Shown here: positions 1-64,000 of the stretch, in pieces
Layout: every line of letters begins with the position of its first letter
How positions within the stretch are numbered: position 1 is the stretch's first letter
NCBI GenBank assembly: GCA_963702095.1
Contig: OY969706.1
Coordinates: 320,001 to 384,000 of the forward strand
Length of the DNA stretch: 64,000 nucleotides
Direction of reading: 5' to 3'
Origin: Candidatus Bathyarchaeota archaeon
GTDB taxonomy: Archaea; Thermoproteota; Bathyarchaeia; Bathyarchaeales; Bathycorpusculaceae
The notes under the pieces: model-generated
Databases searched by the model: none
Seen by the model: the letters and a program-made list of their open reading frames with translations, nothing else
What the model was told of the DNA's origin: nothing
Made by a program: the position numbers and the translations under genes

Positions 1-201
1 AACTCGTACTATCCATCGTCTGCTACAGCGTACTTCTATGCAAGCGAAGGAGCCACTCATGCTCCAACAGCTACACCGACATCTGGCGTAGCTACAACCA
101 CTGACCTGTTGACTTACATAACAATCGCAGCTGTCGCCATAATCATCGTAATCATCATCGTCGGCGTAGTGCTCTCATCATCGATAAGAAAACACCGCTA
201 A
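1..201 (+). CDS. 3' end of a membrane-anchored surface protein (partial; probably beta-propeller/PQQ-like family)
   Basis: Frame 1 reads NSYYPSSATAYFYASEGATHAPTATPTSG...IAAVAIIIVIIIVGVVLSSSIRKHR*: Thr/Pro linker, hydrophobic helix, basic tail. Confidence 0.7.
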   Translation, partial: NSYYPSSATAYFYASEGATHAPTATPTSGVATTTDLLTYITIAAVAIIIVIIIVGVVLSSSIRKHR

Positions 202-215
202 ACTAAACCGCTTAA

Positions 216-240
216 ATTCCCATCTTTCCTTTTTTTTGTT
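216..240 (+). terminator. T-rich archaeal terminator
   Basis: ttcccatctttcctttttttttgtt directly after the stop at 201. Confidence 0.5.
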
Positions 241-324
241 CAACAAAAAAGAACCGTTTTACGAGAAAAGAGAAAAAAATTAAGGATGGCTTGAAAGATA
301 TAGAAGAAAACATTCTTGCATAGG

Positions 325-1307
325 CTAAAGTACATGTTTTTCAAGCCAATCTAAGATAGTCTTTAGTGCTTCCGGGTCAAGTTTTCTGCTTGGACTGTTA
401 TAGTTGAGCACGGCATTAGCTCCAAGCTTCTCTTTAGGTGTATCCTCAAATTTCAAGACGTGATCAGCGTTGCCGGGATAAACAAAGGAAACCTCGCTTT
501 TTCCCTTAGCAGCAGCCTCGAGGGCTTTGCCGTCAGCTTGCCAATCAACCTGGACGTTTTTTTGCCTATTAACACAAGAATGGGCTCTTCCACTTTTGAG
601 ATATACTCTGCAGGGTTGTAACTCCATAGTTCCCTTGCGAACGGCAAGTTAATTGGGGCGTTCAGCGAAAGTAGTAGCTGCATTATGCCCTCGGGGAGAC
701 TGGGATCTGGAGTTATGGGGTTACTTTTTGAGAAAGAAGAAATTGCAGCGTCGTATTTCCCCAAGATTGCTTCCTTGTTAGGTAACGCTGCAAGTTGATT
801 GACTATTTGGTTGCGGGCTACTTCACCGATAGATCGTCCTGGGGCACCTGTCAAGACCAACCCCTTGAATTTTACGGTGGCTTGCAACTGGTAATTTAGA
901 GCGTGGATGGCGCCTTCGCTGTTTGTGAGGACAAAAAGGTTGTCTTTGTCCATGTTTTCCCCTTCAACTAATGCTTTAACAGCACCCGATAATTCGTCGA
1001 GATGGCTCTGCATGCTTATTTTACCCATCATTTTTGGGACGTTTTCTTGCACATGGGGACCAGAGGCAAGTTTGTCATAGCGAAGAGTAAGGTAGCCTTC
1101 ATTTGCCAGTGCTTCTGCGAGCAATTTGCCGCTGCAGTTTTCTCCTGGCAAAAGTGGGGAGCACCAGTTCCGGTCTGTTCGGCCGCTGCCTGCCACAAAG
1201 ACAACCGCTGCGTGTGGCTTCCAGTTTTTGGGGCGCGTTACTGTGCCGTGTATGGGGATATTGTTTATGTTCCACTCGATTTCTTGATAATCGGTCATCG
1301 GAGTCAC
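325..1307 (-). CDS. alpha/beta-hydrolase, split by a 1-nt frameshift at about 557-563
   Basis: ORF 453..1307 has VFVAGSGRTDRN, TLRYDK and TNSEG (nucleophile elbow variant). ORF 325..627 supplies the expected C-terminus (VQVDWQADG...NADHVLK with the catalytic His) after an A7 run. Confidence 0.75.
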
Positions 1308-1399
1308 AGATTAAGGAATCTTGCCCGAGAATTTAAGTCTAAGCTGAGGTAGCGAAGTCTATTGTGATTTGATCCGTAGTTAAATTTGGAATTTTGTTT

Positions 1400-1540
1400 T
1401 TCTGCTTGTGGTTTACGCCTCAACCAGCCTGCAATATGTGGAAAAGGCTGAACACAAACAGCAAACCCCACGACCCACAAGAAGATGTTGAGTAAGGGCG
1501 GCACTCTCTTCTTCTTAAACTAGAAAAACGGAAAAAAACA
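1400..1540 (+). repeat. dispersed intergenic repeat family A, copy A1
   Basis: TTCTGCTTG...CAACCAGCC.GCAA...GAAGA...GAGTAAGGG..GCACTC...CTTC..TAAAC plus A-rich tail, shared with 20116, 28850 and 48910 (inverted). Confidence 0.85.
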
Positions 1541-1595
1541 AGTAATTCCAAGCCTCTTGCGATCAGAAGTCTACACACCAACCGTGCAAAAACAG

Positions 1596-1627
1596 CAACA
1601 TAAGTATAAGCTTTTATACGTTTGTTG
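1596..1627. promoter_or_regulatory. palindrome over TATA-like boxes upstream of smc
   Basis: CAACA-taa-GTATAA-gctt-TTATAC-gtt-TGTTG, about 50 bp before the smc ATG. Confidence 0.4.
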
Positions 1628-1675
1628 ATGAATGTTAAAAAAGAACATGTATGCTTCCGTGAGGATAAAGACTAA

Positions 1676-4600
1676 ATGCCGTATATCAAAAAAATCGAGT
1701 TAAAGGGCTTTAAGTCTTTCGGACCCCAAACAGTCAAGGTTAACCTAGACAAGGGGTTCACAGCCATCACTGGCCCCAACGGAAGCGGCAAAACCAACAT
1801 CATGGACGCCCTGCTTTTCTCGCTTGGCGAACTTAGCACGAAACGGCTCCGCGCTGAGAACTCGGCAAAACTGATTTTCCACGGTTCAGAGAGAGGCGGC
1901 TTAGAAAAAGCGAAGATGGCTAAAGTGGTGGTTCAATTCGACAACACCGACGGCTTAATGCCAGTGGACACCACTACCGTGACTATTTCTAGGGAAGTCT
2001 ACCGTAACGGTCAGAGTGTTTACCGCCTTAACGGACGCAGAATGAGCCGCACCCACATCACCGAAACCCTCTCCATGGCTGCCATATCCAGCATGAGCCA
2101 AAACATCATCCCGCAGGGCACCATCACCAGACTAACCGATTTAACTGCGATGGAACGCAGAAGAATCATTGAAGACCTCATAGGCATCGCCCAGTACGAC
2201 TCAGAGAAAACCGAGGCAGAGGAAAAACTCCGGGCAGCCGACATCTCAATTCGCACAGCAATGGGCAGAATCGACGAAGTCCAAAAACGCCTCGATGATA
2301 TAGAACGCGAACGCAACCAACTTCAACGTTACAATTTTATACAAACTGAAACCCGCAAGTTCCAAGCCATCAAAATCTCAAGCGACGTGGCAGCGCAAAA
2401 CGTCAAAATCGCCGAAAGCACCGGTCAAGCCCAAAAAGTGCAGGAACGCGTCGAAAAACTCAAGGAACAACGTGACCTACGCCGCAACAGACGCCACGAA
2501 ATTGAGGGTGACTGGCGTAAACTCAGCGGCGAAGGCTTAGAACAGGGCGGCAGCGAAGTGCTGAAGGTCCAAATAAAAATCGGTGAACTCAAATCCCAAC
2601 TAACCGAGTTAAACACCAAGATCAATTCGGGGCAAGCCAGCCTCGACAGCCTAAAACGGGTAAGCGAAAACAACGTTGCCCAACATGAGACTCTTCAGCA
2701 GGAAATCCGTGACAACCGCCTAAAAATCCGCCGGTTCCGCAGTGAACTCGAAAAAGTTCAGGCAGAGTTGGCTGAGAAGCAGGTGCAGCATGAAGCTTTA
2801 GCAAAGGAAACCGCCTTGCTTTGGGAGGGCTTAGACGGCAACAACCAGCAAATACGCCAGTTTGCTGGGCAAACCGAAGGTTACGTGCGGAGACTGGCGT
2901 TTTTGCGTTCAGAATACAAGCAGGACAAAGCTGCACTGCGGCTCTGTGTGGGTAGAATCAAAAACCTCACCGTCCGCAAAGAAAAATTCGTAACAAGCCA
3001 CACAGAAATCGAGAAGTCGCTTGTTGAACTCGAGCAGGTGCAACGTGACCAGAAAGCCCAGCTAAAAAACCTCGAGCACATCATAGAAAAAAAGAAACTG
3101 CAGAAAGAAACTGTTGAAAAAGAGATTGCTGAAGCAGAGAAGATTGCGATTTCAGCCAAAGAAGCCGTCGTCGAATTCGCCACGCAGCGAGACCTTGCAG
3201 CAACCATAGCGGCAGAGGAAAAGGCGCTCCGTAGCATTGAGGAAATGGGCAATGTAGGCGCCATCAACGGTATCCATGGTAGACTCCGCAATCTCATCAA
3301 AATTGACAGGAGCTACAAGAAAGCCATCGAAGCCGCCGCCACAGGCTGGCTCGACGCCCTCGTAGTCAAAGACATCGATGTTGCTTTCACCTGTGCGGAG
3401 ACACTTCGGCGCATGAAGCTGGGCAGAATCAAAATCATCCCTCTCCAGGGCGCCATTAACTCCAAGAATAAGCCTGTGCCCAAACGGGAAGGCGCCTTGG
3501 GTTCCCTCTTGGGCTTCATGAAGTACGAGGGCAGCTTCGATTTAGCTGTTAACTATGTTTTTGGCGACACCATCGTAGCCGCCAACGACAAAGTCGCCTT
3601 CGGATTGTCCAACGAGGGGTATCGCGCAGTCACAGTTAACGGCGACCTCTATGAACCCGGCGCATTCGAAAGCGGCTACTACCGCGCCCCAATCGACTTC
3701 TCCACAATCATCCCAAGCGAGAACGCGCTCAAAAGCCTCGACGAAGCCGTTAAAGCCCTACAAACCCACCTAACCCAGCGGGGCAGCGACATCGCAACAA
3801 TTGAGGAAGACCTTGGCCACGCCCGAATCGAGATGACCCGCCTGACCGAGGGCATCGCCACTTTGGAGAGGGAACTCATCAGGGTTCGCCGGGGTGTTAA
3901 ACGTGCACAGTTTAACATTCACCACATTGACAAGTACGGCGGCAAACTGGAGCGTGAAGCAGCTGTATTTCGCGGGCGCATGACGGTTTACCGTAATGAA
4001 CGCAACAACATCCAGGTTAACCTCAAAAAAATCCATACCCAAATCGCTGAGCTCAGATTGAAAACCGACATGGCTCATATTCAGGAGCTTGAAGTGCAGC
4101 GGGAAAAATTCGGTGAAGAAGCCAACACACTGCGTCAACGCATCGGTTCCCTTCAAACAGAAATCAACACTAACCAATCCCAATTCGACCACGTACTACG
4201 GGGCGGCTACAAGAACACCAAGATTCAGGTGACTAAAATTGTGCAGCAACAGGAAAAGCTGCAGAAAGAAGTCGCTGACGCCGTGGCTGAACGGGATGCC
4301 GTCAAAAAGGAAGCGGATGAACTCGAGAAGCGTCGAGTAGAGCTTTCTAATGCTGTGCTGTCGGCTCGCGAGGAATCCAAGAAATTCACTTCACAAATAG
4401 ACTCCATAGACGCGGAACTACGTACCTTAGACGTTGAGTATGAGCAGGCGGATAAGCTGAGGAACCAGTTGCATGTGAGCATGGAAACCGCGCAGCTACG
4501 GCTCCAGCAGCTTCAAGCTCAACTCAAACAGTACGGCTACGAGCAACCGCTTGAGGTAACCGGGCGGCAGGTGCAAAACGCTGAAACAACCGTTCGCATG

Positions 4601-5230
4601 ATGCAGTTTGAAATGGACCGTATCGGAGCCATCAACCAACTTGCCGCACAGCACTACGCCGACCAAATCAGCCGTTACCGCGAGCTTTCGGTGCGCCTAA
4701 ACGAGTTGGAACGGGAAAAACAAGCCATAGTCGCGTTTATGGATGAAATCGAAGCCAAAAAACGCAGGGTCTTCATGAATGCGTTTGACAAGATTAACGC
4801 TAGCTTAACCGTGTACTTTGAAAAGTTGACTGGCGGCGGCAGTGCTACTCTCAAACTGGAGAGCCCCGACGAACCCTTCTCCGGCGGCATAGACATGATT
4901 GTTCAGTTCCCCAACAAACCCAGCATCGTTGTCAGCGGAGCCAGCGGCGGCGAACGCTCCATATCTGCGGTGGCGTTTATTTTTTCGCTTAAAGAGTTCT
5001 CGCCTGTCTCATTCTTCATTCTCGACGAAGTTGACGCCCACTTAGACGCTTTCCATACCACCAAACTTGCCGAAACGCTGCTTGAGGAAGCAGGTAAAAC
5101 CCAGTTCATAGTCATAAGCTTACGTCCCGAGATGGTTAACAAAGCCCAGAAAGTCTTTGGTGTCTATGAACGCAACGGCATCTCTAACGTTGTGACAGCT
5201 AAATTCCCAGCGGAGGCGCCTGCTGCATAA
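1676..5230 (+). CDS. smc: chromosome segregation protein SMC
   Basis: GFKSF, Walker A GPNGSGKT, long coiled coils, hinge domain, signature SGGE, Walker B LDEVDAHLD. Confidence 0.97.
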   Translation: MPYIKKIELKGFKSFGPQTVKVNLDKGFTAITGPNGSGKTNIMDALLFSLGELSTKRLRAENSAKLIFHGSERGGLEKAKMAKVVVQFDNTDGLMPVDTTTVTISREVYRNGQSVYRLNGRRMSRTHITETLSMAAISSMSQNIIPQGTITRLTDLTAMERRRIIEDLIGIAQYDSEKTEAEEKLRAADISIRTAMGRIDEVQKRLDDIERERNQLQRYNFIQTETRKFQAIKISSDVAAQNVKIAESTGQAQKVQERVEKLKEQRDLRRNRRHEIEGDWRKLSGEGLEQGGSEVLKVQIKIGELKSQLTELNTKINSGQASLDSLKRVSENNVAQHETLQQEIRDNRLKIRRFRSELEKVQAELAEKQVQHEALAKETALLWEGLDGNNQQIRQFAGQTEGYVRRLAFLRSEYKQDKAALRLCVGRIKNLTVRKEKFVTSHTEIEKSLVELEQVQRDQKAQLKNLEHIIEKKKLQKETVEKEIAEAEKIAISAKEAVVEFATQRDLAATIAAEEKALRSIEEMGNVGAINGIHGRLRNLIKIDRSYKKAIEAAATGWLDALVVKDIDVAFTCAETLRRMKLGRIKIIPLQGAINSKNKPVPKREGALGSLLGFMKYEGSFDLAVNYVFGDTIVAANDKVAFGLSNEGYRAVTVNGDLYEPGAFESGYYRAPIDFSTIIPSENALKSLDEAVKALQTHLTQRGSDIATIEEDLGHARIEMTRLTEGIATLERELIRVRRGVKRAQFNIHHIDKYGGKLEREAAVFRGRMTVYRNERNNIQVNLKKIHTQIAELRLKTDMAHIQELEVQREKFGEEANTLRQRIGSLQTEINTNQSQFDHVLRGGYKNTKIQVTKIVQQQEKLQKEVADAVAERDAVKKEADELEKRRVELSNAVLSAREESKKFTSQIDSIDAELRTLDVEYEQADKLRNQLHVSMETAQLRLQQLQAQLKQYGYEQPLEVTGRQVQNAETTVRMMQFEMDRIGAINQLAAQHYADQISRYRELSVRLNELEREKQAIVAFMDEIEAKKRRVFMNAFDKINASLTVYFEKLTGGGSATLKLESPDEPFSGGIDMIVQFPNKPSIVVSGASGGERSISAVAFIFSLKEFSPVSFFILDEVDAHLDAFHTTKLAETLLEEAGKTQFIVISLRPEMVNKAQKVFGVYERNGISNVVTAKFPAEAPAA

Positions 5231-5955
5231 TGGCGGCGAACACCCAGACCTCCATGATGCGCCGACCCTTCTATCTGCGGCCACCCTGGAACATCCTCTT
5301 CGAAATCAGCAAACTTGAAAAACTAACCCCCTGGAACGTTAACATAGCGTATTTGCTGCGCTCTTTCTTGTCTGAGATGGAGAAGAGTGGACCTGAAAAA
5401 GTGGATTTCCGAGCCTCAGGCGTCGCCTTAGACTCTTCGGCGCTGATTTACCTCATGAAATCCAAACTGCTCTTGACACTGCAGGAGCCGCCATCTGCGC
5501 CGCTTAAGGTGCCGACGGATTTTGTGCCGCCGCCCTTGTTCCTGCCGCTTCGCCACGAATTAACTTCAACAACCATTCAGCATCTCCTCGAAGTCCTCGA
5601 CGACGTACTCAAAGGCGAAAAACTCCTAAGTCTCCACCCTGTGGTCGAACAGCACCCGGTTCTTCCAGCGGTCACTGATCTCTTGCCTAAATTTGACAGG
5701 TTCATCGCTGAATTGGAGATGCAGGTTGACCAACTCTACGCAACCCTAGTTGAGAAAACTGGTGGACAAGGAATCATTGACTTCACCACCTTATCCAAAG
5801 GCGCAACTCGCATCGAAGCGCTAAGAATGTTTATCTATTTACTTTTCCTTGCCCAGGACGGATTAGTTAGCCTGTGGCAGAACGAGGAAACCGAAGAACT
5901 CTACATAGCAGTGGGGAACCTAAAAGTTGGAAAAGCCGAACGACCAACCAGTTAA
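5230..5955 (+). CDS. scpA: kleisin ScpA
   Basis: PWNVNI..L..FL N-terminal motif, C-terminal FIYLLFLAQDG winged helix; start overlaps the smc stop. Confidence 0.85.
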   Translation: MAANTQTSMMRRPFYLRPPWNILFEISKLEKLTPWNVNIAYLLRSFLSEMEKSGPEKVDFRASGVALDSSALIYLMKSKLLLTLQEPPSAPLKVPTDFVPPPLFLPLRHELTSTTIQHLLEVLDDVLKGEKLLSLHPVVEQHPVLPAVTDLLPKFDRFIAELEMQVDQLYATLVEKTGGQGIIDFTTLSKGATRIEALRMFIYLLFLAQDGLVSLWQNEETEELYIAVGNLKVGKAERPTS

Positions 5956-5999
5956 AAAAAGTGCGGTAACACCTCAGGCACCTAAGGCCGCTCGAACAG

Positions 6000-6680
6000 G
6001 TGACGGCCGCGCAGACTATGCTCCCCGAAGCCACAGAGTCTGCCGTGGAAACTACCGATCGCAAACTGCACAGCCTAAACCTCCTCGAAGCAGCCCTCTA
6101 CGTCGCAGGACGCCCACTTGATATAAACGAACTGTGCCAGGCAGTGGGCAGCCGGAGCAAAAAACGTGTCATCGGCTACGCGCAGACCCTTATGGAGCAG
6201 TACAAAGCCCGTAACAGCCCCATGGAGATACTAGCGCTCAAAGACGAACGCTACGTCTTGCAGGTCAAAGCAGAATTCACGCCGCTCATCAAGAAACTTG
6301 TCAACCGTCCCCTGCTCTCATCAGGACCCCTCAAAACATTATCCTACATTGCCTACCGCCAACCCATCACACAGAAACGCGTCATCGACGTCCGAGGGCA
6401 ACACGCCTATGGACACGTAAAATTGCTAAAGGACATGGGTTTGATCATGTCTGAGCGGAGTGGGCGGTCGTTGGCTTTGAAGACCACCGATTACTTTGCC
6501 GATTACTTTGGGTTAACTCAGGATATGACTGTGCTCAAGAAGGATCTGCGCAGGATTTTCGGCGACGCCATCAAAGAGGATGCGGTTGAGAGAGCGCAGA
6601 GGGAAGCTGAGGAAGAGCAGCAGGCAATGCAGGGCCCGCAGGAGCCTCAGGAAAACCAAGAAGAAACCAAGCAAGCCTAG
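6000..6680 (+). CDS. scpB: SMC-Scp complex subunit ScpB (start uncertain)
   Basis: LEAALYVAGRPL, LKTLSYIAYRQPIT, RG...HVK.L, TT..FADYFGL. Confidence 0.92.
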   Translation: MTAAQTMLPEATESAVETTDRKLHSLNLLEAALYVAGRPLDINELCQAVGSRSKKRVIGYAQTLMEQYKARNSPMEILALKDERYVLQVKAEFTPLIKKLVNRPLLSSGPLKTLSYIAYRQPITQKRVIDVRGQHAYGHVKLLKDMGLIMSERSGRSLALKTTDYFADYFGLTQDMTVLKKDLRRIFGDAIKEDAVERAQREAEEEQQAMQGPQEPQENQEETKQA

Positions 6681-6698
6681 ACGCTGCTTTCAGTGAGG

Positions 6699-6880
6699 GT
6701 ACATGTTTCCACACTTATATGCTGTCCGCTTCAACATAGAGCCATGCAGAGCATGTGGAAGAAAAACGTTTATCCCACATCGAAAAAGACGCAAAGAAAC
6801 AACCCAAACACAAAACACAACCGCATCCACACGCCGTCTTGTGACAGACTATAAATCGTCACACCCAAATAAAGAAAAAA
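6699..6880 (+). repeat. dispersed intergenic repeat family B, copy B1
   Basis: CCATGCAGAGCATGTGGAAGAAAA...TCCCACA..GAAA.AGAC...TCTTGTGAC..GTCACACCCA.ATAAAGA, homologous to the reverse complements of 43625-43935 and 60673-60997. Confidence 0.8.
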
Positions 6881-6904
6881 GAAGACTTTTGTGTAAAAAA
6901 AGAG

Positions 6905-7714
6905 TTAATGCGAAAACAGCTTCGCATAGGGTCTGCTTGACAGCGGCAGGATCTTTTTGAATTTGTGGTTGAGGATGGCTTTTGGGTCGCCGCCAAAGTA
7001 GCTACAGTACTCATTAACCAAGTGTGTGATGACTGCCATGTCCCGTTTGCCCACGTCCTCGGTTTTTGTGCCTTCGACTGGGCAGAGGAATTCGCCACGT
7101 TCATAGATGACGCCGCCATGCATGCCTGTGCCGACGAAGCGTGCAATGCATTTTTCGCCTTCTTTTAGGTTTAAGCCCAAAATGCAGATGACTCCGCCAG
7201 CCATGTACTCAGCGAGGAAGTCGCCTGCGGTTTCGCCGATGACTATGGTTGGCACCTTCTTTTGGTACTGTTTCATGTGGATGCCGCCTCGGTAGCCAAC
7301 GTAGTCTTTGACGAAGATTTTGCCGCCTCTAATGCTGTGGCCGGTGACGTCGCCTGCGTGTCCATGGATGATGATAGCGCCTTCGTTCATGGTATTGCCG
7401 CAGCCGTCTTGTGCGTTGCCGTGGACGGTTACTTGGGGTCCATTCATGAATGCGCCTAAGTCGTTGCCGGGTGTGCCATAGAGGTCAATGGGTACTGTGG
7501 TGTTTAAGTCGGTGCCTATGTAGCGTTGTCCACAGACGTTATGGACTTCGATGCGTTCTATGCCTTCACGTTGTATGACTGCGCGGAGGATAGCGTTTAG
7601 GTCTCGGTAGTACATGTCGCAGGCGTCAACTTTGACGGTTTTGCCTTCGACTGTGACACGTTTCTCGTATTTGGGGTCGATTGTTTTGGGGTTAATTCTT
7701 TCTGGTACCTGCAT
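6905..7714 (-). CDS. glutamate synthase GXGXG (beta-helix) domain subunit
   Basis: GQRYIG, GTPGNDLGAFM, GNAQDGCGNTM, GDFLAEYMAGG, GTGMHGG. Confidence 0.9.
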   Translation of the reverse strand: MQVPERINPKTIDPKYEKRVTVEGKTVKVDACDMYYRDLNAILRAVIQREGIERIEVHNVCGQRYIGTDLNTTVPIDLYGTPGNDLGAFMNGPQVTVHGNAQDGCGNTMNEGAIIIHGHAGDVTGHSIRGGKIFVKDYVGYRGGIHMKQYQKKVPTIVIGETAGDFLAEYMAGGVICILGLNLKEGEKCIARFVGTGMHGGVIYERGEFLCPVEGTKTEDVGKRDMAVITHLVNEYCSYFGGDPKAILNHKFKKILPLSSRPYAKLFSH

Positions 7715-7718
7715 ACTT

Positions 7719-9230
7719 TTACTCTCCTGCCATTTTAACGCCCAAGATCCCTAGCTCCTGCTTGGTTAAGCCGACGCCTCGAAGTGCAAGTCGGTTGCCG
7801 CGGAGGCTTTCTATGGCGTTTATGCCCATGCCGCCCATCATGTCTTTAATTTCGTGACTCCAACTGTGCAGCATGTTGATTAGGCGTTGGGATGCAACTT
7901 CGGGGTTGACGCGTTTGCCAATCCAGGGATCGCTTGTGGTGATGCCCCATGGGCATTTGCCTGTGTAGCAGCGTTGGCAAACTGTGCAGCCGATGGCGAC
8001 AAGCGCCGCTGTGCCAATGTAGACTGCGTCGGCGCCCAAAGCGATGGCTTTGAAGACGTCTGAGGCACTTCGGATGCCGCCTGCAGCGACGATGGAGGCT
8101 CGGTTGCGGATGCCTTCGTCTCTTAGGCGCTGGTCAACCTGTGCCAATGCGAGTTCGATGGGTATGCCGACGTTGTCACGGATGGTTTTGGGTGCTGCAC
8201 CGGTTGCGCCGCGGACGCCGTCCATGGCAACGATGTCTGCGCCTGCCCGTACAATACCGCTTGCTATTGCGGCGATGTTGTGGACTGCCGCGACTTTGAC
8301 GCTGACGGGTTTGGTGTAGTTGGTGGCTTCTTTGAGGGCGTAGATGAGTTGGCGGAGGTCTTCGATTGAGTAGATGTCATGCTGTGGGTAAGGCGACAAT
8401 GCGTCGGTGCCCGTTGGTATCATGCGGGTTTTGGCGACGGGTTCGGTGACTTTTTCGCCTGGCAAGTGGCCGCCGATGCCTGGTTTGGCGCCTTGACCGA
8501 TCTTGATTTCGACCGCTGCTCCCGCGTTAAGGTAATTGGGGTGAACGCCAAATCTGCCTGAAGCAACCTGAACGATGGTGTGGTCGCCGTATTGGTAGAG
8601 GCTTTGGTCTAAGCCGCCTTCGCCTGTGTTGTAGTAGGTGCCGCATTCGCTGGCTGCCCGCGCCAAAGCTGCGTGGGTGTTTAGGCTAATGGCGCCATAG
8701 GACATGGCGGAGAACATAACGGGGGTGTCGAGGCAAAGCTGCGGGGCAAGCTGTGTTTTGAGTTCTGGGGCACCGTTTTCGTAGTTGATGTCAAGTTTGT
8801 CGGGTTTGGCTCCGAGGTAAGTGCGGATTTCCATGGGTTCACGCAGTGGGTCGATGCTGGGGTTGGTGACTTGGCTGGCGTTTAGCAGCAATCTGTCCCA
8901 GTAGGTGAAGGCGGGTTTGTCGTTGCCCATGCCTGTGATTTGGACAGTGCCTGTTTCGGCTTGTTTTTTGAGGTCGCGGATGGCTTCGGCTGTCCAGTTG
9001 GCGTTTTCACGGTTTGCGTTGGGGTTCTTTTTGATGGTTATGGCGTTTGTTGGGCAAAACGTGACGCAGCGTTGGCAGTTGACGCAGTTGGCATCTTTGC
9101 TAACTATGCTGTCTGTTTCTGGGTCGTAGCTGTGGGTTTCATAAGTGCATTGGTTAACGCAGACTTTGCAGCGTATACAACGATTAGTGTCGCGTTCGAC
9201 GAGGAATTCGGGAATTAAGTATGTTTTCAT
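7719..9230 (-). CDS. archaeal glutamate synthase FMN-binding subunit with N-terminal 2x[4Fe-4S] domain
   Basis: CIRCKVC and CVNCQRC..CP, AMSYGAIS, NTGEGG, QVASGRFGV, EIKIGQGAKPGIGGHLPGEKV, CTVCQRCYTGKCP. Confidence 0.95.
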   Translation of the reverse strand: MKTYLIPEFLVERDTNRCIRCKVCVNQCTYETHSYDPETDSIVSKDANCVNCQRCVTFCPTNAITIKKNPNANRENANWTAEAIRDLKKQAETGTVQITGMGNDKPAFTYWDRLLLNASQVTNPSIDPLREPMEIRTYLGAKPDKLDINYENGAPELKTQLAPQLCLDTPVMFSAMSYGAISLNTHAALARAASECGTYYNTGEGGLDQSLYQYGDHTIVQVASGRFGVHPNYLNAGAAVEIKIGQGAKPGIGGHLPGEKVTEPVAKTRMIPTGTDALSPYPQHDIYSIEDLRQLIYALKEATNYTKPVSVKVAAVHNIAAIASGIVRAGADIVAMDGVRGATGAAPKTIRDNVGIPIELALAQVDQRLRDEGIRNRASIVAAGGIRSASDVFKAIALGADAVYIGTAALVAIGCTVCQRCYTGKCPWGITTSDPWIGKRVNPEVASQRLINMLHSWSHEIKDMMGGMGINAIESLRGNRLALRGVGLTKQELGILGVKMAGE

Positions 9231-10348
9231 TACTGTTCACCTTTGATGTTTTTCAGTCGGCAAATTACTGGTTCGCCTCCTCTGGGTGCCCAAAACTTGT
9301 CCAGCACAGGAGTAACTCGCCGCATAGCGGATTCCTCAGACGAGAGGTACATCATGTCGCCTTTGCTGCCCGCAACCATCGGACGCAGTTTAATGCGGTC
9401 GGTTAACCCAATCATTTCATTGCGGTTAGCGATGACGATGCTAAACGGCCCATTCATCAGTAAGCTGCCATATGTTTGGCGTAGCGCCCCCAGTAACGCT
9501 GCCTGTTTGGGTTCCATAGTGTCGATTTCACTCCATAGCGGCGACGCAAACACCTGCGCAACCAACTCCACCGGCAAATGCTGCCGACGCATCAGCAAGT
9601 CCACTGCGTACGCGAGGACTTCAGTGTCAGTTTGCATGGTGCATTTGTAACCGTGCATTTCGAGGAAACGGCGGTTGATGCCGTAGCTGGAGAGTTCACC
9701 GTTGTGGATGACGGTCCAGTCTAAGATGTTGAATGGGTGTGCTCCGCCCCACCAGCCCGGTGTGTTGGTTGGGAACCGGCTGTGGCAGGTCCAGAGGTAA
9801 CCTTGATAGTCGTCTAAGCAGAAGAATTCAGCAACATCCTCTGGGAAACCGACGCCTTTGAAGACGCCCATGTCTTTGCCGCTGCTAAACACGAAGGCTT
9901 TGCCTGTTTCAGTGTTGATGCGCATGACGGCTTCGATGACGTAGTCTTCTTCTGTTTGGTGTTCAGGGCGGCGTTTTTTAGGTTTTACGAAGTAGCGCCA
10001 AACCGTTGGTGGGTTATGGACGTTGGCATTTGGGTTGGTTTGCATTTCTTCGTCGTATACTATTTCGAATCGAGATGCAAGTATATGGTCTGTTTTTTCT
10101 TTAGCGTCTCTACTCAAATACATGATGTGGAATGCATAGTAGTCTTTGAATTGAGGATAGATGCCATACACTGCGAAGCCGCCGCCGAGTCCGTTGCCGC
10201 GGTCATGCATGTTTACCATGGCGCGGACGGGGTCTTTGCTGCCGAATCGGTTGCCAGCGGTGTTCATGGCGGCGTATATGCCGCAGGCTGAGAAGTCTTT
10301 GTCGTCGCCGTAGGGGTTGATTATTGTTTTTTGGTCGTATTGGTTCAT
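9230..10348 (-). CDS. glutamate synthase class II glutamine amidotransferase subunit
   Basis: ACGI, MHDRGNGLGGG, HSRFPTNTPGWWGGAHPF, HNGELSSYG, TDTEV, DRIKLRP. Confidence 0.92.
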   Translation of the reverse strand: MNQYDQKTIINPYGDDKDFSACGIYAAMNTAGNRFGSKDPVRAMVNMHDRGNGLGGGFAVYGIYPQFKDYYAFHIMYLSRDAKEKTDHILASRFEIVYDEEMQTNPNANVHNPPTVWRYFVKPKKRRPEHQTEEDYVIEAVMRINTETGKAFVFSSGKDMGVFKGVGFPEDVAEFFCLDDYQGYLWTCHSRFPTNTPGWWGGAHPFNILDWTVIHNGELSSYGINRRFLEMHGYKCTMQTDTEVLAYAVDLLMRRQHLPVELVAQVFASPLWSEIDTMEPKQAALLGALRQTYGSLLMNGPFSIVIANRNEMIGLTDRIKLRPMVAGSKGDMMYLSSEESAMRRVTPVLDKFWAPRGGEPVICRLKNIKGEQ

Positions 10349-10350
10349 GT

Positions 10351-11631
10351 TTATTGCGCCACCTTCATTTTCTTCTGTAAACTCGATGGCAACGTGGCTA
10401 AGCTAAAGTCGTCGTCGAGCAGTTTTGCCTTGAACTTTTTGACGTTGACAGCGTTCTTCATGATGTAGAAGCGCACGCCAGCGCCTTCGATGCAGTTTAC
10501 CAGTGTCATGCCGACGATTACGTCGTTTCGCAGCACCAGTTTCTTGTACACCTTCGCCTCTGCATCCATCTTTACGAGGATTTCGAGGGTAGAGTCCTCT
10601 TTGGGGTTAGCTAAACCGATGGAGACGATGGGTATGTTGAAGTATTTGAGGCTGCTCATGTTGGTTCCGCCCTTGTAGATGGCTTTTTGACCAGCCATAT
10701 TGCTGCCTGCAACACGGCCCTCCTCGACTGCTAAGGGCCAAAGGGGTAACTGGCGGTTTTGGCCCAAGATGAAATCGTAGGCTTCCGCTACGTCGCCGCT
10801 GGCATAAACGTCAGGTACGTTGGTTTGCATCGTGTTGTCAACGACTATGCCCCGGTTGACTTTGAGGGGTGTGCCAGTTGCTAAGTCGGTTCTTGGGATG
10901 ACGCCGATGGCAACTATGACTAAGTCAGTGGGTACGGTGTCGCCTTTGGTTAAGACTACGCCGCCGACTGCGCCTTCGTTGCCCTCTTTGCCGATGATTT
11001 TCTGGACAGATTGCCCAGTCATGATGTTGACGCCTGCGGCTTTGACCACGGATTCCACGATGTCAGAGGCTTTGGGGTCAAGGAGTAAGCTGAGAATTTT
11101 ATCCTGCAACTCAACCATCGTCACCTTCAAACCCCGCTTGGTTAAGGCGTCGGTTACGCTTATGCCGATTAAGCCTGCGCCGATAACCACTGCGGACTTG
11201 GCGTTTACGGCGTCAATTTTGGCAGAGAGCTGTTCAGCGTCTTTTATGGTGGTAAACGTGAATACGCCGTCTTTTTCCTGTCCCTCCATCTTGGGCACAA
11301 AGGGTTTGCCGCCTGTGGCTAAGAGGAGTTTTTCGTAGGATATTTTTTCGCCGCTCTCCAAAGTTACGGTTTTTGCCGCTGTATCTATTGCAGCGGCTTT
11401 TTTGCCAAAGATTGTTTGGACATTGCTTCGCACCCAGAAGCTGTCTTCTCGGCACTTCATTTTGGGAAAATCTGCTTTGCCACTGACGTAGTCGCTGATC
11501 ATGGGGCGACTGTACTGGGGGCAGGGTTCATCGGAGATGACTACGAGGGTGCCGATTGGGTCGTCTTCGCATATGGCTTCAACTGCGCCGATGCCTGCTG
11601 CTGAAGCGCCGACTATGACATACTTTGCCAT
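10351..11631 (-). CDS. FAD/NAD(P)-dependent pyridine nucleotide-disulfide oxidoreductase (probable electron-input subunit of the operon)
   Basis: GASAAG FAD motif, LLATGG, VVIGAGLIG, TNVPDVYASGD. Confidence 0.88.
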   Translation of the reverse strand: MAKYVIVGASAAGIGAVEAICEDDPIGTLVVISDEPCPQYSRPMISDYVSGKADFPKMKCREDSFWVRSNVQTIFGKKAAAIDTAAKTVTLESGEKISYEKLLLATGGKPFVPKMEGQEKDGVFTFTTIKDAEQLSAKIDAVNAKSAVVIGAGLIGISVTDALTKRGLKVTMVELQDKILSLLLDPKASDIVESVVKAAGVNIMTGQSVQKIIGKEGNEGAVGGVVLTKGDTVPTDLVIVAIGVIPRTDLATGTPLKVNRGIVVDNTMQTNVPDVYASGDVAEAYDFILGQNRQLPLWPLAVEEGRVAGSNMAGQKAIYKGGTNMSSLKYFNIPIVSIGLANPKEDSTLEILVKMDAEAKVYKKLVLRNDVIVGMTLVNCIEGAGVRFYIMKNAVNVKKFKAKLLDDDFSLATLPSSLQKKMKVAQ

Positions 11632-11632
11632 T

Positions 11633-12076
11633 TTAGCCCCTCACCTCGATGAATACTAGGGCTTGGTTGGGGCAGTTGGCGACGCATGCGGGTTCTTTTT
11701 GGTCTTGGCAGAGGTCGCATTTAGCTGCTACGTGGTTTTCTTTGTCCATTTTTATGGCGCCGTAGGGGCAAACCATGATGCAGGTCCAGCAGCCGATGCA
11801 TTTGTCTTTGTTGTGTTTGACTTCGCCTGTTTTTTCGTCTTTGGTCATGGCGCCGGTTAGGCATGCGGTTACGCAGGTGGCGTCTTCGCAGTGGCGGCAT
11901 TGGATGGCAAAGGAGATGGGTTTGTTGATTTGCCGTTGGATTCGGCTTATGGGTTTGGGTTGTTCGCTGTTGTAGGATTTGATTATGTCTTTGGTTTTTG
12001 AGTGTGCGACGGTGCAGTAGACTTCGCAGAGTCCGCAGCCGATGCAGGCTTCTTGTTTGGCGACTATTTTTTTCAT
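11633..12076 (-). CDS. 4Fe-4S dicluster protein (CooF/HydN-like)
   Basis: CIGCGLCEVYC, CRHCEDATCVTAC, CIGCWTCIMVCP, KCDLC..PACVANCP; ATG at 12076 preceded by GAGG. Confidence 0.9.
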   Translation of the reverse strand: MKKIVAKQEACIGCGLCEVYCTVAHSKTKDIIKSYNSEQPKPISRIQRQINKPISFAIQCRHCEDATCVTACLTGAMTKDEKTGEVKHNKDKCIGCWTCIMVCPYGAIKMDKENHVAAKCDLCQDQKEPACVANCPNQALVFIEVRG

Positions 12077-12219
12077 GGGGTATCCTCTTTTTTTGGGGGT
12101 TGGCGCGGACATGTGAGCATGTGGATGTGAAGTTCCACGTCACTTGTGCAGGAAACACCTTTGCTTATTGTTGATTGATCATTTTTTTTGATTGCTACTT
12201 TACAGGTGTTTAGCGGCAT
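12073..12219 (-). CDS. 48-aa small protein heading the glutamate-synthase operon (not in the ORF track)
   Basis: MPLNTCKVAIKKNDQSTISKGVSCTSDVELHIHMLTCPRQPPKKEDTP*; AAGGA upstream; stop overlaps the ferredoxin start as ATGA. Confidence 0.55.
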   Translation of the reverse strand: MPLNTCKVAIKKNDQSTISKGVSCTSDVELHIHMLTCPRQPPKKEDTP

Positions 12220-12347
12220 TCTGTATCCTTCTTTAACTTAGAGTGCCCACCTGAATAGCATGTTTTCTATATAACTTTGTTGATAATCATTTATATGAAA
12301 GAACGTGATACACGTAATGTAAATGAATCGTTTACCAGGGATATGCT

Positions 12348-13451
12348 TTGGCAGAAAAAGACCTAGGATATAGAAAAGTCCAATGCACAGGCAGAGGCTC
12401 CTACATCATCTCACTCCCAAAAGAATGGGTCGAAGACATCGGCTTAAAACGCGGCAGCGAAATAGCGTTTAACATCCAACCCGACAACACACTATCACTC
12501 GTACCCAGAAAAATCGCTGAACGCGAAGGCAAAACCGACGCCGACAAACTCAAAGAATACGTCATAAACGTCGACCCCAAAGAAGCCCCCGAATCAGCCC
12601 TACGCATGATACGAGCCCTCTACGCCATAGGAGCCGACATCATACGCATCCACTTCAAAAACCAAAAAGACGCCCCAAAATACAAAAACGACACCAAAAA
12701 CTTTGTGCGCGACACTTTTCTTGGCGCTGAAATCATAGATGAAACCCCCGACGAAATCACCCTCCAAATTCTTATAAAACACAGCGAATTCGGCATAGAG
12801 AAAGCGGTCCGCCGCATGGCAATCGTGGCGCTTGCAGCCAACCGGGACGCAATCGCCTCTCTCACCGACAGCAATCCCTCACTTGTGGAAAGCGTGACAC
12901 ACGCCCGAAACGACGTTAACCGGCTGGGACTCTACATCGTGCGCCAACTCAAATACGGCATCGAACGCAACCTCTACCGCGAACTCGGCTTCCGCACACC
13001 CAAAGAGTTCTTGCTCTACCGCATAGCCGTCAACGATATCGAAAATATCGGAGAAAACGCCCTAAATATCATGAACAACATAAGCGCATTTAGAAAACTC
13101 ATCGACGACGAAACTCTCTTCATAAAAGACCCAATAGACGAAGAAGTGCATGGGCAACTGATGAGCTATTATACGCAGGCACAGCAGTTCTACGAGGACG
13201 CTGTTAAAGCAGTGTTTAAGCGTGACTACAAAGACGCTGAGAAGTTGATTTCGAAGCGGGAAACGTTTGCTGCTTTGGAGATGGAGTTGATGATGTTGAT
13301 TTCGAGCAAGAAGATGGACCCCAATGTGACGGCGATTTTGCGGTTGATTTTTGACAACGCCAAACGCATCATGGACTACGGCAGAAACATGGCTGAGCTC
13401 ACATTAAACCGCACCGTAGAAGAACTCTGCTCAACATTAACCTACAAGTAA
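12348..13451 (+). CDS. AbrB/SpoVT-PhoU phosphate-uptake-regulator family protein
   Basis: RKVQ.TGRGSYIISLPKEW AbrB domain followed by helical PhoU-like repeats (DIENIGE, KRIMDYGRNMAE). Confidence 0.85.
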   Translation: MAEKDLGYRKVQCTGRGSYIISLPKEWVEDIGLKRGSEIAFNIQPDNTLSLVPRKIAEREGKTDADKLKEYVINVDPKEAPESALRMIRALYAIGADIIRIHFKNQKDAPKYKNDTKNFVRDTFLGAEIIDETPDEITLQILIKHSEFGIEKAVRRMAIVALAANRDAIASLTDSNPSLVESVTHARNDVNRLGLYIVRQLKYGIERNLYRELGFRTPKEFLLYRIAVNDIENIGENALNIMNNISAFRKLIDDETLFIKDPIDEEVHGQLMSYYTQAQQFYEDAVKAVFKRDYKDAEKLISKRETFAALEMELMMLISSKKMDPNVTAILRLIFDNAKRIMDYGRNMAELTLNRTVEELCSTLTYK

Positions 13452-13472
13452 GCTATACATGTAAGAGAATGG

Positions 13473-13550
13473 TGGTGCTCCGGCCGGGATTCGAACCCGG
13501 GTCCGCGACTCGAGAGGCCGCTATACTTGACCGGACTATACTACCGGAGC
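13473..13550 (-). tRNA. tRNA-Glu(CTC)
   Basis: GCTCCGG acceptor, anticodon arm GCGGC-CT CTC GA-GTCGC, GGTTCGAATCC T-loop, encoded CCA. Confidence 0.95.
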
Positions 13551-13716
13551 ACAGTTTTAGCGTACATACAGATTTCTTCTGTATTAATTTACCTTCCTCT
13601 CAAAACAGCCTGATAGAATAGCAAACCGTAGGTCAGGTCAGCCAATTAGACTTTTTTTGGGTTTTATGGCTGAATTTTTAAGGCAGAACCTACCACTCTT
13701 CTGGGGAGGCATCTGC

Positions 13717-14151
13717 TTGGAAACTGAGCAAGAACTCAACGCGTCAACCTTTCAAACCTACGTTTACCTCGTCAAAACAGGCAAACCCGTGGGCCCCAGA
13801 GATGTCATGCGGGGCGCCAACCTCAGCAGCCCAAGCGTCGCCTACCGCAACCTACAGAAACTCGTTGATTTAGGCTTGGTCGTCAAAGACAACTATGGCA
13901 ACTATGTGGTTAAAGAAAAAGTCGGCATGAAAGGCTACGTTTGGGTGGGTAAAACGTTGATTCCAAGCTTCGCCGTGTTAGGTTTAATCTTCGTCGGAGT
14001 GTTGATTGGGGAAATAGCGGTTTTGCTGCCGCACCTGTTCTTGGGTGCTTCCGTGGAGGAGTCGTTTTGGCTTTTGATGGTGGTGACGGCGGTGGTTGCC
14101 TCGATTTTCATGGTGTTAACTTGGAAAAACAGAAATAAATCTAAAACTTGA
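13717..14151 (+). CDS. winged-helix protein with two C-terminal TM helices (membrane-bound regulator-like)
   Basis: GGAGG before TTG; GPRDVMRGANLSSPSVAYRNLQKLVDLGLV HTH, then two hydrophobic segments. Confidence 0.75.
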   Translation: METEQELNASTFQTYVYLVKTGKPVGPRDVMRGANLSSPSVAYRNLQKLVDLGLVVKDNYGNYVVKEKVGMKGYVWVGKTLIPSFAVLGLIFVGVLIGEIAVLLPHLFLGASVEESFWLLMVVTAVVASIFMVLTWKNRNKSKT

Positions 14152-14192
14152 AAACGAAACAAAAATTAAAATAAAGGAAAGTTAGGGGAAGC

Positions 14193-15842
14193 TTATTCTT
14201 CGCCCATACCGCCCGGCATTCCGCCTGGGCCACCTGGACCGCCTTTTGGAGATTTGGCTGTGATTACATCGTCTATGCGTAGAATCATAGCTGCGGATTC
14301 TGAAGCTGATTTGATTGCTTGTTCTTTGACCATGATTGGTTCGATGACGCCGTTTGAAATGCTGTCTTGGAGTTTGCCCGTGTAGATGTTTATCCCCATG
14401 AATTTGCCGTTTTCTTTGTCGTGGACCTGCCGTAGCTCAACGAGGATGTCGATGGGTTCTAAACCTGCGTTTTCTGCGAGGGTGCGTGGGATGACTTCGA
14501 CTGCATCTGCAAAGGCTTCAACTGCGAGTTGTTCGCGTCCGCCGACTTTGGTTGCGTATTTGCGGAGTTCTTTTGCGATTTCGATTTCGATGGCGCCGCC
14601 GCCTGGAACAATCTTGTTGTTCTCGATTACGTCGCTAACGACTGAGAGTGAGTCAATCATTGCGCGTTCGGCTTCGTCAACCATGCGTTCGAGTCCTGCA
14701 CGGATGAGGATGGCTACACTGTGAGGGTCTTTGCATTTCTCGACGAAAATCATTTTGTCGTCGCCGATTTTGCGTTCCTCCACTAAACCTGCAAATCCAA
14801 GGTCGGTTTTCTTGAGGTCGTCAAGGTCGCTAACGATTCTGCCGCCTGTGGCGCGTGCAAGCTTCTCCATGTCTGATTCTTTTACGCGTCGGGCTGCGAT
14901 GATGCCTTCTTTGGCTAAAAAGTGCTGGACCATGTCGTCGATGCCTTTTTGGCAGAAAATCACGTCTGCGCCAGAGGCTTTGACTTTTGAGACCATGTCT
15001 TGCAGCATGTCGGTTTCTTGGTCAAGGAAAGCTTTCATCTGAGATGGGTCTTTGATTCTGATTTCAGCTGTTATCTCGGTTTTCTCGATTTCTAATGCTG
15101 AGTCAAGAAGCGCAATTTTTGCCTTTTCCTTAGTTTTTGGCATGCCGGGGTTTACGACTTCTTTGTCTATGATGATGCCTTGGATAAGTTCGGTTTCAAG
15201 GAGGCTTTTGCCTGTTTTCTTGATCAATTGGATGTTGTCTATGTCAGCGATTGTTTTGTCTCCCCGTTGCTCCGCGATCTGTTTTACCGCTTCGATGCTG
15301 ATTTCTGCAAGGTGGTCTTTTGCTCCGCCGACTGCTTTGCTGCTCATGCTGGTTAAGGCTACTTTGAGGAGTAGTTTTTTGTCGTTGGTGTCAAGGGGCA
15401 CTGCGGTTTTGTTGATGACTTCGATGGCTTTAACTGAGGCTTTGCGGAAGCCACTGACAAGTATTGTTGGGTGAATGTTTTGGTCGAGGAGTTCCTCGGC
15501 TTTTTTGAGAAGTTCACTGGCTATGACTACTGCGCTGGTGGTTCCGTCGCCGACCATGTCGTCTTGGGTCTTTGCGATTTCAACCATCATTTTTGCCGCT
15601 GGATGTTCAACGTCGATTTCTTTGAGGATAGCTGCCCCGTCGTTGGTGATTGTGATGTCGCCTAGGCCGTCGATGAGCATTTTATCCATGCCCCGTGGAC
15701 CTAAAGTGGTTTTTAATACTTCACCGATTACTCGGGCTGCCATAATGTTGTTTCGTTGGGCTTCTTTTCCTCTGCTGCGTGTTGTTCCTTCTTTGAGGAT
15801 GAGGACTGGCTGTCCTGAACCTGTTGTTGTTAAATACGCCAT
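14193..15842 (-). CDS. ths: thermosome (group II chaperonin) subunit
   Basis: TTLGPRGMDKML, TNDGAAIL, GDGTTSA, GGGAIE, GGM-rich tail. Confidence 0.97.
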   Translation of the reverse strand: MAYLTTTGSGQPVLILKEGTTRSRGKEAQRNNIMAARVIGEVLKTTLGPRGMDKMLIDGLGDITITNDGAAILKEIDVEHPAAKMMVEIAKTQDDMVGDGTTSAVVIASELLKKAEELLDQNIHPTILVSGFRKASVKAIEVINKTAVPLDTNDKKLLLKVALTSMSSKAVGGAKDHLAEISIEAVKQIAEQRGDKTIADIDNIQLIKKTGKSLLETELIQGIIIDKEVVNPGMPKTKEKAKIALLDSALEIEKTEITAEIRIKDPSQMKAFLDQETDMLQDMVSKVKASGADVIFCQKGIDDMVQHFLAKEGIIAARRVKESDMEKLARATGGRIVSDLDDLKKTDLGFAGLVEERKIGDDKMIFVEKCKDPHSVAILIRAGLERMVDEAERAMIDSLSVVSDVIENNKIVPGGGAIEIEIAKELRKYATKVGGREQLAVEAFADAVEVIPRTLAENAGLEPIDILVELRQVHDKENGKFMGINIYTGKLQDSISNGVIEPIMVKEQAIKSASESAAMILRIDDVITAKSPKGGPGGPGGMPGGMGEE

Positions 15843-16061
15843 ATGTTATCCCTACTGTAGTAGAATCTTGTTTAATTCGGAATATTGCAAAAAGTAAACA
15901 GAAATATAAACTTTAAGGCTTATCGAGAGCACTTGTGGGTTTTGACTGTTTTCCTAAGGGCACAACGGTTCTATACAGAGACTACGATGGAGGCGGGCTG
16001 TAACGTAGTTGTTGTTGCAAGTGTTTTTAAGAAGCCCTTACCCCTAGCAGTATAGCCGGCA

Positions 16062-16526
16062 ATGAGCATGAAGACGTTAATCATCTGTTTCTCATATCAC
16101 CACCAAAACACTCGGAAAATAGCTTCCTCCATCGCAGGTGTTCTCGGCGCCGAAGTTAAAGCGCCACAAGATGTTGACCCAGCTATGCTTTCGGGCTACG
16201 ATTTGGTCGGTTTCGGCTCAGGCATCTACATGGGCAAACACCACTCGTCACTACTGGAGTTGGCTGATAAGCTACCGCAAACCAATGGTCAGAAAACGTT
16301 TGTTTTCTCCACCAGCGGACAACCCAACAACGGCGAAAAACTGCATCGGAAACTACGGGAGAAACTACAAGCCAAAGGCTATAGCATCATCGGCGAATTC
16401 AACTGCCCCGGATACGACACCTACGGAGCATTGAAAATCTTAGGCGGCGTCCAGAAAGGGCACCCAGACGAAGCGGACTTAAAAGCGGCGGCATCCTTCG
16501 CGGAGTCGCTTAAGGATAAGGCGTAA
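16062..16526 (+). CDS. flavodoxin family protein
   Basis: SYHHQNTRKIA, YDLVGFGSGIY, FSTSG, F.CPG.DT.G, GHPDEADL. Confidence 0.88.
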   Translation: MSMKTLIICFSYHHQNTRKIASSIAGVLGAEVKAPQDVDPAMLSGYDLVGFGSGIYMGKHHSSLLELADKLPQTNGQKTFVFSTSGQPNNGEKLHRKLREKLQAKGYSIIGEFNCPGYDTYGALKILGGVQKGHPDEADLKAAASFAESLKDKA

Positions 16527-16627
16527 CCGTTTTTTCTCTAAGAGGAAGGGTGCTATTAGCTGTTTTTGCAGTCATCAGTATTTTGAAAAAAGCGGGCAAA
16601 AGGGAAAAAGGGTTGTGGGTGGACGGT

Positions 16628-18152
16628 TTACTGTTTCTGTTTGCCGTTGTAATCCGTCGAAAGCACATTCATTCCGCTAAGCACTGCTTCGATGCTGGCT
16701 TTAACGATGTCCTCGCGCACGCCCATGGCGGTGACGGTTCGGTTGCCGCGGCGCATGTGCACGACGACTTCCACCATGGCGTCTGTGCCACCCGTGATGG
16801 CTTTAACGTTGTATTGCTCAAGCGTGATGGGCTGGGTTTCTTTGATAGCGTCTTTGACCGCGTTTATGGTGGCGTCGACGGGGCCGACTCCTATGGCGCT
16901 GCCCCAGACGTCTTTGCCGTTGAGTTTGAGGCGCACCGACGCAGTGGAGGTGACTTTGTTGCCGCCCACAAACGTCATTTCCTCGAGTACAATCGGCTTT
17001 TCACCGCTCAACCCCATGACGGTTTCAGCGATAGCAAGTACGTCGGCATCCATGACTGTTTTGCCCTTGTCGCCGAGCTCTTTTATGCGTTGGAATATGT
17101 CGCGGAACTGCTCTTCCGTGGGTTTGAGACCCATGTATGCAAGGTCTGCTTTGATGGCATTGCTGCCGCTGTGTTTGCCCGGGGCGATGCGACGTGTGCA
17201 ACCGACGAGTTCAGGCGCGATGGGCTCATAGGTTAAGGGGTTTGCGAGTACGCCTTGGGTATGGATGCCGCTTTCGTGGGTGAAAGCGTTTTCGCCGACG
17301 ACGGCTTTGTTGGGTTGGGTGTGGATTCCTGTTAGGCGGCTGACTAATTGCGAAGTGTTATAGAGCAACTCAGTTTTGATGTTGAGGTCCAACTTGTAGA
17401 GGCTACGCAGGGTGATGACGATTTCTTCAAGCGCCGCGTTACCTGCACGTTCACCCAAACCGTTGATGGTGCCATGTGCTTCCTGTGCGCCCGCGCCCAA
17501 TGCGGCGACGGTGTTGGCGACTGCCATGCCGAAGTCGTTGTGGCAGTGCACGCCGACGGGCACCTTGATTTTTTCTGTTAATTTAGTGAAATATTCGAAG
17601 CTGCGGTCAGGTGTTAGGATGCCTACGGTGTCGCATGGTGTGACGCGGTCCGCTCCGCAGTTAATGGCGGTCTGGAACACTTTGACTAGGTAGTCAAAGT
17701 CCGAGCGTGTAGCGTCCTCGGCGAGCAAGTCGACTTTTAAGCCGTGTTCTTTAGCGTAGGAGACGCATTCCTGTGTGGCTTTGAGCACTTGTTCGCGGGT
17801 TTTGCGGAGTTTGCACTCGATATGCAAATCCGAGGTGGGTATAATCATGCTTATGGTTGAGGCGCCGCTTTTGATGACGGCGTCTATGTCGCCTCGTGTG
17901 CCTCTGCCGGCGCTGCTGACTTCTGCGCGTAAGCCCTGTTTTGCAATCACGCGTATAGCCTCCAGTTCGCCTTCAGAAACCGCTGCGAACCCAGCCTCAA
18001 TCACGTCGACGCCGAGTTCATCTAGCCTCTGGGCTATTCGCAGTTTGTTTTCAGGAGTCAAGCTTACTCCGGGTGTTTGTTCGCCATCTCTTAGGGTGGT
18101 GTCTAAAAATTTTATGGTTTTAGGGAAGCGGTTGAATAAAGCAATACCCCAT
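16628..18152 (-). CDS. 2-isopropylmalate/(R)-citramalate synthase (LeuA/CimA family); 5' end has a start/frame anomaly
   Basis: DTTLRDGEQTPG lies in frame upstream of the tracked TTG (18061); HCHNDFGMA, INGLGERAGN, HESGIH, C-terminal regulatory domain G.GPVDA. Confidence 0.9.
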
Positions 18153-18258
18153 TGTAATCACGTACCTGTTCTCAGCGTCAAGCGCAGATATAAAAATTAT
18201 GGTGTTTAGGATTCACCGTACATCCCACCTGCCAGCTTAGATGGCTAACACTTGCGGG

Positions 18259-18579
18259 TTAGGCTGTCTTAGGCAACTTCACAACAAGGAACCTAAAGAC
18301 ACCTTCTCCAGTGTTGCGGAGAAGATGCGGAATACCTTTCGGGCTGTCAACTATAGTGTCTTTTTCCACTTCTTGAACTTCGTCGCCGATTTCTACAGTT
18401 CCCTTGCCCTCAAGAATATAGAAAAATACATCCACAGGAGTAGTGTGTCTTTTAAGTGCCTGACCAGACATCAAAGCCATATGGATAACTTCAGCGTCCC
18501 GCGTCTCATAGATTCTTCTTGCATCGACTCCATGGGCGTTCTGGAAAGAGTTAGTTTCTTCAACCTTAATGATTTTCAT
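18259..18579 (-). CDS. cupin domain protein
   Basis: GQALKRH, FFYILEGKG, P.GIPH..RN. Confidence 0.85.
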   Translation of the reverse strand: MKIIKVEETNSFQNAHGVDARRIYETRDAEVIHMALMSGQALKRHTTPVDVFFYILEGKGTVEIGDEVQEVEKDTIVDSPKGIPHLLRNTGEGVFRFLVVKLPKTA

Positions 18580-18745
18580 AAATACAGTATTCGCAGCGTT
18601 AATAATTTAGAGTTATCCATAATATCTTAGTGTTTCCTTTTTTTCCCTAAAAGTTAGAATTTGGTGTCCCCACAGAATGCTGACTGTGAATAGAGTTGGA
18701 TATTGTGGGAAGAATCCGCGGGTTTACCGTAACGTTTATTAGAAT

Positions 18746-18784
18746 TATCGATTATTCGATATATCGATTAAACGATATCGAATA
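18746..18784. promoter_or_regulatory. putative PadR operator array
   Basis: Perfect palindrome TCGATATATCGA (18756-18767), inverted repeat TATTCGATAT/ATATCGAATA and direct repeat TATCGATTA x2, 10 bp before the padR ATG. Confidence 0.6.
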
Positions 18785-18794
18785 GGCGATAAAA

Positions 18795-19262
18795 ATGTAT
18801 GAACAAAACAACCGAGGACACCACGGACACGGACACCACCCAGGCTGCGGACACCACCGCAGACGAGGCAGCCTCCGAACCTGGGTGTTCTCCATACTCC
18901 AACAAGCACCAAAAAACGGTGCAGAAATAAGCAACCAAATAGAAGAAGCCAGCCAAGGCAACTGGAGACCATCACCAGGCTCAATTTACCCCTTGCTAGA
19001 TGAACTCTGCAAAGAGGGCAGCATAGCCAAACGGGAAGATGGGCGGTACGAAATTACCGAAAGAGGCAAACAGGAATTTGAGTGGCCTTACAACAACGCA
19101 GCAAGACAACCACGGTCCTTAGACGACGTAGTAGAGGAAATGAATAGTTACCTATCCTATATTGAAGACCTAAAACGCATGGATCCCGCAAAGATTGCCC
19201 CCAACATGGATAAACTGAAAACCCTCAGAGACCGCCTAACAACCATCATTGACACACCTTGA
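18795..19262 (+). CDS. PadR-family transcriptional regulator with His-rich N-terminus
   Basis: WRPSPGSIYPLL..L...G.I and YEITERG motifs; N-terminus GHHGHGHHPGCGHH. Confidence 0.9.
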   Translation: MYEQNNRGHHGHGHHPGCGHHRRRGSLRTWVFSILQQAPKNGAEISNQIEEASQGNWRPSPGSIYPLLDELCKEGSIAKREDGRYEITERGKQEFEWPYNNAARQPRSLDDVVEEMNSYLSYIEDLKRMDPAKIAPNMDKLKTLRDRLTTIIDTP

Positions 19263-19311
19263 ATACAAATACAAAATTGAACTCTACAAAATTTCATGGG
19301 GGGATTTACTT

Positions 19312-20073
19312 ATGGAAGATTCTAAAAATCTGTGTTTAACCCTACATGATTCTGAGTGTGAATCGAGCAAAAGCATGCAAGACTACCTCAAAGCAATAGT
19401 AGCCCTATCAAACAGTGACGACTGGGTTACAACCACCCAAATCAGCCGATACCTCAAAATAGCGTCCCCAAGCGTCACTTCAATGCTAAAAAAACTATCA
19501 AAAAACAGTTACGCAACCTACAGACCCTACCACGGAATCACGCTTACTCCGAAAGGCATTAGGGAATCCCAAAAAATCACACGCAAACACATGCTACTGG
19601 AGAAACTCTTTTCAGACGTGTTACCTATCCAAAAAAGTCATATAGACTCTCAAGCCTGCGCCATGGAACACTCCATATCCGACGACGTGGAAGCAGCATT
19701 GTGCCGCTATCTCCATCACCCAGACAGATGCCCCGACGGCAAAATCATACCTGCCTGCGACCGCCCATGCATAACATGCCAAGAATGCATCGCCCTGCAC
19801 AATAAAGGCTTGCAAATAGTTAAGAGACGCCAGCAAAACCTGCACTCAATATATGACCTCAAAGCCAAAGACACCGCAAAAATCGCGTTCATCAGGGAAG
19901 AGCAACCGATGCTTCAAAGGATTTTCGATATGGGCCTAATCATTGGAACCGAAGTAACAATCGAGAGAATCATCTCGGCGAATGAAGCAGTAGAGGTTAA
20001 AGTAGGAGGGTCAAATGTTCTGATGGGTCAAGACGTCGCGGCTAAGGTGTTTGTTGAATTGATTAGCCAATAG
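19312..20073 (+). CDS. DtxR/MntR-family metal-dependent regulator with FeoA domain
   Basis: QDYLKAI, SPSVTSMLKKL, LTPKG, RKH.LLE, AC.MEH, CPDG..IP; C-terminal FeoA-like MGL..GTEV. Confidence 0.9.
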   Translation: MEDSKNLCLTLHDSECESSKSMQDYLKAIVALSNSDDWVTTTQISRYLKIASPSVTSMLKKLSKNSYATYRPYHGITLTPKGIRESQKITRKHMLLEKLFSDVLPIQKSHIDSQACAMEHSISDDVEAALCRYLHHPDRCPDGKIIPACDRPCITCQECIALHNKGLQIVKRRQQNLHSIYDLKAKDTAKIAFIREEQPMLQRIFDMGLIIGTEVTIERIISANEAVEVKVGGSNVLMGQDVAAKVFVELISQ

Positions 20074-20115
20074 AAGAAAATACTCCCTCCTTAACAATGG
20101 ATTAAAGGGTTTTCT

Positions 20116-20258
20116 TTCTGCTTGAGGATTTGCCCTCAACCAGCCAGCAACCTGCACCGCAACCAGAAAATAAAATGCAACCACCAGCAAAACCCACAGG
20201 AAGAAGAAGAGTAGGGGACCACTGCCTTCTTCTTAAACTAAAAAAACAAAAAAGCCCA
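20116..20258 (+). repeat. dispersed repeat family A, copy A2
   Basis: TTCTGCTTGAGG..CAACCAGCCAGCAAC...GAAGAAGAAGAGTAGGGGACCACTGCCTTCTTCTTAAACTAAAAAAACAAAAAAGCCCA. Confidence 0.85.
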
Positions 20259-20445
20259 GTTTTGATTAGCCGTTAAATAAGGGAGGGATGGTAGTGGCAG
20301 AGTAACAAACCATTTTCAGTCCAACGTTCATCAAGAAGTGCATTCAGTTTTTTCTGTGTTTAATGGGATCATGGAATAATTTAAAATAACCCCTTTTGTT
20401 TATATGAGAGAAACACACAACTAAAGACGCAAGGAAGAGAGAACT

Positions 20446-20646
20446 ATGAGCGATGAAGGCGACACATTCTGGGTTTCGTTATACGAAAGACTCTTCGGAT
20501 TAATACTACTCGTAATCGGCGGAATACTCCTCTATTACAGTGCTACATCTGGTGATCTCGGCGGGTTTGCCGCGTTCTTTGGGTTCCTTAGCGTAATCAT
20601 GCTCATCTTAGGCATCATTCTACTAATCGTGAAACCGCCCCAGTAA
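20446..20646 (+). CDS. small two-TM membrane protein
   Basis: 66 aa, two hydrophobic helices, TATA-like TTTATAT upstream. Confidence 0.65.
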   Translation: MSDEGDTFWVSLYERLFGLILLVIGGILLYYSATSGDLGGFAAFFGFLSVIMLILGIILLIVKPPQ

Positions 20647-20653
20647 AAAGGGT

Positions 20654-20971
20654 TTATTCTCTTCTTTCAACCACGATGCGGCAGTTAGCAACCAACGCAG
20701 CAATTACACCCAATGCTGCTAACCAAGGAGCTAAAACCACGCCGACCACGCCTACGGTGGCTGGAATCTCAAGCAGAGTTTTACCTGCCTCATCCTTAAC
20801 GATTATACGTGTTACGTTGCCTTCGTGGAGCAATTCACCGACTCGGTCAACCACGTCTTTGCCTGAAACAGTGTATTCTTCGCTACTGAATTTGGGGGCT
20901 GATGCACCGCAGACGGCGCAGTATTTGTCGGTGTCTTTTAGGGGAGCACCACATTTGACACAGTAGGGCAA
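20654..20971 (-). CDS. zinc-ribbon plus DUF4342-like protein
   Basis: GGTGA SD before TTG; CVKCG...YCAVCG; L.HEGNVTRIIVK..G..LLEIP. Confidence 0.8.
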   Translation of the reverse strand: MPYCVKCGAPLKDTDKYCAVCGASAPKFSSEEYTVSGKDVVDRVGELLHEGNVTRIIVKDEAGKTLLEIPATVGVVGVVLAPWLAALGVIAALVANCRIVVERRE

Positions 20972-21128
20972 ACAATCACCAATCCAAAGAAGGCAAAAAC
21001 AGCATAAAAGCTTATCCTGCAAGCAAAGGTAGATTAGCAACGCAAAACACAATTACAATCAGCGGATTTATTAACCCACAACCCCACAATCAACCCTCAA
21101 CACAATTGTAAAGAGGAGAAAAGTGAAG

Positions 21129-23021
21129 ATGCCCATACGCCAACCAATCGTCTGTGTTCTAGGACACGTAGATTCAGGCAAAACATCACTGTTAGATGCC
21201 CTAAGAAAAACCAACGTGCAACTCCGCGAGGCAGGAGGCATGACCCAGCATATCGGCGCAAGCTTCTTCCCCGTTGAAACCCTCAAACAACTCATCGGAC
21301 CCTACATGGGCACCTTCAAAACAGGCATCGAAATCCCCGGGCTCCTTATCGTCGACACACCGGGACACGAAGCCTTCACTAACCTGCGGCGCAGAGGCGG
21401 AAGCGTCGCTGACATCGCCATTCTAGTCGTGAATGCTGTCCGCGGTTTTGAAACACAAACCTTCGAGTGTATAGAAATCCTCAAAGCCAAAAAAACCCCT
21501 TTCATCGTCGCCGTCAACCAAATAGACCGCGTACCCGGCTGGAAACCCCAGGAGAACGCCCCTTTCCTCAAATCGTACGCGGCGCAATCGAGTTTTGTGC
21601 AGGAAGAACTAAACAACCGCCTCTACATAGTCATGGGCGAGTTTAGCCGCCTCCAATTCAAAACCGACCGCTTTGACCACATAAAAGATTTCACCCAAAA
21701 CATCGCTTTGGTGCCAACCAGCGCCAAAACCGGCGAAGGCCTATCCGAATTAGTCATGGTTCTAGTAGGGTTAACTCAGCAGTTCCTCAAAAAACGCCTC
21801 CAAACCACAGACAGCGCAGCAAAAGCCGCAATTTTAGAAGTTAAAGAAGAGCCAGGCTTAGGCATAACGTTAAACACCATAGTCTACGACGGCACGTTAC
21901 ACAGAGACGACTTAGTTGTCGTCGGCGGCAGAAACGGTCCGATTTCAGCACGTGTCCGCACCATTCTAGTCCCTAAACCGCTTGATGAAATGCGTGATCC
22001 ACGCGACAAATTCACCAGCGTCGACCGCGTGTACGCAAGCGCTGGAGTTAAAATTGTTGGCCCAGATTTAGCGGATGCTTTAGCTGGTGCACCGCTGCTC
22101 GCTGTTCCACCCGGCGAAGACGTTGCCAAGTACTGTCGGCTAATCACAGAGGAAATTGGCAGAATCAAAATCGCCAAGGAAATCGACGGCGTCATCGTCA
22201 AAGCCGACACCTTGGGTTCATTGGAGGCGATGGCGGAAATCCTCAAAGCCAATAACGTGCAGGTTCGCATTGCAGACATCGGCGACATAAGCAAACGCGA
22301 TGTCATCGAAGCCTCGGTGGTTAAGCAGCGGGAACCCCTCGTCGGCGCCATCCTTGCCTTCGGCGTCAAAACCTTACCTGATGCTGAAACGGAGGCGGAA
22401 GCTAACGGCGTCAAAATCTTCCACGACCCCATTGTTTACAACCTCATCGACAGCTACCTTGAATGGGTGAAAGATAAACGCGAGCGCAAGAGCGAAGAAG
22501 AGTTTGAGGCGCTCACTAAACCCGGCAAAGTGATGGTTTTGCCTAACTGTATCTTCAGAAGAGCTAAACCCTTAGTTGTGGGCGTGGAAATTCAAGGCGG
22601 CAGAATTAAGCCTAAGGTGTCGCTTATTCGTAAAGAAGACGGCTCTGACTTGGGTGAAATCGAGCAAATTCAGGATAAAGGCAAAGCCATCGGCGAAGCT
22701 AAAGCGGGAGCCGAAGTTGCGATTTCAATGGATAAACCCATCGCGGGCAGACACATATTCGAACGCGACGTACTCTACGTTAAGGTGCCTGAAAAAGACG
22801 CTAAAATCCTCCTAACTTCGCATTCGGACGATTTAACAGCTGAAGAGCAGGATACTCTCAGGGAATATGTTAACATGATGCGTAAGAAAGTGCCTTTTTG
22901 GGCAGGCGTTATGTCAGCTAGGCTTCTTTTGAAGCATAGTGTCAGTATGCCGTCGATGCAGAGTGTTGAGAGTTTGCCTTCTGTGTCCTCTTTAATACAG
23001 AGCGGTTTTAGGCCGCATTGA
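21129..23021 (+). CDS. infB: translation initiation factor IF-2 (aIF5B); true stop probably near 22921
   Basis: RQPIVCVLGHVDSGKT, EAGGMTQHIGA, DTPGHEAF, KADTLGSLEA; family-typical end RKK.PFW at about 22900. Confidence 0.95.
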   Translation: MPIRQPIVCVLGHVDSGKTSLLDALRKTNVQLREAGGMTQHIGASFFPVETLKQLIGPYMGTFKTGIEIPGLLIVDTPGHEAFTNLRRRGGSVADIAILVVNAVRGFETQTFECIEILKAKKTPFIVAVNQIDRVPGWKPQENAPFLKSYAAQSSFVQEELNNRLYIVMGEFSRLQFKTDRFDHIKDFTQNIALVPTSAKTGEGLSELVMVLVGLTQQFLKKRLQTTDSAAKAAILEVKEEPGLGITLNTIVYDGTLHRDDLVVVGGRNGPISARVRTILVPKPLDEMRDPRDKFTSVDRVYASAGVKIVGPDLADALAGAPLLAVPPGEDVAKYCRLITEEIGRIKIAKEIDGVIVKADTLGSLEAMAEILKANNVQVRIADIGDISKRDVIEASVVKQREPLVGAILAFGVKTLPDAETEAEANGVKIFHDPIVYNLIDSYLEWVKDKRERKSEEEFEALTKPGKVMVLPNCIFRRAKPLVVGVEIQGGRIKPKVSLIRKEDGSDLGEIEQIQDKGKAIGEAKAGAEVAISMDKPIAGRHIFERDVLYVKVPEKDAKILLTSHSDDLTAEEQDTLREYVNMMRKKVPFWAGVMSARLLLKHSVSMPSMQSVESLPSVSSLIQSGFRPH

Positions 23022-23500
23022 GGGCAAATCTTGTGGGTCACGTCGGTTATTTTCATTTCAAGCATGCCATTAGCACTTAGGACTTCATGGGCGAATTTGA
23101 GGTACTTGCCCTCTGCAATCCGTGGCACACCGTATTTGCCCTTATCTAAACCGCCTGTGGCAACAAAGTATTCGTAGAGCCGTTTAGCGCCCTTTTTAGA
23201 GTTGCAACTTTTGCATACCCAGACCACGTTTTTTTCGTTGTCTGGACCGTTAAAATGCCGTGGGAGAAGGTGGTCTAGGGTGAGGTTAGTTTGGGCGCCG
23301 CAGTAGATGCATTCGTTTATCTGCCTTTCTTTGATGAATTCTCTTAGTTCGTTCCAGCTAATTGACCCTTGTTTTAACAGTTTAAACTTGCTTGTGACAA
23401 AACCCCAATCTTTCTTGCTAAAACCCGCCGACTCAGAAATTATTTTTGCGTATTGCCAATAGATGAGGTCTCCGACGCTTTTAACTACTGCAGGCGGCAA
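22775..23500 (-). CDS. HNH endonuclease domain protein; true stop probably near 22914
   Basis: CIYCG...LTLDHLLP..NGPDNEKNVVWVCKSCNSKKG; additional CPQC..C..C motif. Confidence 0.8.
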   Translation of the reverse strand: MPPAVVKSVGDLIYWQYAKIISESAGFSKKDWGFVTSKFKLLKQGSISWNELREFIKERQINECIYCGAQTNLTLDHLLPRHFNGPDNEKNVVWVCKSCNSKKGAKRLYEYFVATGGLDKGKYGVPRIAEGKYLKFAHEVLSANGMLEMKITDVTHKICPQCGLKPLCIKEDTEGKLSTLCIDGILTLCFKRSLADITPAQKGTFLRIMLTYSLRVSCSSAVKSSECEVRRILASFSGTLT

Positions 23501-23581
23501 AGGGGCTGCTCCTAATTTGGGGTTGTCTTGTGTATTGTTTGGTTTCCTTTTAGATTTTTCGATGCCAGACGAAAATCCCTG

Positions 23582-24637
23582 TTACCGATCAAAAAGGGGA
23601 AATGTCAGTGTAAAGCGGTATGGCGGAGTTGGCGTTGCCGTGGTGGTTGTTTGGAGAGCCAAGAAGTTTTTGAAGGTGCTGTAAGCCTGTTTGGGTGCAT
23701 AGTTTCTGTCTGAGCCATAAGTTAAGCCCCAGCCATCGTCATTTGTAGGCGGATAGTGCACGTCGTTTAGTTCGTACCAAAACGTGACGGCAACCGATGA
23801 GTCACCCCGTAATACCCCAGTTGACGGCGCCAACGTCGACTTGAGATAGCTGTCTTGGTCCGACTCTGAGATGCTGGCGGTTGTTGCTCCGCACTCTGTT
23901 ACCCAGATGGGTTTGGCTCCATCGACATCGTTTTTGATGTCTTCAAAATCAGTTTGCCCATAGGCTCCATAGTAGTGGCAGGAGACAGCGTCAAGATAAT
24001 TCAGTACACCCAAGCCGATTAACTGCTGCAGATATGCTGCGCCGGCGCTGTTGCAGGCAACTGCTGGACCCACGATGATGGCGCTGGGATTCACCGCTTT
24101 GATTGTGTCATGTGCCATTTTGAGAAACTGCAGGTATTGAGATGCAGGCATGGGACCGCCTATCCACCAAGACTGCTCAACCTCGTTGCCCACTTCCCAC
24201 GCAGGCATATCGGGCGCCATGTTGACTGCTGCTGTGAGGAACGTTTGGGTTTTGTTTGCCCATTCGGGGTCACTGGTTGAAGCGGATGTGTATTGAACCA
24301 GCAGGGCAAGCATGCTGATGTTGAGAGATTTGAGGTCTCTCCAGCATTGGGTATCCAGTTGCGTGTTTAGCCAATCTGAGCGTACCCATAATGGTCCTGA
24401 AGAGCGTAAATCAGAGAGAGTGGGAAGTGTATCTGGGTATTCGGCGTCATTGCCTTCGTCGGGGTCTATTTGGAGGGCAACTCCATATTGGGGACTTATA
24501 GCGTTAGAGCTTACTTCGAAAAGTACACCTCTAGTTACGTAGAGGCTTACAATTATGAGGAGCAGGATGAGAAAAAACGCCAAGCTCTTGGTTTTTGAAT
24601 TAAAAAACTGCATAGCTATTCCTTCTTTGAGGGGCAA
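23582..24637 (-). CDS. secreted or membrane-anchored clan GH-A glycoside hydrolase (GH39/GH5-like)
   Basis: N-terminal TM/signal; WEVGNE acid-base motif, DAVSCHYY, KPIWVTECG nucleophile, FWY, GWGL. Confidence 0.75.
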   Translation of the reverse strand: MPLKEGIAMQFFNSKTKSLAFFLILLLIIVSLYVTRGVLFEVSSNAISPQYGVALQIDPDEGNDAEYPDTLPTLSDLRSSGPLWVRSDWLNTQLDTQCWRDLKSLNISMLALLVQYTSASTSDPEWANKTQTFLTAAVNMAPDMPAWEVGNEVEQSWWIGGPMPASQYLQFLKMAHDTIKAVNPSAIIVGPAVACNSAGAAYLQQLIGLGVLNYLDAVSCHYYGAYGQTDFEDIKNDVDGAKPIWVTECGATTASISESDQDSYLKSTLAPSTGVLRGDSSVAVTFWYELNDVHYPPTNDDGWGLTYGSDRNYAPKQAYSTFKNFLALQTTTTATPTPPYRFTLTFPLFDR

Positions 24638-24770
24638 TGCTTCTATGACTAGGTGTGTCCATAAGTTAATAAATTGGATGTATCTGCGAGAAACAATACG
24701 CTTGATTTTGCGTTGTTAAGACAGTCGGTTACAACAAAGCCTTATCCTGAACCTGAGTTGAGTGGTATTT

Positions 24771-24905
24771 ATGACAGAGAAAGAAACGGAGAAGGAAATC
24801 GAGGAAAACCTCAAAAAACACAGGTTTACGCCACCAATGGATACAGCCGAAGACCCCCAGCATGACCAGCATATCAAGAAAATGCGTGAGCAACAGAAAA
24901 GATAA
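24771..24905 (+). CDS. 44-aa charged small protein (not in the ORF track)
   Basis: MTEKETEKEIEENLKKHRFTPPMDTAEDPQHDQHIKKMREQQKR*; GAGTGGT upstream, T-tract downstream. Confidence 0.5.
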   Translation: MTEKETEKEIEENLKKHRFTPPMDTAEDPQHDQHIKKMREQQKR

Positions 24906-24955
24906 GCCTTTTTTGTTTGAGCCAACATTAAGTGACCTTTAGAGGCGCATCCTGA

Positions 24956-25723
24956 GTGAAGTTGAGTTTATCCAACGGAATCTTCAGCAAGCGTCCTATA
25001 GATGATAACATTAGCGCCATAAAACAGCTCGGTTTCCAAAACGTGGAGTTTAACATGAAATCCATAAAAAAGGAGCATGACACCGACGTTTTCCGTGAAC
25101 CGAGAGCGCTAGCTGCCTCAGGACTAAACTGCTTAACCCTCCACTCAGCCGTTCTGCATATTAAAAACCCCATAGAAGTCCATCAAGCAGTGTACTATGG
25201 CAAGATTTCGCTGGAATGCGCCCGAGCACTCAACTTGCGCTTGATGACTGTGCATTCATTCATTGCCAAAGCGTTGCCCAAGAGTCAAAGGGAAGAATGC
25301 TTAACGGAAGTTTTTGGGCAGATTAAGCCGTTCGCGAAAAAATTGAATATCAAATTGGCTTTGGAGAATCTATCGTTTACATCCACGGGGTTCGGTATTA
25401 ACGTGGAGCAGCTGGAAGAGGTGTTAGGCATCATTGATCCCGAAGGCGACATGGGGATTACTTTTGATTTGTGCCATGCGTTGGAAACTGGTGTTATGGA
25501 TGAATTGCTCGACAAGTATGGATGCCGTGTCTGCAACGTGCACATGGCTAACAGAAGCCACCAACCCTTTACAGAGGAAACCCCCGAGTTAAAGCAGTTC
25601 CTATCCGTCCTGCATGGTTACGGGTATCAGGGGCCGATAACGTTGGAGCTTGAACATAAGACGCCCATGGAAGAAATCGCTAAAACCAAAGCCTTCTTTG
25701 AACGCTTACTAGAAAAGTATTAA
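24956..25723 (+). CDS. sugar-phosphate isomerase/epimerase TIM-barrel protein
   Basis: LGF..VE, LALENL, ITFDLCH, NVH, GY.GPITLE. Confidence 0.82.
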   Translation: MKLSLSNGIFSKRPIDDNISAIKQLGFQNVEFNMKSIKKEHDTDVFREPRALAASGLNCLTLHSAVLHIKNPIEVHQAVYYGKISLECARALNLRLMTVHSFIAKALPKSQREECLTEVFGQIKPFAKKLNIKLALENLSFTSTGFGINVEQLEEVLGIIDPEGDMGITFDLCHALETGVMDELLDKYGCRVCNVHMANRSHQPFTEETPELKQFLSVLHGYGYQGPITLELEHKTPMEEIAKTKAFFERLLEKY

Positions 25724-26574
25724 GTTGTTCTGAAGCTCACGGCTGCGTAGCCGACGACGCTTGAGTGGTCGCCTGTTATGTCGCCGCTGTTGTGGTAACC
25801 CAGAAGCTGGGCTTTAGCACAGACACCCACGGCGTAGGTGATTAGGCTGGTTATGGGGGCGTAGCCGCAGGCGGTTATGTTTTGAGTTTCGACGGTGGTG
25901 TAGAAGCCTTTGGCGTTTAGCGCAGTGACTTCTTTTAGGGCGGCGTGGTCTTTGGCGGCGGCTTCTTTTGCTGGTTCGTAGTGGGTCATGTCTGAGGAGG
26001 CAATGACCACGGTGTTGGTTGCGTCTAGGGCTTCTGTTAGTGCTCTGCCGATTTCGACGGCTGAATCGTAATCTTGCATCAAGTAGCAGATGGGCACTAT
26101 CTTGAAGCTGTTGCCATAGAGGTACTGCAGAAAAGGCAGTTGCACCTCAAGGGAATGCTCGTAGCGGTGGGCAGTCTCGTCGGTGTCTAAGATTTTTGTT
26201 TCGTGCAAGATATCATCGACTAATTTGGTGTCGATTTCAACGTTGCCCAAGGGTGTCTGCCAGGCGCCTTCCCGCATAACCGAGAGGGCACTGCCGTAGC
26301 CTGTGTGGTTGGGGCCTAAAAGCACGACTGTGTCTGGTTTGCCGTCTTGGGCTAATTCATAATAAGACAGGGCTGCCACGGGGCCACTGTACATGTAGCC
26401 TGCATGGGGGCAAATTAAACCCACGATGCTACGTGGGTGAGTTGAGGTATTGACTTGAGGGAGTTTTTGGGGTCCAAGTTTGTGGAGAAAACAACCGCTA
26501 AGTTGTGCTCTGAGTGCTTCGGCGGTGCCCTCATAAAATTGAGAAGCAACAACTGCACGCCGAAGATGAGACAA
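25720..26574 (-). CDS. MEMO1-family protein (AmmeMemoRadiSam protein B)
   Basis: RRAVVA.QFY, PHAGYMYSG, GPNHTG, EHSLEVQLPFLQ, ASSDMTHY, VVGYA; probable own TTG at 26574. Confidence 0.9.
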   Translation of the reverse strand: MSHLRRAVVASQFYEGTAEALRAQLSGCFLHKLGPQKLPQVNTSTHPRSIVGLICPHAGYMYSGPVAALSYYELAQDGKPDTVVLLGPNHTGYGSALSVMREGAWQTPLGNVEIDTKLVDDILHETKILDTDETAHRYEHSLEVQLPFLQYLYGNSFKIVPICYLMQDYDSAVEIGRALTEALDATNTVVIASSDMTHYEPAKEAAAKDHAALKEVTALNAKGFYTTVETQNITACGYAPITSLITYAVGVCAKAQLLGYHNSGDITGDHSSVVGYAAVSFRTT

Positions 26575-26578
26575 CTTT

Positions 26579-27384
26579 TTAGGTGTCATCCTCCTCTTCG
26601 CGTGTGACTTTGGCTTCAAAGTCTTCGATGGTGACTGGCGGGTCTTTGTCTGGGCTAATTCGCCTCTTTCACGGAGGACTTGGCGTGCGAGAAGCCAGAA
26701 GATGACTGCGAGTGCGCGGCGGCCTTTGTTGTTGGTTGGGATAACTAGGTCTACACCTGAGAATTCGTTGTCTGTACTGCAGAGTGCGACGATTGGGATG
26801 CCCACAGTGCTTGCTTCTTTAACTGCCTGTGCGTCTGCGCGTGGGTCAGATACAACGATGACTTCGGGGTCAACACGGTTTTTGTATTGTGGGTTGCTGA
26901 GTTGTCCGGGGATGAATCTGCCGATGAGCGCTGTTGCGCCGGTGAGTTTGCAGAACATGCGGACGGGTTCATGCGCGTAGAGGCGGGTTGCTGCTACAGC
27001 GACTTTGCTGGGTTCATAGCGTGAGAGGAATTTGGCTGTTGCGCGGATGCGATCGTCTGTTTTTTTGACGTCTAAGACGAATAAGCCGTCTGGGCGGACA
27101 CGGTAAATGAATGGTTCCATGTCCAGTGTCTTCATCCTGGTGCCGATGTGGATGCCTGCAGAGAGCAGGGTGTCTCTTGGTAGAAGAAGAGTTTCTTCTG
27201 GAGCGGTTTCCGTGACTTCTTCAGCTTCTTCCACTTCGCCTTCTTCTGTTGGTTCTTCTTGCTCGGCGGGTTCAGTGGATTCAACTTCTTGAGGAACCGG
27301 GATTTCGGTTTCGGTCACTTCTTCCTCTTGCTCTTCTTCTTGGTTTTCTTCTGGTTGGGTTTCTTTTTCTTGGTCTTCAGACAT
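26579..27384 (-). CDS. rps2: 30S ribosomal protein S2 (uS2) with acidic N-terminal extension; 1-nt frameshift at about 26653
   Basis: LSAGIHIGT, GRFIPG, DP.ADAQA..EA, IP.NNKGR; natural tail APDKDPPVTIEDFEAKVTREEEDDT* lies in the adjacent frame. Confidence 0.92.
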
Positions 27385-27402
27385 TCTTATTTCATCTTCT
27401 CT

Positions 27403-28656
27403 TTAGCGTATGTTTAAGTCAGCCATTCTGGCTCGGTTGCCAAGGAAATGCTCAATCCGGATGAGCTCGTTTAGTTTGGCTATGCGTGCGCCTTCCACTA
27501 CGCCGGTTTTGATGACGGGGCATCTGTAGGCGACTGCCAAATGGGCAATGTGCCAATCACATGTGTCTCCGCTGCGGTGAGACACGACAGGGGCGTAACC
27601 GTTGCGTTGGGCTGTCTCGATTGTTTCAGCTGCATCGGTTAATGTGCCTATCTGGTTGACTTTGATGATGATAGCGTTTCCAGCGTTAATCTTAATTCCG
27701 TTATTTAACCTTTCAGTATTAGTTGTGAATAAATCGTCGCCGCAGATTAAGCAATTCTTGCTTTTTCGAGTTAACTCGGCGAAACTGTCAAAATCGTCCT
27801 CTTGGAAGGGGTCCTCCACGTAGGCGATATGGTACTTCTCTATTAGGCTAAGCATGTATTCAAGTTGTTCGGCAGTGTCGCGTTTTTTGCCCTCAGTTTC
27901 ATAGAAGTATTTTTCTTCTTTGGGCTTCCAAAAATTTGACGCTGCAACGTCAATGCCGAAGCCGCATTCGAAGTCCAGTTCGTTGCCGATTTCTTCGCAG
28001 GCACTCGCGATAATTTCAAAGGCGTCGTCTGTGTCTATGTTGGCTATCCATGCGCCTTCGTCGCTTTTGCCGCCGTTGAAGGTGGTGGATTTCCTTTTTA
28101 ATGCGTCGCCGATGCGTTTGTGGATTTGGGTGTTGGCGGTCTGTGCTTCAAGGAAGCTTTCTGCGCCATGGGGCAGGGCGAGGTATTCCTGTATGGCTGG
28201 TGCTTTGCCCCTTGCGTGGGCGCCGCCGCTTATGCAGTTGCCAAGTGGATAAGGCAGGCTGTTTGCGGCGTTTCCGCCCAAAAACTGGAATAGGAGGAGT
28301 CCATGGCTGTTGGCGGCTGCTTCAGCGTTTGCGAGGCTAATCGCGAATGCGGTGTTGCCGCCGATGTTTTTGAAGTCTGCTGTGCCATCTATTTCGTGGA
28401 GGGTGTTGTCGATTTCCTCTTGGAAGTCAGCGTTTAGTCCTGCGAGTTCAGGCGCTATGAGGTCGTCAACTTTTTTGATGGCTGCTTCAACGCCGCCTTG
28501 GGGGTAATATTGCACTTCGGCTTTGCCCCGGCTTTTGCCCGCAGGTGCTCCAGAGCGTCCGAATCCGCCGGCGGTTATCACATCTACCTCTATGGTTTCT
28601 TCTCCACGGTTATTGAAAATTTTTCGAGCAATGAGGTCCTCGATGATTGATGACAC
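27403..28656 (-). CDS. eno: enolase
   Basis: RG..TIEVDV, DEG.W, EDPF.EDD, GDDLFTTN, IKVNQIGTL, VSHRSG, IKTG, R.AKLNEL.RIE. Confidence 0.93.
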   Translation of the reverse strand: MSSIIEDLIARKIFNNRGEETIEVDVITAGGFGRSGAPAGKSRGKAEVQYYPQGGVEAAIKKVDDLIAPELAGLNADFQEEIDNTLHEIDGTADFKNIGGNTAFAISLANAEAAANSHGLLLFQFLGGNAANSLPYPLGNCISGGAHARGKAPAIQEYLALPHGAESFLEAQTANTQIHKRIGDALKRKSTTFNGGKSDEGAWIANIDTDDAFEIIASACEEIGNELDFECGFGIDVAASNFWKPKEEKYFYETEGKKRDTAEQLEYMLSLIEKYHIAYVEDPFQEDDFDSFAELTRKSKNCLICGDDLFTTNTERLNNGIKINAGNAIIIKVNQIGTLTDAAETIETAQRNGYAPVVSHRSGDTCDWHIAHLAVAYRCPVIKTGVVEGARIAKLNELIRIEHFLGNRARMADLNIR

Positions 28657-28849
28657 TAAGCATTAACCTCAAGACGCTATAGTTTTGTCACGCGCTTATT
28701 TTAGGTTTCGGAAGGACTATTCCATAGCTTCTAGCACTTCCAGCATTAGCATAATTCGATCGTGACAAAACTGCGCGGGTGCTTAGTAGAAGAACAGCGT
28801 TTGTCTCTCCCAGAGGACCCCTACAACTGTAGGTTGAAGGGGTCTTTGG

Positions 28850-28993
28850 TTCTGCTTGAGGTTTGTTCCACAACCAGCCAGCAACCCCTCCACATTGCAG
28901 AACACAAAACACAGCCGCCTGCATGACCCGCCAGAAGAAGATGAGTAAGGGGCACTCTGCCTTCACCTAACAATAAAAAAACAAAAAAGCCCA
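28850..28993 (+). repeat. dispersed repeat family A, copy A3, preceded by a hairpin at about 28813-28847
   Basis: TTCTGCTTGAGG..CAACCAGCCAGCAAC..TGCAGAACACAAAACACAG..GAAGAAGATGAGTAAGGGGCACTCTGCCTTC..AATAAAAAAACAAAAAAGCCCA. Confidence 0.85.
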
Positions 28994-29063
28994 AATTCAT
29001 CTACCGTTAAAAGAACATTTTTATCTTTACAGCACAATAGCTTCCAGTCAAGGTGTAACATGT

Positions 29064-30005
29064 ATGGGTAAAGGGTCAGGGTATGGAAAAGTCATCTTAT
29101 TCGGCGAACACTTCGTCGTACACGGAGTCCCCGGCATCGTCTCAGCCATCGACTCCTCAACCGACGCCACCGTCACAAAAGCCCAAAAAGGCTTAAACGT
29201 AAAAGACGAACGCAAAACCGCCAAAGGCTACAGCGAAGAAAAGCGACTGCAGCAAATCGAATCCATCGAACGCATGTTAAAAGCCATGGACTTGGATCCC
29301 AAGACGCCGCTGGACATCTGGGTCGGCGGGTCACTGCCGGGCTTCAGCGGACTCGGCGCCTCAGCCGCATCCAGCGTTGCCATCGCACGCGCCATCTCCG
29401 AGGAGCTTAATCTTAACCTTTCAAACGAGAAAATCAACGCAGTCGCCTACGAAGGCGAAAAAGCCTACGCGGGCAACCCCAGCGGCATCGATAACACCGC
29501 AGCAACCTACGGAGGCTTGATGTGGTTCCGCAAGAACCCAGCAGGCGGACAAGACCTGGTTGAAAAAATTCACGTTAAACGCCCCATCGAAATCGTCATC
29601 GGCAGCACAGGCAAAGTCGCCAACACCAAAGCCATGGTGGAAGGCGTCGCGGACCGCAAAAAGAAAGACCCCAAAAAATACGATCCCCTCTTCAAGCAGG
29701 CGGAGAGTTTGGCGGTTGCAGGCCGCAGAGCCCTCGAAGCAGGCGACCTCAAAAAAGTCGGCGACCTCATGAACGAGAACCACCGTATCCTACAGGAAAT
29801 CGGCGTGTCAAGCAAAGAACTCGACCAGCTTGTTGACATCGCACGCAAACAGGGAGCCTTTGGCGCAAAGCTGACGGGGGGCGGAGGCGGCGGCTGCATG
29901 GTTGCCTTAACCGGTGGCAAAGAAGTTGCCGGAAAAATAGTGGGCGCCTTTAAAGGTGCAGGCTACGAGTATTTGATGACCCGAATAGGCGTCGGAACCT
30001 ACTAA
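29064..30005 (+). CDS. mvk: mevalonate kinase
   Basis: GKVILFGEHFVVHG, P.FSGLGASAA, G.PSGID, GAKLTGGGGGGC. Confidence 0.93.
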   Translation: MGKGSGYGKVILFGEHFVVHGVPGIVSAIDSSTDATVTKAQKGLNVKDERKTAKGYSEEKRLQQIESIERMLKAMDLDPKTPLDIWVGGSLPGFSGLGASAASSVAIARAISEELNLNLSNEKINAVAYEGEKAYAGNPSGIDNTAATYGGLMWFRKNPAGGQDLVEKIHVKRPIEIVIGSTGKVANTKAMVEGVADRKKKDPKKYDPLFKQAESLAVAGRRALEAGDLKKVGDLMNENHRILQEIGVSSKELDQLVDIARKQGAFGAKLTGGGGGGCMVALTGGKEVAGKIVGAFKGAGYEYLMTRIGVGTY

Positions 30006-30178
30006 GAAGCACAAGGAGTGTTTAGGCCCCGAATCGTTTACTTTTTTAGTTTTTTCCTTTTTTTAGGGTTAGGGCTGATTTATAAAAGCCCCATAAAACG
30101 GAGCTTTTGATAATGGTTAGTTATCATATTGTATACCCAAAAAACTTAAGGCAAGAACCGCAATAATAAGGATTAACA

Positions 30179-30475
30179 ATGGGAAACCAAGACGTAAAGA
30201 ACAAGCTAGAAAAGTTAAAACCAGTTCTTAGAGAGCGCTATCAAGTGAAAACTATAGGTTTTTTTGGCTCCTACGCTAGAGGCGAAGAAACCCCAAAGAG
30301 TGATATTGACATTTTGGTTGAATTCGTTGAGGGCAATTCGATTGATCTGTTTGATTTTATTGAGCTTGAGGATTTTCTAACAGAACAACTCGGCATTAAA
30401 GTGGATTTAGCGACAAAAAAAGCTCTCAAGCTCCTGATTAAAGACCAAATACTCAAAGAGACGATTTATGCTTGA
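30179..30475 (+). CDS. minimal nucleotidyltransferase (MNT antitoxin)
   Basis: FGSYARGE...SDIDILV, KVDL. Confidence 0.9.
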   Translation: MGNQDVKNKLEKLKPVLRERYQVKTIGFFGSYARGEETPKSDIDILVEFVEGNSIDLFDFIELEDFLTEQLGIKVDLATKKALKLLIKDQILKETIYA

Positions 30476-30816
30476 AGCGGACACTTGCACTCTACTTAAA
30501 CGATGTACTTGAGGCAATCGAAAGAATCGAGAGCTATGTAGAGGGATGCAGCTTTGAGCAGTTTGCGAAAAACACCTTGGTTATAGATGCGGTGGTAAGG
30601 AATTTTGAAATTATCGGCGAAGCGACAAAGCATATACCTGTAGAAATAAAACAGGAGAATCCTTTGATCAGATGGAAAGATATGGCAGGAATGCGAGACA
30701 AGTTAGCCCATGAATACTTCGGTGTAGATATAGACATATTGTGGAAAACCTCAGTAAACCGCTTACCTGCGTTGAAACCTCAAATAGAAGAGTTGTTAAG
30801 GGAAATTAAAGAATGA
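30472..30816 (+). CDS. HEPN/DUF86 ribonuclease toxin
   Basis: DAVVRNFEIIGEA, W..MAGMRDKLAHEYFG (R-x4-H); overlaps MNT. Confidence 0.9.
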   Translation: MKRTLALYLNDVLEAIERIESYVEGCSFEQFAKNTLVIDAVVRNFEIIGEATKHIPVEIKQENPLIRWKDMAGMRDKLAHEYFGVDIDILWKTSVNRLPALKPQIEELLREIKE

Positions 30817-30913
30817 AAAAATTGTCGGCGCATCCACGGGTGCAGTCTACGAGTATTTGATTCCATAATAGGCGTTGGTACATACTAAGTTGGGCTTTTG
30901 CCCTTATTTTTTG

Positions 30914-32176
30914 TTAAACGTTAATGGTTTCAAACTTTTGGGGAATGCAAACCTGTGTTATGTCTGAGATTCGCTCGGAAAGCGCTTCTGCCCCTTTGAG
31001 GTCTCCGTGAACAAGAACCGTCTGCTTGGGCTTTAGTTGCCGCACCATCTGCACCAATTCATTTTGGTCGGCGTGTCCCGAGAGCGCAATTTGGACAATT
31101 TTGGCTCGTACAGGATACCTTTCGCCGTCAACCTTTATGTAGTGTTTGTCTTTAGCCAACTTCAAGGGGCTGTCAGGTGGCAGGTAACCTGAAGTTACAA
31201 TTATGGTGTTTTCCTCGATTTCTGCCCATGTATTAAGCAAGCTCAAACTTGCCCCTGCATGGCCAAAACCTGGAGTGCAAATAACTATAGCTGGCTCTTC
31301 AATCTCAGATGTGCGCTCAATGTTTCTTACGTGCTTGTACTCGAACGGTTTTGCCTCCGCCCGCATATCGGAGTTGAATTGGTCTTTGTAGCCGCTGAAA
31401 ATCGTGGTTATCTTGTTTGCCAGCCTGGATAGTACATAGGCGTTGCGTTTGGGCAGCGCGCCATCCTCTATGGCTTGGTCTATTCGCTTAGCCATCTCCT
31501 GGCTTCTATGGAAAGCAAAGGTGGGGATCAAAACGTTGCCCCTATGCCTCAAAGTATCCGCAACCTCCGCAAGCAGTTTGTCAGTGAGTTCGCCTCTTGG
31601 CCGCCTGATTGTTCCGCCGTATGTTGACTCCGAAATCAAAACGTCAGGCTCATGTGGCAGCAAATCAATGTTGCAGCCATCCAAAATTTCAGTGCTATGC
31701 AGGCAGAAATCGCCGGTGTATAGAAGTGATTTTCCTTCGGTGCGGATGCCGATCATGGCGGCGCCGGCGACATGACCTGCGGGGTAAAGCTGAACCTGCA
31801 TGCCCGGCAACTCTGCTCTCTCGATAGGTACCCACCAATTTTTTACTTGATCAACTGTTTGGTTATCAAATCCTAATGGGTCACCTTCCTGCTCATGCAC
31901 CTTAATCATGTCTCTGAGCAAATCAAGCGTTACGTCACGGGTAAGTTTCGAGCCAAAAATAACCTGTTTATTTCTGGATTTGGATAGGCGCAGAAGGCTT
32001 CCTGAATGGTCAAGGTGTGCGTGGCTGACTATTGTTGCATCAAAGTTTTTTGGGTACTCATCGGTTGTTCCCTCTAGTTTTATGCCGTAGTCTAGGGCGA
32101 TCTTGGATTGGTCAGTTGCAACTTCGATGCAGGAGCCGCCGACTTCTCTAGCAGCACCTAATACTCTTATTTTCAG
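30914..32176 (-). CDS. MBL-fold beta-CASP ribonuclease
   Basis: LGAAREVGGS, SHAHLDH, AGHVAG, YTGDF, ESTYG, SGHAD, LVHG; probable CTG start after GGAGTAGGG. Confidence 0.88.
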   Translation of the reverse strand: MKIRVLGAAREVGGSCIEVATDQSKIALDYGIKLEGTTDEYPKNFDATIVSHAHLDHSGSLLRLSKSRNKQVIFGSKLTRDVTLDLLRDMIKVHEQEGDPLGFDNQTVDQVKNWWVPIERAELPGMQVQLYPAGHVAGAAMIGIRTEGKSLLYTGDFCLHSTEILDGCNIDLLPHEPDVLISESTYGGTIRRPRGELTDKLLAEVADTLRHRGNVLIPTFAFHRSQEMAKRIDQAIEDGALPKRNAYVLSRLANKITTIFSGYKDQFNSDMRAEAKPFEYKHVRNIERTSEIEEPAIVICTPGFGHAGASLSLLNTWAEIEENTIIVTSGYLPPDSPLKLAKDKHYIKVDGERYPVRAKIVQIALSGHADQNELVQMVRQLKPKQTVLVHGDLKGAEALSERISDITQVCIPQKFETINV

Positions 32177-32430
32177 GTTATTCCCTACTCCAGTAAAAGC
32201 GGAACCAGCCACTTTCTTATCCCAAAGAGAATCCAACAAATATTAAGGTAATCTTCGCCTAAACCGCTATTTCAGGTAGTGAAATCTGCAAGCTGCTCCC
32301 AGATGCAGCACTTAAGCCAACAAACAGCTTTTCACTCCTCAAAGCCGGCTGCCGCTTGCTTAAGACGACGGTGTGTTTCCAAAACCTATAAACGTTAACC
32401 ATGAAATAAACTGCAATCGAGGCGAACAAT

Positions 32431-33738
32431 TTGGGTCTTCGAAGCTTCATAAGCGAACTCCAAACTAAAGGCGAATTAATCAAAATTGCCAAGCCTGTCT
32501 CAGTCGAGTATGAGATGGCAGGCATCATCGCCGCGTTAGGCGAAAAACCGGTTTATTTTGAGAACGTGAAGGAATCCAGTGTGCCCGTCGTGGCGGGGTT
32601 GGTTTCTTCGAAAGAGTTGATTTGCCGCAGCATGGGCATCCAAAAAGAGCAGTTGCTGCCCAAGTTGCTGGATGCCATCGAGCACCCCGTAGTTCCCGAA
32701 ATGGTGACTAAAGCAGCATGCCAAGAAGTCGTTGAGAAAAATGTGGATTTGACCAAGCTCCCAATTATGCATTACACCAGCCAAGACGGAAGCAAATACA
32801 TTGCTTCAGCGGTATCCATCATTAAAGATTCCGAGTTGGGCAGAAACATGTGTTTTCACCGTTTAATGCTCAAAGACAAGAATCATTTTGTTCCACGCAT
32901 CGTTGAGCACAGAGGCACCTATAACGCGTTGGAGAAGGCTGGCGGCGAACTCGACATTGCCATATGCATTGGCAACTCCACTGCAACCCTGCTCTCAGCT
33001 GCAACCAGCTTAACACCAGGCGTCGACGAACTGAGCATGGCTAACGCGCTGGAAAAGACGGACTTGGTCAAATGCAAAACCGTCGACTTAGAAGTGCCCG
33101 CCGACGCCGAATACGTGCTTGAAGGCAGAATAACCAAAGAAAAAGTCGCCGAAGGCCCATTCCTCGACCTCACAGGAATCGTTGATCGCACCCGCCAGCA
33201 ACCAGTCCTCGAAATCAAATGCGCCACTCACCGCCAAAACCCCATCTACCAAACCATCTTGGCAGGCAGAAACGAGCACAAGTTCCTCATGGGCATGCCC
33301 AAGGAGCCGACCATCTTTAAAGAAGTCAGCAAAGTCTGCCAGTGCAAAGACGTCTACATTACACCGGGCGGATGCAGTTGGCTTCATGCTGTTGTCCAGA
33401 TTAAGAAGCAGGACGCCGAGGATGGAAAGAAAGCCATTGCAGCCGCGTTTAAAGGCCACGGTTCGCTGAAGCACTGCGTTGTCGTGGACGAGGACATTAA
33501 CATCTACGACCCCCAGGACGTGGAGTGGGCAATCGCCACGCGGTTCCAAGCCGACAAAAACCTCGTTGTCCTCTCTAATCAGCCTGGCAGCAGCCTTGAC
33601 CCCTCAGGCGACCTCTCAGAAGGCAAGAAAGCAACCACGGCCAAAGCCGGCTTAGACGCAACAATACCTGTATCAACGACGGGAAAGGGCTTCGGCAAGG
33701 CAGACTATATCAAAGTGGACCTAAACAAGTACCTCTAG
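32431..33738 (+). CDS. UbiD-family decarboxylase; anhydromevalonate-phosphate decarboxylase by context
   Basis: EGPFLD.TG, VVVDEDINI....VEWAIATR, SSLDPS; adjacent to aconitase-X genes and mvk. Confidence 0.88.
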   Translation: MGLRSFISELQTKGELIKIAKPVSVEYEMAGIIAALGEKPVYFENVKESSVPVVAGLVSSKELICRSMGIQKEQLLPKLLDAIEHPVVPEMVTKAACQEVVEKNVDLTKLPIMHYTSQDGSKYIASAVSIIKDSELGRNMCFHRLMLKDKNHFVPRIVEHRGTYNALEKAGGELDIAICIGNSTATLLSAATSLTPGVDELSMANALEKTDLVKCKTVDLEVPADAEYVLEGRITKEKVAEGPFLDLTGIVDRTRQQPVLEIKCATHRQNPIYQTILAGRNEHKFLMGMPKEPTIFKEVSKVCQCKDVYITPGGCSWLHAVVQIKKQDAEDGKKAIAAAFKGHGSLKHCVVVDEDINIYDPQDVEWAIATRFQADKNLVVLSNQPGSSLDPSGDLSEGKKATTAKAGLDATIPVSTTGKGFGKADYIKVDLNKYL

Positions 33739-33740
33739 GG

Positions 33741-34946
33741 ATGGCTATGGAGTTAACACAGCAAGAACAAGCCATGCTCGGCGGCGCTGAAGGCTACGCT
33801 GTTCGCAAAAGCATGGAAATCCTCGTGGCTCTGGGCGAGATTTTCGGCGCTGAGAGCCTCATCGACGTCGGCAGCGTCCAAGTGGCGGGCGTGAGCTACC
33901 ACAACCTAGGCGACGCAGGCTTAGAGTTCCTTAACTCGCTGGCGGCAGACGGCAAAGTCAAAGTGCTGACCACCCTCAACCCCGCAGGCATGGACCTCGA
34001 AAACTGGCAGCAACTAGGCATCAGCCCAGACTTCGCAGACAAGCAAAACCAAGTTATAGACGCGTTTGAACGCATGGGCATCCTCATCAGCTGCACCTGC
34101 ACCCCCTACCTCATCGGCAACCTCCCCCTCTACGGCGAGCACGTTGCATGGTCAGAAAGCTCGGCGGTCACGTTTGCCAACTCGGTTTTGGGTGCCCGCA
34201 CCAACCGTGAGGGCGGACCTTCGGCGTTGGCGGCGGCGTTTGTAGGCAAAACCCCCTGCTACGGCTTGCACCTCGACGAAAACCGCGTCCCAGACATCCA
34301 CATCCAAGTTAAAGCAGAATTATCTAAGCTCTCGGACTGGGGTGCACTCGGCTACGCCATCGGCAAAAAAGCCGAAAATAAGATAGCCTACATCACAGGC
34401 ATCAAAACGGTGGAGCTCGATGAACTCAAAAGCTTCTGTGCATCAGTCGTAACCTACGGCGCTAAACCGCTCTTCTACATGAAAGGCGTCACGCCTGGAG
34501 CCGAAGCACAAAAGCAACCCCAAGAAACAGTAACCATCGAGCAGAGCGACATCCAAAACGCCTACGACAACATCAACGACGACGTAGAAGCCATCGACTT
34601 TGTCTGCGTCGGCTGCCCCCACTGTAGCATCAAAGAAATCCAAGAAATCGCAGGCTTAATCGAGGGCAAAAAGGTGAAAGAAGGCACAGAACTCTGGGTC
34701 GCAACCTCCCGAACAGCCAAGCAACTCGCAGACAAACGCGGCTACACCGCCGCTATTGAGGCTGCGGGCGGCAAATTCGCATGCGACACCTGCATGGCCG
34801 TAGCGCCATTAAAAGGCAGGTTTAAGGCTTTGGCGACGACGTCGGCGAAGGGATGCTTCTACAGCCGGCAGAACCTGATGAAAACCAAGATGGGCAGCAT
34901 GAAGGAATGCGTTGAAGCAGCGGTGACTGGAAAATGGAACAACTAA
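33741..34946 (+). CDS. phosphomevalonate dehydratase large subunit (aconitase X catalytic domain)
   Basis: TTLNP.G.D, CTCTPY, WSESSA, ARTNREGG, GCPH.S, DTCM.V.P. Confidence 0.9.
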   Translation: MAMELTQQEQAMLGGAEGYAVRKSMEILVALGEIFGAESLIDVGSVQVAGVSYHNLGDAGLEFLNSLAADGKVKVLTTLNPAGMDLENWQQLGISPDFADKQNQVIDAFERMGILISCTCTPYLIGNLPLYGEHVAWSESSAVTFANSVLGARTNREGGPSALAAAFVGKTPCYGLHLDENRVPDIHIQVKAELSKLSDWGALGYAIGKKAENKIAYITGIKTVELDELKSFCASVVTYGAKPLFYMKGVTPGAEAQKQPQETVTIEQSDIQNAYDNINDDVEAIDFVCVGCPHCSIKEIQEIAGLIEGKKVKEGTELWVATSRTAKQLADKRGYTAAIEAAGGKFACDTCMAVAPLKGRFKALATTSAKGCFYSRQNLMKTKMGSMKECVEAAVTGKWNN

Positions 34947-35320
34947 AAGGCAGAATAATCTACAAAGGCAAAGCAGAAGGCGAAGCACTCGTCACAACCA
35001 TGCCAATCAGCTTCTATGGCGGCGTAGACCCCAACACAGGCGTCGTCATCGAAAAAGGCCACGAACTCATCGGGCAAAGCATCAAAGGCAAGGTGCTGGT
35101 GTTCCCACAGGGCAAAGGCAGCACAGTCGGAAGCTACACACTCTACCGCCTAAAAAAGAACGGCGCAGCCCCAGCAGCCATGATTAACCGCGAAACAGAG
35201 ACCATCGTCGCAGTCGGCGCAATCATCAGCGAAATCCCCTTCGTAGATAAAATCGACGTAACCAAGTTCAAGACTGGCGACATCATCAAAATAGAAAACG
35301 ACAGTGTCTCGATTAGTTAA
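34934..35320 (+). CDS. phosphomevalonate dehydratase small subunit (DUF126, swivel domain)
   Basis: ISFYGGVDP.TG, GKVLVFP.GKGSTVGSY. Confidence 0.9.
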   Translation: MEQLKGRIIYKGKAEGEALVTTMPISFYGGVDPNTGVVIEKGHELIGQSIKGKVLVFPQGKGSTVGSYTLYRLKKNGAAPAAMINRETETIVAVGAIISEIPFVDKIDVTKFKTGDIIKIENDSVSIS

Positions 35321-36558
35321 TTAGCGCCCTCTGTAGAGGGAATCACTTCTTTACTTTTGGTTGGGGTTTTTAAGGGTAGTTTGTTTTTGATTGGCAGTGC
35401 TTTTCTTGCTTTAGACCTGTGCAAGTAAATTGTTACCAGAATAATTGATAAAACAATAGTTATAGCCACAATAGCCAGATATGTATAGATCAAGGGATTT
35501 GTTTCTGGTATTGGATTAGCCTGTGGGTAAATTGGCGATGGCGAGGGTGACAGAGGCGTTGTGCCGTACCCAATCGGAGTGTACACTTCAACACTGCTAC
35601 CATTTACGGCAAAATAATATATTTTATCGTCTAATACCGTGCTGGAGTAACCTGAAGTTGAAGTCGAAAGGGGTTCTGCGGTGCTCCAAGAATCATTTGC
35701 GGGGTCGTAGACATAGTTGAAAGCTGGGGTTGGCGGATAGTTTCCTGCTGCCCCGATATAGTAGATTCTCTGAGGAGCAAAACGCCCTGTTGTTGCACAT
35801 GCGAATGTAAGATGAGAGGCTTGAGTATTTGTAAGAGGTGGGTTGGTGCCAGATAGCCAAGTATCGGTTTTGGTATCGTAAATTATCATGCAAGGGGGCG
35901 AATTATACATTGGCGATGTAAAGCAATAAATTCGGTCGTTGACTACAACCGTTTGGTCTATACGTGTATCCTGTGTTTCTTCTGAGAGATACCATATTGG
36001 AAGCTCAGTTTTGGCTGTCCAACTGTTAGAAGACGGGTTAAACTCTCCGAGGCGTCCGCTTCTTCCATCCAAAAGATAGATTTTTCCATCCACGACATTG
36101 GCGATTGGGTAATCTTCAATGTCATAGTCTGTAGAGGTACCGTTTCTCCATGAGTCATCCGAAATGCTGTAAATTCTCATGAAAGTGAAGTGTAATTTTC
36201 GCCAGACGCTTTCAGCCCCACCTATTACGTAGATTTCGTTTTGCAGGGTCACTGCTGTATAAGCGAGGTTATCCCCTTTTCGTTCACATTTAAACGGTAT
36301 TTTTAACGGTGCTTTTTCGGTGCGAGTGCCAGTTGATGGGTCGTAGCAGAAAAAGCCATTTCGAAAAACGTAGATTTTGCCGTCTGCAGCAACTGTGCCA
36401 TAAACGTCGGCCAGTGATGTTTTTGGTATTTTGAGTTCCCATGTGTTCTCTGACTGTGCAGAGGCGTCCCTTGGAAGGGTAGCAATCAAGGTTAAACTTA
36501 TCAGTGCAAGCATGAAAACGGCAAAAGGTGATGGCTTGTGTCTACTTGTGTGATGCAT
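35317..36558 (-). CDS. Kelch-repeat surface protein with C-terminal TM anchor
   Basis: Signal peptide; repeats IYVIGG/KIY...YDP..DSW; Pro/Ser linker then TM helix. Confidence 0.8.
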   Translation of the reverse strand: MHHTSRHKPSPFAVFMLALISLTLIATLPRDASAQSENTWELKIPKTSLADVYGTVAADGKIYVFRNGFFCYDPSTGTRTEKAPLKIPFKCERKGDNLAYTAVTLQNEIYVIGGAESVWRKLHFTFMRIYSISDDSWRNGTSTDYDIEDYPIANVVDGKIYLLDGRSGRLGEFNPSSNSWTAKTELPIWYLSEETQDTRIDQTVVVNDRIYCFTSPMYNSPPCMIIYDTKTDTWLSGTNPPLTNTQASHLTFACATTGRFAPQRIYYIGAAGNYPPTPAFNYVYDPANDSWSTAEPLSTSTSGYSSTVLDDKIYYFAVNGSSVEVYTPIGYGTTPLSPSPSPIYPQANPIPETNPLIYTYLAIVAITIVLSIILVTIYLHRSKARKALPIKNKLPLKTPTKSKEVIPSTEGAN

Positions 36559-36956
36559 CGATTTATTGGCTAATCGACTTGGCCCTTATGTAATTTACGG
36601 AAAACGTTTCTGAACTCAGCTATATCAGGGTTGTACGGGATTGATTATTGTTAGGTTGTTGGTTTGAAGTTTTTTAAAGTGCTTATCTGTAGTGTAGATG
36701 GTTGGGGTAGATTCTGGGGCTTATGCAGGCATTCGTTTTCTTTAGTCAGATTGTTTTTATGGTTGCAGTGCTACTTCGAGTGGTGTATCACCCTCTCGAG
36801 CCATGTTAGTACCTGAACCGCACTGGACACATATCGACTGCCACGCAATGTGCACCTGTGGTGCGTTTTCCGCCAACATATTAGGATCCAAATATCAAAC
36901 CTATGCAGAAACCAGCAGAGGGAGGGTAGCGTCTCGGTGAAACCGTGCGTTTTACG

Positions 36957-37011
36957 CAATTCAACTGATGAAAGATTCTGAATAGAGTTGGCAGAGCAAC
37001 AGAACTCCGCT
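36957..37011 (+). repeat. degenerate fragment of repeat family B (3' end), B4
   Basis: CAATTCAAC...AGAGTTGGCAGAGCAACAGAACTCCGCT resembles the reverse complement of 60672-60725 (CAATTCAAC...AGAGGTCGGCAGAGCAGCAGAGCCTCGCT). Confidence 0.45.
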
Positions 37012-37033
37012 TAACATACCATGCCATGACTTT

Positions 37034-37774
37034 CTACACGGGATATTTGCTGTAGAAGCGGTAGATGCTCCGTGTGTGTTCGTTGGCTTTGCGCCGCAAC
37101 GTAAACAATGACAACCCAATCAAGAGGAAGACAGCGCCTAATCCCATCACGCCGACGACAGCCAACAACGCAACCAGCCTAATAGTGTTGAAGTAACTGG
37201 GCAACGAGTTTAGCAAGTCGGTTACGGAGCCCCGAAGGTTGGCAAGGGAGGTTTTTACGTTGTCAAGCTGGATACTTATGGTTTGCAGTCTGCCCGGCAA
37301 ATCCGATACCTGCTGCCCAATCGAACCTATGCGTGAAGACACGTTTTGAAGTTGGTCTGCGGCTCCAGCAATGGGTTGCCCAATCGACGCCAAAGAGTTC
37401 CCCACATCAGTAAAAGGCGACACACCAGCAACTGAGATAGAAGACAGCGTTTGCCCGACACTTGCCACTGTGGAGCTGATTGCGGAAAGGTTGGCTGCGA
37501 TGCTGCTGGTTAGTTGGGTGGTTTGGGATAAATCTGGTAGGCTGATGTCGGAGGCTGAACTGAGGTAAAACATTGTCACCTGGGTGGAGTTTATGGCGTT
37601 TTGAGCGCTTGAAAGGGCGTTGTTGGCTTGTTCTAAGTACCCTTGGACTTGGGTTTGAAGGTTATCGAGGGTTGAATTTATGATGGGTAAAGCGATTGCT
37701 CCGCCAACGATTATGCCTACACCCAAAACGATGCAGATGATGCTTGTGAGTAGGGCGATTTCTAAGTCAGCCAT
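37034..37774 (-). CDS. membrane protein with two TM helices flanking a Ser/Gln-rich coiled region
   Basis: Probable start MADLEIALL; N- and C-terminal TM helices; the tracked 5' extension overlaps a repeat. Confidence 0.65.
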   Translation of the reverse strand: MADLEIALLTSIICIVLGVGIIVGGAIALPIINSTLDNLQTQVQGYLEQANNALSSAQNAINSTQVTMFYLSSASDISLPDLSQTTQLTSSIAANLSAISSTVASVGQTLSSISVAGVSPFTDVGNSLASIGQPIAGAADQLQNVSSRIGSIGQQVSDLPGRLQTISIQLDNVKTSLANLRGSVTDLLNSLPSYFNTIRLVALLAVVGVMGLGAVFLLIGLSLFTLRRKANEHTRSIYRFYSKYPV

Positions 37775-37872
37775 AAAAAACGTCTCCTCAACCGCAGATT
37801 CAGAGGGAATGATTATTCTATTCTTTTGTTGGGATTTGAACTTTTGTTTGCTCGCAAAAACGCCGACGGCTA

Positions 37873-37936
37873 AGCCGGCAACCCCCAAAATGTGCATAAC
37901 ACAAAAGACGCATCCACAAATAAAACCGACCCGCCA
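37873..37936 (+). repeat. degenerate core of repeat family A, A5
   Basis: AGCCGGCAACCCC..TGCATAACACAAAA..GACCCGCCA versus A3 AGCCAGCAACCCC..TGCAGAACACAAAA..GACCCGCCA. Confidence 0.55.
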
Positions 37937-38021
37937 ATAACCATACAAGTCGGCAAAGGCAGAACAACTGCAACGTTAAATTACCAGAAAGTAAATACAC
38001 ATACATAGGTCACGATTTACG

Positions 38022-38816
38022 ATGAACCCAATCATACTAAAAATCGGCGGCTCCGCCATCACAGACAAAACAGGAGAATTAGCCGCAAAAACAGAGATCA
38101 TCAACCGCCTGGCAGAAGAAATCAAACGCGCCGACCTCGACAACCTCATCATAGTCCACGGCGGCGGCAGCTTCGGCCACCCCACAGCCGCGAAATACGG
38201 CATAAAAGACGGCTACAAAGAAGACCCCGCACAGAAACTGGGCTTCGCCGAAACCCACCACGTCATGACCGTTCTAAACGGCCTAGTTATGGACGCATTG
38301 ATTTGGCATGAGATTCCAGCCGTCAGCATCGCACCCTCAAGCTGCTTCGTAACCGAAAACGGCAAAGTCAAATTCTTCGATGAAACCGTTATGAAAGCCT
38401 ACCAGAAAATGAAATTCACACCTGTCATGTATGGCGATGCGGTTCTCGACGAAAAAATGGGTTTCACCGTTCTCTCAGGCGACCAACTTGTCTCTTACTT
38501 AGCCATAAAATATAACGCCCAAAAAATCGTTGTAGGCACCGACACAGACGGATTGTTCGACTCTGACCCCAAAACTAACCCAAACGCCAAACCCTTCAAA
38601 AAACTCAACCTAAAAGAACTCAAAGACTTGCAGCCTAAACTTGGCAAAGCTCAAGGCACCGACGTCACTGGCGGCATGGCGGGAAAAATCGCTGAGTTAA
38701 TCCCAGCCGTCGAAGCAGGGGTACGTGTAACCATCACGGGCGCCACAAAAGGGTTATCTATCTACAGAGCCTTAACAGACCAGAGTGTGTTAGGCACTGA
38801 AATAGAGAAGGCGTAA
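38022..38816 (+). CDS. ipk: isopentenyl phosphate kinase
   Basis: ILKIGGSAITDK, VHGGGSFGH, SGD, DVTGGM.GK. Confidence 0.92.
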   Translation: MNPIILKIGGSAITDKTGELAAKTEIINRLAEEIKRADLDNLIIVHGGGSFGHPTAAKYGIKDGYKEDPAQKLGFAETHHVMTVLNGLVMDALIWHEIPAVSIAPSSCFVTENGKVKFFDETVMKAYQKMKFTPVMYGDAVLDEKMGFTVLSGDQLVSYLAIKYNAQKIVVGTDTDGLFDSDPKTNPNAKPFKKLNLKELKDLQPKLGKAQGTDVTGGMAGKIAELIPAVEAGVRVTITGATKGLSIYRALTDQSVLGTEIEKA

Positions 38817-38817
38817 A

Positions 38818-39921
38818 ATGGCTGAGGAAACGGGCAAACGCAAAGTAGACCATATTCGTATCTGTTTGGATGAGAAAGCGCAGGCTAATAAGGCTACTTC
38901 TGGCTTCGAAGACATCCAGCTAGTTCATCGTGCCTTGCCCGAAATCGATAAAGCCAAAATCAACCTGTCAACCACTTTTCTAGGCAAAAAATTCAGCGCC
39001 CCCATCATCGTCGGAGCCATGACAGGCGGCACCCAACAAGCCATCAAAATCAACACCTCTATCGCCGAAGCAGTCGAAAAACTCGGCTTAGGCATGGGGT
39101 TAGGCAGCCAGAGAGCAGCAATCGAAGATAGCGCTCTTGAGAAAACTTACCGTGTCGCACGCGAAAAGGCACCTCACGCATTCTTAATCGCCAACGTCGG
39201 AGGTGTGCAGCTTGTTCACGGTTACGGTGTAAAAGAAGTCAAAAAGATTGTTGAAATGATCGATGCAGACGCAGTCGCAGTCCACCTAAACGCCCTCCAA
39301 GAGGCAGTGCAGCCGGAGGGACAAACCAACTTCAAAGGGGTCTTATCCAAAATCGCCGAAATCACCGCGGCAATCGATGTGCCTGTCATCGTTAAAGAAA
39401 CCGGCGCAGGCATTTCCGCAGAAGACGCCAAAGCATTGACGAAGATAGGCGTGAAAGCCATCGACATCGGCGGCGTAGGCGGAACCAGTTTCGCAGCAGT
39501 CGAATACTACCGTTCAACCCCTAAAAGCGGCGGCGTACAACACTTTTTGGGCGAGGCACTCTGGGACTGGGGTATACCCACCGCAGTCAGCCTCATCGAA
39601 ACCGCCCAAACCGTCAAAGTACCCCTCATAGCATCAGGGGGCGTACGCAGCGGTACCGACATAGCTAAAGCCCTCGCATTAAACGCTAACTTAGCCAGCA
39701 TCGTGCAGCCTATCCTCCAAACCGCCGTAAAAGGCACAGAAGAAACCGAGCAGAAACTGCGGTGCCTCATCGAGGAACTCCGCAACGTAATGTTTTTAGT
39801 CGGCGTAGAAAAAATAAGCGACCTCGGCAAAACACCTGTAGTGATTACAGGCAAAACCGCCGAGTGGCTAATTGCCCGAGGCTTTGACCTCCAAAAATAC
39901 GCCAAAAGAGGAAGCAACTAA
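38818..39921 (+). CDS. fni: type 2 isopentenyl-diphosphate delta-isomerase
   Basis: RK.DHI, AMTGG, GSQR, HLN.LQE..QPEG, VKETGAG, GGTS, ASGGVR. Confidence 0.95.
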   Translation: MAEETGKRKVDHIRICLDEKAQANKATSGFEDIQLVHRALPEIDKAKINLSTTFLGKKFSAPIIVGAMTGGTQQAIKINTSIAEAVEKLGLGMGLGSQRAAIEDSALEKTYRVAREKAPHAFLIANVGGVQLVHGYGVKEVKKIVEMIDADAVAVHLNALQEAVQPEGQTNFKGVLSKIAEITAAIDVPVIVKETGAGISAEDAKALTKIGVKAIDIGGVGGTSFAAVEYYRSTPKSGGVQHFLGEALWDWGIPTAVSLIETAQTVKVPLIASGGVRSGTDIAKALALNANLASIVQPILQTAVKGTEETEQKLRCLIEELRNVMFLVGVEKISDLGKTPVVITGKTAEWLIARGFDLQKYAKRGSN

Positions 39922-39922
39922 C

Positions 39923-40993
39923 ATGGACATCGCCAAATTCCTAGAACAAACAGCCCCTCAAGTGGACAAAGCAATCGAAAGATACATTCCAAGAAAATTC
40001 ACCGAAAACTCCGTTCTCTTCAAAATTAACCCTCCAGCCTACAGCTACAACCTTGAACCCCTCAACAAAGCCATAGCCGACCCCATCTGGGACATGCTGG
40101 ATCGAGGCGGCAAACGCTGGCGTCCCGCACTGTTTTTGCTCATCTGCGAAGCCTTGGGTAAAGAAGCGGATTACTGCTTGGAATTCTCAATTATCCCCGA
40201 AGTTATTCACAATGGCACCCTGGTAGTAGACGACATCGAAGATTCCAGTGAGATGCGCCGTGGCAAACCATGTAGCTACAAAATCTTCGGACTTGACATA
40301 TCGGTAAACGCTGGCAACGCCATGTACTACCTTCCATTGTTGCCGCTGATGGCAAACCGAGACAAACTCTCCGCTGAAGCACAGCGGGATGTTTATGAGA
40401 TTTATGTGCAGGAACTAATTAACCTCAGCATGGGACAAGCCATGGATATTGCTTGGCACCGAGGCATAGCCAACGCCGGCAAGCTAAGCGAGCAGGATTA
40501 CCTGCAAATGTGCGCCTACAAAACGGGCACGCTGGCACGTATGTCCGCGAAGATGGCGGCAGTGCTCGGTGGCGCCGAACCCAAACTCGTCGAGAAACTG
40601 GGGCGTTTAGCTGAATCCATCGGCGTCGCTTTCCAGATGCAAGATGACATTTTGGATTTAACAGGAGAAGAATTTGCCAAGGGCAAAGGCTGTGTCGGGG
40701 GAGATATAAGCGAAGGCAAACGCTCCTTAATGGTAATTTACACACTCCAAAAAGCCGCCGCCGCAGACAAAAAACGCCTCACTGAAATCCTGGGTATGCA
40801 CACTACTGACCAGAACCTGCGCAACGAAGCCATCGCCATCATGCAGAAATACGGCGCAATGACCCACGTCAAACACGTCGCAGAACAAATGGTTCAAGAC
40901 AGCTGGAACGAGGTAGATAAGCTATTGCCCACGCCTCAAGCTAAGGAAAAATTAAAAGAGTTCGCCGAATTCTTGATAACCCGCAACAAATAA
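39923..40993 (+). CDS. polyprenyl (geranylgeranyl) diphosphate synthase
   Basis: GGKRWRP, FARM DDIED...RRG, GQAMD, KTG, SARM FQMQDDILD. Confidence 0.92.
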   Translation: MDIAKFLEQTAPQVDKAIERYIPRKFTENSVLFKINPPAYSYNLEPLNKAIADPIWDMLDRGGKRWRPALFLLICEALGKEADYCLEFSIIPEVIHNGTLVVDDIEDSSEMRRGKPCSYKIFGLDISVNAGNAMYYLPLLPLMANRDKLSAEAQRDVYEIYVQELINLSMGQAMDIAWHRGIANAGKLSEQDYLQMCAYKTGTLARMSAKMAAVLGGAEPKLVEKLGRLAESIGVAFQMQDDILDLTGEEFAKGKGCVGGDISEGKRSLMVIYTLQKAAAADKKRLTEILGMHTTDQNLRNEAIAIMQKYGAMTHVKHVAEQMVQDSWNEVDKLLPTPQAKEKLKEFAEFLITRNK

Positions 40994-41009
40994 CGGCAGG
41001 CGTATCTGA

Positions 41010-42758
41010 TTGGCATTAGAAAACGAGTCTGAATTACGTGAGTTTATCTGCAAAGCCGCGCTCCTAAACGCGGTTGGTCATGATGGGAAAGCGCAGGCAG
41101 TCGCCATGGTTGGCAAAGTTTTGGGTGAAAAAGCTGAGTACCGTAGTCGCGTCAGAGAGCTTTCAGTTGTGATTAATCAGGTTGTTGCTGAAGTTAACAG
41201 CCTCTCACTCCAAGAGCAGAAAGCCATTGTAGAGAAGAATTGGCCCGAAACCCAAAAGAAGCATGAGACGGAAGAGAAAAAGCTGTCGCCACTTCCGAAC
41301 GCCGACAAATACAAAGTGATAACCACAAGGTTCTCCCCCAACCCCGACTGCGTCCTCCACCTGGGCTCCGCACGCGCCATCGTTTTAAGCCATGAATACG
41401 CCCGCATGTACAACGGCAAATTCATCCTACGCTTCGAAGACACCGACCCCAAAACCAAGAAGCCCCAACTCCAATTCTATGACGCCATACGCGCTGACCT
41501 CAAATGGCTGGGCTGCAAATGGGACGAAGAATACATCCAAAGCGACCGACTTCCAATCTACTATGACTGGACAGAGAAACTCATCTCAGTGGGCGGCGCC
41601 TACGTCTGCGAATGCACTCCTGAAGAGTTCCGCAAGAAAACGCTGGCAAAAGAAGCGTGTCCATGCCGCAACCTATCAGTGGCTGAGCAGCTTGAGCGTT
41701 GGCACAAAATGCTTGCTGGCGGCTACCAAGAAGGGCAGGCGGTTGTCCGCGTAAAAACCGAATTGGATCACCCTAACCCAGCGATTCGCGACTGGCCGGC
41801 CCTACGCATCATCGACACCAAAAAGTATCCTCATCCACGGGTAGGCAGCAAATACTTCCTCTGGCCACTCTATAACCTTGCAGCGGGCGTAGATGACCAT
41901 TTGATGGGCATGACCCACATTATCCGCGGCAAAGAACACTACACTAACATGGTCCGCCAGAAATACATGTACCAGCATCTTGGCTGGGAATACCCTGAAG
42001 CCATCCATTATGGCAGACTAAAAATCACAGGTGCGGCATTGAGCAAATCCAAAATCGTGGCAGGCATCAAAGAGGGAGACTACGCCGACTTTGACGACCC
42101 AAGGTTAGGCACTTTCCAGGCGCTGCGCAAACGCGGCATCACCCCTGAAGCCATAAAAAAAGTCATAGTCGACGTCGGCATCAAACCGAACGATGTCACA
42201 CTCAGCTGGGAGACACTTAACGCCTACAACCGCAAAATCCTCGACTCCACAAGCAACCGATACTTCTTTGTCGCTGACCCTGTTGAACTCAAAGTTACGG
42301 GAATACCCAAAGCATTCCATGCTAAGCTGCCGCTGCATCCTGAGCAGCCAGAGAAGGGTTGCAGAGAATACACTGTTGAACCAAACGGGGAACACAAAGC
42401 CGTAATTGTCTGGATTGCGAAAGCAGACGCCGAAGCCATTCAAAAGAAACAAACCATCCGCCTTATGGAGCTTTTTAACATTGAAATCACGGAAACGGGC
42501 GGTTGCATTAACGCCGTTTATCAAAGTGAGGCTTATGAGGACGTCCGCAAAATCAAGGCGCAACTTATCCAGTGGATACCCAAAGGCACAGAGTACCCCG
42601 CTGAAGTAGTCCAGCAGGATGCCTCAGTAACGAAGGGGTTTGCGGAGTCTGCATGCAAAAAGTTAAAGCCAGACCAAATCATACAGTTTGAACGCTACGG
42701 CTTTGTCCGAGTGGAAGAAGTCGCAAAAAAATTAACCACATATTACGCCCAGAAATAG
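41010..42758 (+). CDS. gltX: glutamyl-tRNA synthetase (archaeal type)
   Basis: TRFSPNP..LHLGS, LRFEDTDP, IIRGKEH, LSKS, DDPRL.T, QFERYGF. Confidence 0.95.
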   Translation: MALENESELREFICKAALLNAVGHDGKAQAVAMVGKVLGEKAEYRSRVRELSVVINQVVAEVNSLSLQEQKAIVEKNWPETQKKHETEEKKLSPLPNADKYKVITTRFSPNPDCVLHLGSARAIVLSHEYARMYNGKFILRFEDTDPKTKKPQLQFYDAIRADLKWLGCKWDEEYIQSDRLPIYYDWTEKLISVGGAYVCECTPEEFRKKTLAKEACPCRNLSVAEQLERWHKMLAGGYQEGQAVVRVKTELDHPNPAIRDWPALRIIDTKKYPHPRVGSKYFLWPLYNLAAGVDDHLMGMTHIIRGKEHYTNMVRQKYMYQHLGWEYPEAIHYGRLKITGAALSKSKIVAGIKEGDYADFDDPRLGTFQALRKRGITPEAIKKVIVDVGIKPNDVTLSWETLNAYNRKILDSTSNRYFFVADPVELKVTGIPKAFHAKLPLHPEQPEKGCREYTVEPNGEHKAVIVWIAKADAEAIQKKQTIRLMELFNIEITETGGCINAVYQSEAYEDVRKIKAQLIQWIPKGTEYPAEVVQQDASVTKGFAESACKKLKPDQIIQFERYGFVRVEEVAKKLTTYYAQK

Positions 42759-42770
42759 GAGAAAACAAAA

Positions 42771-43088
42771 ATGCGAAAACTTGACGGGAAAGCCATCATT
42801 TGGCCAGTCTACTTTGACTGCAACAAAACACGCAAAGAAGGACGCCGCCTACCCAAGAACCAATCAGTCATATCGCCTAAAATCGCTGAAATCAAAGAAG
42901 CCGCTGACAGATTGGGATTGGAGAATGAACTCAGGGTAGAAGCGCGTTTCCCCAAAAATCACTGGGCAAAAACAGGCATGTTGGTTGTGGAGAAGAGGGA
43001 AGCTAAAGAAGCCATAATTAAAAAGTTAGCTAGGCAATTGGTAAAGATTAAAAATCAGCAGCAGTCTGAGCAGCCTAAAAGACGATGA
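42771..43088 (+). CDS. srp19: signal recognition particle 19 kDa protein
   Basis: IWPVYFD..KTR.EGRR.PK motif. Confidence 0.92.
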   Translation: MRKLDGKAIIWPVYFDCNKTRKEGRRLPKNQSVISPKIAEIKEAADRLGLENELRVEARFPKNHWAKTGMLVVEKREAKEAIIKKLARQLVKIKNQQQSEQPKRR

Positions 43089-43130
43089 AGTTCAGGGTTG
43101 ATCAGTTAAACAAATTAGGAAAGCAAAAAA

Positions 43131-43523
43131 TTATGCTTTTTCTTTACCGATGAGTATAGCGTTGATGATGCCGTCATTGCCTGGTCGGCTTGTAACCTTT
43201 GCCAATCCCAACTGAGTTTCGATTTCTGCGCCTTTGGTGATGACGCCTCGACGGTTATAATCTACGTTTGCTCCGTTGCGGACTACGCGGACAATCTCGC
43301 TTTTCTGGGTTTCACCAGTCTGGGGATTGGTGACAGATGCGTATTTGTCGGTTAAGGCTTTGATTTTGCTTCCGCCGCCTATGGTGCGTTGAATTTTGCG
43401 TTTGGGTTTGCCAAGGATGGTTTCGGCTGGGTATCCGCCTGCTTCGTACAGTTTTTTGGTGCGGTAAACGCGTTTTTTGCCGCCTGTAAGTTTCCTTTTA
43501 CGTAAACTGCTATGAGTAGACAT
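43131..43523 (-). CDS. rps8e: 30S ribosomal protein S8e
   Basis: RK.TGG, NVDYNRRGVITKGA.I.T..G.A.VTSRPG.DG.INA. Confidence 0.95.
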   Translation of the reverse strand: MSTHSSLRKRKLTGGKKRVYRTKKLYEAGGYPAETILGKPKRKIQRTIGGGSKIKALTDKYASVTNPQTGETQKSEIVRVVRNGANVDYNRRGVITKGAEIETQLGLAKVTSRPGNDGIINAILIGKEKA

Positions 43524-43624
43524 ATTCTACATTCCTACGAATTGCGTTGTCATTAAACTGTAAATTTCAATATAAACGTATCCGTTGACAGATTCATCTT
43601 CACGGTTATTGACCATGTTTTGAA

Positions 43625-43935
43625 GCTGTTGCTCTGCAGAGGCTCCCCCTGATTTCGGTAAATTGTTTTTTCTCTTTATGTGGGTGTGGCGTTTTATGGG
43701 GTGCCACAAGACTGCAAGCGGATGCGGTTGCTTTTTTGGGAAGCATTGCGTTTCCGCGTCTGTTTCGGTGTGGGATATGCTTTTTCTTCCACACGCCATA
43801 CATGGCTCCATGCAGAGGCCGCCGGGATGTGTGTGAATACATGTATCATTTGCTTTCTTAGCGTGGCAGTGAACAGCAATGACAGCACAATACAAGCGGA
43901 CACCAGTATGGCCCTTGGGCAACTTTAGCCATCTC
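43625..43935 (-). repeat. dispersed repeat family B, copy B2
   Basis: Colinear over about 310 bp with 60673-60997 (e.g. TATGTGGGTGTGGCGTTTT..GGGGTGCCACAAGA; TTTTCTTCCACA; CATGTATC; GCAATGAC.GC.CAAT). Confidence 0.85.
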
Positions 43936-43988
43936 TCACTTCCAACCGCACAAAAACAACCCACCCCTAAAAGCAATTTTGCCCACAA

Positions 43989-44081
43989 AAACTAGTACTT
44001 CTACCAGCCGTAGTTGCAATAATAGTGTCCATCTTTATCGTTGGCGCTGTACTCGCAGTGCTTGTTAGGAAACGGCCATAA
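43989..44081 (+). pseudogene. orphan C-terminal membrane anchor of a surface-protein gene
   Basis: KLVLLPAVVAIIVSIFIVGAVLAVLVRKRP* followed by ccccttttttctttttt; in-frame TAA at 43968 and no start codon ahead of the helix. Confidence 0.55.
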
Positions 44082-44366
44082 GTAGCCATAAAAAAACCCC
44101 TTTTTCTTTTTTTGGATTGAAAATCGGTAAAATAACTGTGGGCTAGGTGGGCTCTGGATAAAGTTAATGCAGTCGCGGTTGAAGGATGGTTTAGTTGCAT
44201 TTTCCATTCTTTCTTACTTGGGTTTCAGAGCTCCAGCAAACCCATCGCATACTTCTTTGTGACTGTATAGTATCAATCACAAATCATTAAAAGCTTTTAC
44301 AAGCACATTCTGTACTCAGTTCGGTACGAGAGCTAAAACGGTTAAAATTACGAGGTAAATGGAAAT

Positions 44367-44639
44367 ATGAGTAAGAATAAAGCCAAAAAAGCCCCTCCAC
44401 ACTTCTACGAAGGACCACCACCCAGTAAAGAAGACAAAGTGGAAGAAACAGATGACCTCTATGACACGGATGAGCGGGAAGAAATGCTCGACGACGACGA
44501 AGTCACCGCCGCCGAAGCAGGTTTCATGGAAGGCAGAGAACAGGAACCGCCTAGCAAAAAAGAAACCCGCAAAAACGCGGTCAGCCACACCGACGAAATC
44601 GCCGATGAGTTGGCTAAAGAAGACGCAGAAGACGACTAG
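44367..44639 (+). CDS. small acidic hypothetical protein
   Basis: GAGGT SD; 90 aa, D/E-rich core DLYDTDEREEMLDDDEVTAAEAGFMEG. Confidence 0.75.
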   Translation: MSKNKAKKAPPHFYEGPPPSKEDKVEETDDLYDTDEREEMLDDDEVTAAEAGFMEGREQEPPSKKETRKNAVSHTDEIADELAKEDAEDD

Positions 44640-44717
44640 AGACATATTTGGCTCCATTGAGATATCTGCATAAGCATATTGAGGTTCTTCTGCACTGGCT
44701 ATTTTTGAGGCGTTTGC

Positions 44718-46547
44718 CTACTTTTTGGGTTTAGACTTTTTCTCTTCTTCTTTATCCTCTTTTTCCTTAGTGATTTTGGTGTAGTAGTATTCGCCGATGC
44801 TTTTCTGGAATTTATCCATCTGAGATTCTTCCTTGTTCACGCGGGGTCGGAAGGTAACAGAATCCCGTCGGAAGGTAATGTCCATCTCTTTGAGGAACGC
44901 GTTCATGCCGCCTCTTAGACTCGTTGGCGGATGCGCAACACCGCACTCTCCCGGTTTACCGTTGAAAACCATAAGGCGGTCAGCGATAAAGTCCTGAGTA
45001 ACCACATCGTGCTCAACCACAAACGCTGGGATGCCGTGGGCTTCGACGACTCGCCGCAGGGTTTTGGCGACGTTGAGGCGTTCTTCGACGTCGAGGTAGG
45101 CGCTGGGTTCGTCGAGCAGGAACAGGTCGGTTTTGCGGCTGAGGCAGGCTGCTATTGCGACTTTTTGGAGTTCTCCTCCGCTGAGTTCCATCACGTTGCG
45201 ATCCATCAAAACCTGCAGTCGGAGGGGTATGGCGATTTCGGTTTTGTACCAGCTTGAGGTGAAATTCTCTTTTGCCACGTTCATCAGCAACTCCTGCACG
45301 GTACCCTCGTAGTCTGGAGCGATGTATTGGGGTTTGTAGCTGACTGTTAATTTGCTAAGTTGGCGTTTATCGTCGGTTTCCTCTATGCCTGCGAGCATTT
45401 TCACAAACGTGGTTTTGCCGATGCCGTTGGGTCCCAAGATACCGATGATTTCTCCTGTGCGGATTTCGCCGGCTTCAACTGTTAGTTTGAATTCCTTGAA
45501 AGTTTTCTCCATTTTACTCCAGTTTAGCAGGGGTGCACCGACGTTTTCTCCTGCAGTTGGGGGTTTCTCGTGGAAAACGATGCTTTCTTTTCTGAACATG
45601 ATGTTTTCATCTGGGATGTAGCCTTGGAGGTAGATGTTGATGCCTGTGCGGACACCATGCACGTGGCTTACGACGCCGTAGACGGCTGGTTCACCGTAGA
45701 AGACGCAGATTTGGTCGCTTAGGTAGTCGATGATGGCTAAGTCGTGTTCGGCGACGACAATGGTTTTTTGTTGTTCTTTGAGGCTGCGAATTGTCCTTGC
45801 CACCACAAGACGCTGCTTAACGTCTAAGTAGCTGCTGGGTTCGTCGAAAAGGTACACGTCGGCTTCTCGACTAAGCGCCGCCGCAACCGCCACCCGCTGC
45901 AACTCGCCCCCGCTCAAGATATCAAGCGCGCGGTCCCAGATGTTTTTGAGCTCCAACTCCTCAGCGATAGCGTCGAGTTGTTTGCGTTCGTCAACTTTAT
46001 CGAGGAGGTCGCCGACTTTGCCGGTGACGGCTTTGGGGATTTTGTCGACGTACTGGGGTTTACTGCTGACTTTTAGTTTCTTTTCGCTTAGCCGCGTGAA
46101 GTAGTCTTGGAGGCTGCTGCCCCGGTAGTACTGGATGATTTCAGGCCAATCAGGCGGGTCATCAAACCTGCCTAGGTTAGGTTTGATTTCGCCGCTAAAC
46201 ACTTTAAGTGTGGTGCTTTTGCCGATGCCGTTTTGCCCCAGCAAACCCAAGACGGTGCCCGGTGAAGGCATGGGTAGGCGGAAGAGTTTGAAGCTGTTGG
46301 CGCTGAAGCGGTGGCTGCAGTCTTTTTCCAATTCATCGGGCAGGTTGACGATGCTTATGGCTTTGAAGGGGCATTTTTTAACACAGATTCCGCATCCGCT
46401 GCATAGTGCTTCGGATATTACGGCGTGGTTGCCTTCTATTCTGACTGCTTCCACTCGGCTGCGTACCATGGGGCAGAAGCTTACGCATAGGTGGTTGCAT
46501 TTTTTGACTTTGCATTTATCTGTGTCTAATACGGCGATTCGCGTCAT
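44718..46547 (-). CDS. rli: ribosome recycling ATPase ABCE1/Rli1
   Basis: N-terminal Fe-S domain (CSGCGICVKKCPF), two ABC domains (GQNGIGKST, GPNGIGKTT, LSGGELQ, DEPS.YLD), RPRVNK. Confidence 0.96.
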   Translation of the reverse strand: MTRIAVLDTDKCKVKKCNHLCVSFCPMVRSRVEAVRIEGNHAVISEALCSGCGICVKKCPFKAISIVNLPDELEKDCSHRFSANSFKLFRLPMPSPGTVLGLLGQNGIGKSTTLKVFSGEIKPNLGRFDDPPDWPEIIQYYRGSSLQDYFTRLSEKKLKVSSKPQYVDKIPKAVTGKVGDLLDKVDERKQLDAIAEELELKNIWDRALDILSGGELQRVAVAAALSREADVYLFDEPSSYLDVKQRLVVARTIRSLKEQQKTIVVAEHDLAIIDYLSDQICVFYGEPAVYGVVSHVHGVRTGINIYLQGYIPDENIMFRKESIVFHEKPPTAGENVGAPLLNWSKMEKTFKEFKLTVEAGEIRTGEIIGILGPNGIGKTTFVKMLAGIEETDDKRQLSKLTVSYKPQYIAPDYEGTVQELLMNVAKENFTSSWYKTEIAIPLRLQVLMDRNVMELSGGELQKVAIAACLSRKTDLFLLDEPSAYLDVEERLNVAKTLRRVVEAHGIPAFVVEHDVVTQDFIADRLMVFNGKPGECGVAHPPTSLRGGMNAFLKEMDITFRRDSVTFRPRVNKEESQMDKFQKSIGEYYYTKITKEKEDKEEEKKSKPKK

Positions 46548-46620
46548 GAGTAAACGTCCAAGTATGAATTGAAAGGGTAAGTTATAAATCTAAAACCCGA
46601 AAGCTGCAGGTTTCCGTTTT

Positions 46621-47025
46621 TTAAATGATGAATTCAACTGCTTTTCTGGGATTGTTAATTTCTATAGCTTTGGTTCCTGTTGCTATCTTTGACAATTTGG
46701 GGTTGGCTTCTGAACCTAAAGTTACCACAACCTTGTCCTTGTAAGAGAAGGTTACAGTTATGCCTGCTTCGGATAATTCCTCTGCAACCCCTCTGATCAT
46801 GCCAAGGTTGCTTCGAACAGTTTTGATTTGGGTAGCAGCACCGTATATGCCTTTGCTCGATTCGGCTTTTGAGGTTGCAAGAATGTTCTTTACGATTTTC
46901 TTGTTTAGGGCTTTAACGTCGATTTTTTTGTCTGCTGCCTTAATCTCAAGGGCTTCAGCGTTATTGGTGGAAACTGTGATTTTTCCTGATTTGAGTAATT
47001 CGCCTAAAAATGAGGCAAGGGGCAT
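46621..47025 (-). CDS. hypothetical protein
   Basis: 134-aa ORF, co-oriented and 15 bp from the upstream ORF. Confidence 0.65.
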   Translation of the reverse strand: MPLASFLGELLKSGKITVSTNNAEALEIKAADKKIDVKALNKKIVKNILATSKAESSKGIYGAATQIKTVRSNLGMIRGVAEELSEAGITVTFSYKDKVVVTLGSEANPKLSKIATGTKAIEINNPRKAVEFII

Positions 47026-47039
47026 TTGGTTGCCTACGT

Positions 47040-47249
47040 TTAGGCTTTAGCGTCTTTGGCGTAAACGATGTCTAAGACGATGGCACCGTTGAGTTTAGCT
47101 TTAAACATGCCCATGTCCAGGGTTAAGTCTTCAAAACTCAGTTTAAGGTCTGACTCTTTTCCAGCAAGCTTATCGATGATAGTTAACATCGTTTCAGCCA
47201 TACTTTGTGCCGCTGTTTCAAGAGATTTTCCAGATTTTGTTTCTACCAT
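47040..47249 (-). CDS. small hypothetical protein
   Basis: 69-aa ORF with GGATGGTG upstream; pairs with 46621..47025. Confidence 0.65.
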   Translation of the reverse strand: MVETKSGKSLETAAQSMAETMLTIIDKLAGKESDLKLSFEDLTLDMGMFKAKLNGAIVLDIVYAKDAKA

Positions 47250-47392
47250 AATGATACACCATCCTTACTATGGGCTTTCAGAACCTAAATAGTTATTGCT
47301 CCCCAGCCGCCCATTCAAGTAGGCGCTGTACGCAAAAGAGGAAAAACATCAAAATTTAAAAGAAAGGTATGATGGTGGCATACTGGGTTATT

Positions 47393-47461
47393 TTACCATT
47401 CTTCTTCTTCCCATTCTTCGTCTTCGCCTTCTTCCCATTCATCTTCTTCTTCGAATATCAT
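47393..47461 (-). CDS. 22-aa acidic Trp-repeat microprotein (not in the ORF track)
   Basis: MIFEEEDEWEEGEDEEWEEEEW*; perfect SD GGAGGTGA at 47470-47477, 8 nt before the ATG. Confidence 0.7.
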   Translation of the reverse strand: MIFEEEDEWEEGEDEEWEEEEW

Positions 47462-47666
47462 ACCTTTTTTCACCTCCAGATAACACGCAAAATCTATCTT
47501 ACCCTCCGATGGGTTTAAGGATTTAGATACGTCAAATGTCGTTAAAAGTCATCGAGAACTTCGGGGGTTTTCATGATTTTTGTGTGAATTTTTGTACGAT
47601 TTTTCAGGGAAAAGCAAAAATTATTTAGTAAGTCCATAGTCAACGCTTGTATTAGAGGCTTGCAGA

Positions 47667-48236
47667 ATGAGGAGAATATTCAAAATAATCATAGCCGTAT
47701 TCGCTGTCATAATCATCGTAGTGGTCGCTTTAGGAGCCATCGTCTTGTTGGATTTAGCCGCCTACACCGCCACCGGTTCACAGATTTTGCCTGCTACCGG
47801 CTCAGAAATGGGAACTGCGCTGGTACTCTATGACCCCGGCTTAACTGGCGCTTCAACAAAGGTAGCCACTCAAGTTGCCGACGACCTGCAAAGTCAGGGT
47901 TTAACCGTTACTTTGGCTGGGATAAAAAGCTCGGCGGCATCTGACATTTCAGGCTACACCGTCATAGTCGTCGGAGGCCCCGTTTACGCTGGTGCACCCG
48001 CCGCATCTGTTAAAGACGCCATAAACAACCTGCACGTTGATTCTACTACAGTTGTGGGCGTGTATGGCAGCGGTCAAGGAGCAACATCGCCTGACGATGT
48101 AGCGCAAATCAAGAATTCCGTTTCAACTCTTCAAAGCGGCGGCGACCTATCCAACGCTGTCATAGTGAAGATTGGAGAAACCGAAGACATCAACGCTCGA
48201 GCATCCGACTTCGTCAACGAACTGTTGAACCAATAA
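47667..48236 (+). CDS. membrane-anchored flavodoxin-like protein
   Basis: N-terminal TM; LVLYDPG.TG..KVA, IVVGGPVYAG. Confidence 0.7.
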   Translation: MRRIFKIIIAVFAVIIIVVVALGAIVLLDLAAYTATGSQILPATGSEMGTALVLYDPGLTGASTKVATQVADDLQSQGLTVTLAGIKSSAASDISGYTVIVVGGPVYAGAPAASVKDAINNLHVDSTTVVGVYGSGQGATSPDDVAQIKNSVSTLQSGGDLSNAVIVKIGETEDINARASDFVNELLNQ

Positions 48237-48289
48237 ACCCCACAGAGAAAACTTGTGCCGCCTTGTCTTGTGGCAGAAGTACCCTTTCT

Positions 48290-48841
48290 TTATTCTAACT
48301 CTAAAGTTTTAGCGTCAAAGGGCTTGCCGAACTCTTCTTCGCTGGCTACTTGGCTGAGCACTTTTCGGGTGCGCACAAGCCGCAGCAGCTTACTGGATAA
48401 ATCCAGCTTTTCCTGCGGGTACCCAACCGTCAACATCACCAAAACTTCAAAGTTCTCAGGCACTTTCAATAGCGCCTTAACATCTGCTTCTTTGAAGCTG
48501 CCTACGCAGCAAGTGCCCAATCCCTCACTTACCGACGTTAAAACCATGTTTTCCAAAGCCAAAGATGCGTCAACCACATACCAGTCTGATGAGGCTTTTT
48601 TGTCTCCGCAGACCACGATTACCAAGGGTGCTGAACCAACAAATTTGCCGTAGAGCCCCTTGGAGAGGGCTTTTAGTTTCTCTTTGCCAGTTACCGCTAT
48701 GAAATGCCATGGCTCGATGTTTTGGGCGGAAGGCGCCAATCTGCCAGCCTCCAAAATCCGCTCCAACTTATCACGTGGCACAGGCGTGTCTTGGTAACTT
48801 CGAATTGATTTGCGTTCCTGTACTGCCTCAAAAACATCCAT
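48290..48841 (-). CDS. nitroreductase family protein
   Basis: RKSIRSY, APSA.N.EPWHF, GLGTC, VGYP. Confidence 0.9.
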   Translation of the reverse strand: MDVFEAVQERKSIRSYQDTPVPRDKLERILEAGRLAPSAQNIEPWHFIAVTGKEKLKALSKGLYGKFVGSAPLVIVVCGDKKASSDWYVVDASLALENMVLTSVSEGLGTCCVGSFKEADVKALLKVPENFEVLVMLTVGYPQEKLDLSSKLLRLVRTRKVLSQVASEEEFGKPFDAKTLELE

Positions 48842-48909
48842 TTGGGTTGCCTCAAAGAATAGATGGGGGACTGTGGAATATTAGTTTAGCAGTTCACAAA
48901 GCGTTCACT

Positions 48910-49044
48910 TCGTTTTTTTATTGTTAGATGAAGGCAGAGGCGCCCTTGCTCATCTTCTTCTTGGGGGCTTGGTGGGCAACTGTGTTTTGTGTTCTGCAAA
49001 GGATTTGGGTTGCTGGCTGGTTGTGGCGTAATCCTCAAACAGAA
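48910..49044 (-). repeat. dispersed repeat family A, copy A4 (inverted)
   Basis: Reverse complement: TTCTGTTTGAGG..CAACCAGCCAGCAAC..TGCAGAACACAAAACACAG..GAAGAAGATGAGCAAGGGCGCCTCTGCCTTC..AACAATAAAAAAACG. Confidence 0.85.
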
Positions 49045-49122
49045 CAGAGGAACCTATGAAAGCAGCAACCTCAATGTTTCGATAGATTCAAATTTCCAAA
49101 CACCCAAGCCTACTTGAACGCC

Positions 49123-50196
49123 ATGAAAGAGAAAAAATGCTTCATCTTCCACCTCGACATGGACCACTTCTACACCGCCGTCGAACAACGGGAAAACCCA
49201 GCCCTCAAAGGCAAACCCGTCGTCGTCGGCGCAGACCCCAAAGAAGGCAAAGGCAGAGGCGTAGTGAGCACCAGCAACTATGAAGCCCGAGCAGCAGGCG
49301 TCCGCAGCGGTATGCCCATCTCGCAGGCTTGGCGACTCTGCCCCAACGCCGTTTACCTGCCGCCCAACTTTCCCCTCTACATCAAGGCATCAGCTGAAAT
49401 AATGGCGATTGCACGCCGCTATGCGGGCAAGTTTGAGCAGTGGGGTATAGACGAGGCTTTTTTGGATGTAACTGATAAAGTCGGGGATTGGGCGGAAGCT
49501 GAAGCGTTGGCGCGGCAGATCAAGGGCGAAATAAAGGAAAAGGAGCATCTTACTGCTTCAATCGGGGTTGGACCCAACAAGTTGGTGGCGAAAGTCGCCA
49601 GTGACTTCCAGAAACCCGACGGCTTAACATTTGTCAAAGAGGAGGACGCCCAACGATTCCTCGCCCCTCTGCCCGTGCGGAAGCTTTTGTGGGTGGGGCG
49701 CAAAACCGAAGCCAAACTCAAGGCGTTGGGCGTCAACACCATCGGCGACTTGGCGCGCTATGACCCTACTGCGCTTAGCTCCCTGTTTGGGGTTATGGGG
49801 GTGCAGATGCATTTGATGGCTCAGGGTTTGGACCGCAGCGAAGTCGAGGAACGGGTAGGAGTCAAAAGCATCAGCCACGAAACCACTTTTGAAGTTGACA
49901 CCTCAGATTCAGCCGCGATCCTCCAAGCGCTCGATGTCCTCTGCGTCGAGGTGCAGAAAGAAACCGACGAACAGAAACTTCTCTTCAAAACCGTAACCGT
50001 CAAAATCCGCTACCAAGGCTTTGAAACCCACACAAAAAGCAAAACCCTACCCCGCCTAACCAACCGAGTGGAGGACCTAAAGAAAACCGCCAAAGAACTG
50101 TTACTGCCCTATTTGGGGTCGGAGAGGAAAATGAGGCTTATCGGAGTCCGAGTTTCGAGTCTCCAATCCAGCGAAAAACAGAAAACCCTATTCTGA
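49123..50196 (+). CDS. dinB: DNA polymerase IV (Y-family)
   Basis: HLDMDHFY..VE, STSNYEAR..GV.SGM, IDEAFLD, NKLVAK.AS...KPDG, RLIGVR. Confidence 0.95.
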   Translation: MKEKKCFIFHLDMDHFYTAVEQRENPALKGKPVVVGADPKEGKGRGVVSTSNYEARAAGVRSGMPISQAWRLCPNAVYLPPNFPLYIKASAEIMAIARRYAGKFEQWGIDEAFLDVTDKVGDWAEAEALARQIKGEIKEKEHLTASIGVGPNKLVAKVASDFQKPDGLTFVKEEDAQRFLAPLPVRKLLWVGRKTEAKLKALGVNTIGDLARYDPTALSSLFGVMGVQMHLMAQGLDRSEVEERVGVKSISHETTFEVDTSDSAAILQALDVLCVEVQKETDEQKLLFKTVTVKIRYQGFETHTKSKTLPRLTNRVEDLKKTAKELLLPYLGSERKMRLIGVRVSSLQSSEKQKTLF

Positions 50197-50433
50197 ATGT
50201 TTGCCTATGTTTAGGCGAGCCCACTGTTTTGATAAACGGTTCTCTGCGTACTTGCCAATTTCATAACCGCCCAAAAATACAAGAATAAAAATAAAGACCG
50301 CTGAGCCCATAAGGTTCGAACCAGAAACATTGTTTGTGGTAACTGAGATTAAACCAGCTACAGAAATTATAACTAAGATTATTCCTATGACAAGGTTTGT
50401 TGTTCTTGCTTTGTGCGGAGGATAATTAGACAA
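50188..50433 (-). CDS. small two-TM membrane protein
   Basis: 81 aa, two hydrophobic helices, GGTG upstream of TTG. Confidence 0.55.
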   Translation of the reverse strand: MSNYPPHKARTTNLVIGIILVIISVAGLISVTTNNVSGSNLMGSAVFIFILVFLGGYEIGKYAENRLSKQWARLNIGKHSE

Positions 50434-50551
50434 ACTAGAACACCAAAGAGGTTAATTCGCAAGGAAATTTATTGTTTATCCTTGCAATAAGTTTGATTCT
50501 GTTTGGGTTTGACTGTTTTCTTTTAAAAAAGGGTGAAGGCAGAAGAAGCAA

Positions 50552-51208
50552 TTAGGCCTCATATTCTGTTGGGTCAGCTACGCCTGCTTCAACAAACGCT
50601 TTTTTGCGGTTTACACAAGACTCGCATCTGCCACAGTGTTTGGCACCGTCAAGGTAGCATGACCACGTCAACTCGAAGGGCACACCCAGTTTGGCGCCCT
50701 CTTTGATTAGCTCTGACTTTTTACCGCCGCTAAAGGGTGCTTTGATGGTGATTTCTTGGCAGGTGCCCAGTCGGGCGGCTTTTTCGAAAGCTTCGTAGAA
50801 TTCTCGGCGGCAATCGGGGTAGAAGGGTTCGTCGCTGCCTTGTGCGCCGTAGAAGATGTGGGTTGCTTCTACGGTGACTGCGTATGCGACGGCTGCTGAG
50901 AGGAAGATGGCGTTGCGGAAGGGTACGATGATTGGGCTGCTGAACTCCGCTGTTAAGGGGATGTCGCGGTTGACCAGTGAGGTGGCGCCGCTGAAGATGT
51001 CTTTGAGGTTTGAGAGGTCGATGGTTTTTGTGGTTGTGCCAAGTGTTTGGGCGATTTTTTGGGCTGCCTCTGTTTCTTTGACGGCGATTTGGCCGTAGTT
51101 GAAGGTGATGGGGTAGATTTGGTAGCCATGATTTTTTGCCCAGTATGCGACGGTGGCTGAGTCTGGACCGCCGCTGAGCACTATGACGCATTTCATGTTT
51201 TGTCTCAT
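50552..51208 (-). CDS. queC: 7-cyano-7-deazaguanine (preQ0) synthase
   Basis: LSGGPDS, FNYGQ, VPFRN.IFL, YPDCR, TWSCY....HCGRCESC. Confidence 0.92.
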   Translation of the reverse strand: MRQNMKCVIVLSGGPDSATVAYWAKNHGYQIYPITFNYGQIAVKETEAAQKIAQTLGTTTKTIDLSNLKDIFSGATSLVNRDIPLTAEFSSPIIVPFRNAIFLSAAVAYAVTVEATHIFYGAQGSDEPFYPDCRREFYEAFEKAARLGTCQEITIKAPFSGGKKSELIKEGAKLGVPFELTWSCYLDGAKHCGRCESCVNRKKAFVEAGVADPTEYEA

Positions 51209-51726
51209 GGTTTTTTTGCTCCATAATTTGTTTGTGTTTCAAACCACCGTTGCAAGCCCGCTTTTTTCAGCAGCTTGAACAGTGGCCAACCGATCAGCAC
51301 GCTTGCGATTAGGTTTCCAGCCACGACGTATGCGATGCTAATTGGTAACGGTATGTTGTAGGGTGCGGATAACATCCAGCCTACAGTAGTGCCCAAGACC
51401 AATGAGTAAGCTACGCATGTGGCGAGTACAGAGTAGTCGTTGTGTGTTTTCTTGTAAACATAGTAGACGACAAACGCCATGACAAACGATGGTATAGTGT
51501 TAAGTAAGTCAATTACGCCAAGGGTTGAGAAAAGGTTGGCGATGAACACTCCTAAGGTGTGTCCCAAAACACCTGCTATACCCAGCAGGGGAACAGCAGC
51601 AACCATAGAATCTGCTATTCTGATATTGAGGGGTCCATAAGAGATGAATCCGAGGGCAACAACTAGTGCCACATACAATGCAGCATAAACTGCCATAAGA
51701 GCTATTTCTTTACTTCGTAGTTTCAA
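51205..51726 (-). CDS. queT: QueT-family transporter (7-deazaguanine precursor)
   Basis: A.YAALYV.L....ISYGP.N.R motif, LG.FIAN.FS..G..D; about 5 TM helices; coupled to queC. Confidence 0.82.
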   Translation of the reverse strand: MKLRSKEIALMAVYAALYVALVVALGFISYGPLNIRIADSMVAAVPLLGIAGVLGHTLGVFIANLFSTLGVIDLLNTIPSFVMAFVVYYVYKKTHNDYSVLATCVAYSLVLGTTVGWMLSAPYNIPLPISIAYVVAGNLIASVLIGWPLFKLLKKAGLQRWFETQTNYGAKKP

Positions 51727-51825
51727 ATGTTATTTGCCTCCCAACTCCGGGTTTTATATTATTTGGCGCAACGGGTGGGAAGCTCCACTCACGCGCCAGC
51801 TCGCAGTAAACAGCAGAGTTGCCTA
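51727..51825 (-). ncRNA. candidate structured 5' leader (riboswitch-like) of queT-queC
   Basis: Stems CAACUCUG/CGGAGUUG, GGCGC/GCGCC, GUGG/CCAC; GCUUCCCA is complementary to UGGGAGGC, which contains the SD. Confidence 0.5.
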
Positions 51826-51970
51826 AAAACGTTTAGGAAAGCACTCTGGGAGTTGAGAGTCTTTTTAATGTTGGCGAAATATTAATTAGGCGCACAGAAA
51901 GATTACATGATGCATCTTCATCCAGTGGATGGCATTCCGCACAAACGGAGTTTTAAGGGAGCACAAAACT

Positions 51971-52615
51971 ATGTCACAAAATAATACAGCTAGCCAACTA
52001 GTCCTTAAAGGAACAACTACAATCGGCGTCGTCTGCAAAGACGGCGTAATCTTAGCTTCAGACACCCGCGTAACCATGGGCTTCTATGTGGCACATAAAT
52101 TCGGCAAAAAAGTCTACAAAATCGACGACCACATCGGCATGACCATAGCCGGCACAGTCGCCGACGCTCAACGCGTCGTAGACATCCTAATTGCTAACGC
52201 TCAGCTGTATAAAATCAACCTGAACCGCCCCATCCCCGTGGCTTCCGCTGCACGTTTAGTCGCCAACCTCCTGTTCTCAGCAAGATATGTTCCACTGGCA
52301 ACACAGGTTCTTGTCGGCGGCGTAGACAACACTGGACCCCACGTTTTCAACTTGGATCCATACGGCAGCTTAAACGAAGAAAAAATGATCTCCACCGGCA
52401 GCGGTTCACCCATCGCGCTTGGTGTACTTGAAGACAAGTACCGCGAGGGTATGACCATCCAGGAAACTTTGCCCACTATCGCCAGAGCGGTGAATGCCGC
52501 CATGAAACGTGACGTAGCAAGCGGCAACAGCTACAATATCATCGTCATCGACGAGCATGGTTACAAAGAGTTGTCTGAAGAGGAAAAAGCTAAACTGCTC
52601 AAAGCAGGAAGTTAG
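51971..52615 (+). CDS. psmB: proteasome beta subunit
   Basis: Propeptide then GTTTIG, ASDTR, AGTVADAQ, TGSGS. Confidence 0.95.
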   Translation: MSQNNTASQLVLKGTTTIGVVCKDGVILASDTRVTMGFYVAHKFGKKVYKIDDHIGMTIAGTVADAQRVVDILIANAQLYKINLNRPIPVASAARLVANLLFSARYVPLATQVLVGGVDNTGPHVFNLDPYGSLNEEKMISTGSGSPIALGVLEDKYREGMTIQETLPTIARAVNAAMKRDVASGNSYNIIVIDEHGYKELSEEEKAKLLKAGS

Positions 52616-52618
52616 ACA

Positions 52619-54544
52619 GTGGCAAGAACACAAGAGAAAGACAGAGATAAAATAGAAATCAGCCAATATATTCTTCAAAAAGTTCCCCGCGAAGCAGAAG
52701 TCACCCGCATCGAATACGAGGGACCGATGCTTGCGGTTTACACTAAAAGACCAGAGATTTTGGTTGACCAAAGCAGCATCGTAGCGGAGATAGTCGGCGT
52801 CATCCGAAAAAGAATCGTTATCAGACCAGACCCATCCGTGCGTATACCTGAAGCTGAAGCAGAAAAAATTACTCGCGAACTCATCTCGCCAGAAGCCGAA
52901 ATCACCGACATCAACTTCGACCCAAGCCTAGGCGAAATCATCATCGAAACCAAAAAGCCGGGTTTAGTCATCGGCAGAAACGGCGCTGTCCTCCAAGAAA
53001 TCATAAAGAAAACCAAGTGGCGCCCCCACGTACTTAGGAGCCCACCCATCAAATCCAAAATAGTCACTCACATGCGTCACTACCTCCACTCAGAGAGCAA
53101 AGAGCGGGAACGCATCTTGCGCACTGTGGGCGAACGTATTTTCCGACCGAAAACCTACGATGTCGGAGACATCCGTATGACCGTTCTTGGCGGCGCTCAA
53201 GAAGTGGGGCGCTCAGCTTTCCTAGTTAAAACCCGTGAAAGCAGCGTTCTTTTGGACTGCGGTATCCACCCGGGCTCTAATCGACCCTTCGAGTCTTTTC
53301 CACGGTTTGACTCGCCCGAATTCGAAATTGACTCGCTTGACGCTGTCATCATTAGCCATGCGCACCTTGACCACTGCGGTTTGGTGCCGTTCCTCTACAA
53401 ATATGGTTACGACGGTCCAGTCTACTGTTCAGCGCCAACATCCAACTTGATGACGATGCTACAGCTTGACTACTTGGACGTAGCCAACAAACAAGGCGTC
53501 ACGCCGCATTACGATCAAAAAGACGTCCGCGAATGCGTCTTGCATACTATACCTCTCCGCTTTGGTGTAGTCACCGACATTGCACCAGACATCCGCTTAA
53601 CCCTGCATAACTCAGGTCACATCCTAGGCGGCGCCATGGTGCACCTCCACATAGGCGAAGGTCTACACAACATAGTCTACACCAGCGACTACAAATTCGG
53701 CAGAACCATGCTGCTTGAAGCCGCAGCCACAGAGTTCCCCCGCATCGAAACAGTCATCACCGAGAGCACCTACAGTGGACCCGACGACATCGTGCCCAGC
53801 CGTGTAGAAGCCGAAGAAGCACTCACAAGAGTCATAAACCAAACACTTGAACGCAAAGGCAAAGTCCTCATCCCAGTTCCCGCTGTTGGACGTGCACAGG
53901 AAATCATGCTTGTCATCGACGGCTACATGAAACGCGGCGCCCTCAAAGAGGCACCTGTCTTCCTTGAAGGCATGATCAGCGAAGCCACAGCCATACACAC
54001 TGCATACCCCGAGTACTTAGGCAGAGAAGTACGCCACAGCATACTCCACGAAGAAGTCAACCCCTTCCAAAGCGACTACTTCACTATCGTCGACCACCCC
54101 AGCCAACGCGCAAGCATAATGGAAGGCGAACCCTGCATCGTATTAGCCACAAGCGGCATGCTTGAAGGCGGACCAGTCATCGAGTACTTCAAAAACTGGG
54201 CATCCGACGAACGCAATCAAATCATATTCGTAAGCTACCAAATCGAAGGCACCATGGGCAGACGCGTGCAAAAAGGCGTCGGCGAAGTCACCATGATGGA
54301 TAACGAAGGTAAAATGGCTGCAATTAGCATCAAAATGGGTATCCAAACCATCGAAGGTTTCTCAGGTCACAGTGACCGCCGCCAACTAGTCAACTACCTA
54401 ACTCACCTGACACCGAAACCTGAACGCATCTTCGTAGTCCACGGCGAAAAACAGAAAACCCTCAACTTCGGCCACTTCTTAGACCAAAAAGCAGGCATAA
54501 ACACGGTGGTTCCAGCGACACTGGAAACCTTTAGGCTGTTGTAG
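52619..54544 (+). CDS. fttA: KH-domain beta-CASP ribonuclease aCPSF1 (transcription termination factor FttA)
   Basis: N-terminal KH domains (IEYEGP, KPGLVIGRNG), HAHLDH, GHILG, ESTY, FSGHSD, VHGE; canonical position after psmB. Confidence 0.95.
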   Translation: MARTQEKDRDKIEISQYILQKVPREAEVTRIEYEGPMLAVYTKRPEILVDQSSIVAEIVGVIRKRIVIRPDPSVRIPEAEAEKITRELISPEAEITDINFDPSLGEIIIETKKPGLVIGRNGAVLQEIIKKTKWRPHVLRSPPIKSKIVTHMRHYLHSESKERERILRTVGERIFRPKTYDVGDIRMTVLGGAQEVGRSAFLVKTRESSVLLDCGIHPGSNRPFESFPRFDSPEFEIDSLDAVIISHAHLDHCGLVPFLYKYGYDGPVYCSAPTSNLMTMLQLDYLDVANKQGVTPHYDQKDVRECVLHTIPLRFGVVTDIAPDIRLTLHNSGHILGGAMVHLHIGEGLHNIVYTSDYKFGRTMLLEAAATEFPRIETVITESTYSGPDDIVPSRVEAEEALTRVINQTLERKGKVLIPVPAVGRAQEIMLVIDGYMKRGALKEAPVFLEGMISEATAIHTAYPEYLGREVRHSILHEEVNPFQSDYFTIVDHPSQRASIMEGEPCIVLATSGMLEGGPVIEYFKNWASDERNQIIFVSYQIEGTMGRRVQKGVGEVTMMDNEGKMAAISIKMGIQTIEGFSGHSDRRQLVNYLTHLTPKPERIFVVHGEKQKTLNFGHFLDQKAGINTVVPATLETFRLL

Positions 54545-55100
54545 GCAAAGGTTCACTGCCACTTTTTACTGGCGCCGGAGTTTTCTCCCGCCAAATCCTA
54601 ACACTTTTCGGACAAATAACCACGCGTTCCTCGCCTAAACGTGCGATGTCTCCGCCTGTTTCTTCAGCAAACTGGAACAAGTCATTAACGGCGGTTTTTA
54701 CATCCTCAATGCTTTTGGTGGCAAGAGGCGTTATGCGTAGAATTATGATGTTGCCTTCTTTGACTTCAGCTTTAACTTTCTCTACGTCGGAGAGTTCTTT
54801 GAGGGGCATCGCTTTTAGGTAGGTTTTGCTGTTTGTCGTTTCAGCTTTAATTTCTTGTTTCTCTTCAACTGGTGGCGTAACGGTTGGCTCCTCCTGCGGT
54901 GACGCTTGGGGAACAGACGGGGCTTCCTGCGGTTGGCTTTCCTCAGTGGTAATCATTTCAGCGGCAGCTACGGGTTCCTCAACAGTGGCAGGTTCGGGCG
55001 CAGGTTGGTCGGACACTGTTTGTTGCGATGTTTCTTGAGAAGGTACAGCTGACGCTTCGGATTCTACCTGTTTCTTTTTGTGGAATAGATTCAACGGCAT
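54531..55100 (-). CDS. sepF: cell division protein SepF with low-complexity N-terminus
   Basis: EGNIIIL.I.PL, GGDIARLGE..VVI.P..VRI. Confidence 0.85.
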   Translation of the reverse strand: MPLNLFHKKKQVESEASAVPSQETSQQTVSDQPAPEPATVEEPVAAAEMITTEESQPQEAPSVPQASPQEEPTVTPPVEEKQEIKAETTNSKTYLKAMPLKELSDVEKVKAEVKEGNIIILRITPLATKSIEDVKTAVNDLFQFAEETGGDIARLGEERVVICPKSVRIWREKTPAPVKSGSEPLPTTA

Positions 55101-55344
55101 TTTACTCTCAACCTTATGTATTCTAGGTTGTACAGTTAAGCGTTTCTTTACTGCTGCTTTCTAGACGCTTATTTAATGTTAGATTTGCTGACCACCAATA
55201 TTTGATTTGCGTTTCACAACTCAACTTGAAACTTGCTTTCAACAGGTTTAAGGTAGTTTCTAGCGGTTTTTGAGGCGGTTAAGCAAGAAAAGTTGGAGCC
55301 CCCGTTGCGCGATGGAGTTGACTGCCAGATTGGATGAGGGTGTT

Positions 55345-55716
55345 TCATGAGAGTAAGACCAAGAAGTTATTGGTGATGACTATAGCTAAAAACAGGATTA
55401 CGCCTGCATAAGCGACTTTCGTAAACAAGTTGGAGTAGTGATAGCTTTTACTCGTTTTATCTTGGGTTTGATTGAGCATTCTCCTCGCAACTATGTAGGT
55501 GATTCCGATGAAGAATGTCGCCGCAAGCTTGAGGACCACAAACGCAAAAATGTTTGTATGGACTATGCCCGCTAAGAATGGGTTAAGTTCGCTTGCTCCA
55601 TAATGGAGAACGCCAATAATTGTGGTTAATGCGTCAATTGACCCCATCACTATCAACATAATACTGGGCAGCATTACTGCTCTAAAGTGGTACATGGCCT
55701 TTCTCCTTTCTCCCAA
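55345..55716 (-). CDS. DUF5658-like membrane protein
   Basis: D.LTT..G...GA.ELNP motif, several TM helices. Confidence 0.7.
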   Translation of the reverse strand: MGERRKAMYHFRAVMLPSIMLIVMGSIDALTTIIGVLHYGASELNPFLAGIVHTNIFAFVVLKLAATFFIGITYIVARRMLNQTQDKTSKSYHYSNLFTKVAYAGVILFLAIVITNNFLVLLS

Positions 55717-55927
55717 ATTTTAATTCGTTGGCTTATCTTAATAAGGACATTCCCAAAATCGATATATCAAAAACAAAAACATTCGTCGGCTGGCTTTCTT
55801 AGGCGCTGTTGCCTTTTTACCTGTTACTGCAATAGTGTTTAACGATTTAACCCATAAACGTTATCAATATTAACAAGCAACAGTGAATTTAACTAAATTT
55901 TAAATACCACTTCTATAGTTAAACAGA

Positions 55928-56122
55928 TTGGGGATACCTATACCGGCAGAATTTGAAATTAGAAATACAGTTGATGGACGATTCTACTGGCGATTTAAGG
56001 CAATTAACGGTGAAATCGTCGCCGTTAGCGAAGTGTATGAATCAAAGCAGGGCTGCAAGTCGGGTATAGACTCGATTATGAGTAACGCAGTTTTTGCTCT
56101 TATTCGAGATCAAACTCTTTAA
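55928..56122 (+). CDS. YegP/DUF1508-family small protein
   Basis: FEI....G.FYWR.KA.NGEI.A.SE.Y.SK..C..GI.S. Confidence 0.85.
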   Translation: MGIPIPAEFEIRNTVDGRFYWRFKAINGEIVAVSEVYESKQGCKSGIDSIMSNAVFALIRDQTL

Positions 56123-56244
56123 CCACTTCTTTTTTCTGAGAAGCTAAGACTTGAAGCTAACAGTTATCTTTGGTTAAAAGATGACTTTACCTGCGCATAA
56201 GCCTTATATTTTTAAAGTTAACCTCTTTTGCTGAAGGGTTACCT

Positions 56245-57315
56245 ATGCATAAAAGACTCCTAATCCCGGGCCCCACAGAAGTAAGTAAAGAAGTGCTTGA
56301 AGAACAAGCTCACTACCTAATCGGTCATAGAGAAAAAGAGTTCTCCGAGTTATACGGCGGAATAACAGATAAAATCGCCAAATACTTCCAATTACCCGCC
56401 GACTACAAACCGACTGTCACCACTGGTTCAGGAACCCTATGGTTTGACATAATCGGCAGAAGCGTAGTTAAGGAACGTGCGCTCGCATGCGTCAACGGCG
56501 CCTTCAGTCAGCGATGCGCTCAAACACTTACCTCATGCGGCAAACAAACCGACATCTTAGAAGTCGAGATGGGCAAGCCAATTAAACCAGAAATGGTCGC
56601 ACAGAAACTTGCCAGCGGCAAATATGACACCTTAACCGTTTGCCACAACGAAACCAGTACAGGCGTCCGCAGCCCAATCGCTGAAATCGGCAAAATGGTC
56701 AAAAAAGAGTACCCCGACGTCATCTTTGCAGTGGACGCTGTTTCGTCGATGGCAGGCGATAAAACCCTTCCCCACGAAATGAACTGCGATATCGTTTTTG
56801 GGTCGACACAGAAATGCTTTGCCCTTCCACCCGGCTTAGCTATAGGGCTCGTAAGTGACCGTGCCGTCGAAAGAGCCAAAACCGTGCCGAACAGAGGCGC
56901 CTATACTGACTTAGTTGACATATTCGAGTTTGAAAAGAAACACCAGACCCCTTTCACACCTAACGTTTCATTGCTTTATGCATTAAACAAACGCATGGAT
57001 TTGCTCCTCGCCGAAACATACGACAAAGTTTACCAGCGACATCTAGACATGGCAAACTATACTCAGGCGTGGGCAAAGAAGCACTTTAGTATGTTCCCAG
57101 AGCCAGGCTACGAATCCATAACGGTCAGTTGTATAAACAGCAATGGCAAAGACGTCAAAGCAATGAACAACACACTCGGTGAAAGAGGCTACTTGATCTC
57201 TGCTGGCTACGGAAAACTAAAAGAAAAAACCTTCCGTATCGGCCACATGGGCGAATGGAACCTCGATGGCATCAAAGACGTACTCGCCAATATAGACGAC
57301 GTTTGGGGCTTGTAA
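56245..57315 (+). CDS. class V PLP aminotransferase (AGT/SerC-like)
   Basis: LIPGPT, HNETSTG, VDAVSS, STQKCFALPPG, FRIGHMG. Confidence 0.9.
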   Translation: MHKRLLIPGPTEVSKEVLEEQAHYLIGHREKEFSELYGGITDKIAKYFQLPADYKPTVTTGSGTLWFDIIGRSVVKERALACVNGAFSQRCAQTLTSCGKQTDILEVEMGKPIKPEMVAQKLASGKYDTLTVCHNETSTGVRSPIAEIGKMVKKEYPDVIFAVDAVSSMAGDKTLPHEMNCDIVFGSTQKCFALPPGLAIGLVSDRAVERAKTVPNRGAYTDLVDIFEFEKKHQTPFTPNVSLLYALNKRMDLLLAETYDKVYQRHLDMANYTQAWAKKHFSMFPEPGYESITVSCINSNGKDVKAMNNTLGERGYLISAGYGKLKEKTFRIGHMGEWNLDGIKDVLANIDDVWGL

Positions 57316-58218
57316 TTGACCATTAAAATCCTTGTTAGCGACAAAATCGCTGACGAAGGCTTAAGAATCCTTGAAGACCAAGGTTATCAGGTTACCCGGG
57401 GATGGGATATACCTAAACCCGATTTGCCCAAAGTGATCTGTGAATACGACGTCTTAATTGTGCGGAGCGCCACCAAAGTTAAGGGTGAACTGCTTGATAA
57501 CGCCAAAAAACTCAAAGTTATCGGCAGAGCAGGCGAAGGCTTAGACAACGTGGATTTTGAACGTGCCAAACAACTTGGAATCACCTTGGTTAACACGCCT
57601 CATGTTTCCTATGTCAGTGTCTCAGAACTCAGCATAGGACACATGATTGCGCTTGCACGCAACATCGTCCAAAGCACACTCTCCATGCGTGAGGGTAAAT
57701 GGGAAAAAGACAAGCTTATGGGCACCGAACTCAACGGCAAAACGCTGGGCGTTATCGGCTGCGGCTTCATCGGCAAAGACGTCGAGCGGCTGGCTTTGGC
57801 GTTGGGCATGAAAGTCATCGTTGTAGAAGAATGCGTCTTTGACCGTTTTGTGCCCCTCGGCGACATGCTGCCTAAGGCAGACTTCATCACAATTCATGTG
57901 CCTCTAACGACTAAGACAAAACATATGATTTCAACCAAAGAGTTCAACCTCATGAAAAAAGGCGTGTACATTATCGACTGCTCACGGGGCGGCGTAATCG
58001 ATCAGGCTGCCCTCTACCAAGCACTCTTAAGCGGCAAAGTTGCGGGTGCCGCACTTGATGTTTTCGAGGAGGAGCCGCCTAAAGACCGCAGGCTTTTCGC
58101 CCTCAGCAATGTCATAGCTACACCTCACATGGGTGCTCAAACACATGAAGCGCAACATAGAGCAAGCATACAAATAGCCAATAACGTTATAGATGCGCTT
58201 GAAAAACTCAACCTCTGA
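57316..58218 (+). CDS. serA: D-3-phosphoglycerate dehydrogenase (no ACT domain)
   Basis: LIVRSATKV, RAGEGLDNVD, GVIGCG.IG, HVPLT, RGG, LDVFEEEP, TPHMGAQT.EAQ. Confidence 0.85.
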   Translation: MTIKILVSDKIADEGLRILEDQGYQVTRGWDIPKPDLPKVICEYDVLIVRSATKVKGELLDNAKKLKVIGRAGEGLDNVDFERAKQLGITLVNTPHVSYVSVSELSIGHMIALARNIVQSTLSMREGKWEKDKLMGTELNGKTLGVIGCGFIGKDVERLALALGMKVIVVEECVFDRFVPLGDMLPKADFITIHVPLTTKTKHMISTKEFNLMKKGVYIIDCSRGGVIDQAALYQALLSGKVAGAALDVFEEEPPKDRRLFALSNVIATPHMGAQTHEAQHRASIQIANNVIDALEKLNL

Positions 58219-58230
58219 AGCTGAAAGCGC

Positions 58231-59508
58231 ATGGTAGACGTCAGACCCTTCAAAGCCCTAACTTACACGCCAAAAGCCGGCAAAACAGAAAACCTCATCA
58301 CACAGCCCTATGACAAAATCGACGTTGCCGCCCAGAAACGCTACTATGACCTTTCACCCTACAATTTTTGCCGCTTAATTCTGCCCCTTGAAGAAGACAA
58401 ATACCGTGTCGCCAAAGAACGCATCGACATGTGGCAAAGAGAAGGCGTTATGACCAAAGAAGCCCAACCCGCCATCTACGTTTCCCGCCAAACGTTTAGC
58501 TTAGAAGGCAAACGCTACTCCCGCACAGGCTTAATCGCGGCGCTACGGCTCTATCCCTACAATGAAAACATGGTTTACCCTCATGAACGCACCTACAAAG
58601 CCCCCAAAGCCGACCGCTTAAACATGCTGCGAACGGTCCAGAAGGATTTGGAACCTGTGTTTTTGATGTATCAAGACCCAGAAGCCCAGACTATCCGTTT
58701 TATGGATGAAGTCGCAAAAACCAAGCCGCAGATTGAGGTTACAGATGCCTTGGGGGTTCATCATTGGCTTTGGAAGGTGTCTGACCCACAGAAAATCCGT
58801 CAAATCCAAGCAGTTTTGGCGCCAAAAGCGATGGTTATCAACGACGGTCACCACCGCTACGAAAGTGCATTGGCGTACCGCGACGAAATGCGTGCAAAGG
58901 GCGTTTGGAGCGAGGATTCCGGGTTTAACTTTCACATGTGCTACATGGTGCCTGTGCAGGAAGAAGGATTGGTTGTGTTGCCCACTCATCGACTGCTAAA
59001 AAACTGCAAGTTAACCCCCGAAGTTCTTGGCAGTCTCAACTGCTTCTTTGACGTATTTGAAATCCCAGCGACGGTGGATGCCCTCGAAGGTTTCTTGGGC
59101 AGGCATGTCGGTGAACATGCTTTCTGTGTTTATGACGGTAAAAAAGCCTTTGGATTAACCCTAAAACACGACAAAGCTGTCTACGACTTCATAAACACCC
59201 ATGTGTCGAGGGAAACCAAGGTTTTCGATGTTGTGATTCTCCGTGACATCGTTTTTAAGCAGGTTTTGAAAACTGGAGAGTTGAATTTGGATGACACGAT
59301 TCTCTATGAACGTTGGGCTAAAGACGCAATGGCTAAAGTTGATCAGGGAGAAGCGTCTGTGGCGTTTTTGGTGAATCCGATTCCGGCGAAGACCGTGGCG
59401 GAGATTGCATTGCAACATGAGCTTTTGCCCGAGAAAAGCACTGATTTTTACCCTAAAATGGTGTCTGGCTTGGTGCTTATGGATATTTCTGCCGACGAAA
59501 AGCTCTAG
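58231..59508 (+). CDS. DUF1015-family protein
   Basis: PYD, PHE.T, I.DGHHRY..A, PTHR, KST.FYPK..SGL. Confidence 0.88.
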   Translation: MVDVRPFKALTYTPKAGKTENLITQPYDKIDVAAQKRYYDLSPYNFCRLILPLEEDKYRVAKERIDMWQREGVMTKEAQPAIYVSRQTFSLEGKRYSRTGLIAALRLYPYNENMVYPHERTYKAPKADRLNMLRTVQKDLEPVFLMYQDPEAQTIRFMDEVAKTKPQIEVTDALGVHHWLWKVSDPQKIRQIQAVLAPKAMVINDGHHRYESALAYRDEMRAKGVWSEDSGFNFHMCYMVPVQEEGLVVLPTHRLLKNCKLTPEVLGSLNCFFDVFEIPATVDALEGFLGRHVGEHAFCVYDGKKAFGLTLKHDKAVYDFINTHVSRETKVFDVVILRDIVFKQVLKTGELNLDDTILYERWAKDAMAKVDQGEASVAFLVNPIPAKTVAEIALQHELLPEKSTDFYPKMVSGLVLMDISADEKL

Positions 59509-59600
59509 GCCGCAATTGAGTTAGCGATTATTTGATGCAAAGTATTATTTAGCCCTACCTTGAATAGGGTTTAACATGACAAAGAGAGGAGAATCTCGGT

Positions 59601-60329
59601 ATGACTGAAGTGGAGAAACCAGCATCTGTACCAGAATCCATCAAACCAACAACCCGGTATCTTGCCGAACTCATCGGAACCATGGTTTTAGTGTTGATAG
59701 GCTGCGGCAGCGCAGTAATTGCAGGCGGTTACACGGGGGTAGGCTATGCTTACCTAAGCATTGCTTTTGCCTTCGGCTTAGCTGTGTTAGTGATGGTTTA
59801 TGCCATCGGCGGAATTTCAGGTTGCCACATAAACCCTGCAATCACGGTTTCTATGTTGGTTGCCAAAAAAATAGGCGTTAAAGACGCTGCATTCTACATT
59901 GTCTTCCAATGCATCGGCGCAGTGATTGGCGCAGGCATACTCTATGCAATCGCAGTGGGCACTCCGATTTTCAACATCAACGTAACAGGCTTAGGCCAAA
60001 ACGGCTACGGCAGCGCTTCTATGGCTAATTACAATCTGCTCTCAGCTTTGATCTCTGAGATTGTGTTAAGCTTCATCTTCATATTGGTTGTGCATGGCGC
60101 AACGCATCAACGTGTGCCCAAGGGCTTCGCAGGATTAGCCATCGGCTTGTCATTGACCATGGTTCACATAATAGGCATACCCATCACGGGAACATCGGTT
60201 AACCCCGCGAGAAGTCTGGGTCCAGCGGTTTTTGTGGGCGGATTGGCGCTGGAGCAGCTGTGGTTGTTCTTGGTTGCCCCCATCATAGGTGGCATCATAG
60301 CTGCGTTGGTGTGGAGAGCCTTCAAATAA
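59601..60329 (+). CDS. aqpZ: aquaporin (MIP family)
   Basis: SGCHINPA and GTSVNPARS NPA boxes. Confidence 0.9.
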   Translation: MTEVEKPASVPESIKPTTRYLAELIGTMVLVLIGCGSAVIAGGYTGVGYAYLSIAFAFGLAVLVMVYAIGGISGCHINPAITVSMLVAKKIGVKDAAFYIVFQCIGAVIGAGILYAIAVGTPIFNINVTGLGQNGYGSASMANYNLLSALISEIVLSFIFILVVHGATHQRVPKGFAGLAIGLSLTMVHIIGIPITGTSVNPARSLGPAVFVGGLALEQLWLFLVAPIIGGIIAALVWRAFK

Positions 60330-60360
60330 AAAACTGAAAATTTAAAATCCTTTTTCTTTT

Positions 60361-60507
60361 TTATTTCACGAATTTTGTAGGTTGACGCTTGAAACGCTTC
60401 TTGCACACTAAACTGCAGAAATGGTAAGTTTCGCCATCATAAGAAATCTTAAACTTCGCAGTGTTCTCGTCGAGAACTGCTCCGCAAACTGGGTCTCTCA
60501 TCGACAT
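60361..60507 (-). CDS. YHS/TRASH domain protein
   Basis: DPVCG...Y.G.TYHFCS..CK..F...P. Confidence 0.85.
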   Translation of the reverse strand: MSMRDPVCGAVLDENTAKFKISYDGETYHFCSLVCKKRFKRQPTKFVK

Positions 60508-60672
60508 TGGTAGTGTTATAGCCTCAGTGCACAAATCGCTGTTCACGCATTTATGGTTAGTGGTGCCCGCCGAGTGAATTGACCTTTTTTTCTTTGGCGG
60601 TTTTGTGGAAAAACGGTTTTTTGGGCAGTTTTCGTGGGTTTAACCTCAGATTGGTTGATGCTTCTGTATACA

Positions 60673-60997
60673 GCGAGGCTCTGCTGCTCTGCCGACCTCT
60701 CCCCTCCCCTATAAGCGTTGAATTGTTTTTCTCTTTTTATGTGGGTGTGGCGTTTTGCGGGGTGCCACAAGATGGCAGTTGGGGGCGTTTGTGTTTTGGG
60801 GTTGCAACGGTTTTCTTTGTCTGTTTTGGTGTGGGAAGTGCGTTTTCTTCCACATGCGGTGCATGGACGCATGTTGCGGTGGACTGCATGTGTATGTGGG
60901 GGCATGTATCGTTTGTTTTTTTAGCGAGCAGTAAGTGGCAATGACGGCGCAATGCAGTCGGGTACTGGTGGCTCATTCAGGCAGGTTAAGCCATATC
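60673..60997 (-). repeat. dispersed repeat family B, copy B3
   Basis: Colinear with 43625-43935 and with the reverse complement of 6699-6880. Confidence 0.85.
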
Positions 60998-61071
60998 ATG
61001 CCCCTAAACCGCCAAAAGCCAGAGCCAACCGCCGCTTTAACGAATTTGAGCACAGAAAACGGCAAGTTTCC

Positions 61072-62331
61072 CTATTTGCGTTTCTTCAACAAAACAACCA
61101 CAAAAGCAACCAAAACAACCCCAACCACCACCGAAACCAAAGCAGCCGCAGCAAAAGGAAACGACTCCAAAACATCAAAAGTCAAGGTTTCAGAAGCACC
61201 AATATTACCATACGAATCATTAGCGAAAACCCTAATGCTATGGGCCCCGCTTGAGAGTCCAGTTAGGCTGGTGTTGCCTGTTACAGTGACGTTTTGTTGT
61301 CCATCGAGGCTGTAGCCTGTCCAGTTGACGAGTTTGGCTTGGGAGATAACGTCGATTGTAAACGAAAGAGGCAGAGTTGTGTTCTGGTATGTTTGGTTGA
61401 TTGGCGATTGCATGGTTATTTGGGGCGGGGTTGTCTGCAAAGCAAAAAACGTGCTGTTGAAGGGCTCCTTAAGGGGATAATGGTCCACATTCTGTGAATC
61501 TATCAGGTATGGGGTGTCGCCGATTTTTGAGTTGTCTATCTCTGTTGCGTTGGGATATTTGTGATGGTAGTCAATCCAGTAGTTTCCGCCACCGGGAAAG
61601 CCGAGGTCCCACACGTTAGATGAGTTATAAATGCTAACCTGATCAGACCATAAAATGAATATCGCGTTCCTAATGTTGTTGTGAACTATGGTGTTGTTGG
61701 ATGCTTGGTCAAACGCCATTGTTGGACCGATTAAATCAGTTACGTCATCGATTATGGTGTTTTCGGCAACAAGATTATTCTGGGTTTTATACAAGTATAT
61801 CCCGAATTGGTTGTCTCTGAGGTTATTTCTTATAATCGTGTTTGAGTTTCCGCCTTCAACTCGGATTCCAGCATACGTTTTCCCGCCGACGCTCTGAAAT
61901 TCGTCAATTCCCCGCATGTTTTGTATTGTGTTGTTGGTTACGGTTACGTTTGATGAGTCCTTCACGAGAATTCCATTATACCCATGCGGTTCGGCGTTAT
62001 AGACCACAATTTTCATCTCAAAGTTCTCTACCGTAACATTGTAAACGGTACTTAGCAAAACTTGGCCACCCATGAACCCGTTGCCGTCAATCACACAATT
62101 GTTTTTTTCTACGGTTAATGATCCAGCAAGGTTGTTTGCTGTATTATTCAGGTCGCCTGTTAACGTATAAGTGTCACCTGTTTGTGCGATGAGGGTTGTT
62201 GGTGGGGTTATGCTGCCGTCGCTGTTTATGGTGATGTCGCCTTGGTACTGGGCATCGGCTGGCAGAAAACACGCCCCATCCAGAGCGATTAAGCCGATGA
62301 GGATCAGGACTACGATAACCTTTTTCTTCAT
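61072..62331 (-). CDS. NosD/parallel beta-helix surface protein with Ig-like domain and TM anchor
   Basis: Signal peptide, I.INSDGSI, N-rich beta-helix repeats, GNYW.DY, IGDTPY.ID..N.DHYPL, YSLDG, TM plus KKRK. Confidence 0.85.
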   Translation of the reverse strand: MKKKVIVVLILIGLIALDGACFLPADAQYQGDITINSDGSITPPTTLIAQTGDTYTLTGDLNNTANNLAGSLTVEKNNCVIDGNGFMGGQVLLSTVYNVTVENFEMKIVVYNAEPHGYNGILVKDSSNVTVTNNTIQNMRGIDEFQSVGGKTYAGIRVEGGNSNTIIRNNLRDNQFGIYLYKTQNNLVAENTIIDDVTDLIGPTMAFDQASNNTIVHNNIRNAIFILWSDQVSIYNSSNVWDLGFPGGGNYWIDYHHKYPNATEIDNSKIGDTPYLIDSQNVDHYPLKEPFNSTFFALQTTPPQITMQSPINQTYQNTTLPLSFTIDVISQAKLVNWTGYSLDGQQNVTVTGNTSLTGLSSGAHSIRVFANDSYGNIGASETLTFDVLESFPFAAAALVSVVVGVVLVAFVVVLLKKRK

Positions 62332-62548
62332 TCTTGGGTCAATTTCTCTGAGGATCGATTTGTTATAAAGCCTTTTTCGTCAGGGTTTCTTGACTAAGAG
62401 CTGTTTTTCTTGTTTAGAGCTTAGCCTCGCTTAATGTGCAGAAAAGCGAATTAATCTGGGATGCGGTGGCTTCTCTTCGATAAAGCTTTAAATTCTGCGT
62501 AGGTCAGAGAACATGTGCAAACCAGCCTTTTGGGTTGGTTCTTTATGT

Positions 62549-62665
62549 GCCGGGGTCTCCTAGCCCGGCAGGGAGCAAGCCTGGAGATAACACTCTTCAG
62601 GGTGTGACCTGTTAGCTTGTGGCGCTTTCGGGGCCTTGGGGGTTCAAATCCCCCTCCCGGCGCCA
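62549..62665 (+). tRNA. tRNA-Ser(GGA) with a 27-nt intron (62587-62613) at position 37/38
   Basis: GCCGGGG/TCCCGGC acceptor, CAAGC/GCTTG anticodon stem, CT-GGA-G, relaxed bulge-helix-bulge, long variable arm, GGTTCAAATCC, encoded CCA. Confidence 0.9.
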
Positions 62666-62667
62666 TA

Positions 62668-63064
62668 TCAAATCCACATTCTTCTGGCTTCTTTTATCAA
62701 ATCAAAATGCAGATCATCAGAAATTACTCTCGCTTGGTTCCTTATTGCAGTGGCAGCAATGATGCAATCACCTATCGAGATGTCGCTGTGAATGCTTTTC
62801 AGAATGCCCGCCTCTTTTGCTAACGATGGAGTAAGCGCTTCAAGGGTCAAGCCACTTGAGGAGTGAAAGATAAACTAAGTCAGCTTTTTCCTTGCCTTCT
62901 TTTGTGTATGTTAAGCGGATTGTTTCGCTAATCGCAATTGTTGGGATTATTCCTTCCTTTGTCTCAGTGAGTTCTTCTATCTTTCTAGTTATTTTCCGTC
63001 GGGTGTTCTCGTCTTTGGTGTAGAAATATTGGATTAGGAGGCGGCTGTCTAAGACTTGTCTCAG
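62668..63064 (-). pseudogene. vapC: PIN-domain (VapC) toxin, frameshifted at about 62858
   Basis: 5' frame (CTG) RQVLDSRLL...IPTIAISE; 3' frame ISIGDCIIAATA..VISDD.HF; frames differ at ctcctc|aagtggc. Confidence 0.75.
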
Positions 63065-63066
63065 AG

Positions 63067-63291
63067 CTAGTATTCCTCGCGCATTTTATCGATTTCTTTT
63101 TTGAGTTCCTCGACATCGGCGTGTCCCGCAAATATTCCTGCCAGTTCGGTAAGGCGTGGGATTCGTTTGAACAGGACCCCTTCTTGGGTTGCCTCGACCA
63201 TGAGTTCGTCGCCTTCTTCTATTCCTAGTTGCTCTCGGATTTCTATAGGAATAGTGGTTTGCCCTTTTCTGGTTACTTTTACTTTTTGCAT
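63067..63291 (-). CDS. AbrB/MazE/SpoVT-family antitoxin (VapB)
   Basis: KVTRKGQTTIP.EIRE.LGI.EGD. Confidence 0.9.
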   Translation of the reverse strand: MQKVKVTRKGQTTIPIEIREQLGIEEGDELMVEATQEGVLFKRIPRLTELAGIFAGHADVEELKKEIDKMREEY

Positions 63292-63409
63292 TCTAAGTCC
63301 TGAATTAAATAGAGAATACTACATATAAAAAAAATTTTACTGCATTCATCAATTGTGCTACTGAGAAACATAAAAATTTCGGCAACTTTTCCTATTTTAG
63401 CCCGCAAGA

Positions 63410-63432
63410 GTTCAAATCCCTTCCCGGCGCCA
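63410..63432 (+). repeat. duplicated tRNA-Ser 3' end (att-like site)
   Basis: GTTCAAATCCCTTCCCGGCGCCA versus tRNA 62642-62665 GTTCAAATCCCCCTCCCGGCGCCA. Confidence 0.8.
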
Positions 63433-63445
63433 ATCTCACAAATTT

Positions 63446-63883
63446 TTACCATGCTCCGTTGGTTCCACGTACCTCAAAATGCTCATCCGTGGCGATATGG
63501 TCGAATGTCATTTGGACAGAAATATGTGCACCATCGTTGGAGACAATGTAGCGGTCGGGGGTTTGTTCATAATACTTCCAGACCAAAGTGATGTTGCCCC
63601 CGAGGAGCTCAGTTGGGAAGGTTACGCGGAACATAACGGTTTTGCTGCAGGAGCCTATGAAGTCAATTGAAATGAACTTCGAACCGGTCGAGGAGTTGGA
63701 TAGGGAAACCTCGGGAGGGGAATTCCAGTTGGTGCATATGGTTACGGGGTAGGTTTTGTCTCCGACGGCGATGGGGTAGGTGTACTGTTTGGCTGCGGCT
63801 ATTTCGTACCAGAGAAGCCCCGCAGTCAATGATAGGATTATGGCAGCCGCTGCAAGGGGTATCGCTATTTTTTTCTTTTTCAT
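63446..63883 (-). CDS. secreted or membrane-anchored hypothetical protein
   Basis: KKKK plus hydrophobic N-terminal helix; VTFP.ELLGG. Confidence 0.7.
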   Translation of the reverse strand: MKKKKIAIPLAAAAIILSLTAGLLWYEIAAAKQYTYPIAVGDKTYPVTICTNWNSPPEVSLSNSSTGSKFISIDFIGSCSKTVMFRVTFPTELLGGNITLVWKYYEQTPDRYIVSNDGAHISVQMTFDHIATDEHFEVRGTNGAW

Positions 63884-64000
63884 AGCTTCCGATATGAGGA
63901 GTTACCTTTCTAAAAGGTATTTCTTATTTTGCTCATAAACGCTCACAAGCAACAGCACGGCATCAAAAAAGGGATAAAAAGCTACTTCTATGCCCTATTT

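Follow-up and report, generated by a model that had tools for sequence, protein, structure and literature searches.

Sulfolobus and haloarchaea provide examples of MITEs. Bathyarchaeia are an uncultivated, globally abundant archaeal class, and our literature searches gave no paper on repeats in them like the ones described below. MITEs (PMC11602168, PMC10969869) do not encode their own mobility, lie between genes in many copies, and have expanded in particular lineages, so that close species differ widely in copy number. The bacterial small dispersed repeats with which a comparison can be made include REPINs (PMC3116915). The repeat described here, family B, resembles MITEs in all of the respects just named.

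In our preferred reading, which we hold tentatively (probability roughly 0.45), family B represents a fossil dispersed repeat, intergenic and non-autonomous, that is kept for sequence-specific recognition. The family would have expanded in the ancestor from which a sub-lineage of one Bathyarchaeia genus descends, and would since have lost its mobility.

Anatomy of a multicopy, non-coding element

The window, a 64,000-nt stretch of a Bathyarchaeia chromosome, holds three copies of family B and one isolated piece of its tail. Its features are as follows.

6695..6895, + strand: B1, a 5'-truncated copy (HMM 88-287; nhmmer E 3.5e-44), between an ScpB gene (6000-6680, +) and a convergent GXGXG-domain gene (6905-7714, -), each with its stop codon toward B1 (Pfam)
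6753..6780, + strand: inverted repeat Ha in B1 (ATGTGG, 16-nt spacer, CCACAT)
6840..6863, + strand: inverted repeat Hb in B1 (TGTGAC-N12-GTCACA; direct reading)
36957..37011, + strand: isolated tail module (…GAGTTGGCAGAGCAACAGAAC…), a remnant (alignment, motif context)
43625..43654, - strand: 3' tail module of B2 (…GCCTCTGCAGAGCAACAGC…)
43655..43937, - strand: B2, full-length (HMM 2-286) and the copy that fits the family model best (nhmmer E 3.7e-81; CM 187.5 bits), upstream of the ribosomal protein S8e gene (43131-43523, -; Pfam)
43938..43995, - strand: 5' module of B2, a T-run and then the BRE/TATA-like word caaaattgcttttagg, about 28 nt ahead of the conserved body (direct reading)
60673..60703, - strand: 3' tail module of B3 (…GGTCGGCAGAGCAGCAGAGCC…)
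60704..60997, - strand: B3, a full-length copy (HMM 4-296; nhmmer E 2.2e-67), downstream of a NosD/beta-helix surface-protein gene (61072-62331, -) and adjoining an aquaporin gene (59601-60329, +) (Pfam)
60998..61055, - strand: 5' module of B3, comprising a T-run and ctcaaattcgttaaagcgg (direct reading; aligned with the other upstream modules)

The coordinates given for the three copies in an earlier note on this DNA were all confirmed; its longer ranges for B2 and B3 take in the extra 3' tail (…GCAGAGCAACAG…) beyond the nhmmer element. The hairpins also read as it gave them: a 12-nt loop separates TGTGAC from GTCACA at 6840-6863, B2 and B3 have TGTGGC/GCCACA in its place, and 6743-6755 reads CATGC-N3-GCATG. 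Its view of the element as multicopy was borne out by 120 nhmmer matches (E <= 1e-5) across the 2.94-Mb chromosome, 56 on the + strand and 64 on the - strand. These represent about 117 elements, because three loci are each split into two matches, and they occupy 25,414 nt (0.87% of the chromosome). Every copy is intergenic, in either orientation relative to the adjoining genes, and the flanking genes have unrelated functions (Pfam).

The element is about 280 nt long and strand-asymmetric in composition, being A/C-rich on one strand, and similarity among copies ends at its borders. Its consensus starts (T)GAGAGATGGC… and finishes …CCCACATAAAGAGA, and the G/T-rich strand opens with TTTTTTCTCTTT. 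The 3' end is sharp: 109 nhmmer matches extend to HMM position 265 or beyond, and the 14 nt directly after the body are 53% A. The 5' end is ragged, with HMM start positions from 2 to >200, and the 5' third is missing from roughly half of all copies. Among the 109 3'-complete copies, 62 start beyond HMM position 25, so that the 5' end of the body and the adjoining promoter-like module are absent. Median pairwise identity is 0.68 and exceeds 0.9 in only 2 of 4674 pairs, which indicates an old and inactive family.

Protein-coding function was rejected because three-base periodicity is absent (conservation by codon position is flat at 0.80/0.81/0.78), there are 69 single-nucleotide deletions but 22 of 2 nt and 4 of 3 nt, and the G/T-strand frame MWVWRF… is interrupted before codon 45 in 36 of 69 copies. 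Family B is a real multicopy, strand-asymmetric, non-coding element, far beyond chance.

Among 19 full-length copies from other species, 13 have the word CAAAATTG(C/T)TTA(T/A)AGG, preceded by T-runs, upstream of the body. It is also present in the upstream consensus of the full-length copies of this genome. It lies 28-48 nt from the start of body conservation and resembles the tRNA promoters of this genome. A full unit is strand-specific and runs from T-runs through a BRE/TATA-like word (CAAAATTGCTTATAGG) and a G/T-rich spacer of about 28 nt to an A/C-rich body of about 280 nt, with its sharp end (…CCACACCCACATAAAGAGA) and then an A-rich tail.

This organization speaks for a rival reading of B as a family of small non-coding RNA genes. 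Full copies would be transcription units of their own, with upstream T-run insulators and a BRE/TATA promoter, and would yield an A/C-rich RNA of about 280 nt with repeated CCACA/UGUGG motifs for binding to a protein or target, and truncated copies would be dead genes. By analogy, such RNAs would be like the CsrB/RsmZ and CrcZ-type sponge RNAs, which have repeated short words with free sequence between them (in B, CCACA three times and UGUGG twice), little global structure and their own promoter. However, we know of no sponge RNA with 100 or more gene copies, as B would have. The frequent loss of the module and body 5' end, and the lack of a clear terminator downstream of the body in many copies, also speak against this reading, which we consider possible, with the odds clearly against it.

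Conserved blocks and the covariation test

The conserved 180-nt core comprises CACAYCCACA; CAACATGG-AG-CCATG; GTGTGG-N15-CCACACCGAAACAG; AAAAAGCAAC; and TCTTGTGG-N14-CCACACCCACATAAAGAGA. In our preferred reading, the core would be maintained by selection as sequence. The earlier note had instead seen compensatory base changes in the three copies, and from these a structured RNA or ssDNA, an idea that by its own account would fall if a larger alignment gave no significant covariation.

We aligned 150 copies from about 15 species and tested 24 proposed pairs against 500 shuffles. Pair changes on both sides numbered 11, versus 11.9 in the shuffles, 441 of which reached 11, and 80.5% of cells were paired versus 79.9%. 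The covariation score was 0.109 versus 0.100 (5 of 500 shuffles reached it), a value that falls where the tool is stated to give false positives with related sequences. The top MI/APC pairs were all adjacent columns, and RNAalifold predicted 0 pairs. Shuffled versions of B2 folded about as stably as B2 itself, with z-scores of -0.55 for the A/C-rich strand and +0.36 for the G/T-rich one. Rfam searches of the window gave nothing above the gathering threshold except a tRNA, and those of B2 at E <= 10 gave only chance-level matches of at most 16 bits. A structured ncRNA family of the Rfam type was rejected on the absence of covariation, fold stability and a curated family match, and the same results weigh against the small-RNA reading. 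By the standard that the earlier note set for itself, its structured-RNA inference is refuted.

The apparent compensation in Hb came from one copy. The family consensus of Hb is TGTGGC-N12-GCCACA, and the pair altered in B1 is GC in 136 copies, GU in 3 and AU in 1, the AU being B1 itself, the only one of the 150 copies that is doubly changed. A single doubly changed pair in three copies is not covariation. Ha, with the consensus GTGTGG-N15-CCACAC, has near-invariant arms (TA 99/99, GC 94, TA 94, GC 93), and 85-86% of its cells are paired in the 150 sequences, with covariation not in excess. The TGTGG/CCACA arms are conserved as sequence, not as covarying helices. The claim made for the CATGC hairpin holds in that, on the A/C-rich strand, the variation in CATGY-N3-GCRTG is confined to G-U (TG 65/TA 29; TG 43/CG 41; GC 74/GT 12; A-C 0-3), but the changes are one-sided transitions in a 5-bp stem. 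In the other two hairpins, A-C cells are as numerous as G-U cells.

We interpret the two TGTGG…CCACA inverted repeats, in which the arms are invariant, the spacer length is fixed and the spacer sequence is free, as putative sites at which a sequence-specific protein recognizes the DNA or a transcript. Invariant half-sites at fixed spacing would also suit a cis-acting host element recruited into about 100 intergenic regions, such as a terminator, insulator, 3'-UTR module or platform for a protein, putatively chromosome-organizing or regulatory. The TTTTTTCTCTTT opening of the G/T-rich strand, the T-runs that also precede the 5' module, and the sharp end, which in 62 of 109 copies points toward a convergent gene's 3' end (often 0-60 nt away), are consistent with such a role, as is conservation in place above the level of four-fold sites (see below). 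Yet the other 47 copies point toward a gene start, the copies show no preference for any orientation or type of intergenic region (crude ORF calls give about 33 convergent, 23 divergent, 24 co-directional and 29 anti-directional), and 280 nt far exceeds the length that a terminator needs. The family is also missing from most congeners, so that a general cellular role would not depend on it. We regard this explanation as unlikely.

Phyletic range, retention and rearrangement

Covariance-model matches were found in 16 of 40 other species of the genus, with copy numbers from 0 to at least 66, and 24 of the 40 had none; outside the genus, 1 of 100 other genomes of the taxonomic family matched. BLAST gave matches in 9 of 24 genomes within the genus and in 0 of 16 in other genera. 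An 18-mer scan returned 62 loci, 53 of them with a further HMM match, nearly all in Bathyarchaeia or archaeal MAGs. Such uneven copy numbers within one genus, and the decay of single copies without replacement, argue against a family of RNA genes.

We compared the genome (G000) with a sister species (G007), in which 16 copies from the 22 loci fetched could be matched to a G000 copy adjoining at least one shared flank. The counterparts of B2 and B3 are at loci L029 and L046. The 16 pairs were 0.81-0.96 identical (about 90%) at the 130 family-conserved columns and 0.41-0.58 identical at the 107 variable columns, and the four-fold sites of 31 flanking genes were 0.648 identical. Conservation of the 130 columns in place argues for a present function, which the term fossil repeat does not name; conserved blocks would also suit an RNA gene. 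At variable columns, positional counterparts (0.50) were barely closer than random copies (0.43), so part of the apparent constraint may come from turnover or gene conversion and not from selection. B2 is 91% identical to the copy at 2,335,387, though G007 has a diverged B at the latter locus, and L029 and L030 in G007 are near-identical, as would be expected if one copy had overwritten or been duplicated from another.

Copies would be individually dispensable, because the G007 ortholog of B1 is a shorter, partly deleted remnant, the site at 36957 retains only the tail, and one G007 copy stands opposite a family A element in G000. The fragment at 36957-37011, noticed earlier as a 3' piece, is the tail module: the flank of L030 maps to 38804-37039 of the window, and a full B copy comes next in G007. 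Copies may also occasionally overwrite one another. They show enrichment at synteny breakpoints and mark rearranged places of the chromosome: between the two genomes, 8 of 15 scorable B junctions were non-collinear, versus 2 of 27 neighboring non-B junctions (Fisher p = 0.0016), a statistic that rests on crude ORF calls, 15 junctions and loci selected for holding a B copy.

The suspected relation to family A (181 copies) is supported by a real motif common to B1 and family A. The two are also joined in longer copies, as had been suggested for checking: B joins A at 15 loci, on the same strand in all 15 and upstream of A in 13. The tail module comes after some B copies and after the consensus of family A, and is common to B, A and a third repeat. 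This co-orientation, together with the strand-specific composition, the promoter-like module and the G-U-only hairpin variation, points to a transcript and favors the RNA-gene alternative.

A, B and the shared promoter-like and tail modules might together represent more than 100 promoter-bearing A/C-rich sRNA genes that spread in a SINE-like manner and are now kept by a lineage-specific protein binding their transcripts or the TGTGG/CCACA sites. We think this improbable; if true, these would form a type of RNA gene, first mobile and afterwards exapted, that has not been described from Archaea. Families A and B make up about 1.8% of the chromosome and a large part of the DNA between its genes. 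Because stop codons are missing from their skewed composition, they produce long spurious ORFs, which can pollute gene calls. As markers of rearrangement breakpoints, they are useful for studying genome plasticity and assembly breaks in these MAGs. With their block-wise conservation and promoter-like module, they are good candidates for the first sRNA or protein-binding element specific to Bathyarchaeia.

Mobility hallmarks and comparison with known systems

The sharp 3' and ragged 5' ends are compatible with a past mobile phase. They would also suit movement through a single-stranded intermediate, either REP/HUH- or IS200/IS605-like, with hairpins recognized on ssDNA, or as a SINE-like retroposon. 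In SINE-type retroposons and IS200/IS605-derived right-end (omega/reRNA) relics, as in B, the 3' end is fixed, truncation at the 5' end varies, the tail is A-rich and the element brings its own promoter. The lack of terminal inverted repeats (the consensus ends are not reverse complements, by inspection with no shuffle control), the tail module common to three repeats, and flanking direct repeats of 10-11 nt at 2 of 98 copies (1.1% in controls) are in keeping with this proposal.

Against it, the mobilizing enzymes proposed earlier (HUH/TnpA, TnpB or reverse transcriptase) were not found: RVT_1 and the Y1_Tnp, OrfB_IS605 and TnpB zinc-ribbon domains (PF01797, PF07282 and PF01385) each had 0 matches in the genome, whose completeness by marker genes is 90%, whereas positive-control genomes gave matches. 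Target-site duplications were not in excess (mean best score 5.26 versus 5.13 +/- 0.10 in permuted flanks, where old copies and an ill-defined 5' border could hide decayed duplications), young copies are absent, no RNA scaffold is conserved, and the hairpin arms do not covary, unlike those of REP families. We consider this route very unlikely. Of the earlier interpretation as a whole, the multicopy non-coding element and its linkage to family A stand, and the compensatory changes and mobilizing enzymes do not.

Specific classes were assessed on the same evidence. REP/REPIN with RAYT was rejected because Y1_Tnp is absent and B is a 280-nt A/C-rich element, not a short GC-rich palindrome, and an IS200/IS605 relic (PATE, omega/reRNA) because the genome has neither TnpA nor TnpB. 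A SINE-like origin fits the fixed A-rich 3' end with 5' truncation but lacks a reverse transcriptase partner and excess flanking duplications. DDE_Tnp_1, DDE_3 and Transposase_mut had 0 matches, and no IS4/5, IS630 or IS256 enzyme was found in the genome. Its sole DDE genes are two diverged IS240/IS6-like ORFs (DDE+SWIM), which have neither shared ends nor B-like termini, and no longer master copy was found around any B. Four loci inspected closely in the one, partly sampled sister genome showed decay, replacement by A or a larger indel, with no clean empty site. No feature that defines a mobile element (ends, duplications, empty sites, transposase) was found, and this counts against our preferred reading of a fossil repeat.

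Of the traits that define MITEs, neither terminal inverted repeats nor a full-length transposase parent with the same ends was found for B, and target-site duplications were not in excess; the B copies are also old (median identity 0.68). BIME/REP mosaics, ERIC/IRU and Correia-type elements are shorter (20-130 nt) than B, which lacks terminal inverted repeats and a RAYT/HUH partner. Particular to B are its A/C-rich strand asymmetry, its promoter-like 5' module and its confinement to part of one archaeal genus. Like those bacterial repeats, B is present as about 100 non-coding copies between genes, in either orientation. It contains internal inverted repeats, joins in modular fashion with a second family (A), is retained at the same loci in related species, is associated with rearrangement and has a largely obscure function. 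Although it is without their defining ends or enzymes, family B is comparable in kind to the small repeats of the BIME, ERIC and MITE types.

Copies, borders and genomic setting of family B

Family B copies were collected by iterated nhmmer (E ≤ 1e-5) on the source genome (G000), a single contig of 2,937,366 bp with 46.8% G+C in which the window spans 320001-384000. We obtained 120 matches, 56 on the plus and 64 on the minus strand, which correspond to about 117 elements (25,414 nt in total; three loci are split into two matches each). Direct reading of the sequence confirmed the three copies in the window, an isolated tail module and the hairpins described in the earlier note.

6699-6880 (+), family B copy B1
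43625-43935 (-), family B copy B2
60673-60997 (-), family B copy B3
36957-37011 (+), isolated tail module

The borders were examined by BLAST of each copy including 1.5 kb on either side. Similarity was confined to the element, with thousands of pairwise matches inside and background outside. The exceptions in the flanks were neighbouring B or A copies (A being a second A/C-rich repeat family), segmental duplications and one paralogous gene pair, and a longer master element around B was rejected on these grounds. The 3’ end of the 297-position model was reached by 109 matches, with a sharp stop at …CCACACCCACATAAAGAGA. The 5’ starts are scattered between position 2 and positions past 200; of the 109 matches, 47 begin at or before position 25. 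There was no excess of direct repeats flanking B, and no subfamily structure emerged, as the strongest column correlations linked only neighbouring columns.

Copies are intergenic and adjoin unrelated genes, which in the window encode ScpB, a GXGXG-domain protein, ribosomal protein S8e, an aquaporin and a NosD-like surface protein (Pfam). According to a crude ORF caller, about 33 contexts are convergent, 23 divergent, 24 co-directional and 29 anti-directional, with no favoured orientation. No replichore or strand bias was apparent by eye in the nhmmer list. Several copies come after genes whose products end in a hydrophobic anchor and a KKRK-type tail. The NosD/beta-helix gene upstream of B3 (window 61072-62331, minus strand) has a paralogue at genome positions of about 470.5-471.5 kb that is 69% identical over 923 nt and is also trailed by a B copy (471470). 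Either duplication copied gene and repeat as a unit, or the 3’ context in which B lies is a conserved one. Another repeat, about 100 nt long, is found 210-310 nt upstream of B2 (window about 44148-44245, minus strand). Matches to it with 78-83% identity lie upstream of the B copies at 100062 and 2724135 of the genome, and it also occurs near 2332252.

Long chance ORFs arise in B because stop codons are lacking on both its A/C-rich and its G/T-rich strand; the crude caller placed an ORF of at least 90 aa over 49 of 109 copies. Spurious examples are 82 aa at window 43680-43928 (+) inside B2 and 121 aa at 60579-60944 (+) inside B3, and such frames may turn up as hypothetical proteins in annotations. 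On the G/T strand, one frame of 66 codons (MWVWRFxGCHKTA…) had a protein-like appearance. It was rejected on periodicity (conservation per codon position of 0.80/0.81/0.78), on indel lengths (69 deletions of 1 nt, 22 of 2 nt and 4 of 3 nt) and on frequent stops (36 of 69 copies are interrupted before codon 45). The same periodicity and indel tests led us to reject a coding reading of family A, whose G/T strand resembles a signal peptide (MKAE.PLLIIF…).

Hairpin arms are conserved as sequence

Conservation along B is very uneven, with invariant blocks and free sequence between them. Four hairpins were checked: GTGTGG-N15-CCACAC, TGTGGC-N12-GCCACA, CATGY-N3-GCRTG and GTTGC-N11-GCAAC. The arms of the first two are near-invariant in the source genome (for example, TA in 99/99 and GC in 101/108 copies). 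At the pair that is changed on both sides in B1, the counts are GC 92, AC 6, GT 6 and AT 1. Mutual information with APC ranked only neighbouring columns of B at the top.

The earlier note had read compensatory base changes into B1, B2 and B3, suggesting a structured RNA or single-stranded DNA. This did not hold in an alignment of 150 distinct core sequences (64 from the source genome, 23 from the sister species G007 and 63 from about 13 further genomes), which took 150 of 154 sequences and left out the four lowest-ranked. Across the 24 proposed pairs, 80.5% of cells were paired, versus 79.9% in shuffles. Changes on both sides occurred at 11 pairs, versus 11.9 in shuffles, and 441 of 500 shuffles reached 11. 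The covariation score was 0.109 versus 0.100 in shuffles (5/500 reached it), an excess that, by the tool’s own warning, is seen in 5-25% of unconstrained related alignments. The changed pair of B1 was GC in 136 sequences, GU in three and AU in one. RNAalifold predicted no pairs on this alignment. B2 folded no better than dinucleotide shuffles (z = -0.55 for the A/C strand and +0.36 for the G/T strand). Rfam gave no match to B at gathering level in the window, nor any above chance level for B2 at E ≤ 10.

For CATGY-N3-GCRTG, the noted pattern of G-U pairs stands: the one-sided changes all give G-U on the A/C-rich strand, but they are transitions in a 5-bp stem. In the other hairpins A-C is as frequent as G-U. 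An additional hairpin, CAACATGG-AG-CCATGTTG, seemed to covary by eye. The counts were AT 49, TA 36, AA 44 and TT 11 at one pair and showed no excess at the remaining pairs, and this hairpin was rejected.

In two other genomes (G005 and G014), the TGTGG and CCACA words are retained and the loops differ, so the arms are conserved as sequence and not merely as complementary pairs. Because the arms are invariant and the spacer is fixed in length and free in sequence, we take the arms as putative recognition sites for a sequence-specific protein, which would act on DNA or on a transcript.

Shared modules and the search for mobilising enzymes

Full-length B carries a conserved 5’ module of one or two T-runs followed by CAAAATTG(C/T)TTA(T/A)AGG, then a G/T-rich spacer of about 28 nt and the B body from TGAGAGATGGC. 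The module was seen in 13 of the 19 full-length copies taken from other species, and also in the consensus built from full-length copies of the source genome, and its word resembles TATA-type words 35-45 nt upstream of tRNA genes in that genome. An sRNA gene, with a transcript made from this promoter-like module, is a rival not far behind our reading of B as the product of an old burst of a non-autonomous element.

A tail made of a similar word and then GG..GGCAGAGCAACAG comes after some B copies, and also after the consensus of family A and after a third repeat. The 13-mer GGCAGAGCAACAG with two mismatches was too loose as a probe (168 matches, of which 146 lay away from A or B, mostly intragenic). 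Family A is larger than family B (181 nhmmer matches in the source genome, 28,503 nt), and its A/C-rich core (…CCACAACCAGCCAGCAACC…) is about 170 nt long. The third repeat (…ccaacatat.aggatccaaatat…gtgcgttttacgca…) also terminates in the tail, …TATAGGGG…GGCAGAGCAACAG. Copies in the window are as follows.

1395-1540 (+), family A
20111-20258 (+), family A
28840-28993 (+), family A
48909-49054 (-), family A
36880-37011 (+), third repeat (also at genome positions 30658, 1402512, 1144959, 1427602 and 930843)

As the tail follows all three repeats, the tail/promoter-like word is a junction module common to several repeat families. A and B do join elsewhere: they lie within 400 nt of each other at 15 loci, on the same strand in 15/15 and with A downstream of B in 13/15.

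The earlier note had also proposed a search for linkage of B to HUH/TnpA, TnpB or reverse transcriptase genes. Profile searches of the source genome (90% complete by marker genes) returned no match for RVT_1, Y1_Tnp, the TnpB zinc-ribbon or OrfB_IS605, nor for DDE_Tnp_1, DDE_3 or Transposase_mut; control genomes were positive. Neither an enzyme in this genome nor a duplication signal at B flanks speaks for mobility through a single-stranded DNA (HUH) or retro intermediate. Two IS240/IS6-type ORFs, each with DDE, rve_3 and SWIM zinc finger domains, were considered as parents of B.

G000:C1:1962817-1963947, IS240/IS6-type ORF 1 (locus L212, 2318-3448, minus strand)
G000:C1:1161792-1162949, IS240/IS6-type ORF 2 (locus L213, 2293-3450, minus strand)

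These diverged ORFs (376 and 385 aa) share 74% DNA identity, inside the ORF only. They have no recognisable IS ends and no shared or B-like ends, and were rejected as parents because ends are not shared; they may be domesticated or decayed transposases.

Age, breakpoints and distribution

Within the source genome, B copies have a median pairwise identity of 0.68; of 4674 pairs, only 2 are above 0.9. The closest genome is that of the sister species, with genes 82-90% identical, from which we sampled 22 loci holding 24 copies. Sixteen of the 24 could be paired to a source-genome copy adjoining at least one shared flank.

Identity between the source genome and the sister species
Positional pairs of B copies, 130 family-conserved columns: 0.81-0.96
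Positional pairs of B copies, 107 variable columns: 0.41-0.58
Random pairs of B copies, variable columns: median 0.40-0.47
Four-fold degenerate sites, 31 flanking genes: 0.648

The conserved blocks have therefore been kept well above the neutral proxy of four-fold sites. The variable sequence has reached or passed saturation, and in no case was the top match of a copy clearly its positional partner.

Copies can be lost or overwritten. In the sister species the B1 ortholog is a remnant of 111 nt, the site of the isolated tail module at 36957 holds a full B copy, and another B copy faces a family A element in the source genome. B2 is 91% identical to the copy at genome position 2,335,387, a locus that in the sister species holds a diverged B next to 4.3 kb of extra genes. 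This block (G007:C52:7363-11636), absent from the source genome (2,335,333-2,335,663), lies exactly beside the B copy; the small ORFs at its start include those of a membrane protein and an HTH-like protein. Two sister-species copies, about 7 kb apart in source-genome terms, are near-identical.

B copies also mark inversion or translocation breakpoints. Among B junctions with matches on both sides, 8/15 were non-collinear between the two genomes, versus 2/27 adjacent non-B junctions (Fisher p = 0.0016, on crude gene calls). Sister-species loci with flanks mapping to distant places are L012, L033, L035, L039, L041, L042, L047 and L048; in several, each flank adjoins a different source-genome B copy (for example, 930.9 kb and 769.7 kb).

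BLAST with B2 gave matches in 9 of 24 other congeneric species, and in none of 16 genomes from other genera. A covariance model of the B core found matches in 16 of 40 other congeners, with counts of 0 (24 species), 1-11 (10 species), 28-36 (three species) and 65 to at least 66 (three species). Outside the genus, the model matched 1 of 100 genomes that represent 70 genera of the family. This sole genome with strong matches (G069, contig C24, 9414-10332) has adjacent hits of 138.6 and 60.9 bits on one contig, besides two weak ones, which could be explained by transfer, by mis-binning of the contig or by a relic. In the species collection, 62 loci contained one exact 18-mer from the B 3’ block; at 53 of them an HMM match was present as well, nearly always in Bathyarchaeia or archaeal MAGs. 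Eight genome loci and one viral locus without further similarity were put down to chance (by our arithmetic, about 17 chance matches are expected over 596 Gb), and a viral or foreign origin was rejected.

Our literature searches, which covered abstracts for archaeal MITEs and dispersed repeats in general, yielded no published account of such repeats in Bathyarchaeia. Copy numbers are unequal and patchy, dispersal is in both orientations, 5’ ends are truncated and joining is modular. These features agree with an old burst in which a non-autonomous element spread in the ancestor of a sub-lineage. Under this reading, the copies would then have stayed for a long time at fixed loci, with a set of sequence blocks maintained in them.

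What the first reader, a model, noticed from the sequence alone, without database searches (positions are those of the whole stretch)
51727..51825. Candidate 7-deazaguanine (preQ0/preQ1-type) riboswitch ahead of archaeal queT-queC
Seen (mRNA sense): GGCAACUCUG-cuguuuacugcgagcu-GGCGC-gu-GAGUGG-agcuuc-CCACCC-guu-GCGCC-aaauaauauaaaacc-CGGAGUUGGGAGGC-aaauaacau-UUG. Three pairings are possible: outer stem CAACUCUG/CGGAGUUG (51821-51814 with 51749-51742), inner hairpin GGCGC..GUGG/CCAC..GCGCC, and an 8-bp pairing of the loop region GCUUCCCA (51783-51776) with UGGGAGGC (51743-51736), which contains the SD. Established: bacterial queT and queC are classic targets of preQ1 riboswitches (classes I-III), which use pseudoknots, A-rich linkers and SD sequestration. 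Archaea use preQ0 for archaeosine, and very few archaeal riboswitches are validated. The sequence does not cleanly fit a class I recognise. Inference: a possible new or variant translational riboswitch sensing preQ0 or a related base.
Basis: partly seen in the sequence, partly recalled or inferred. Interest (0 to 1): 0.75.

Follow-up and report, generated by a model that had tools for sequence, protein, structure and literature searches.

The report
Candidate archaeal queT-leader pseudoknot riboswitch
A roughly 75-base folded RNA leader in front of a 7-deazaguanine transporter gene is conserved across the uncultured Bathyarchaeia and looks like a new kind of metabolite-sensing switch that can hide the ribosome-binding site.

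Summary
On the minus strand, window 51797-51724 is the leader of a queT-queC operon.

- **Conservation.** A covariance model built from 25 same-genus leaders hit 120 of 151 genomes of the order, 89 of 151 of the class (record titles: Bathyarchaeia) and 27 of 151 of the phylum.
- **Gene association.** Of 150 first downstream ORFs, 144 are Pfam QueT and 1 is QueC. The QueT proteins are only about 20-40% identical outside the genus.
- **Not a known class.** No Rfam family matches, including preQ1-I, -II and -III.
- **Supported pairings.** The pseudoknot runs from an invariant CCG/CGG pairing to an anti-SD:SD helix. P2' and the SD-sequestering part of the pseudoknot exclude each other.
- **Unsupported pairing.** It lies between a positionally conserved TATA-like box and the inferred transcription start.
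- **Reading.** I read this as a new class of 7-deazaguanine (most likely preQ0) translational OFF riboswitch.

Ligand binding, the transcription start and regulation are untested. I found no published description in four literature searches.

The parts
51822..51829 (-). TATA-like box (TTTTTAGG) of the queT promoter
   Evidence: Sequence. A TTTWWW word starts 30-36 nt upstream of P1 in 85 of 159 unique homologous leaders, with an information peak at -32 to -28. Function is inferred from archaeal promoter geometry (own knowledge).
51798..51801 (-). Inferred transcription start, 1-4 nt 5' of P1
   Evidence: Inference only, from the TATA-to-P1 distance. No RNA run was listed.
51793..51797 (-). P1 5' strand (GGCGC)
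   Evidence: Pairs with 51765-51769. 99.6-99.8% of cells are paired. Compensatory types are G:C/C:G 82/18 and G:C/A:U 72/16 in A5. These are the top two MI/APC column pairs.
51789..51792 (-). Junction GUGA; its G and U are invariant in 100 of 100 order-level leaders
   Evidence: Column counts, (columns 10-13).
51775..51788 (-). Inner hairpin P2': GUGG (51788-51785), loop AGCUUC, CCAC (51778-51775)
   Evidence: Columns 14-16 with 39-41 are 95-97% paired. The pair 15-40 is UA:80, GC:4, CG:2. This hairpin was not part of the model that made the alignments.
51775..51783 (-). Anti-SD strand (GCUUCCCAC), shared by P2' and the pseudoknot
   Evidence: Pairs with 51736-51745. The window duplex is -18.5 kcal/mol.
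51772..51774 (-). CCG, 5' strand of pseudoknot helix S2a
   Evidence: Pairs with CGG at 51747-51749. 99-99.7% paired and almost invariant.
51770..51771 (-). UU (L2), invariant in 100 of 100
   Evidence: columns 45-46.
51765..51769 (-). P1 3' strand (GCGCC)
   Evidence: See the P1 5' strand.
51750..51764 (-). A-rich linker L3 ending in an invariant AAA, one variable base, then CC
   Evidence: Columns 69-71, 73 and 74 are invariant in 100 of 100. Linker length varies.
51736..51749 (-). Pseudoknot 3' strand: CGG (S2a), G-U (S2b), then the SD GGGAGG (51742-51737) plus C (S2c)
   Evidence: Pairs 39-83 (CG:72, UA:11) and 41-80 (CG:70, UA:5, UG:5) covary. Cognate tails pair better than non-cognate tails in 115 of 152.
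51724..51726 (-). TTG start codon of queT
   Evidence: The start codon aligns at the end of the model in nearly all hits.
51205..51726 (-). queT (ECF-type S component, predicted 7-deazaguanine precursor transporter)
   Evidence: Pfam PF06177, 4.5e-23.
50552..51208 (-). queC (7-cyano-7-deazaguanine synthase); overlaps the queT stop by 4 nt
   Evidence: Pfam PF06508, 3.5e-61. It is the only strong QueC match in the genome.

Best explanation
The leader is a cis-acting structured RNA that I read as a new class of riboswitch for a 7-deazaguanine, most likely preQ0. It controls translation of the queT(-queC) mRNA.

**Shown by comparison.**
- A 5-bp helix P1.
- An inner hairpin P2' inserted in the first loop.
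- A 3-bp pseudoknot helix S2a (CCG with CGG), reached through an A-rich linker.
- A cluster of invariant unpaired bases at the P1/S2a junction (GU, UU, AAA, CC).
- S2a can continue, across two one-base bulges, into S2b and S2c, which pair the anti-SD strand with the SD. S2b and S2c use the same bases as the 3' strand of P2', so these are alternative states.

**Inferred.**
- Without ligand, P2' holds the anti-SD strand and the SD is free (ON).
- Ligand bound at the P1/S2a junction stabilises S2a. The tail then invades P2', and the SD is sequestered in an 11-12 bp helix (OFF).
- Transcription starts a few nucleotides 5' of P1, so the RNA begins with the aptamer.
For: **Distribution.** Model R1 was built from 25 same-genus leaders, with P1 and 3 inner pairs only.
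- It hits 120 of 151 genomes of the order at E<=0.1, in all 12 families sampled.
- It hits 89 of 151 genomes of the class at E<=1e-3.
- It hits 27 of 151 genomes of the phylum. Outside the class the hits are in 3 families (9/15, 3/3, 2/2).
- It hits once in the window's own genome.

**Gene association.** 144 of 150 first downstream ORFs are Pfam QueT and 1 is QueC. QueC follows QueT in 20 of 100 loci.

**RNA far more conserved than the protein.** About 20 columns are invariant in 100 of 100 leaders. The ORFs aligned are about 15-40% identical to the first sequence outside its close kin.

**Pair counts.**
- P1+PK on A5: 94.2% paired; 64 cells changed on both sides against 14.0 +/- 3.1 in shuffles (0/500); covariation score 0.170 against at most 0.055 for slid partners.
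- A4: 93.6% paired, 0/500 shuffles.
- The unbiased MI/APC scan ranks 9-48, 5-52 and 39-83 first.

**P2'.** 95-97% paired, with GC/CG replacements of U15-A40.

**Two-partner signature.** Columns 39 and 41 vary almost only between C and U, which keeps pairing to G16/G14 (GU:12, GU:9). Meanwhile their tail partners switch between G and A (UA:11, UA:5).

**Strand.** G-U pairs occur only on this strand, for example 26-88 UG:12 and 5-52 GU:7. This favours RNA over a DNA site.

**Control type.** There is no terminator-like site in the leader, which fits translational control.

**Metabolic logic.** QueD was found in only 6 of 101 genomes of the order, all at least 90% complete, and not in the own genome. 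ArcTGT is present. QueT-mediated salvage is therefore probably the main route to preQ0.

**Precedent.** Bacterial queT genes are classic preQ1-II and -III riboswitch targets (PMC11625349, sections 6 and 7 read).
Against: - No ligand binding, TSS or expression data exist. No RNA run was listed.
- The single-sequence fold is no better than shuffles.
- Much of the core never varies, so S2a and parts of S2c rest on conservation, not covariation (helix 42-44/74-76 has no change on both sides).
- The SD/anti-SD complementarity is partly forced by the 16S rRNA.
- The sequences are related, and the alignments hold loci I selected (100-source cap). The shuffle counts are therefore not probabilities.
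- 17-22% of cells in S2b are unpaired in the alignment.
- The base before the P1 3' strand is U, not the C that class I uses to read the ligand. Recognition would have to differ.
- The OFF direction and the strand-invasion step are inference.
Confidence: 0.6

Rival explanations
1. It is a riboswitch with the architecture described, but its ligand is another molecule handled by QueT/QueC. Candidates are CDG (the QueC substrate), preQ1, archaeosine base, or an ordinary purine.
For: Ligand identity rests only on gene association. Most genomes of the order lack QueD. A queT-queC operon suggests that a precursor upstream of preQ0 may be imported. The class I specificity C before the P1 3' strand is absent.
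Against: End-product feedback by preQ0 is the simplest logic for both a transporter and QueC. Every known riboswitch on queT senses preQ1/preQ0 (PMC11625349, sections 4, 6, 7). 80 of 100 loci have no QueC within 1.5 kb.
Confidence: 0.15
2. The conserved fold is the binding site of a protein (a translational repressor or an RNA chaperone) or of a tRNA, not of a small molecule.
For: Conservation and covariation alone cannot tell a riboswitch from a protein-binding leader. Archaeosine is a tRNA modification, so a macromolecular readout is conceivable.
Against: The element occurs once per genome and only before queT/queC. It is small. Its invariant unpaired bases cluster at a helix junction of an H-type pseudoknot with an A-rich linker, which is the layout of known small-molecule pseudoknot aptamers (PMC11625349, section 4). 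No conserved partner gene was seen in the flanks I read, but I did not survey this systematically.
Confidence: 0.1
3. It is a ligand-independent structure: a constitutive damper of translation, an RNA thermometer or an mRNA stability element.
For: The loop-to-SD helix is strong on its own (-18.5 kcal/mol in the window; mean -16.9 over 152 leaders). It could form without any ligand.
Against: About 20 invariant positions, many of them unpaired, and two mutually exclusive conserved pairings are not needed for simple SD masking. The strict tie to one gene family is also not expected.
Confidence: 0.1
4. It is a DNA-level operator for a transcription factor in the queT promoter.
For: It lies directly downstream of a TATA-like box, where archaeal repressors often bind.
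Against: Compensatory changes keep RNA pairs, including G-U pairs that would be A-C on the other strand. The paired segments are up to 50 nt apart and interleaved as a pseudoknot. The 3' strand is the SD itself.
Confidence: 0.03

Closest known systems
preQ1-I riboswitch (Rfam RF00522; types I-III)
   Same: An H-type pseudoknot with a 5-bp P1. An A-rich L3 leads into a short P2/S2 whose 3' strand runs into the SD. It regulates 7-deazaguanine salvage and synthesis genes and gives translational SD occlusion (PMC11625349, section 4).
   Different: No match to the Rfam model. The element is about twice as long. L1 carries a hairpin and 4 conserved bases instead of 2-3 nt. L2 is an invariant UU instead of a loop ending in UC or AC, so the specificity cytosine is missing at that place. 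It is found in Archaea.
preQ1-II riboswitch (RF01054)
   Same: It sits before queT. It is a pseudoknot with an embedded hairpin (HLout type). The whole SD pairs with an anti-SD inside the pseudoknot helix next to the presumed pocket (PMC11625349, section 6).
   Different: No match to the Rfam model. The consensus and helix order differ. Class II is reported only in Bacillota (the same section). Here the embedded hairpin competes with the SD helix.
preQ1-III riboswitch (RF02680)
   Same: It sits before queT and has anti-SD:SD docking through a second pseudoknot (PMC11625349, section 7).
   Different: No match to the Rfam model. Class III is about 100 nt with five helices and an SD far from the pocket. 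Here the SD helix is continuous with S2a.
Second queT leader type seen here ('type B', loci L027, L029, L354-L356, L359, L362)
   Same: The same S2a words (CCG...CGG), the same A-rich linker ending in AAC/ACC, a 5-bp P1, and the same gene family downstream.
   Different: It is only about 37 nt. It has UUU as L1 with no inserted hairpin, and an L2 ending in AAC. That fits the class I description, yet it also gives no Rfam hit. It is absent from the window's genome.

Membership tests
preQ1-I (RF00522) | Match to the family covariance model | tested here: not met
   No preQ1 hit at E<=10 in window 51400-52200, nor at E<=1 in 10 homologous loci.
preQ1-I (RF00522) | H-type pseudoknot: 5-bp P1, A-rich L3, and a short P2 whose 3' strand follows L3 | tested here: met
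   P1 is 99.6-99.8% paired with compensatory changes. S2a is 99-99.7% paired. AAA in L3 is invariant.
preQ1-I (RF00522) | UC or AC immediately 5' of the P1 3' strand (the specificity cytosine) | tested here: not met
   The two bases there are U and U in 100 of 100 leaders. The next C pairs with position 9 and switches to G together with it, 18 of 100 in A5. Feature taken from PMC11625349, section 4.
preQ1-I (RF00522) | Minimal size (about 34 nt) with an L1 of 2-3 nt | tested here: not met
   It is about 60 nt from P1 to the SD. L1 holds GURR plus a hairpin.
preQ1-II (RF01054) | Match to the family covariance model; P1-P4 HLout consensus | tested here: not met
   No hit. The helix order differs from the description in PMC11625349, section 6.
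preQ1-II (RF01054) | Complete SD paired to an anti-SD within the pseudoknot | tested here: met
   Columns 23-27 with 85-91 are 92.1% paired in A5, and 4 of 5 pairs have changes on both sides.
preQ1-III (RF02680) | Match to the family covariance model; about 100 nt and five helices | tested here: not met
   No hit. The element is shorter and has fewer helices.
Riboswitch (general) | Conserved structured 5' leader tied to genes of one pathway | tested here: met
Riboswitch (general) | Alternative, mutually exclusive pairings that link the aptamer to an expression platform | tested here: met
   P2' and S2b/S2c share columns 26-27 and 39-41, and both are kept.
Riboswitch (general) | Direct, selective binding of a small molecule and ligand-dependent regulation | not testable with these tools
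   Needs in-line probing or ITC, and reporters.

The most novel reading that the evidence does not exclude
This is the first riboswitch class native to and widespread in Archaea (Bathyarchaeia and a few other Thermoproteota families) that senses preQ0, the archaeosine precursor. Its fold is distinct from preQ1-I/II/III: an H-type pseudoknot with a hairpin in L1 that is displaced when the ligand-stabilised pseudoknot zips into the SD. It would govern 7-deazaguanine salvage in organisms that mostly lack de novo synthesis.
Probability: 0.5. Interest if true: 0.85.

Novelty: new variant of a known kind. Interest (0 to 1): 0.8.

Why it matters
- **Few archaeal riboswitches are validated.** As far as four full-text searches show, none is described for the 7-deazaguanine/archaeosine pathway or for Bathyarchaeia.
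- **It can be tested directly.** This candidate is short, very strongly conserved, present in most genomes of a globally abundant uncultured class, and comes with a clear structural model. A 75-nt transcript and commercially available or synthesisable ligands would suffice.
- **What it would add if confirmed.** It would add a fourth architecture to the preQ sensor family and give a natural translational switch for archaeal genetics.
- **A physiological clue.** It points to dependence on salvaged 7-deazaguanines in Bathyarchaeia. QueD was found in only 6 of 101 genomes.

Tried and rejected
- **Rfam.** No relevant hit in the window region, in 10 homologous loci or in the type B leader.
- **Single-sequence MFE fold.** z = -0.57, not informative. 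It also used the outer stem, which is probably untranscribed.
- **RNAalifold on the genus alignment.** It found only P1; there was too little variation.
- **A first nested alternative for the loop** (GU with AC plus GAG with CUC). No change on both sides, and no better than shuffles. Dropped in favour of P2'.
- **Outer stem.** Not conserved.
- **Nested MFE folds of 159 leaders.** Dominated by a local CCCC/GGG tail hairpin. They cannot represent the pseudoknot and are not used as evidence.
- **Helix X** (G14, G16-G18 with columns 72-75). 92-93% paired; A:U replaces G:C at 14-75 in 2 sequences; mixed types at 18-72 with 23-26 unpaired cells. Kept only as tentative.
- **Weak model hits (E > 1e-5).** These were tRNA-Ser or lay inside coding regions.
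- **RNA runs.** No RNA holder was listed for window 51200-52000.
- **Supplements.** Supplementary files of papers were not consulted. Those of the class I-III survey cited in the review could list archaeal or metagenomic hits that I could not see.

Full report
**What is in the window.** On the minus strand, a 173-codon ORF starting with TTG at 51726 is a QueT transporter (Pfam PF06177, 4.5e-23). It overlaps by 4 nt a QueC gene at 51208-50552 (PF06508, 3.5e-61). A proteasome beta-subunit gene runs the other way from 51929. A scan of 51400-52200 against Rfam 15 at E<=10 gave only three chance-level matches and no preQ1 family. The minimum-energy fold of the region is no better than shuffled sequence (z = -0.57). 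One sequence alone therefore shows nothing; the case rests on comparison.

**Conservation in the genus.** A search of 61 related genomes found QueT in 50. In 24 same-genus orthologues the proteins are 58-73% identical by tblastn. The 220 nt upstream share a block that is almost letter-perfect while the flanks are not. The 25-sequence alignment has 31 invariant columns. The window and four kin carry GGCGC...GCGCC where the others carry GGCGG...CCGCC, a compensatory change in the helix I call P1.

**Distribution.** I built a covariance model (R1) from the 25 leaders, annotated only with P1 and three inner pairs.
- It hit 120 of 151 genomes of the order at E<=0.1, including 87 of 105 high-quality genomes and every one of the 12 families sampled. 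There is usually one strong hit per genome, and one in the window's own genome.
- It hit 89 of 151 genomes sampled from the class at E<=1e-3.
- It hit 27 of 151 sampled from the phylum. Outside the class the hits lie in three families (9/15, 3/3, 2/2), and there are none in the other families sampled outside the class.
- The weakest hits were false. Two were tRNA-Ser genes. Those at E above about 1e-4 lay in coding sequence.

Of the 80 listed, nearly all are titled Bathyarchaeia or Bathyarchaeota. A few carry other labels. One 'Krumholzibacteriaceae' contig has the same length as a contig placed in the window's order and gives an 84-nt hit with the same score (50.9 bits). One 'Methanocella' contig encodes QueT and QueC that are 65% and 77% identical to the window's. 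I suspect binning or labelling errors for these. The two records labelled Promethearchaeota or Promethearchaeati remain open.

**Gene association.** I took the 160 distinct loci with hits that went into alignments A4 and A5.
- A simple ORF caller found a first downstream ORF of at least 60 codons in 152.
- Of the 8 without one, 2 are cut by contig ends. At least 4 of the others do have a QueT match by tblastn.
- I scanned 150 of the 152 ORFs against Pfam, leaving out the last two because of the size limit. 144 are QueT and 1 is QueC.
- QueC follows QueT within 1.5 kb in 20 of the 100 A4 loci. One locus has the order motif-queC-queT.
- The five out-of-class loci I tested for both genes (L347, L349, L351-L353) also read motif-queT-queC.
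- The ORFs in the 150-sequence alignment are mostly 20-35% identical to its first member.
- The RNA keeps about 20 columns invariant in 100 of 100 leaders.

**Structure.** Alignments A4 (order level, 100 leaders, E<=1e-6) and A5 (60 class-level plus 40 order-level leaders) were made by R1. Only P1 and pairs 10-41, 11-40 and 12-39 could have been fitted. The 100-source cap forced me to choose which loci went in.

- **P1.** It is 99.6-99.8% paired. Pair types are G:C 82 / C:G 18 at its inner pair and G:C 72 / A:U 16 / G:U 7 at its outer pair. By my mapping of loci to the genome tables, the C:G type occurs in the window's subclade and in at least five other families.
- **Pseudoknot.** It runs from an almost invariant CCG (columns 42-44), pairing with CGG after an A-rich linker (S2a), through C-A-Y with R-U...G (S2b), to the anti-SD CCUCC with the SD GGAGG (S2c).
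  - With P1 it is 93.6% paired on A4 and 94.2% on A5.
  - On A5, 64 cells are changed on both sides against 14.0 +/- 3.1 in column shuffles (0 of 500 reach it).
  - The covariation score is 0.170, against 0.007-0.055 when the partners are slid by 1-3 columns.
  - An MI/APC scan of all column pairs, made without any structure, ranks the two variable P1 pairs first and S2b pair 39-83 third.
  - Each leader's own tail pairs with its loop better than tails from other leaders: mean -16.9 against -15.1 kcal/mol, against -10.1 for shuffled tails; better in 115 of 152. Because the sequences are related, these figures are descriptive, not probabilities.
- **Inner hairpin P2'.** It is 95-97% paired in its core, and U15-A40 is replaced by G-C in 4 leaders and by C-G in 2.
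- **Exclusion.** P2' and S2b/S2c use the same 3' bases and so exclude each other. P2' and S2a are compatible.
- **Two-partner signature.** Columns 39 and 41 change almost only between C and U. That keeps a G-C or G-U pair with the fixed G16 and G14. Their tail partners switch between G and A. This is what a strand with two alternative partners should show.
- **Strand.** G-U pairs occur throughout on this strand. This argues for RNA and for this orientation.
- **Tentative extra pairing.** The G-run of L1 may pair with the C-run at the end of the linker.

**Promoter and the outer stem.** A TTTWWW word starts 30-36 nt upstream of P1 in 85 of 159 unique leaders, and the information content peaks there. 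In the window it is TTTTTAGG at 51829-51822. Given the usual archaeal spacing between TATA box and start (own knowledge), transcription should begin 1-5 nt before P1. Independently, that pairing is not conserved. No terminator-like site lies between the fold and the start codon.

**How it most likely works.**
- *Shown:* the helices, their exclusivity, the invariant junction bases (G10, U11, U45, U46, A69-A71, C73, C74) and the tie to queT.
- *Inferred:* the aptamer is P1 + P2' + S2a, that is, an H-type pseudoknot with a hairpin in its first loop. A 7-deazaguanine binds at the P1/S2a junction, as in class I pseudoknots, where the A-rich loop lies in the P1 minor groove (PMC11625349, section 4). 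The stabilised S2a then lets the tail invade P2', so the SD ends up in an 11-12 bp helix and translation of QueT (and QueC) falls.
- *Why preQ0 is the favoured ligand:* these are archaea with ArcTGT. QueD was not found in the own genome and was found in only 6 of 101 genomes of the order. QueE gave only a weak radical-SAM-level match. Salvage through QueT, with QueC in some operons, therefore appears to be the main route.
- *Still possible:* CDG or another base as the ligand, or an ON logic.

**Comparison with known classes.** From the review I read sections 4, 6, 7 and the first part of 8 (PMC11625349).
- Class I needs UC or AC before the P1 3' strand, a very short L1 and about 34 nt. Here that place is an invariant UU, L1 holds a hairpin, and the model does not match.
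- Class II shares the queT context, an embedded hairpin and full SD burial. It has a different consensus and is reported only in Bacillota.
- Class III is larger, with a remote SD.

The element works like a preQ1-type pseudoknot switch but is not a member of any of the three families.

**Literature.** Four full-text searches found no paper describing a riboswitch in Bathyarchaeia, a preQ0 riboswitch or a fourth preQ1 class. I read passages of PMC5372724, which mention queT under preQ1 riboswitches in bacteria and preQ0 salvage in archaea. A passage of PMC9723716 was irrelevant. Subscription journals and supplements were not covered.

**Verdict.**
- A real, widespread, structured cis-regulatory RNA: about 0.9.
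- A small-molecule riboswitch for a 7-deazaguanine acting on translation: about 0.6 for preQ0, with a further 0.15 for another ligand.
- Novelty: a new variant (a new class) of a known kind.

Noticed in passing
L027:1454-1495 (+), L029, L354, L355, L356, L359, L362: A second, much shorter queT leader ('type B') precedes a QueT paralogue about 30% identical to the window's. It occurs in six same-genus genomes and in one genome of a sister genus. It has a 5-bp stem, UUU, CCG, a loop ending in AAC, the stem's 3' strand, an A-rich run and CGG. It fits the textbook class I layout and shares the CCG/CGG and A-rich words with the main motif, yet it gives no Rfam hit. One genome (G030) carries both types before different QueT genes.
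   Followed up: partly
window 50552-51726 (-) and the whole genome G000: The genome has QueC, QueT and ArcTGT, but no QueD match and only a weak QueE-like match. QueD was found in only 6 of 101 genomes of the order. The queT-queC operon therefore suggests salvage of a precursor that still needs QueC (CDG?) rather than de novo synthesis.
   Followed up: partly
G135 (L057, L061), G096 (L055, L082), G168 (L059, L111), G233 (L313, L331), G278 (L314, L320, L343): Some genomes carry two or three copies of the motif, each before its own QueT paralogue. The third copy in G278 (L343) is degenerate: several otherwise invariant bases are changed.
   Followed up: partly
L140 and L343 (alignment columns 14 and 75 of A4): The only two leaders with U instead of C at column 75 are also the only two with A instead of G at column 14. 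This hints at a contact, either a pair or a base triple, between the first loop and the start of the pseudoknot 3' strand.
   Followed up: partly
L231, L238, L175, L230, L166, L220, L173: Motif-bearing contigs are filed under other labels: Krumholzibacteriaceae, Methanocella, Acidiferrales, Promethearchaeota or Promethearchaeati, and Methanomethylicota. The first two look like binning or labelling errors. The 'Actinomycetota' hit (L175) is a chance partial match. The Methanomethylicota hit (L173) is motif-queT-queC, and motif-queT-queC loci were also found in three other families of the phylum outside the class.
   Followed up: partly
window 51929-52615 (+): A proteasome beta-subunit gene diverges from queT. 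The two start codons are about 200 nt apart, so the two promoters share a short intergenic region.
   Followed up: no
L025 (G002:C9): The QueT orthologue of one same-genus genome is split into two overlapping frames (two tblastn pieces). This is a possible frameshift or an assembly error. Its leader is intact.
   Followed up: no
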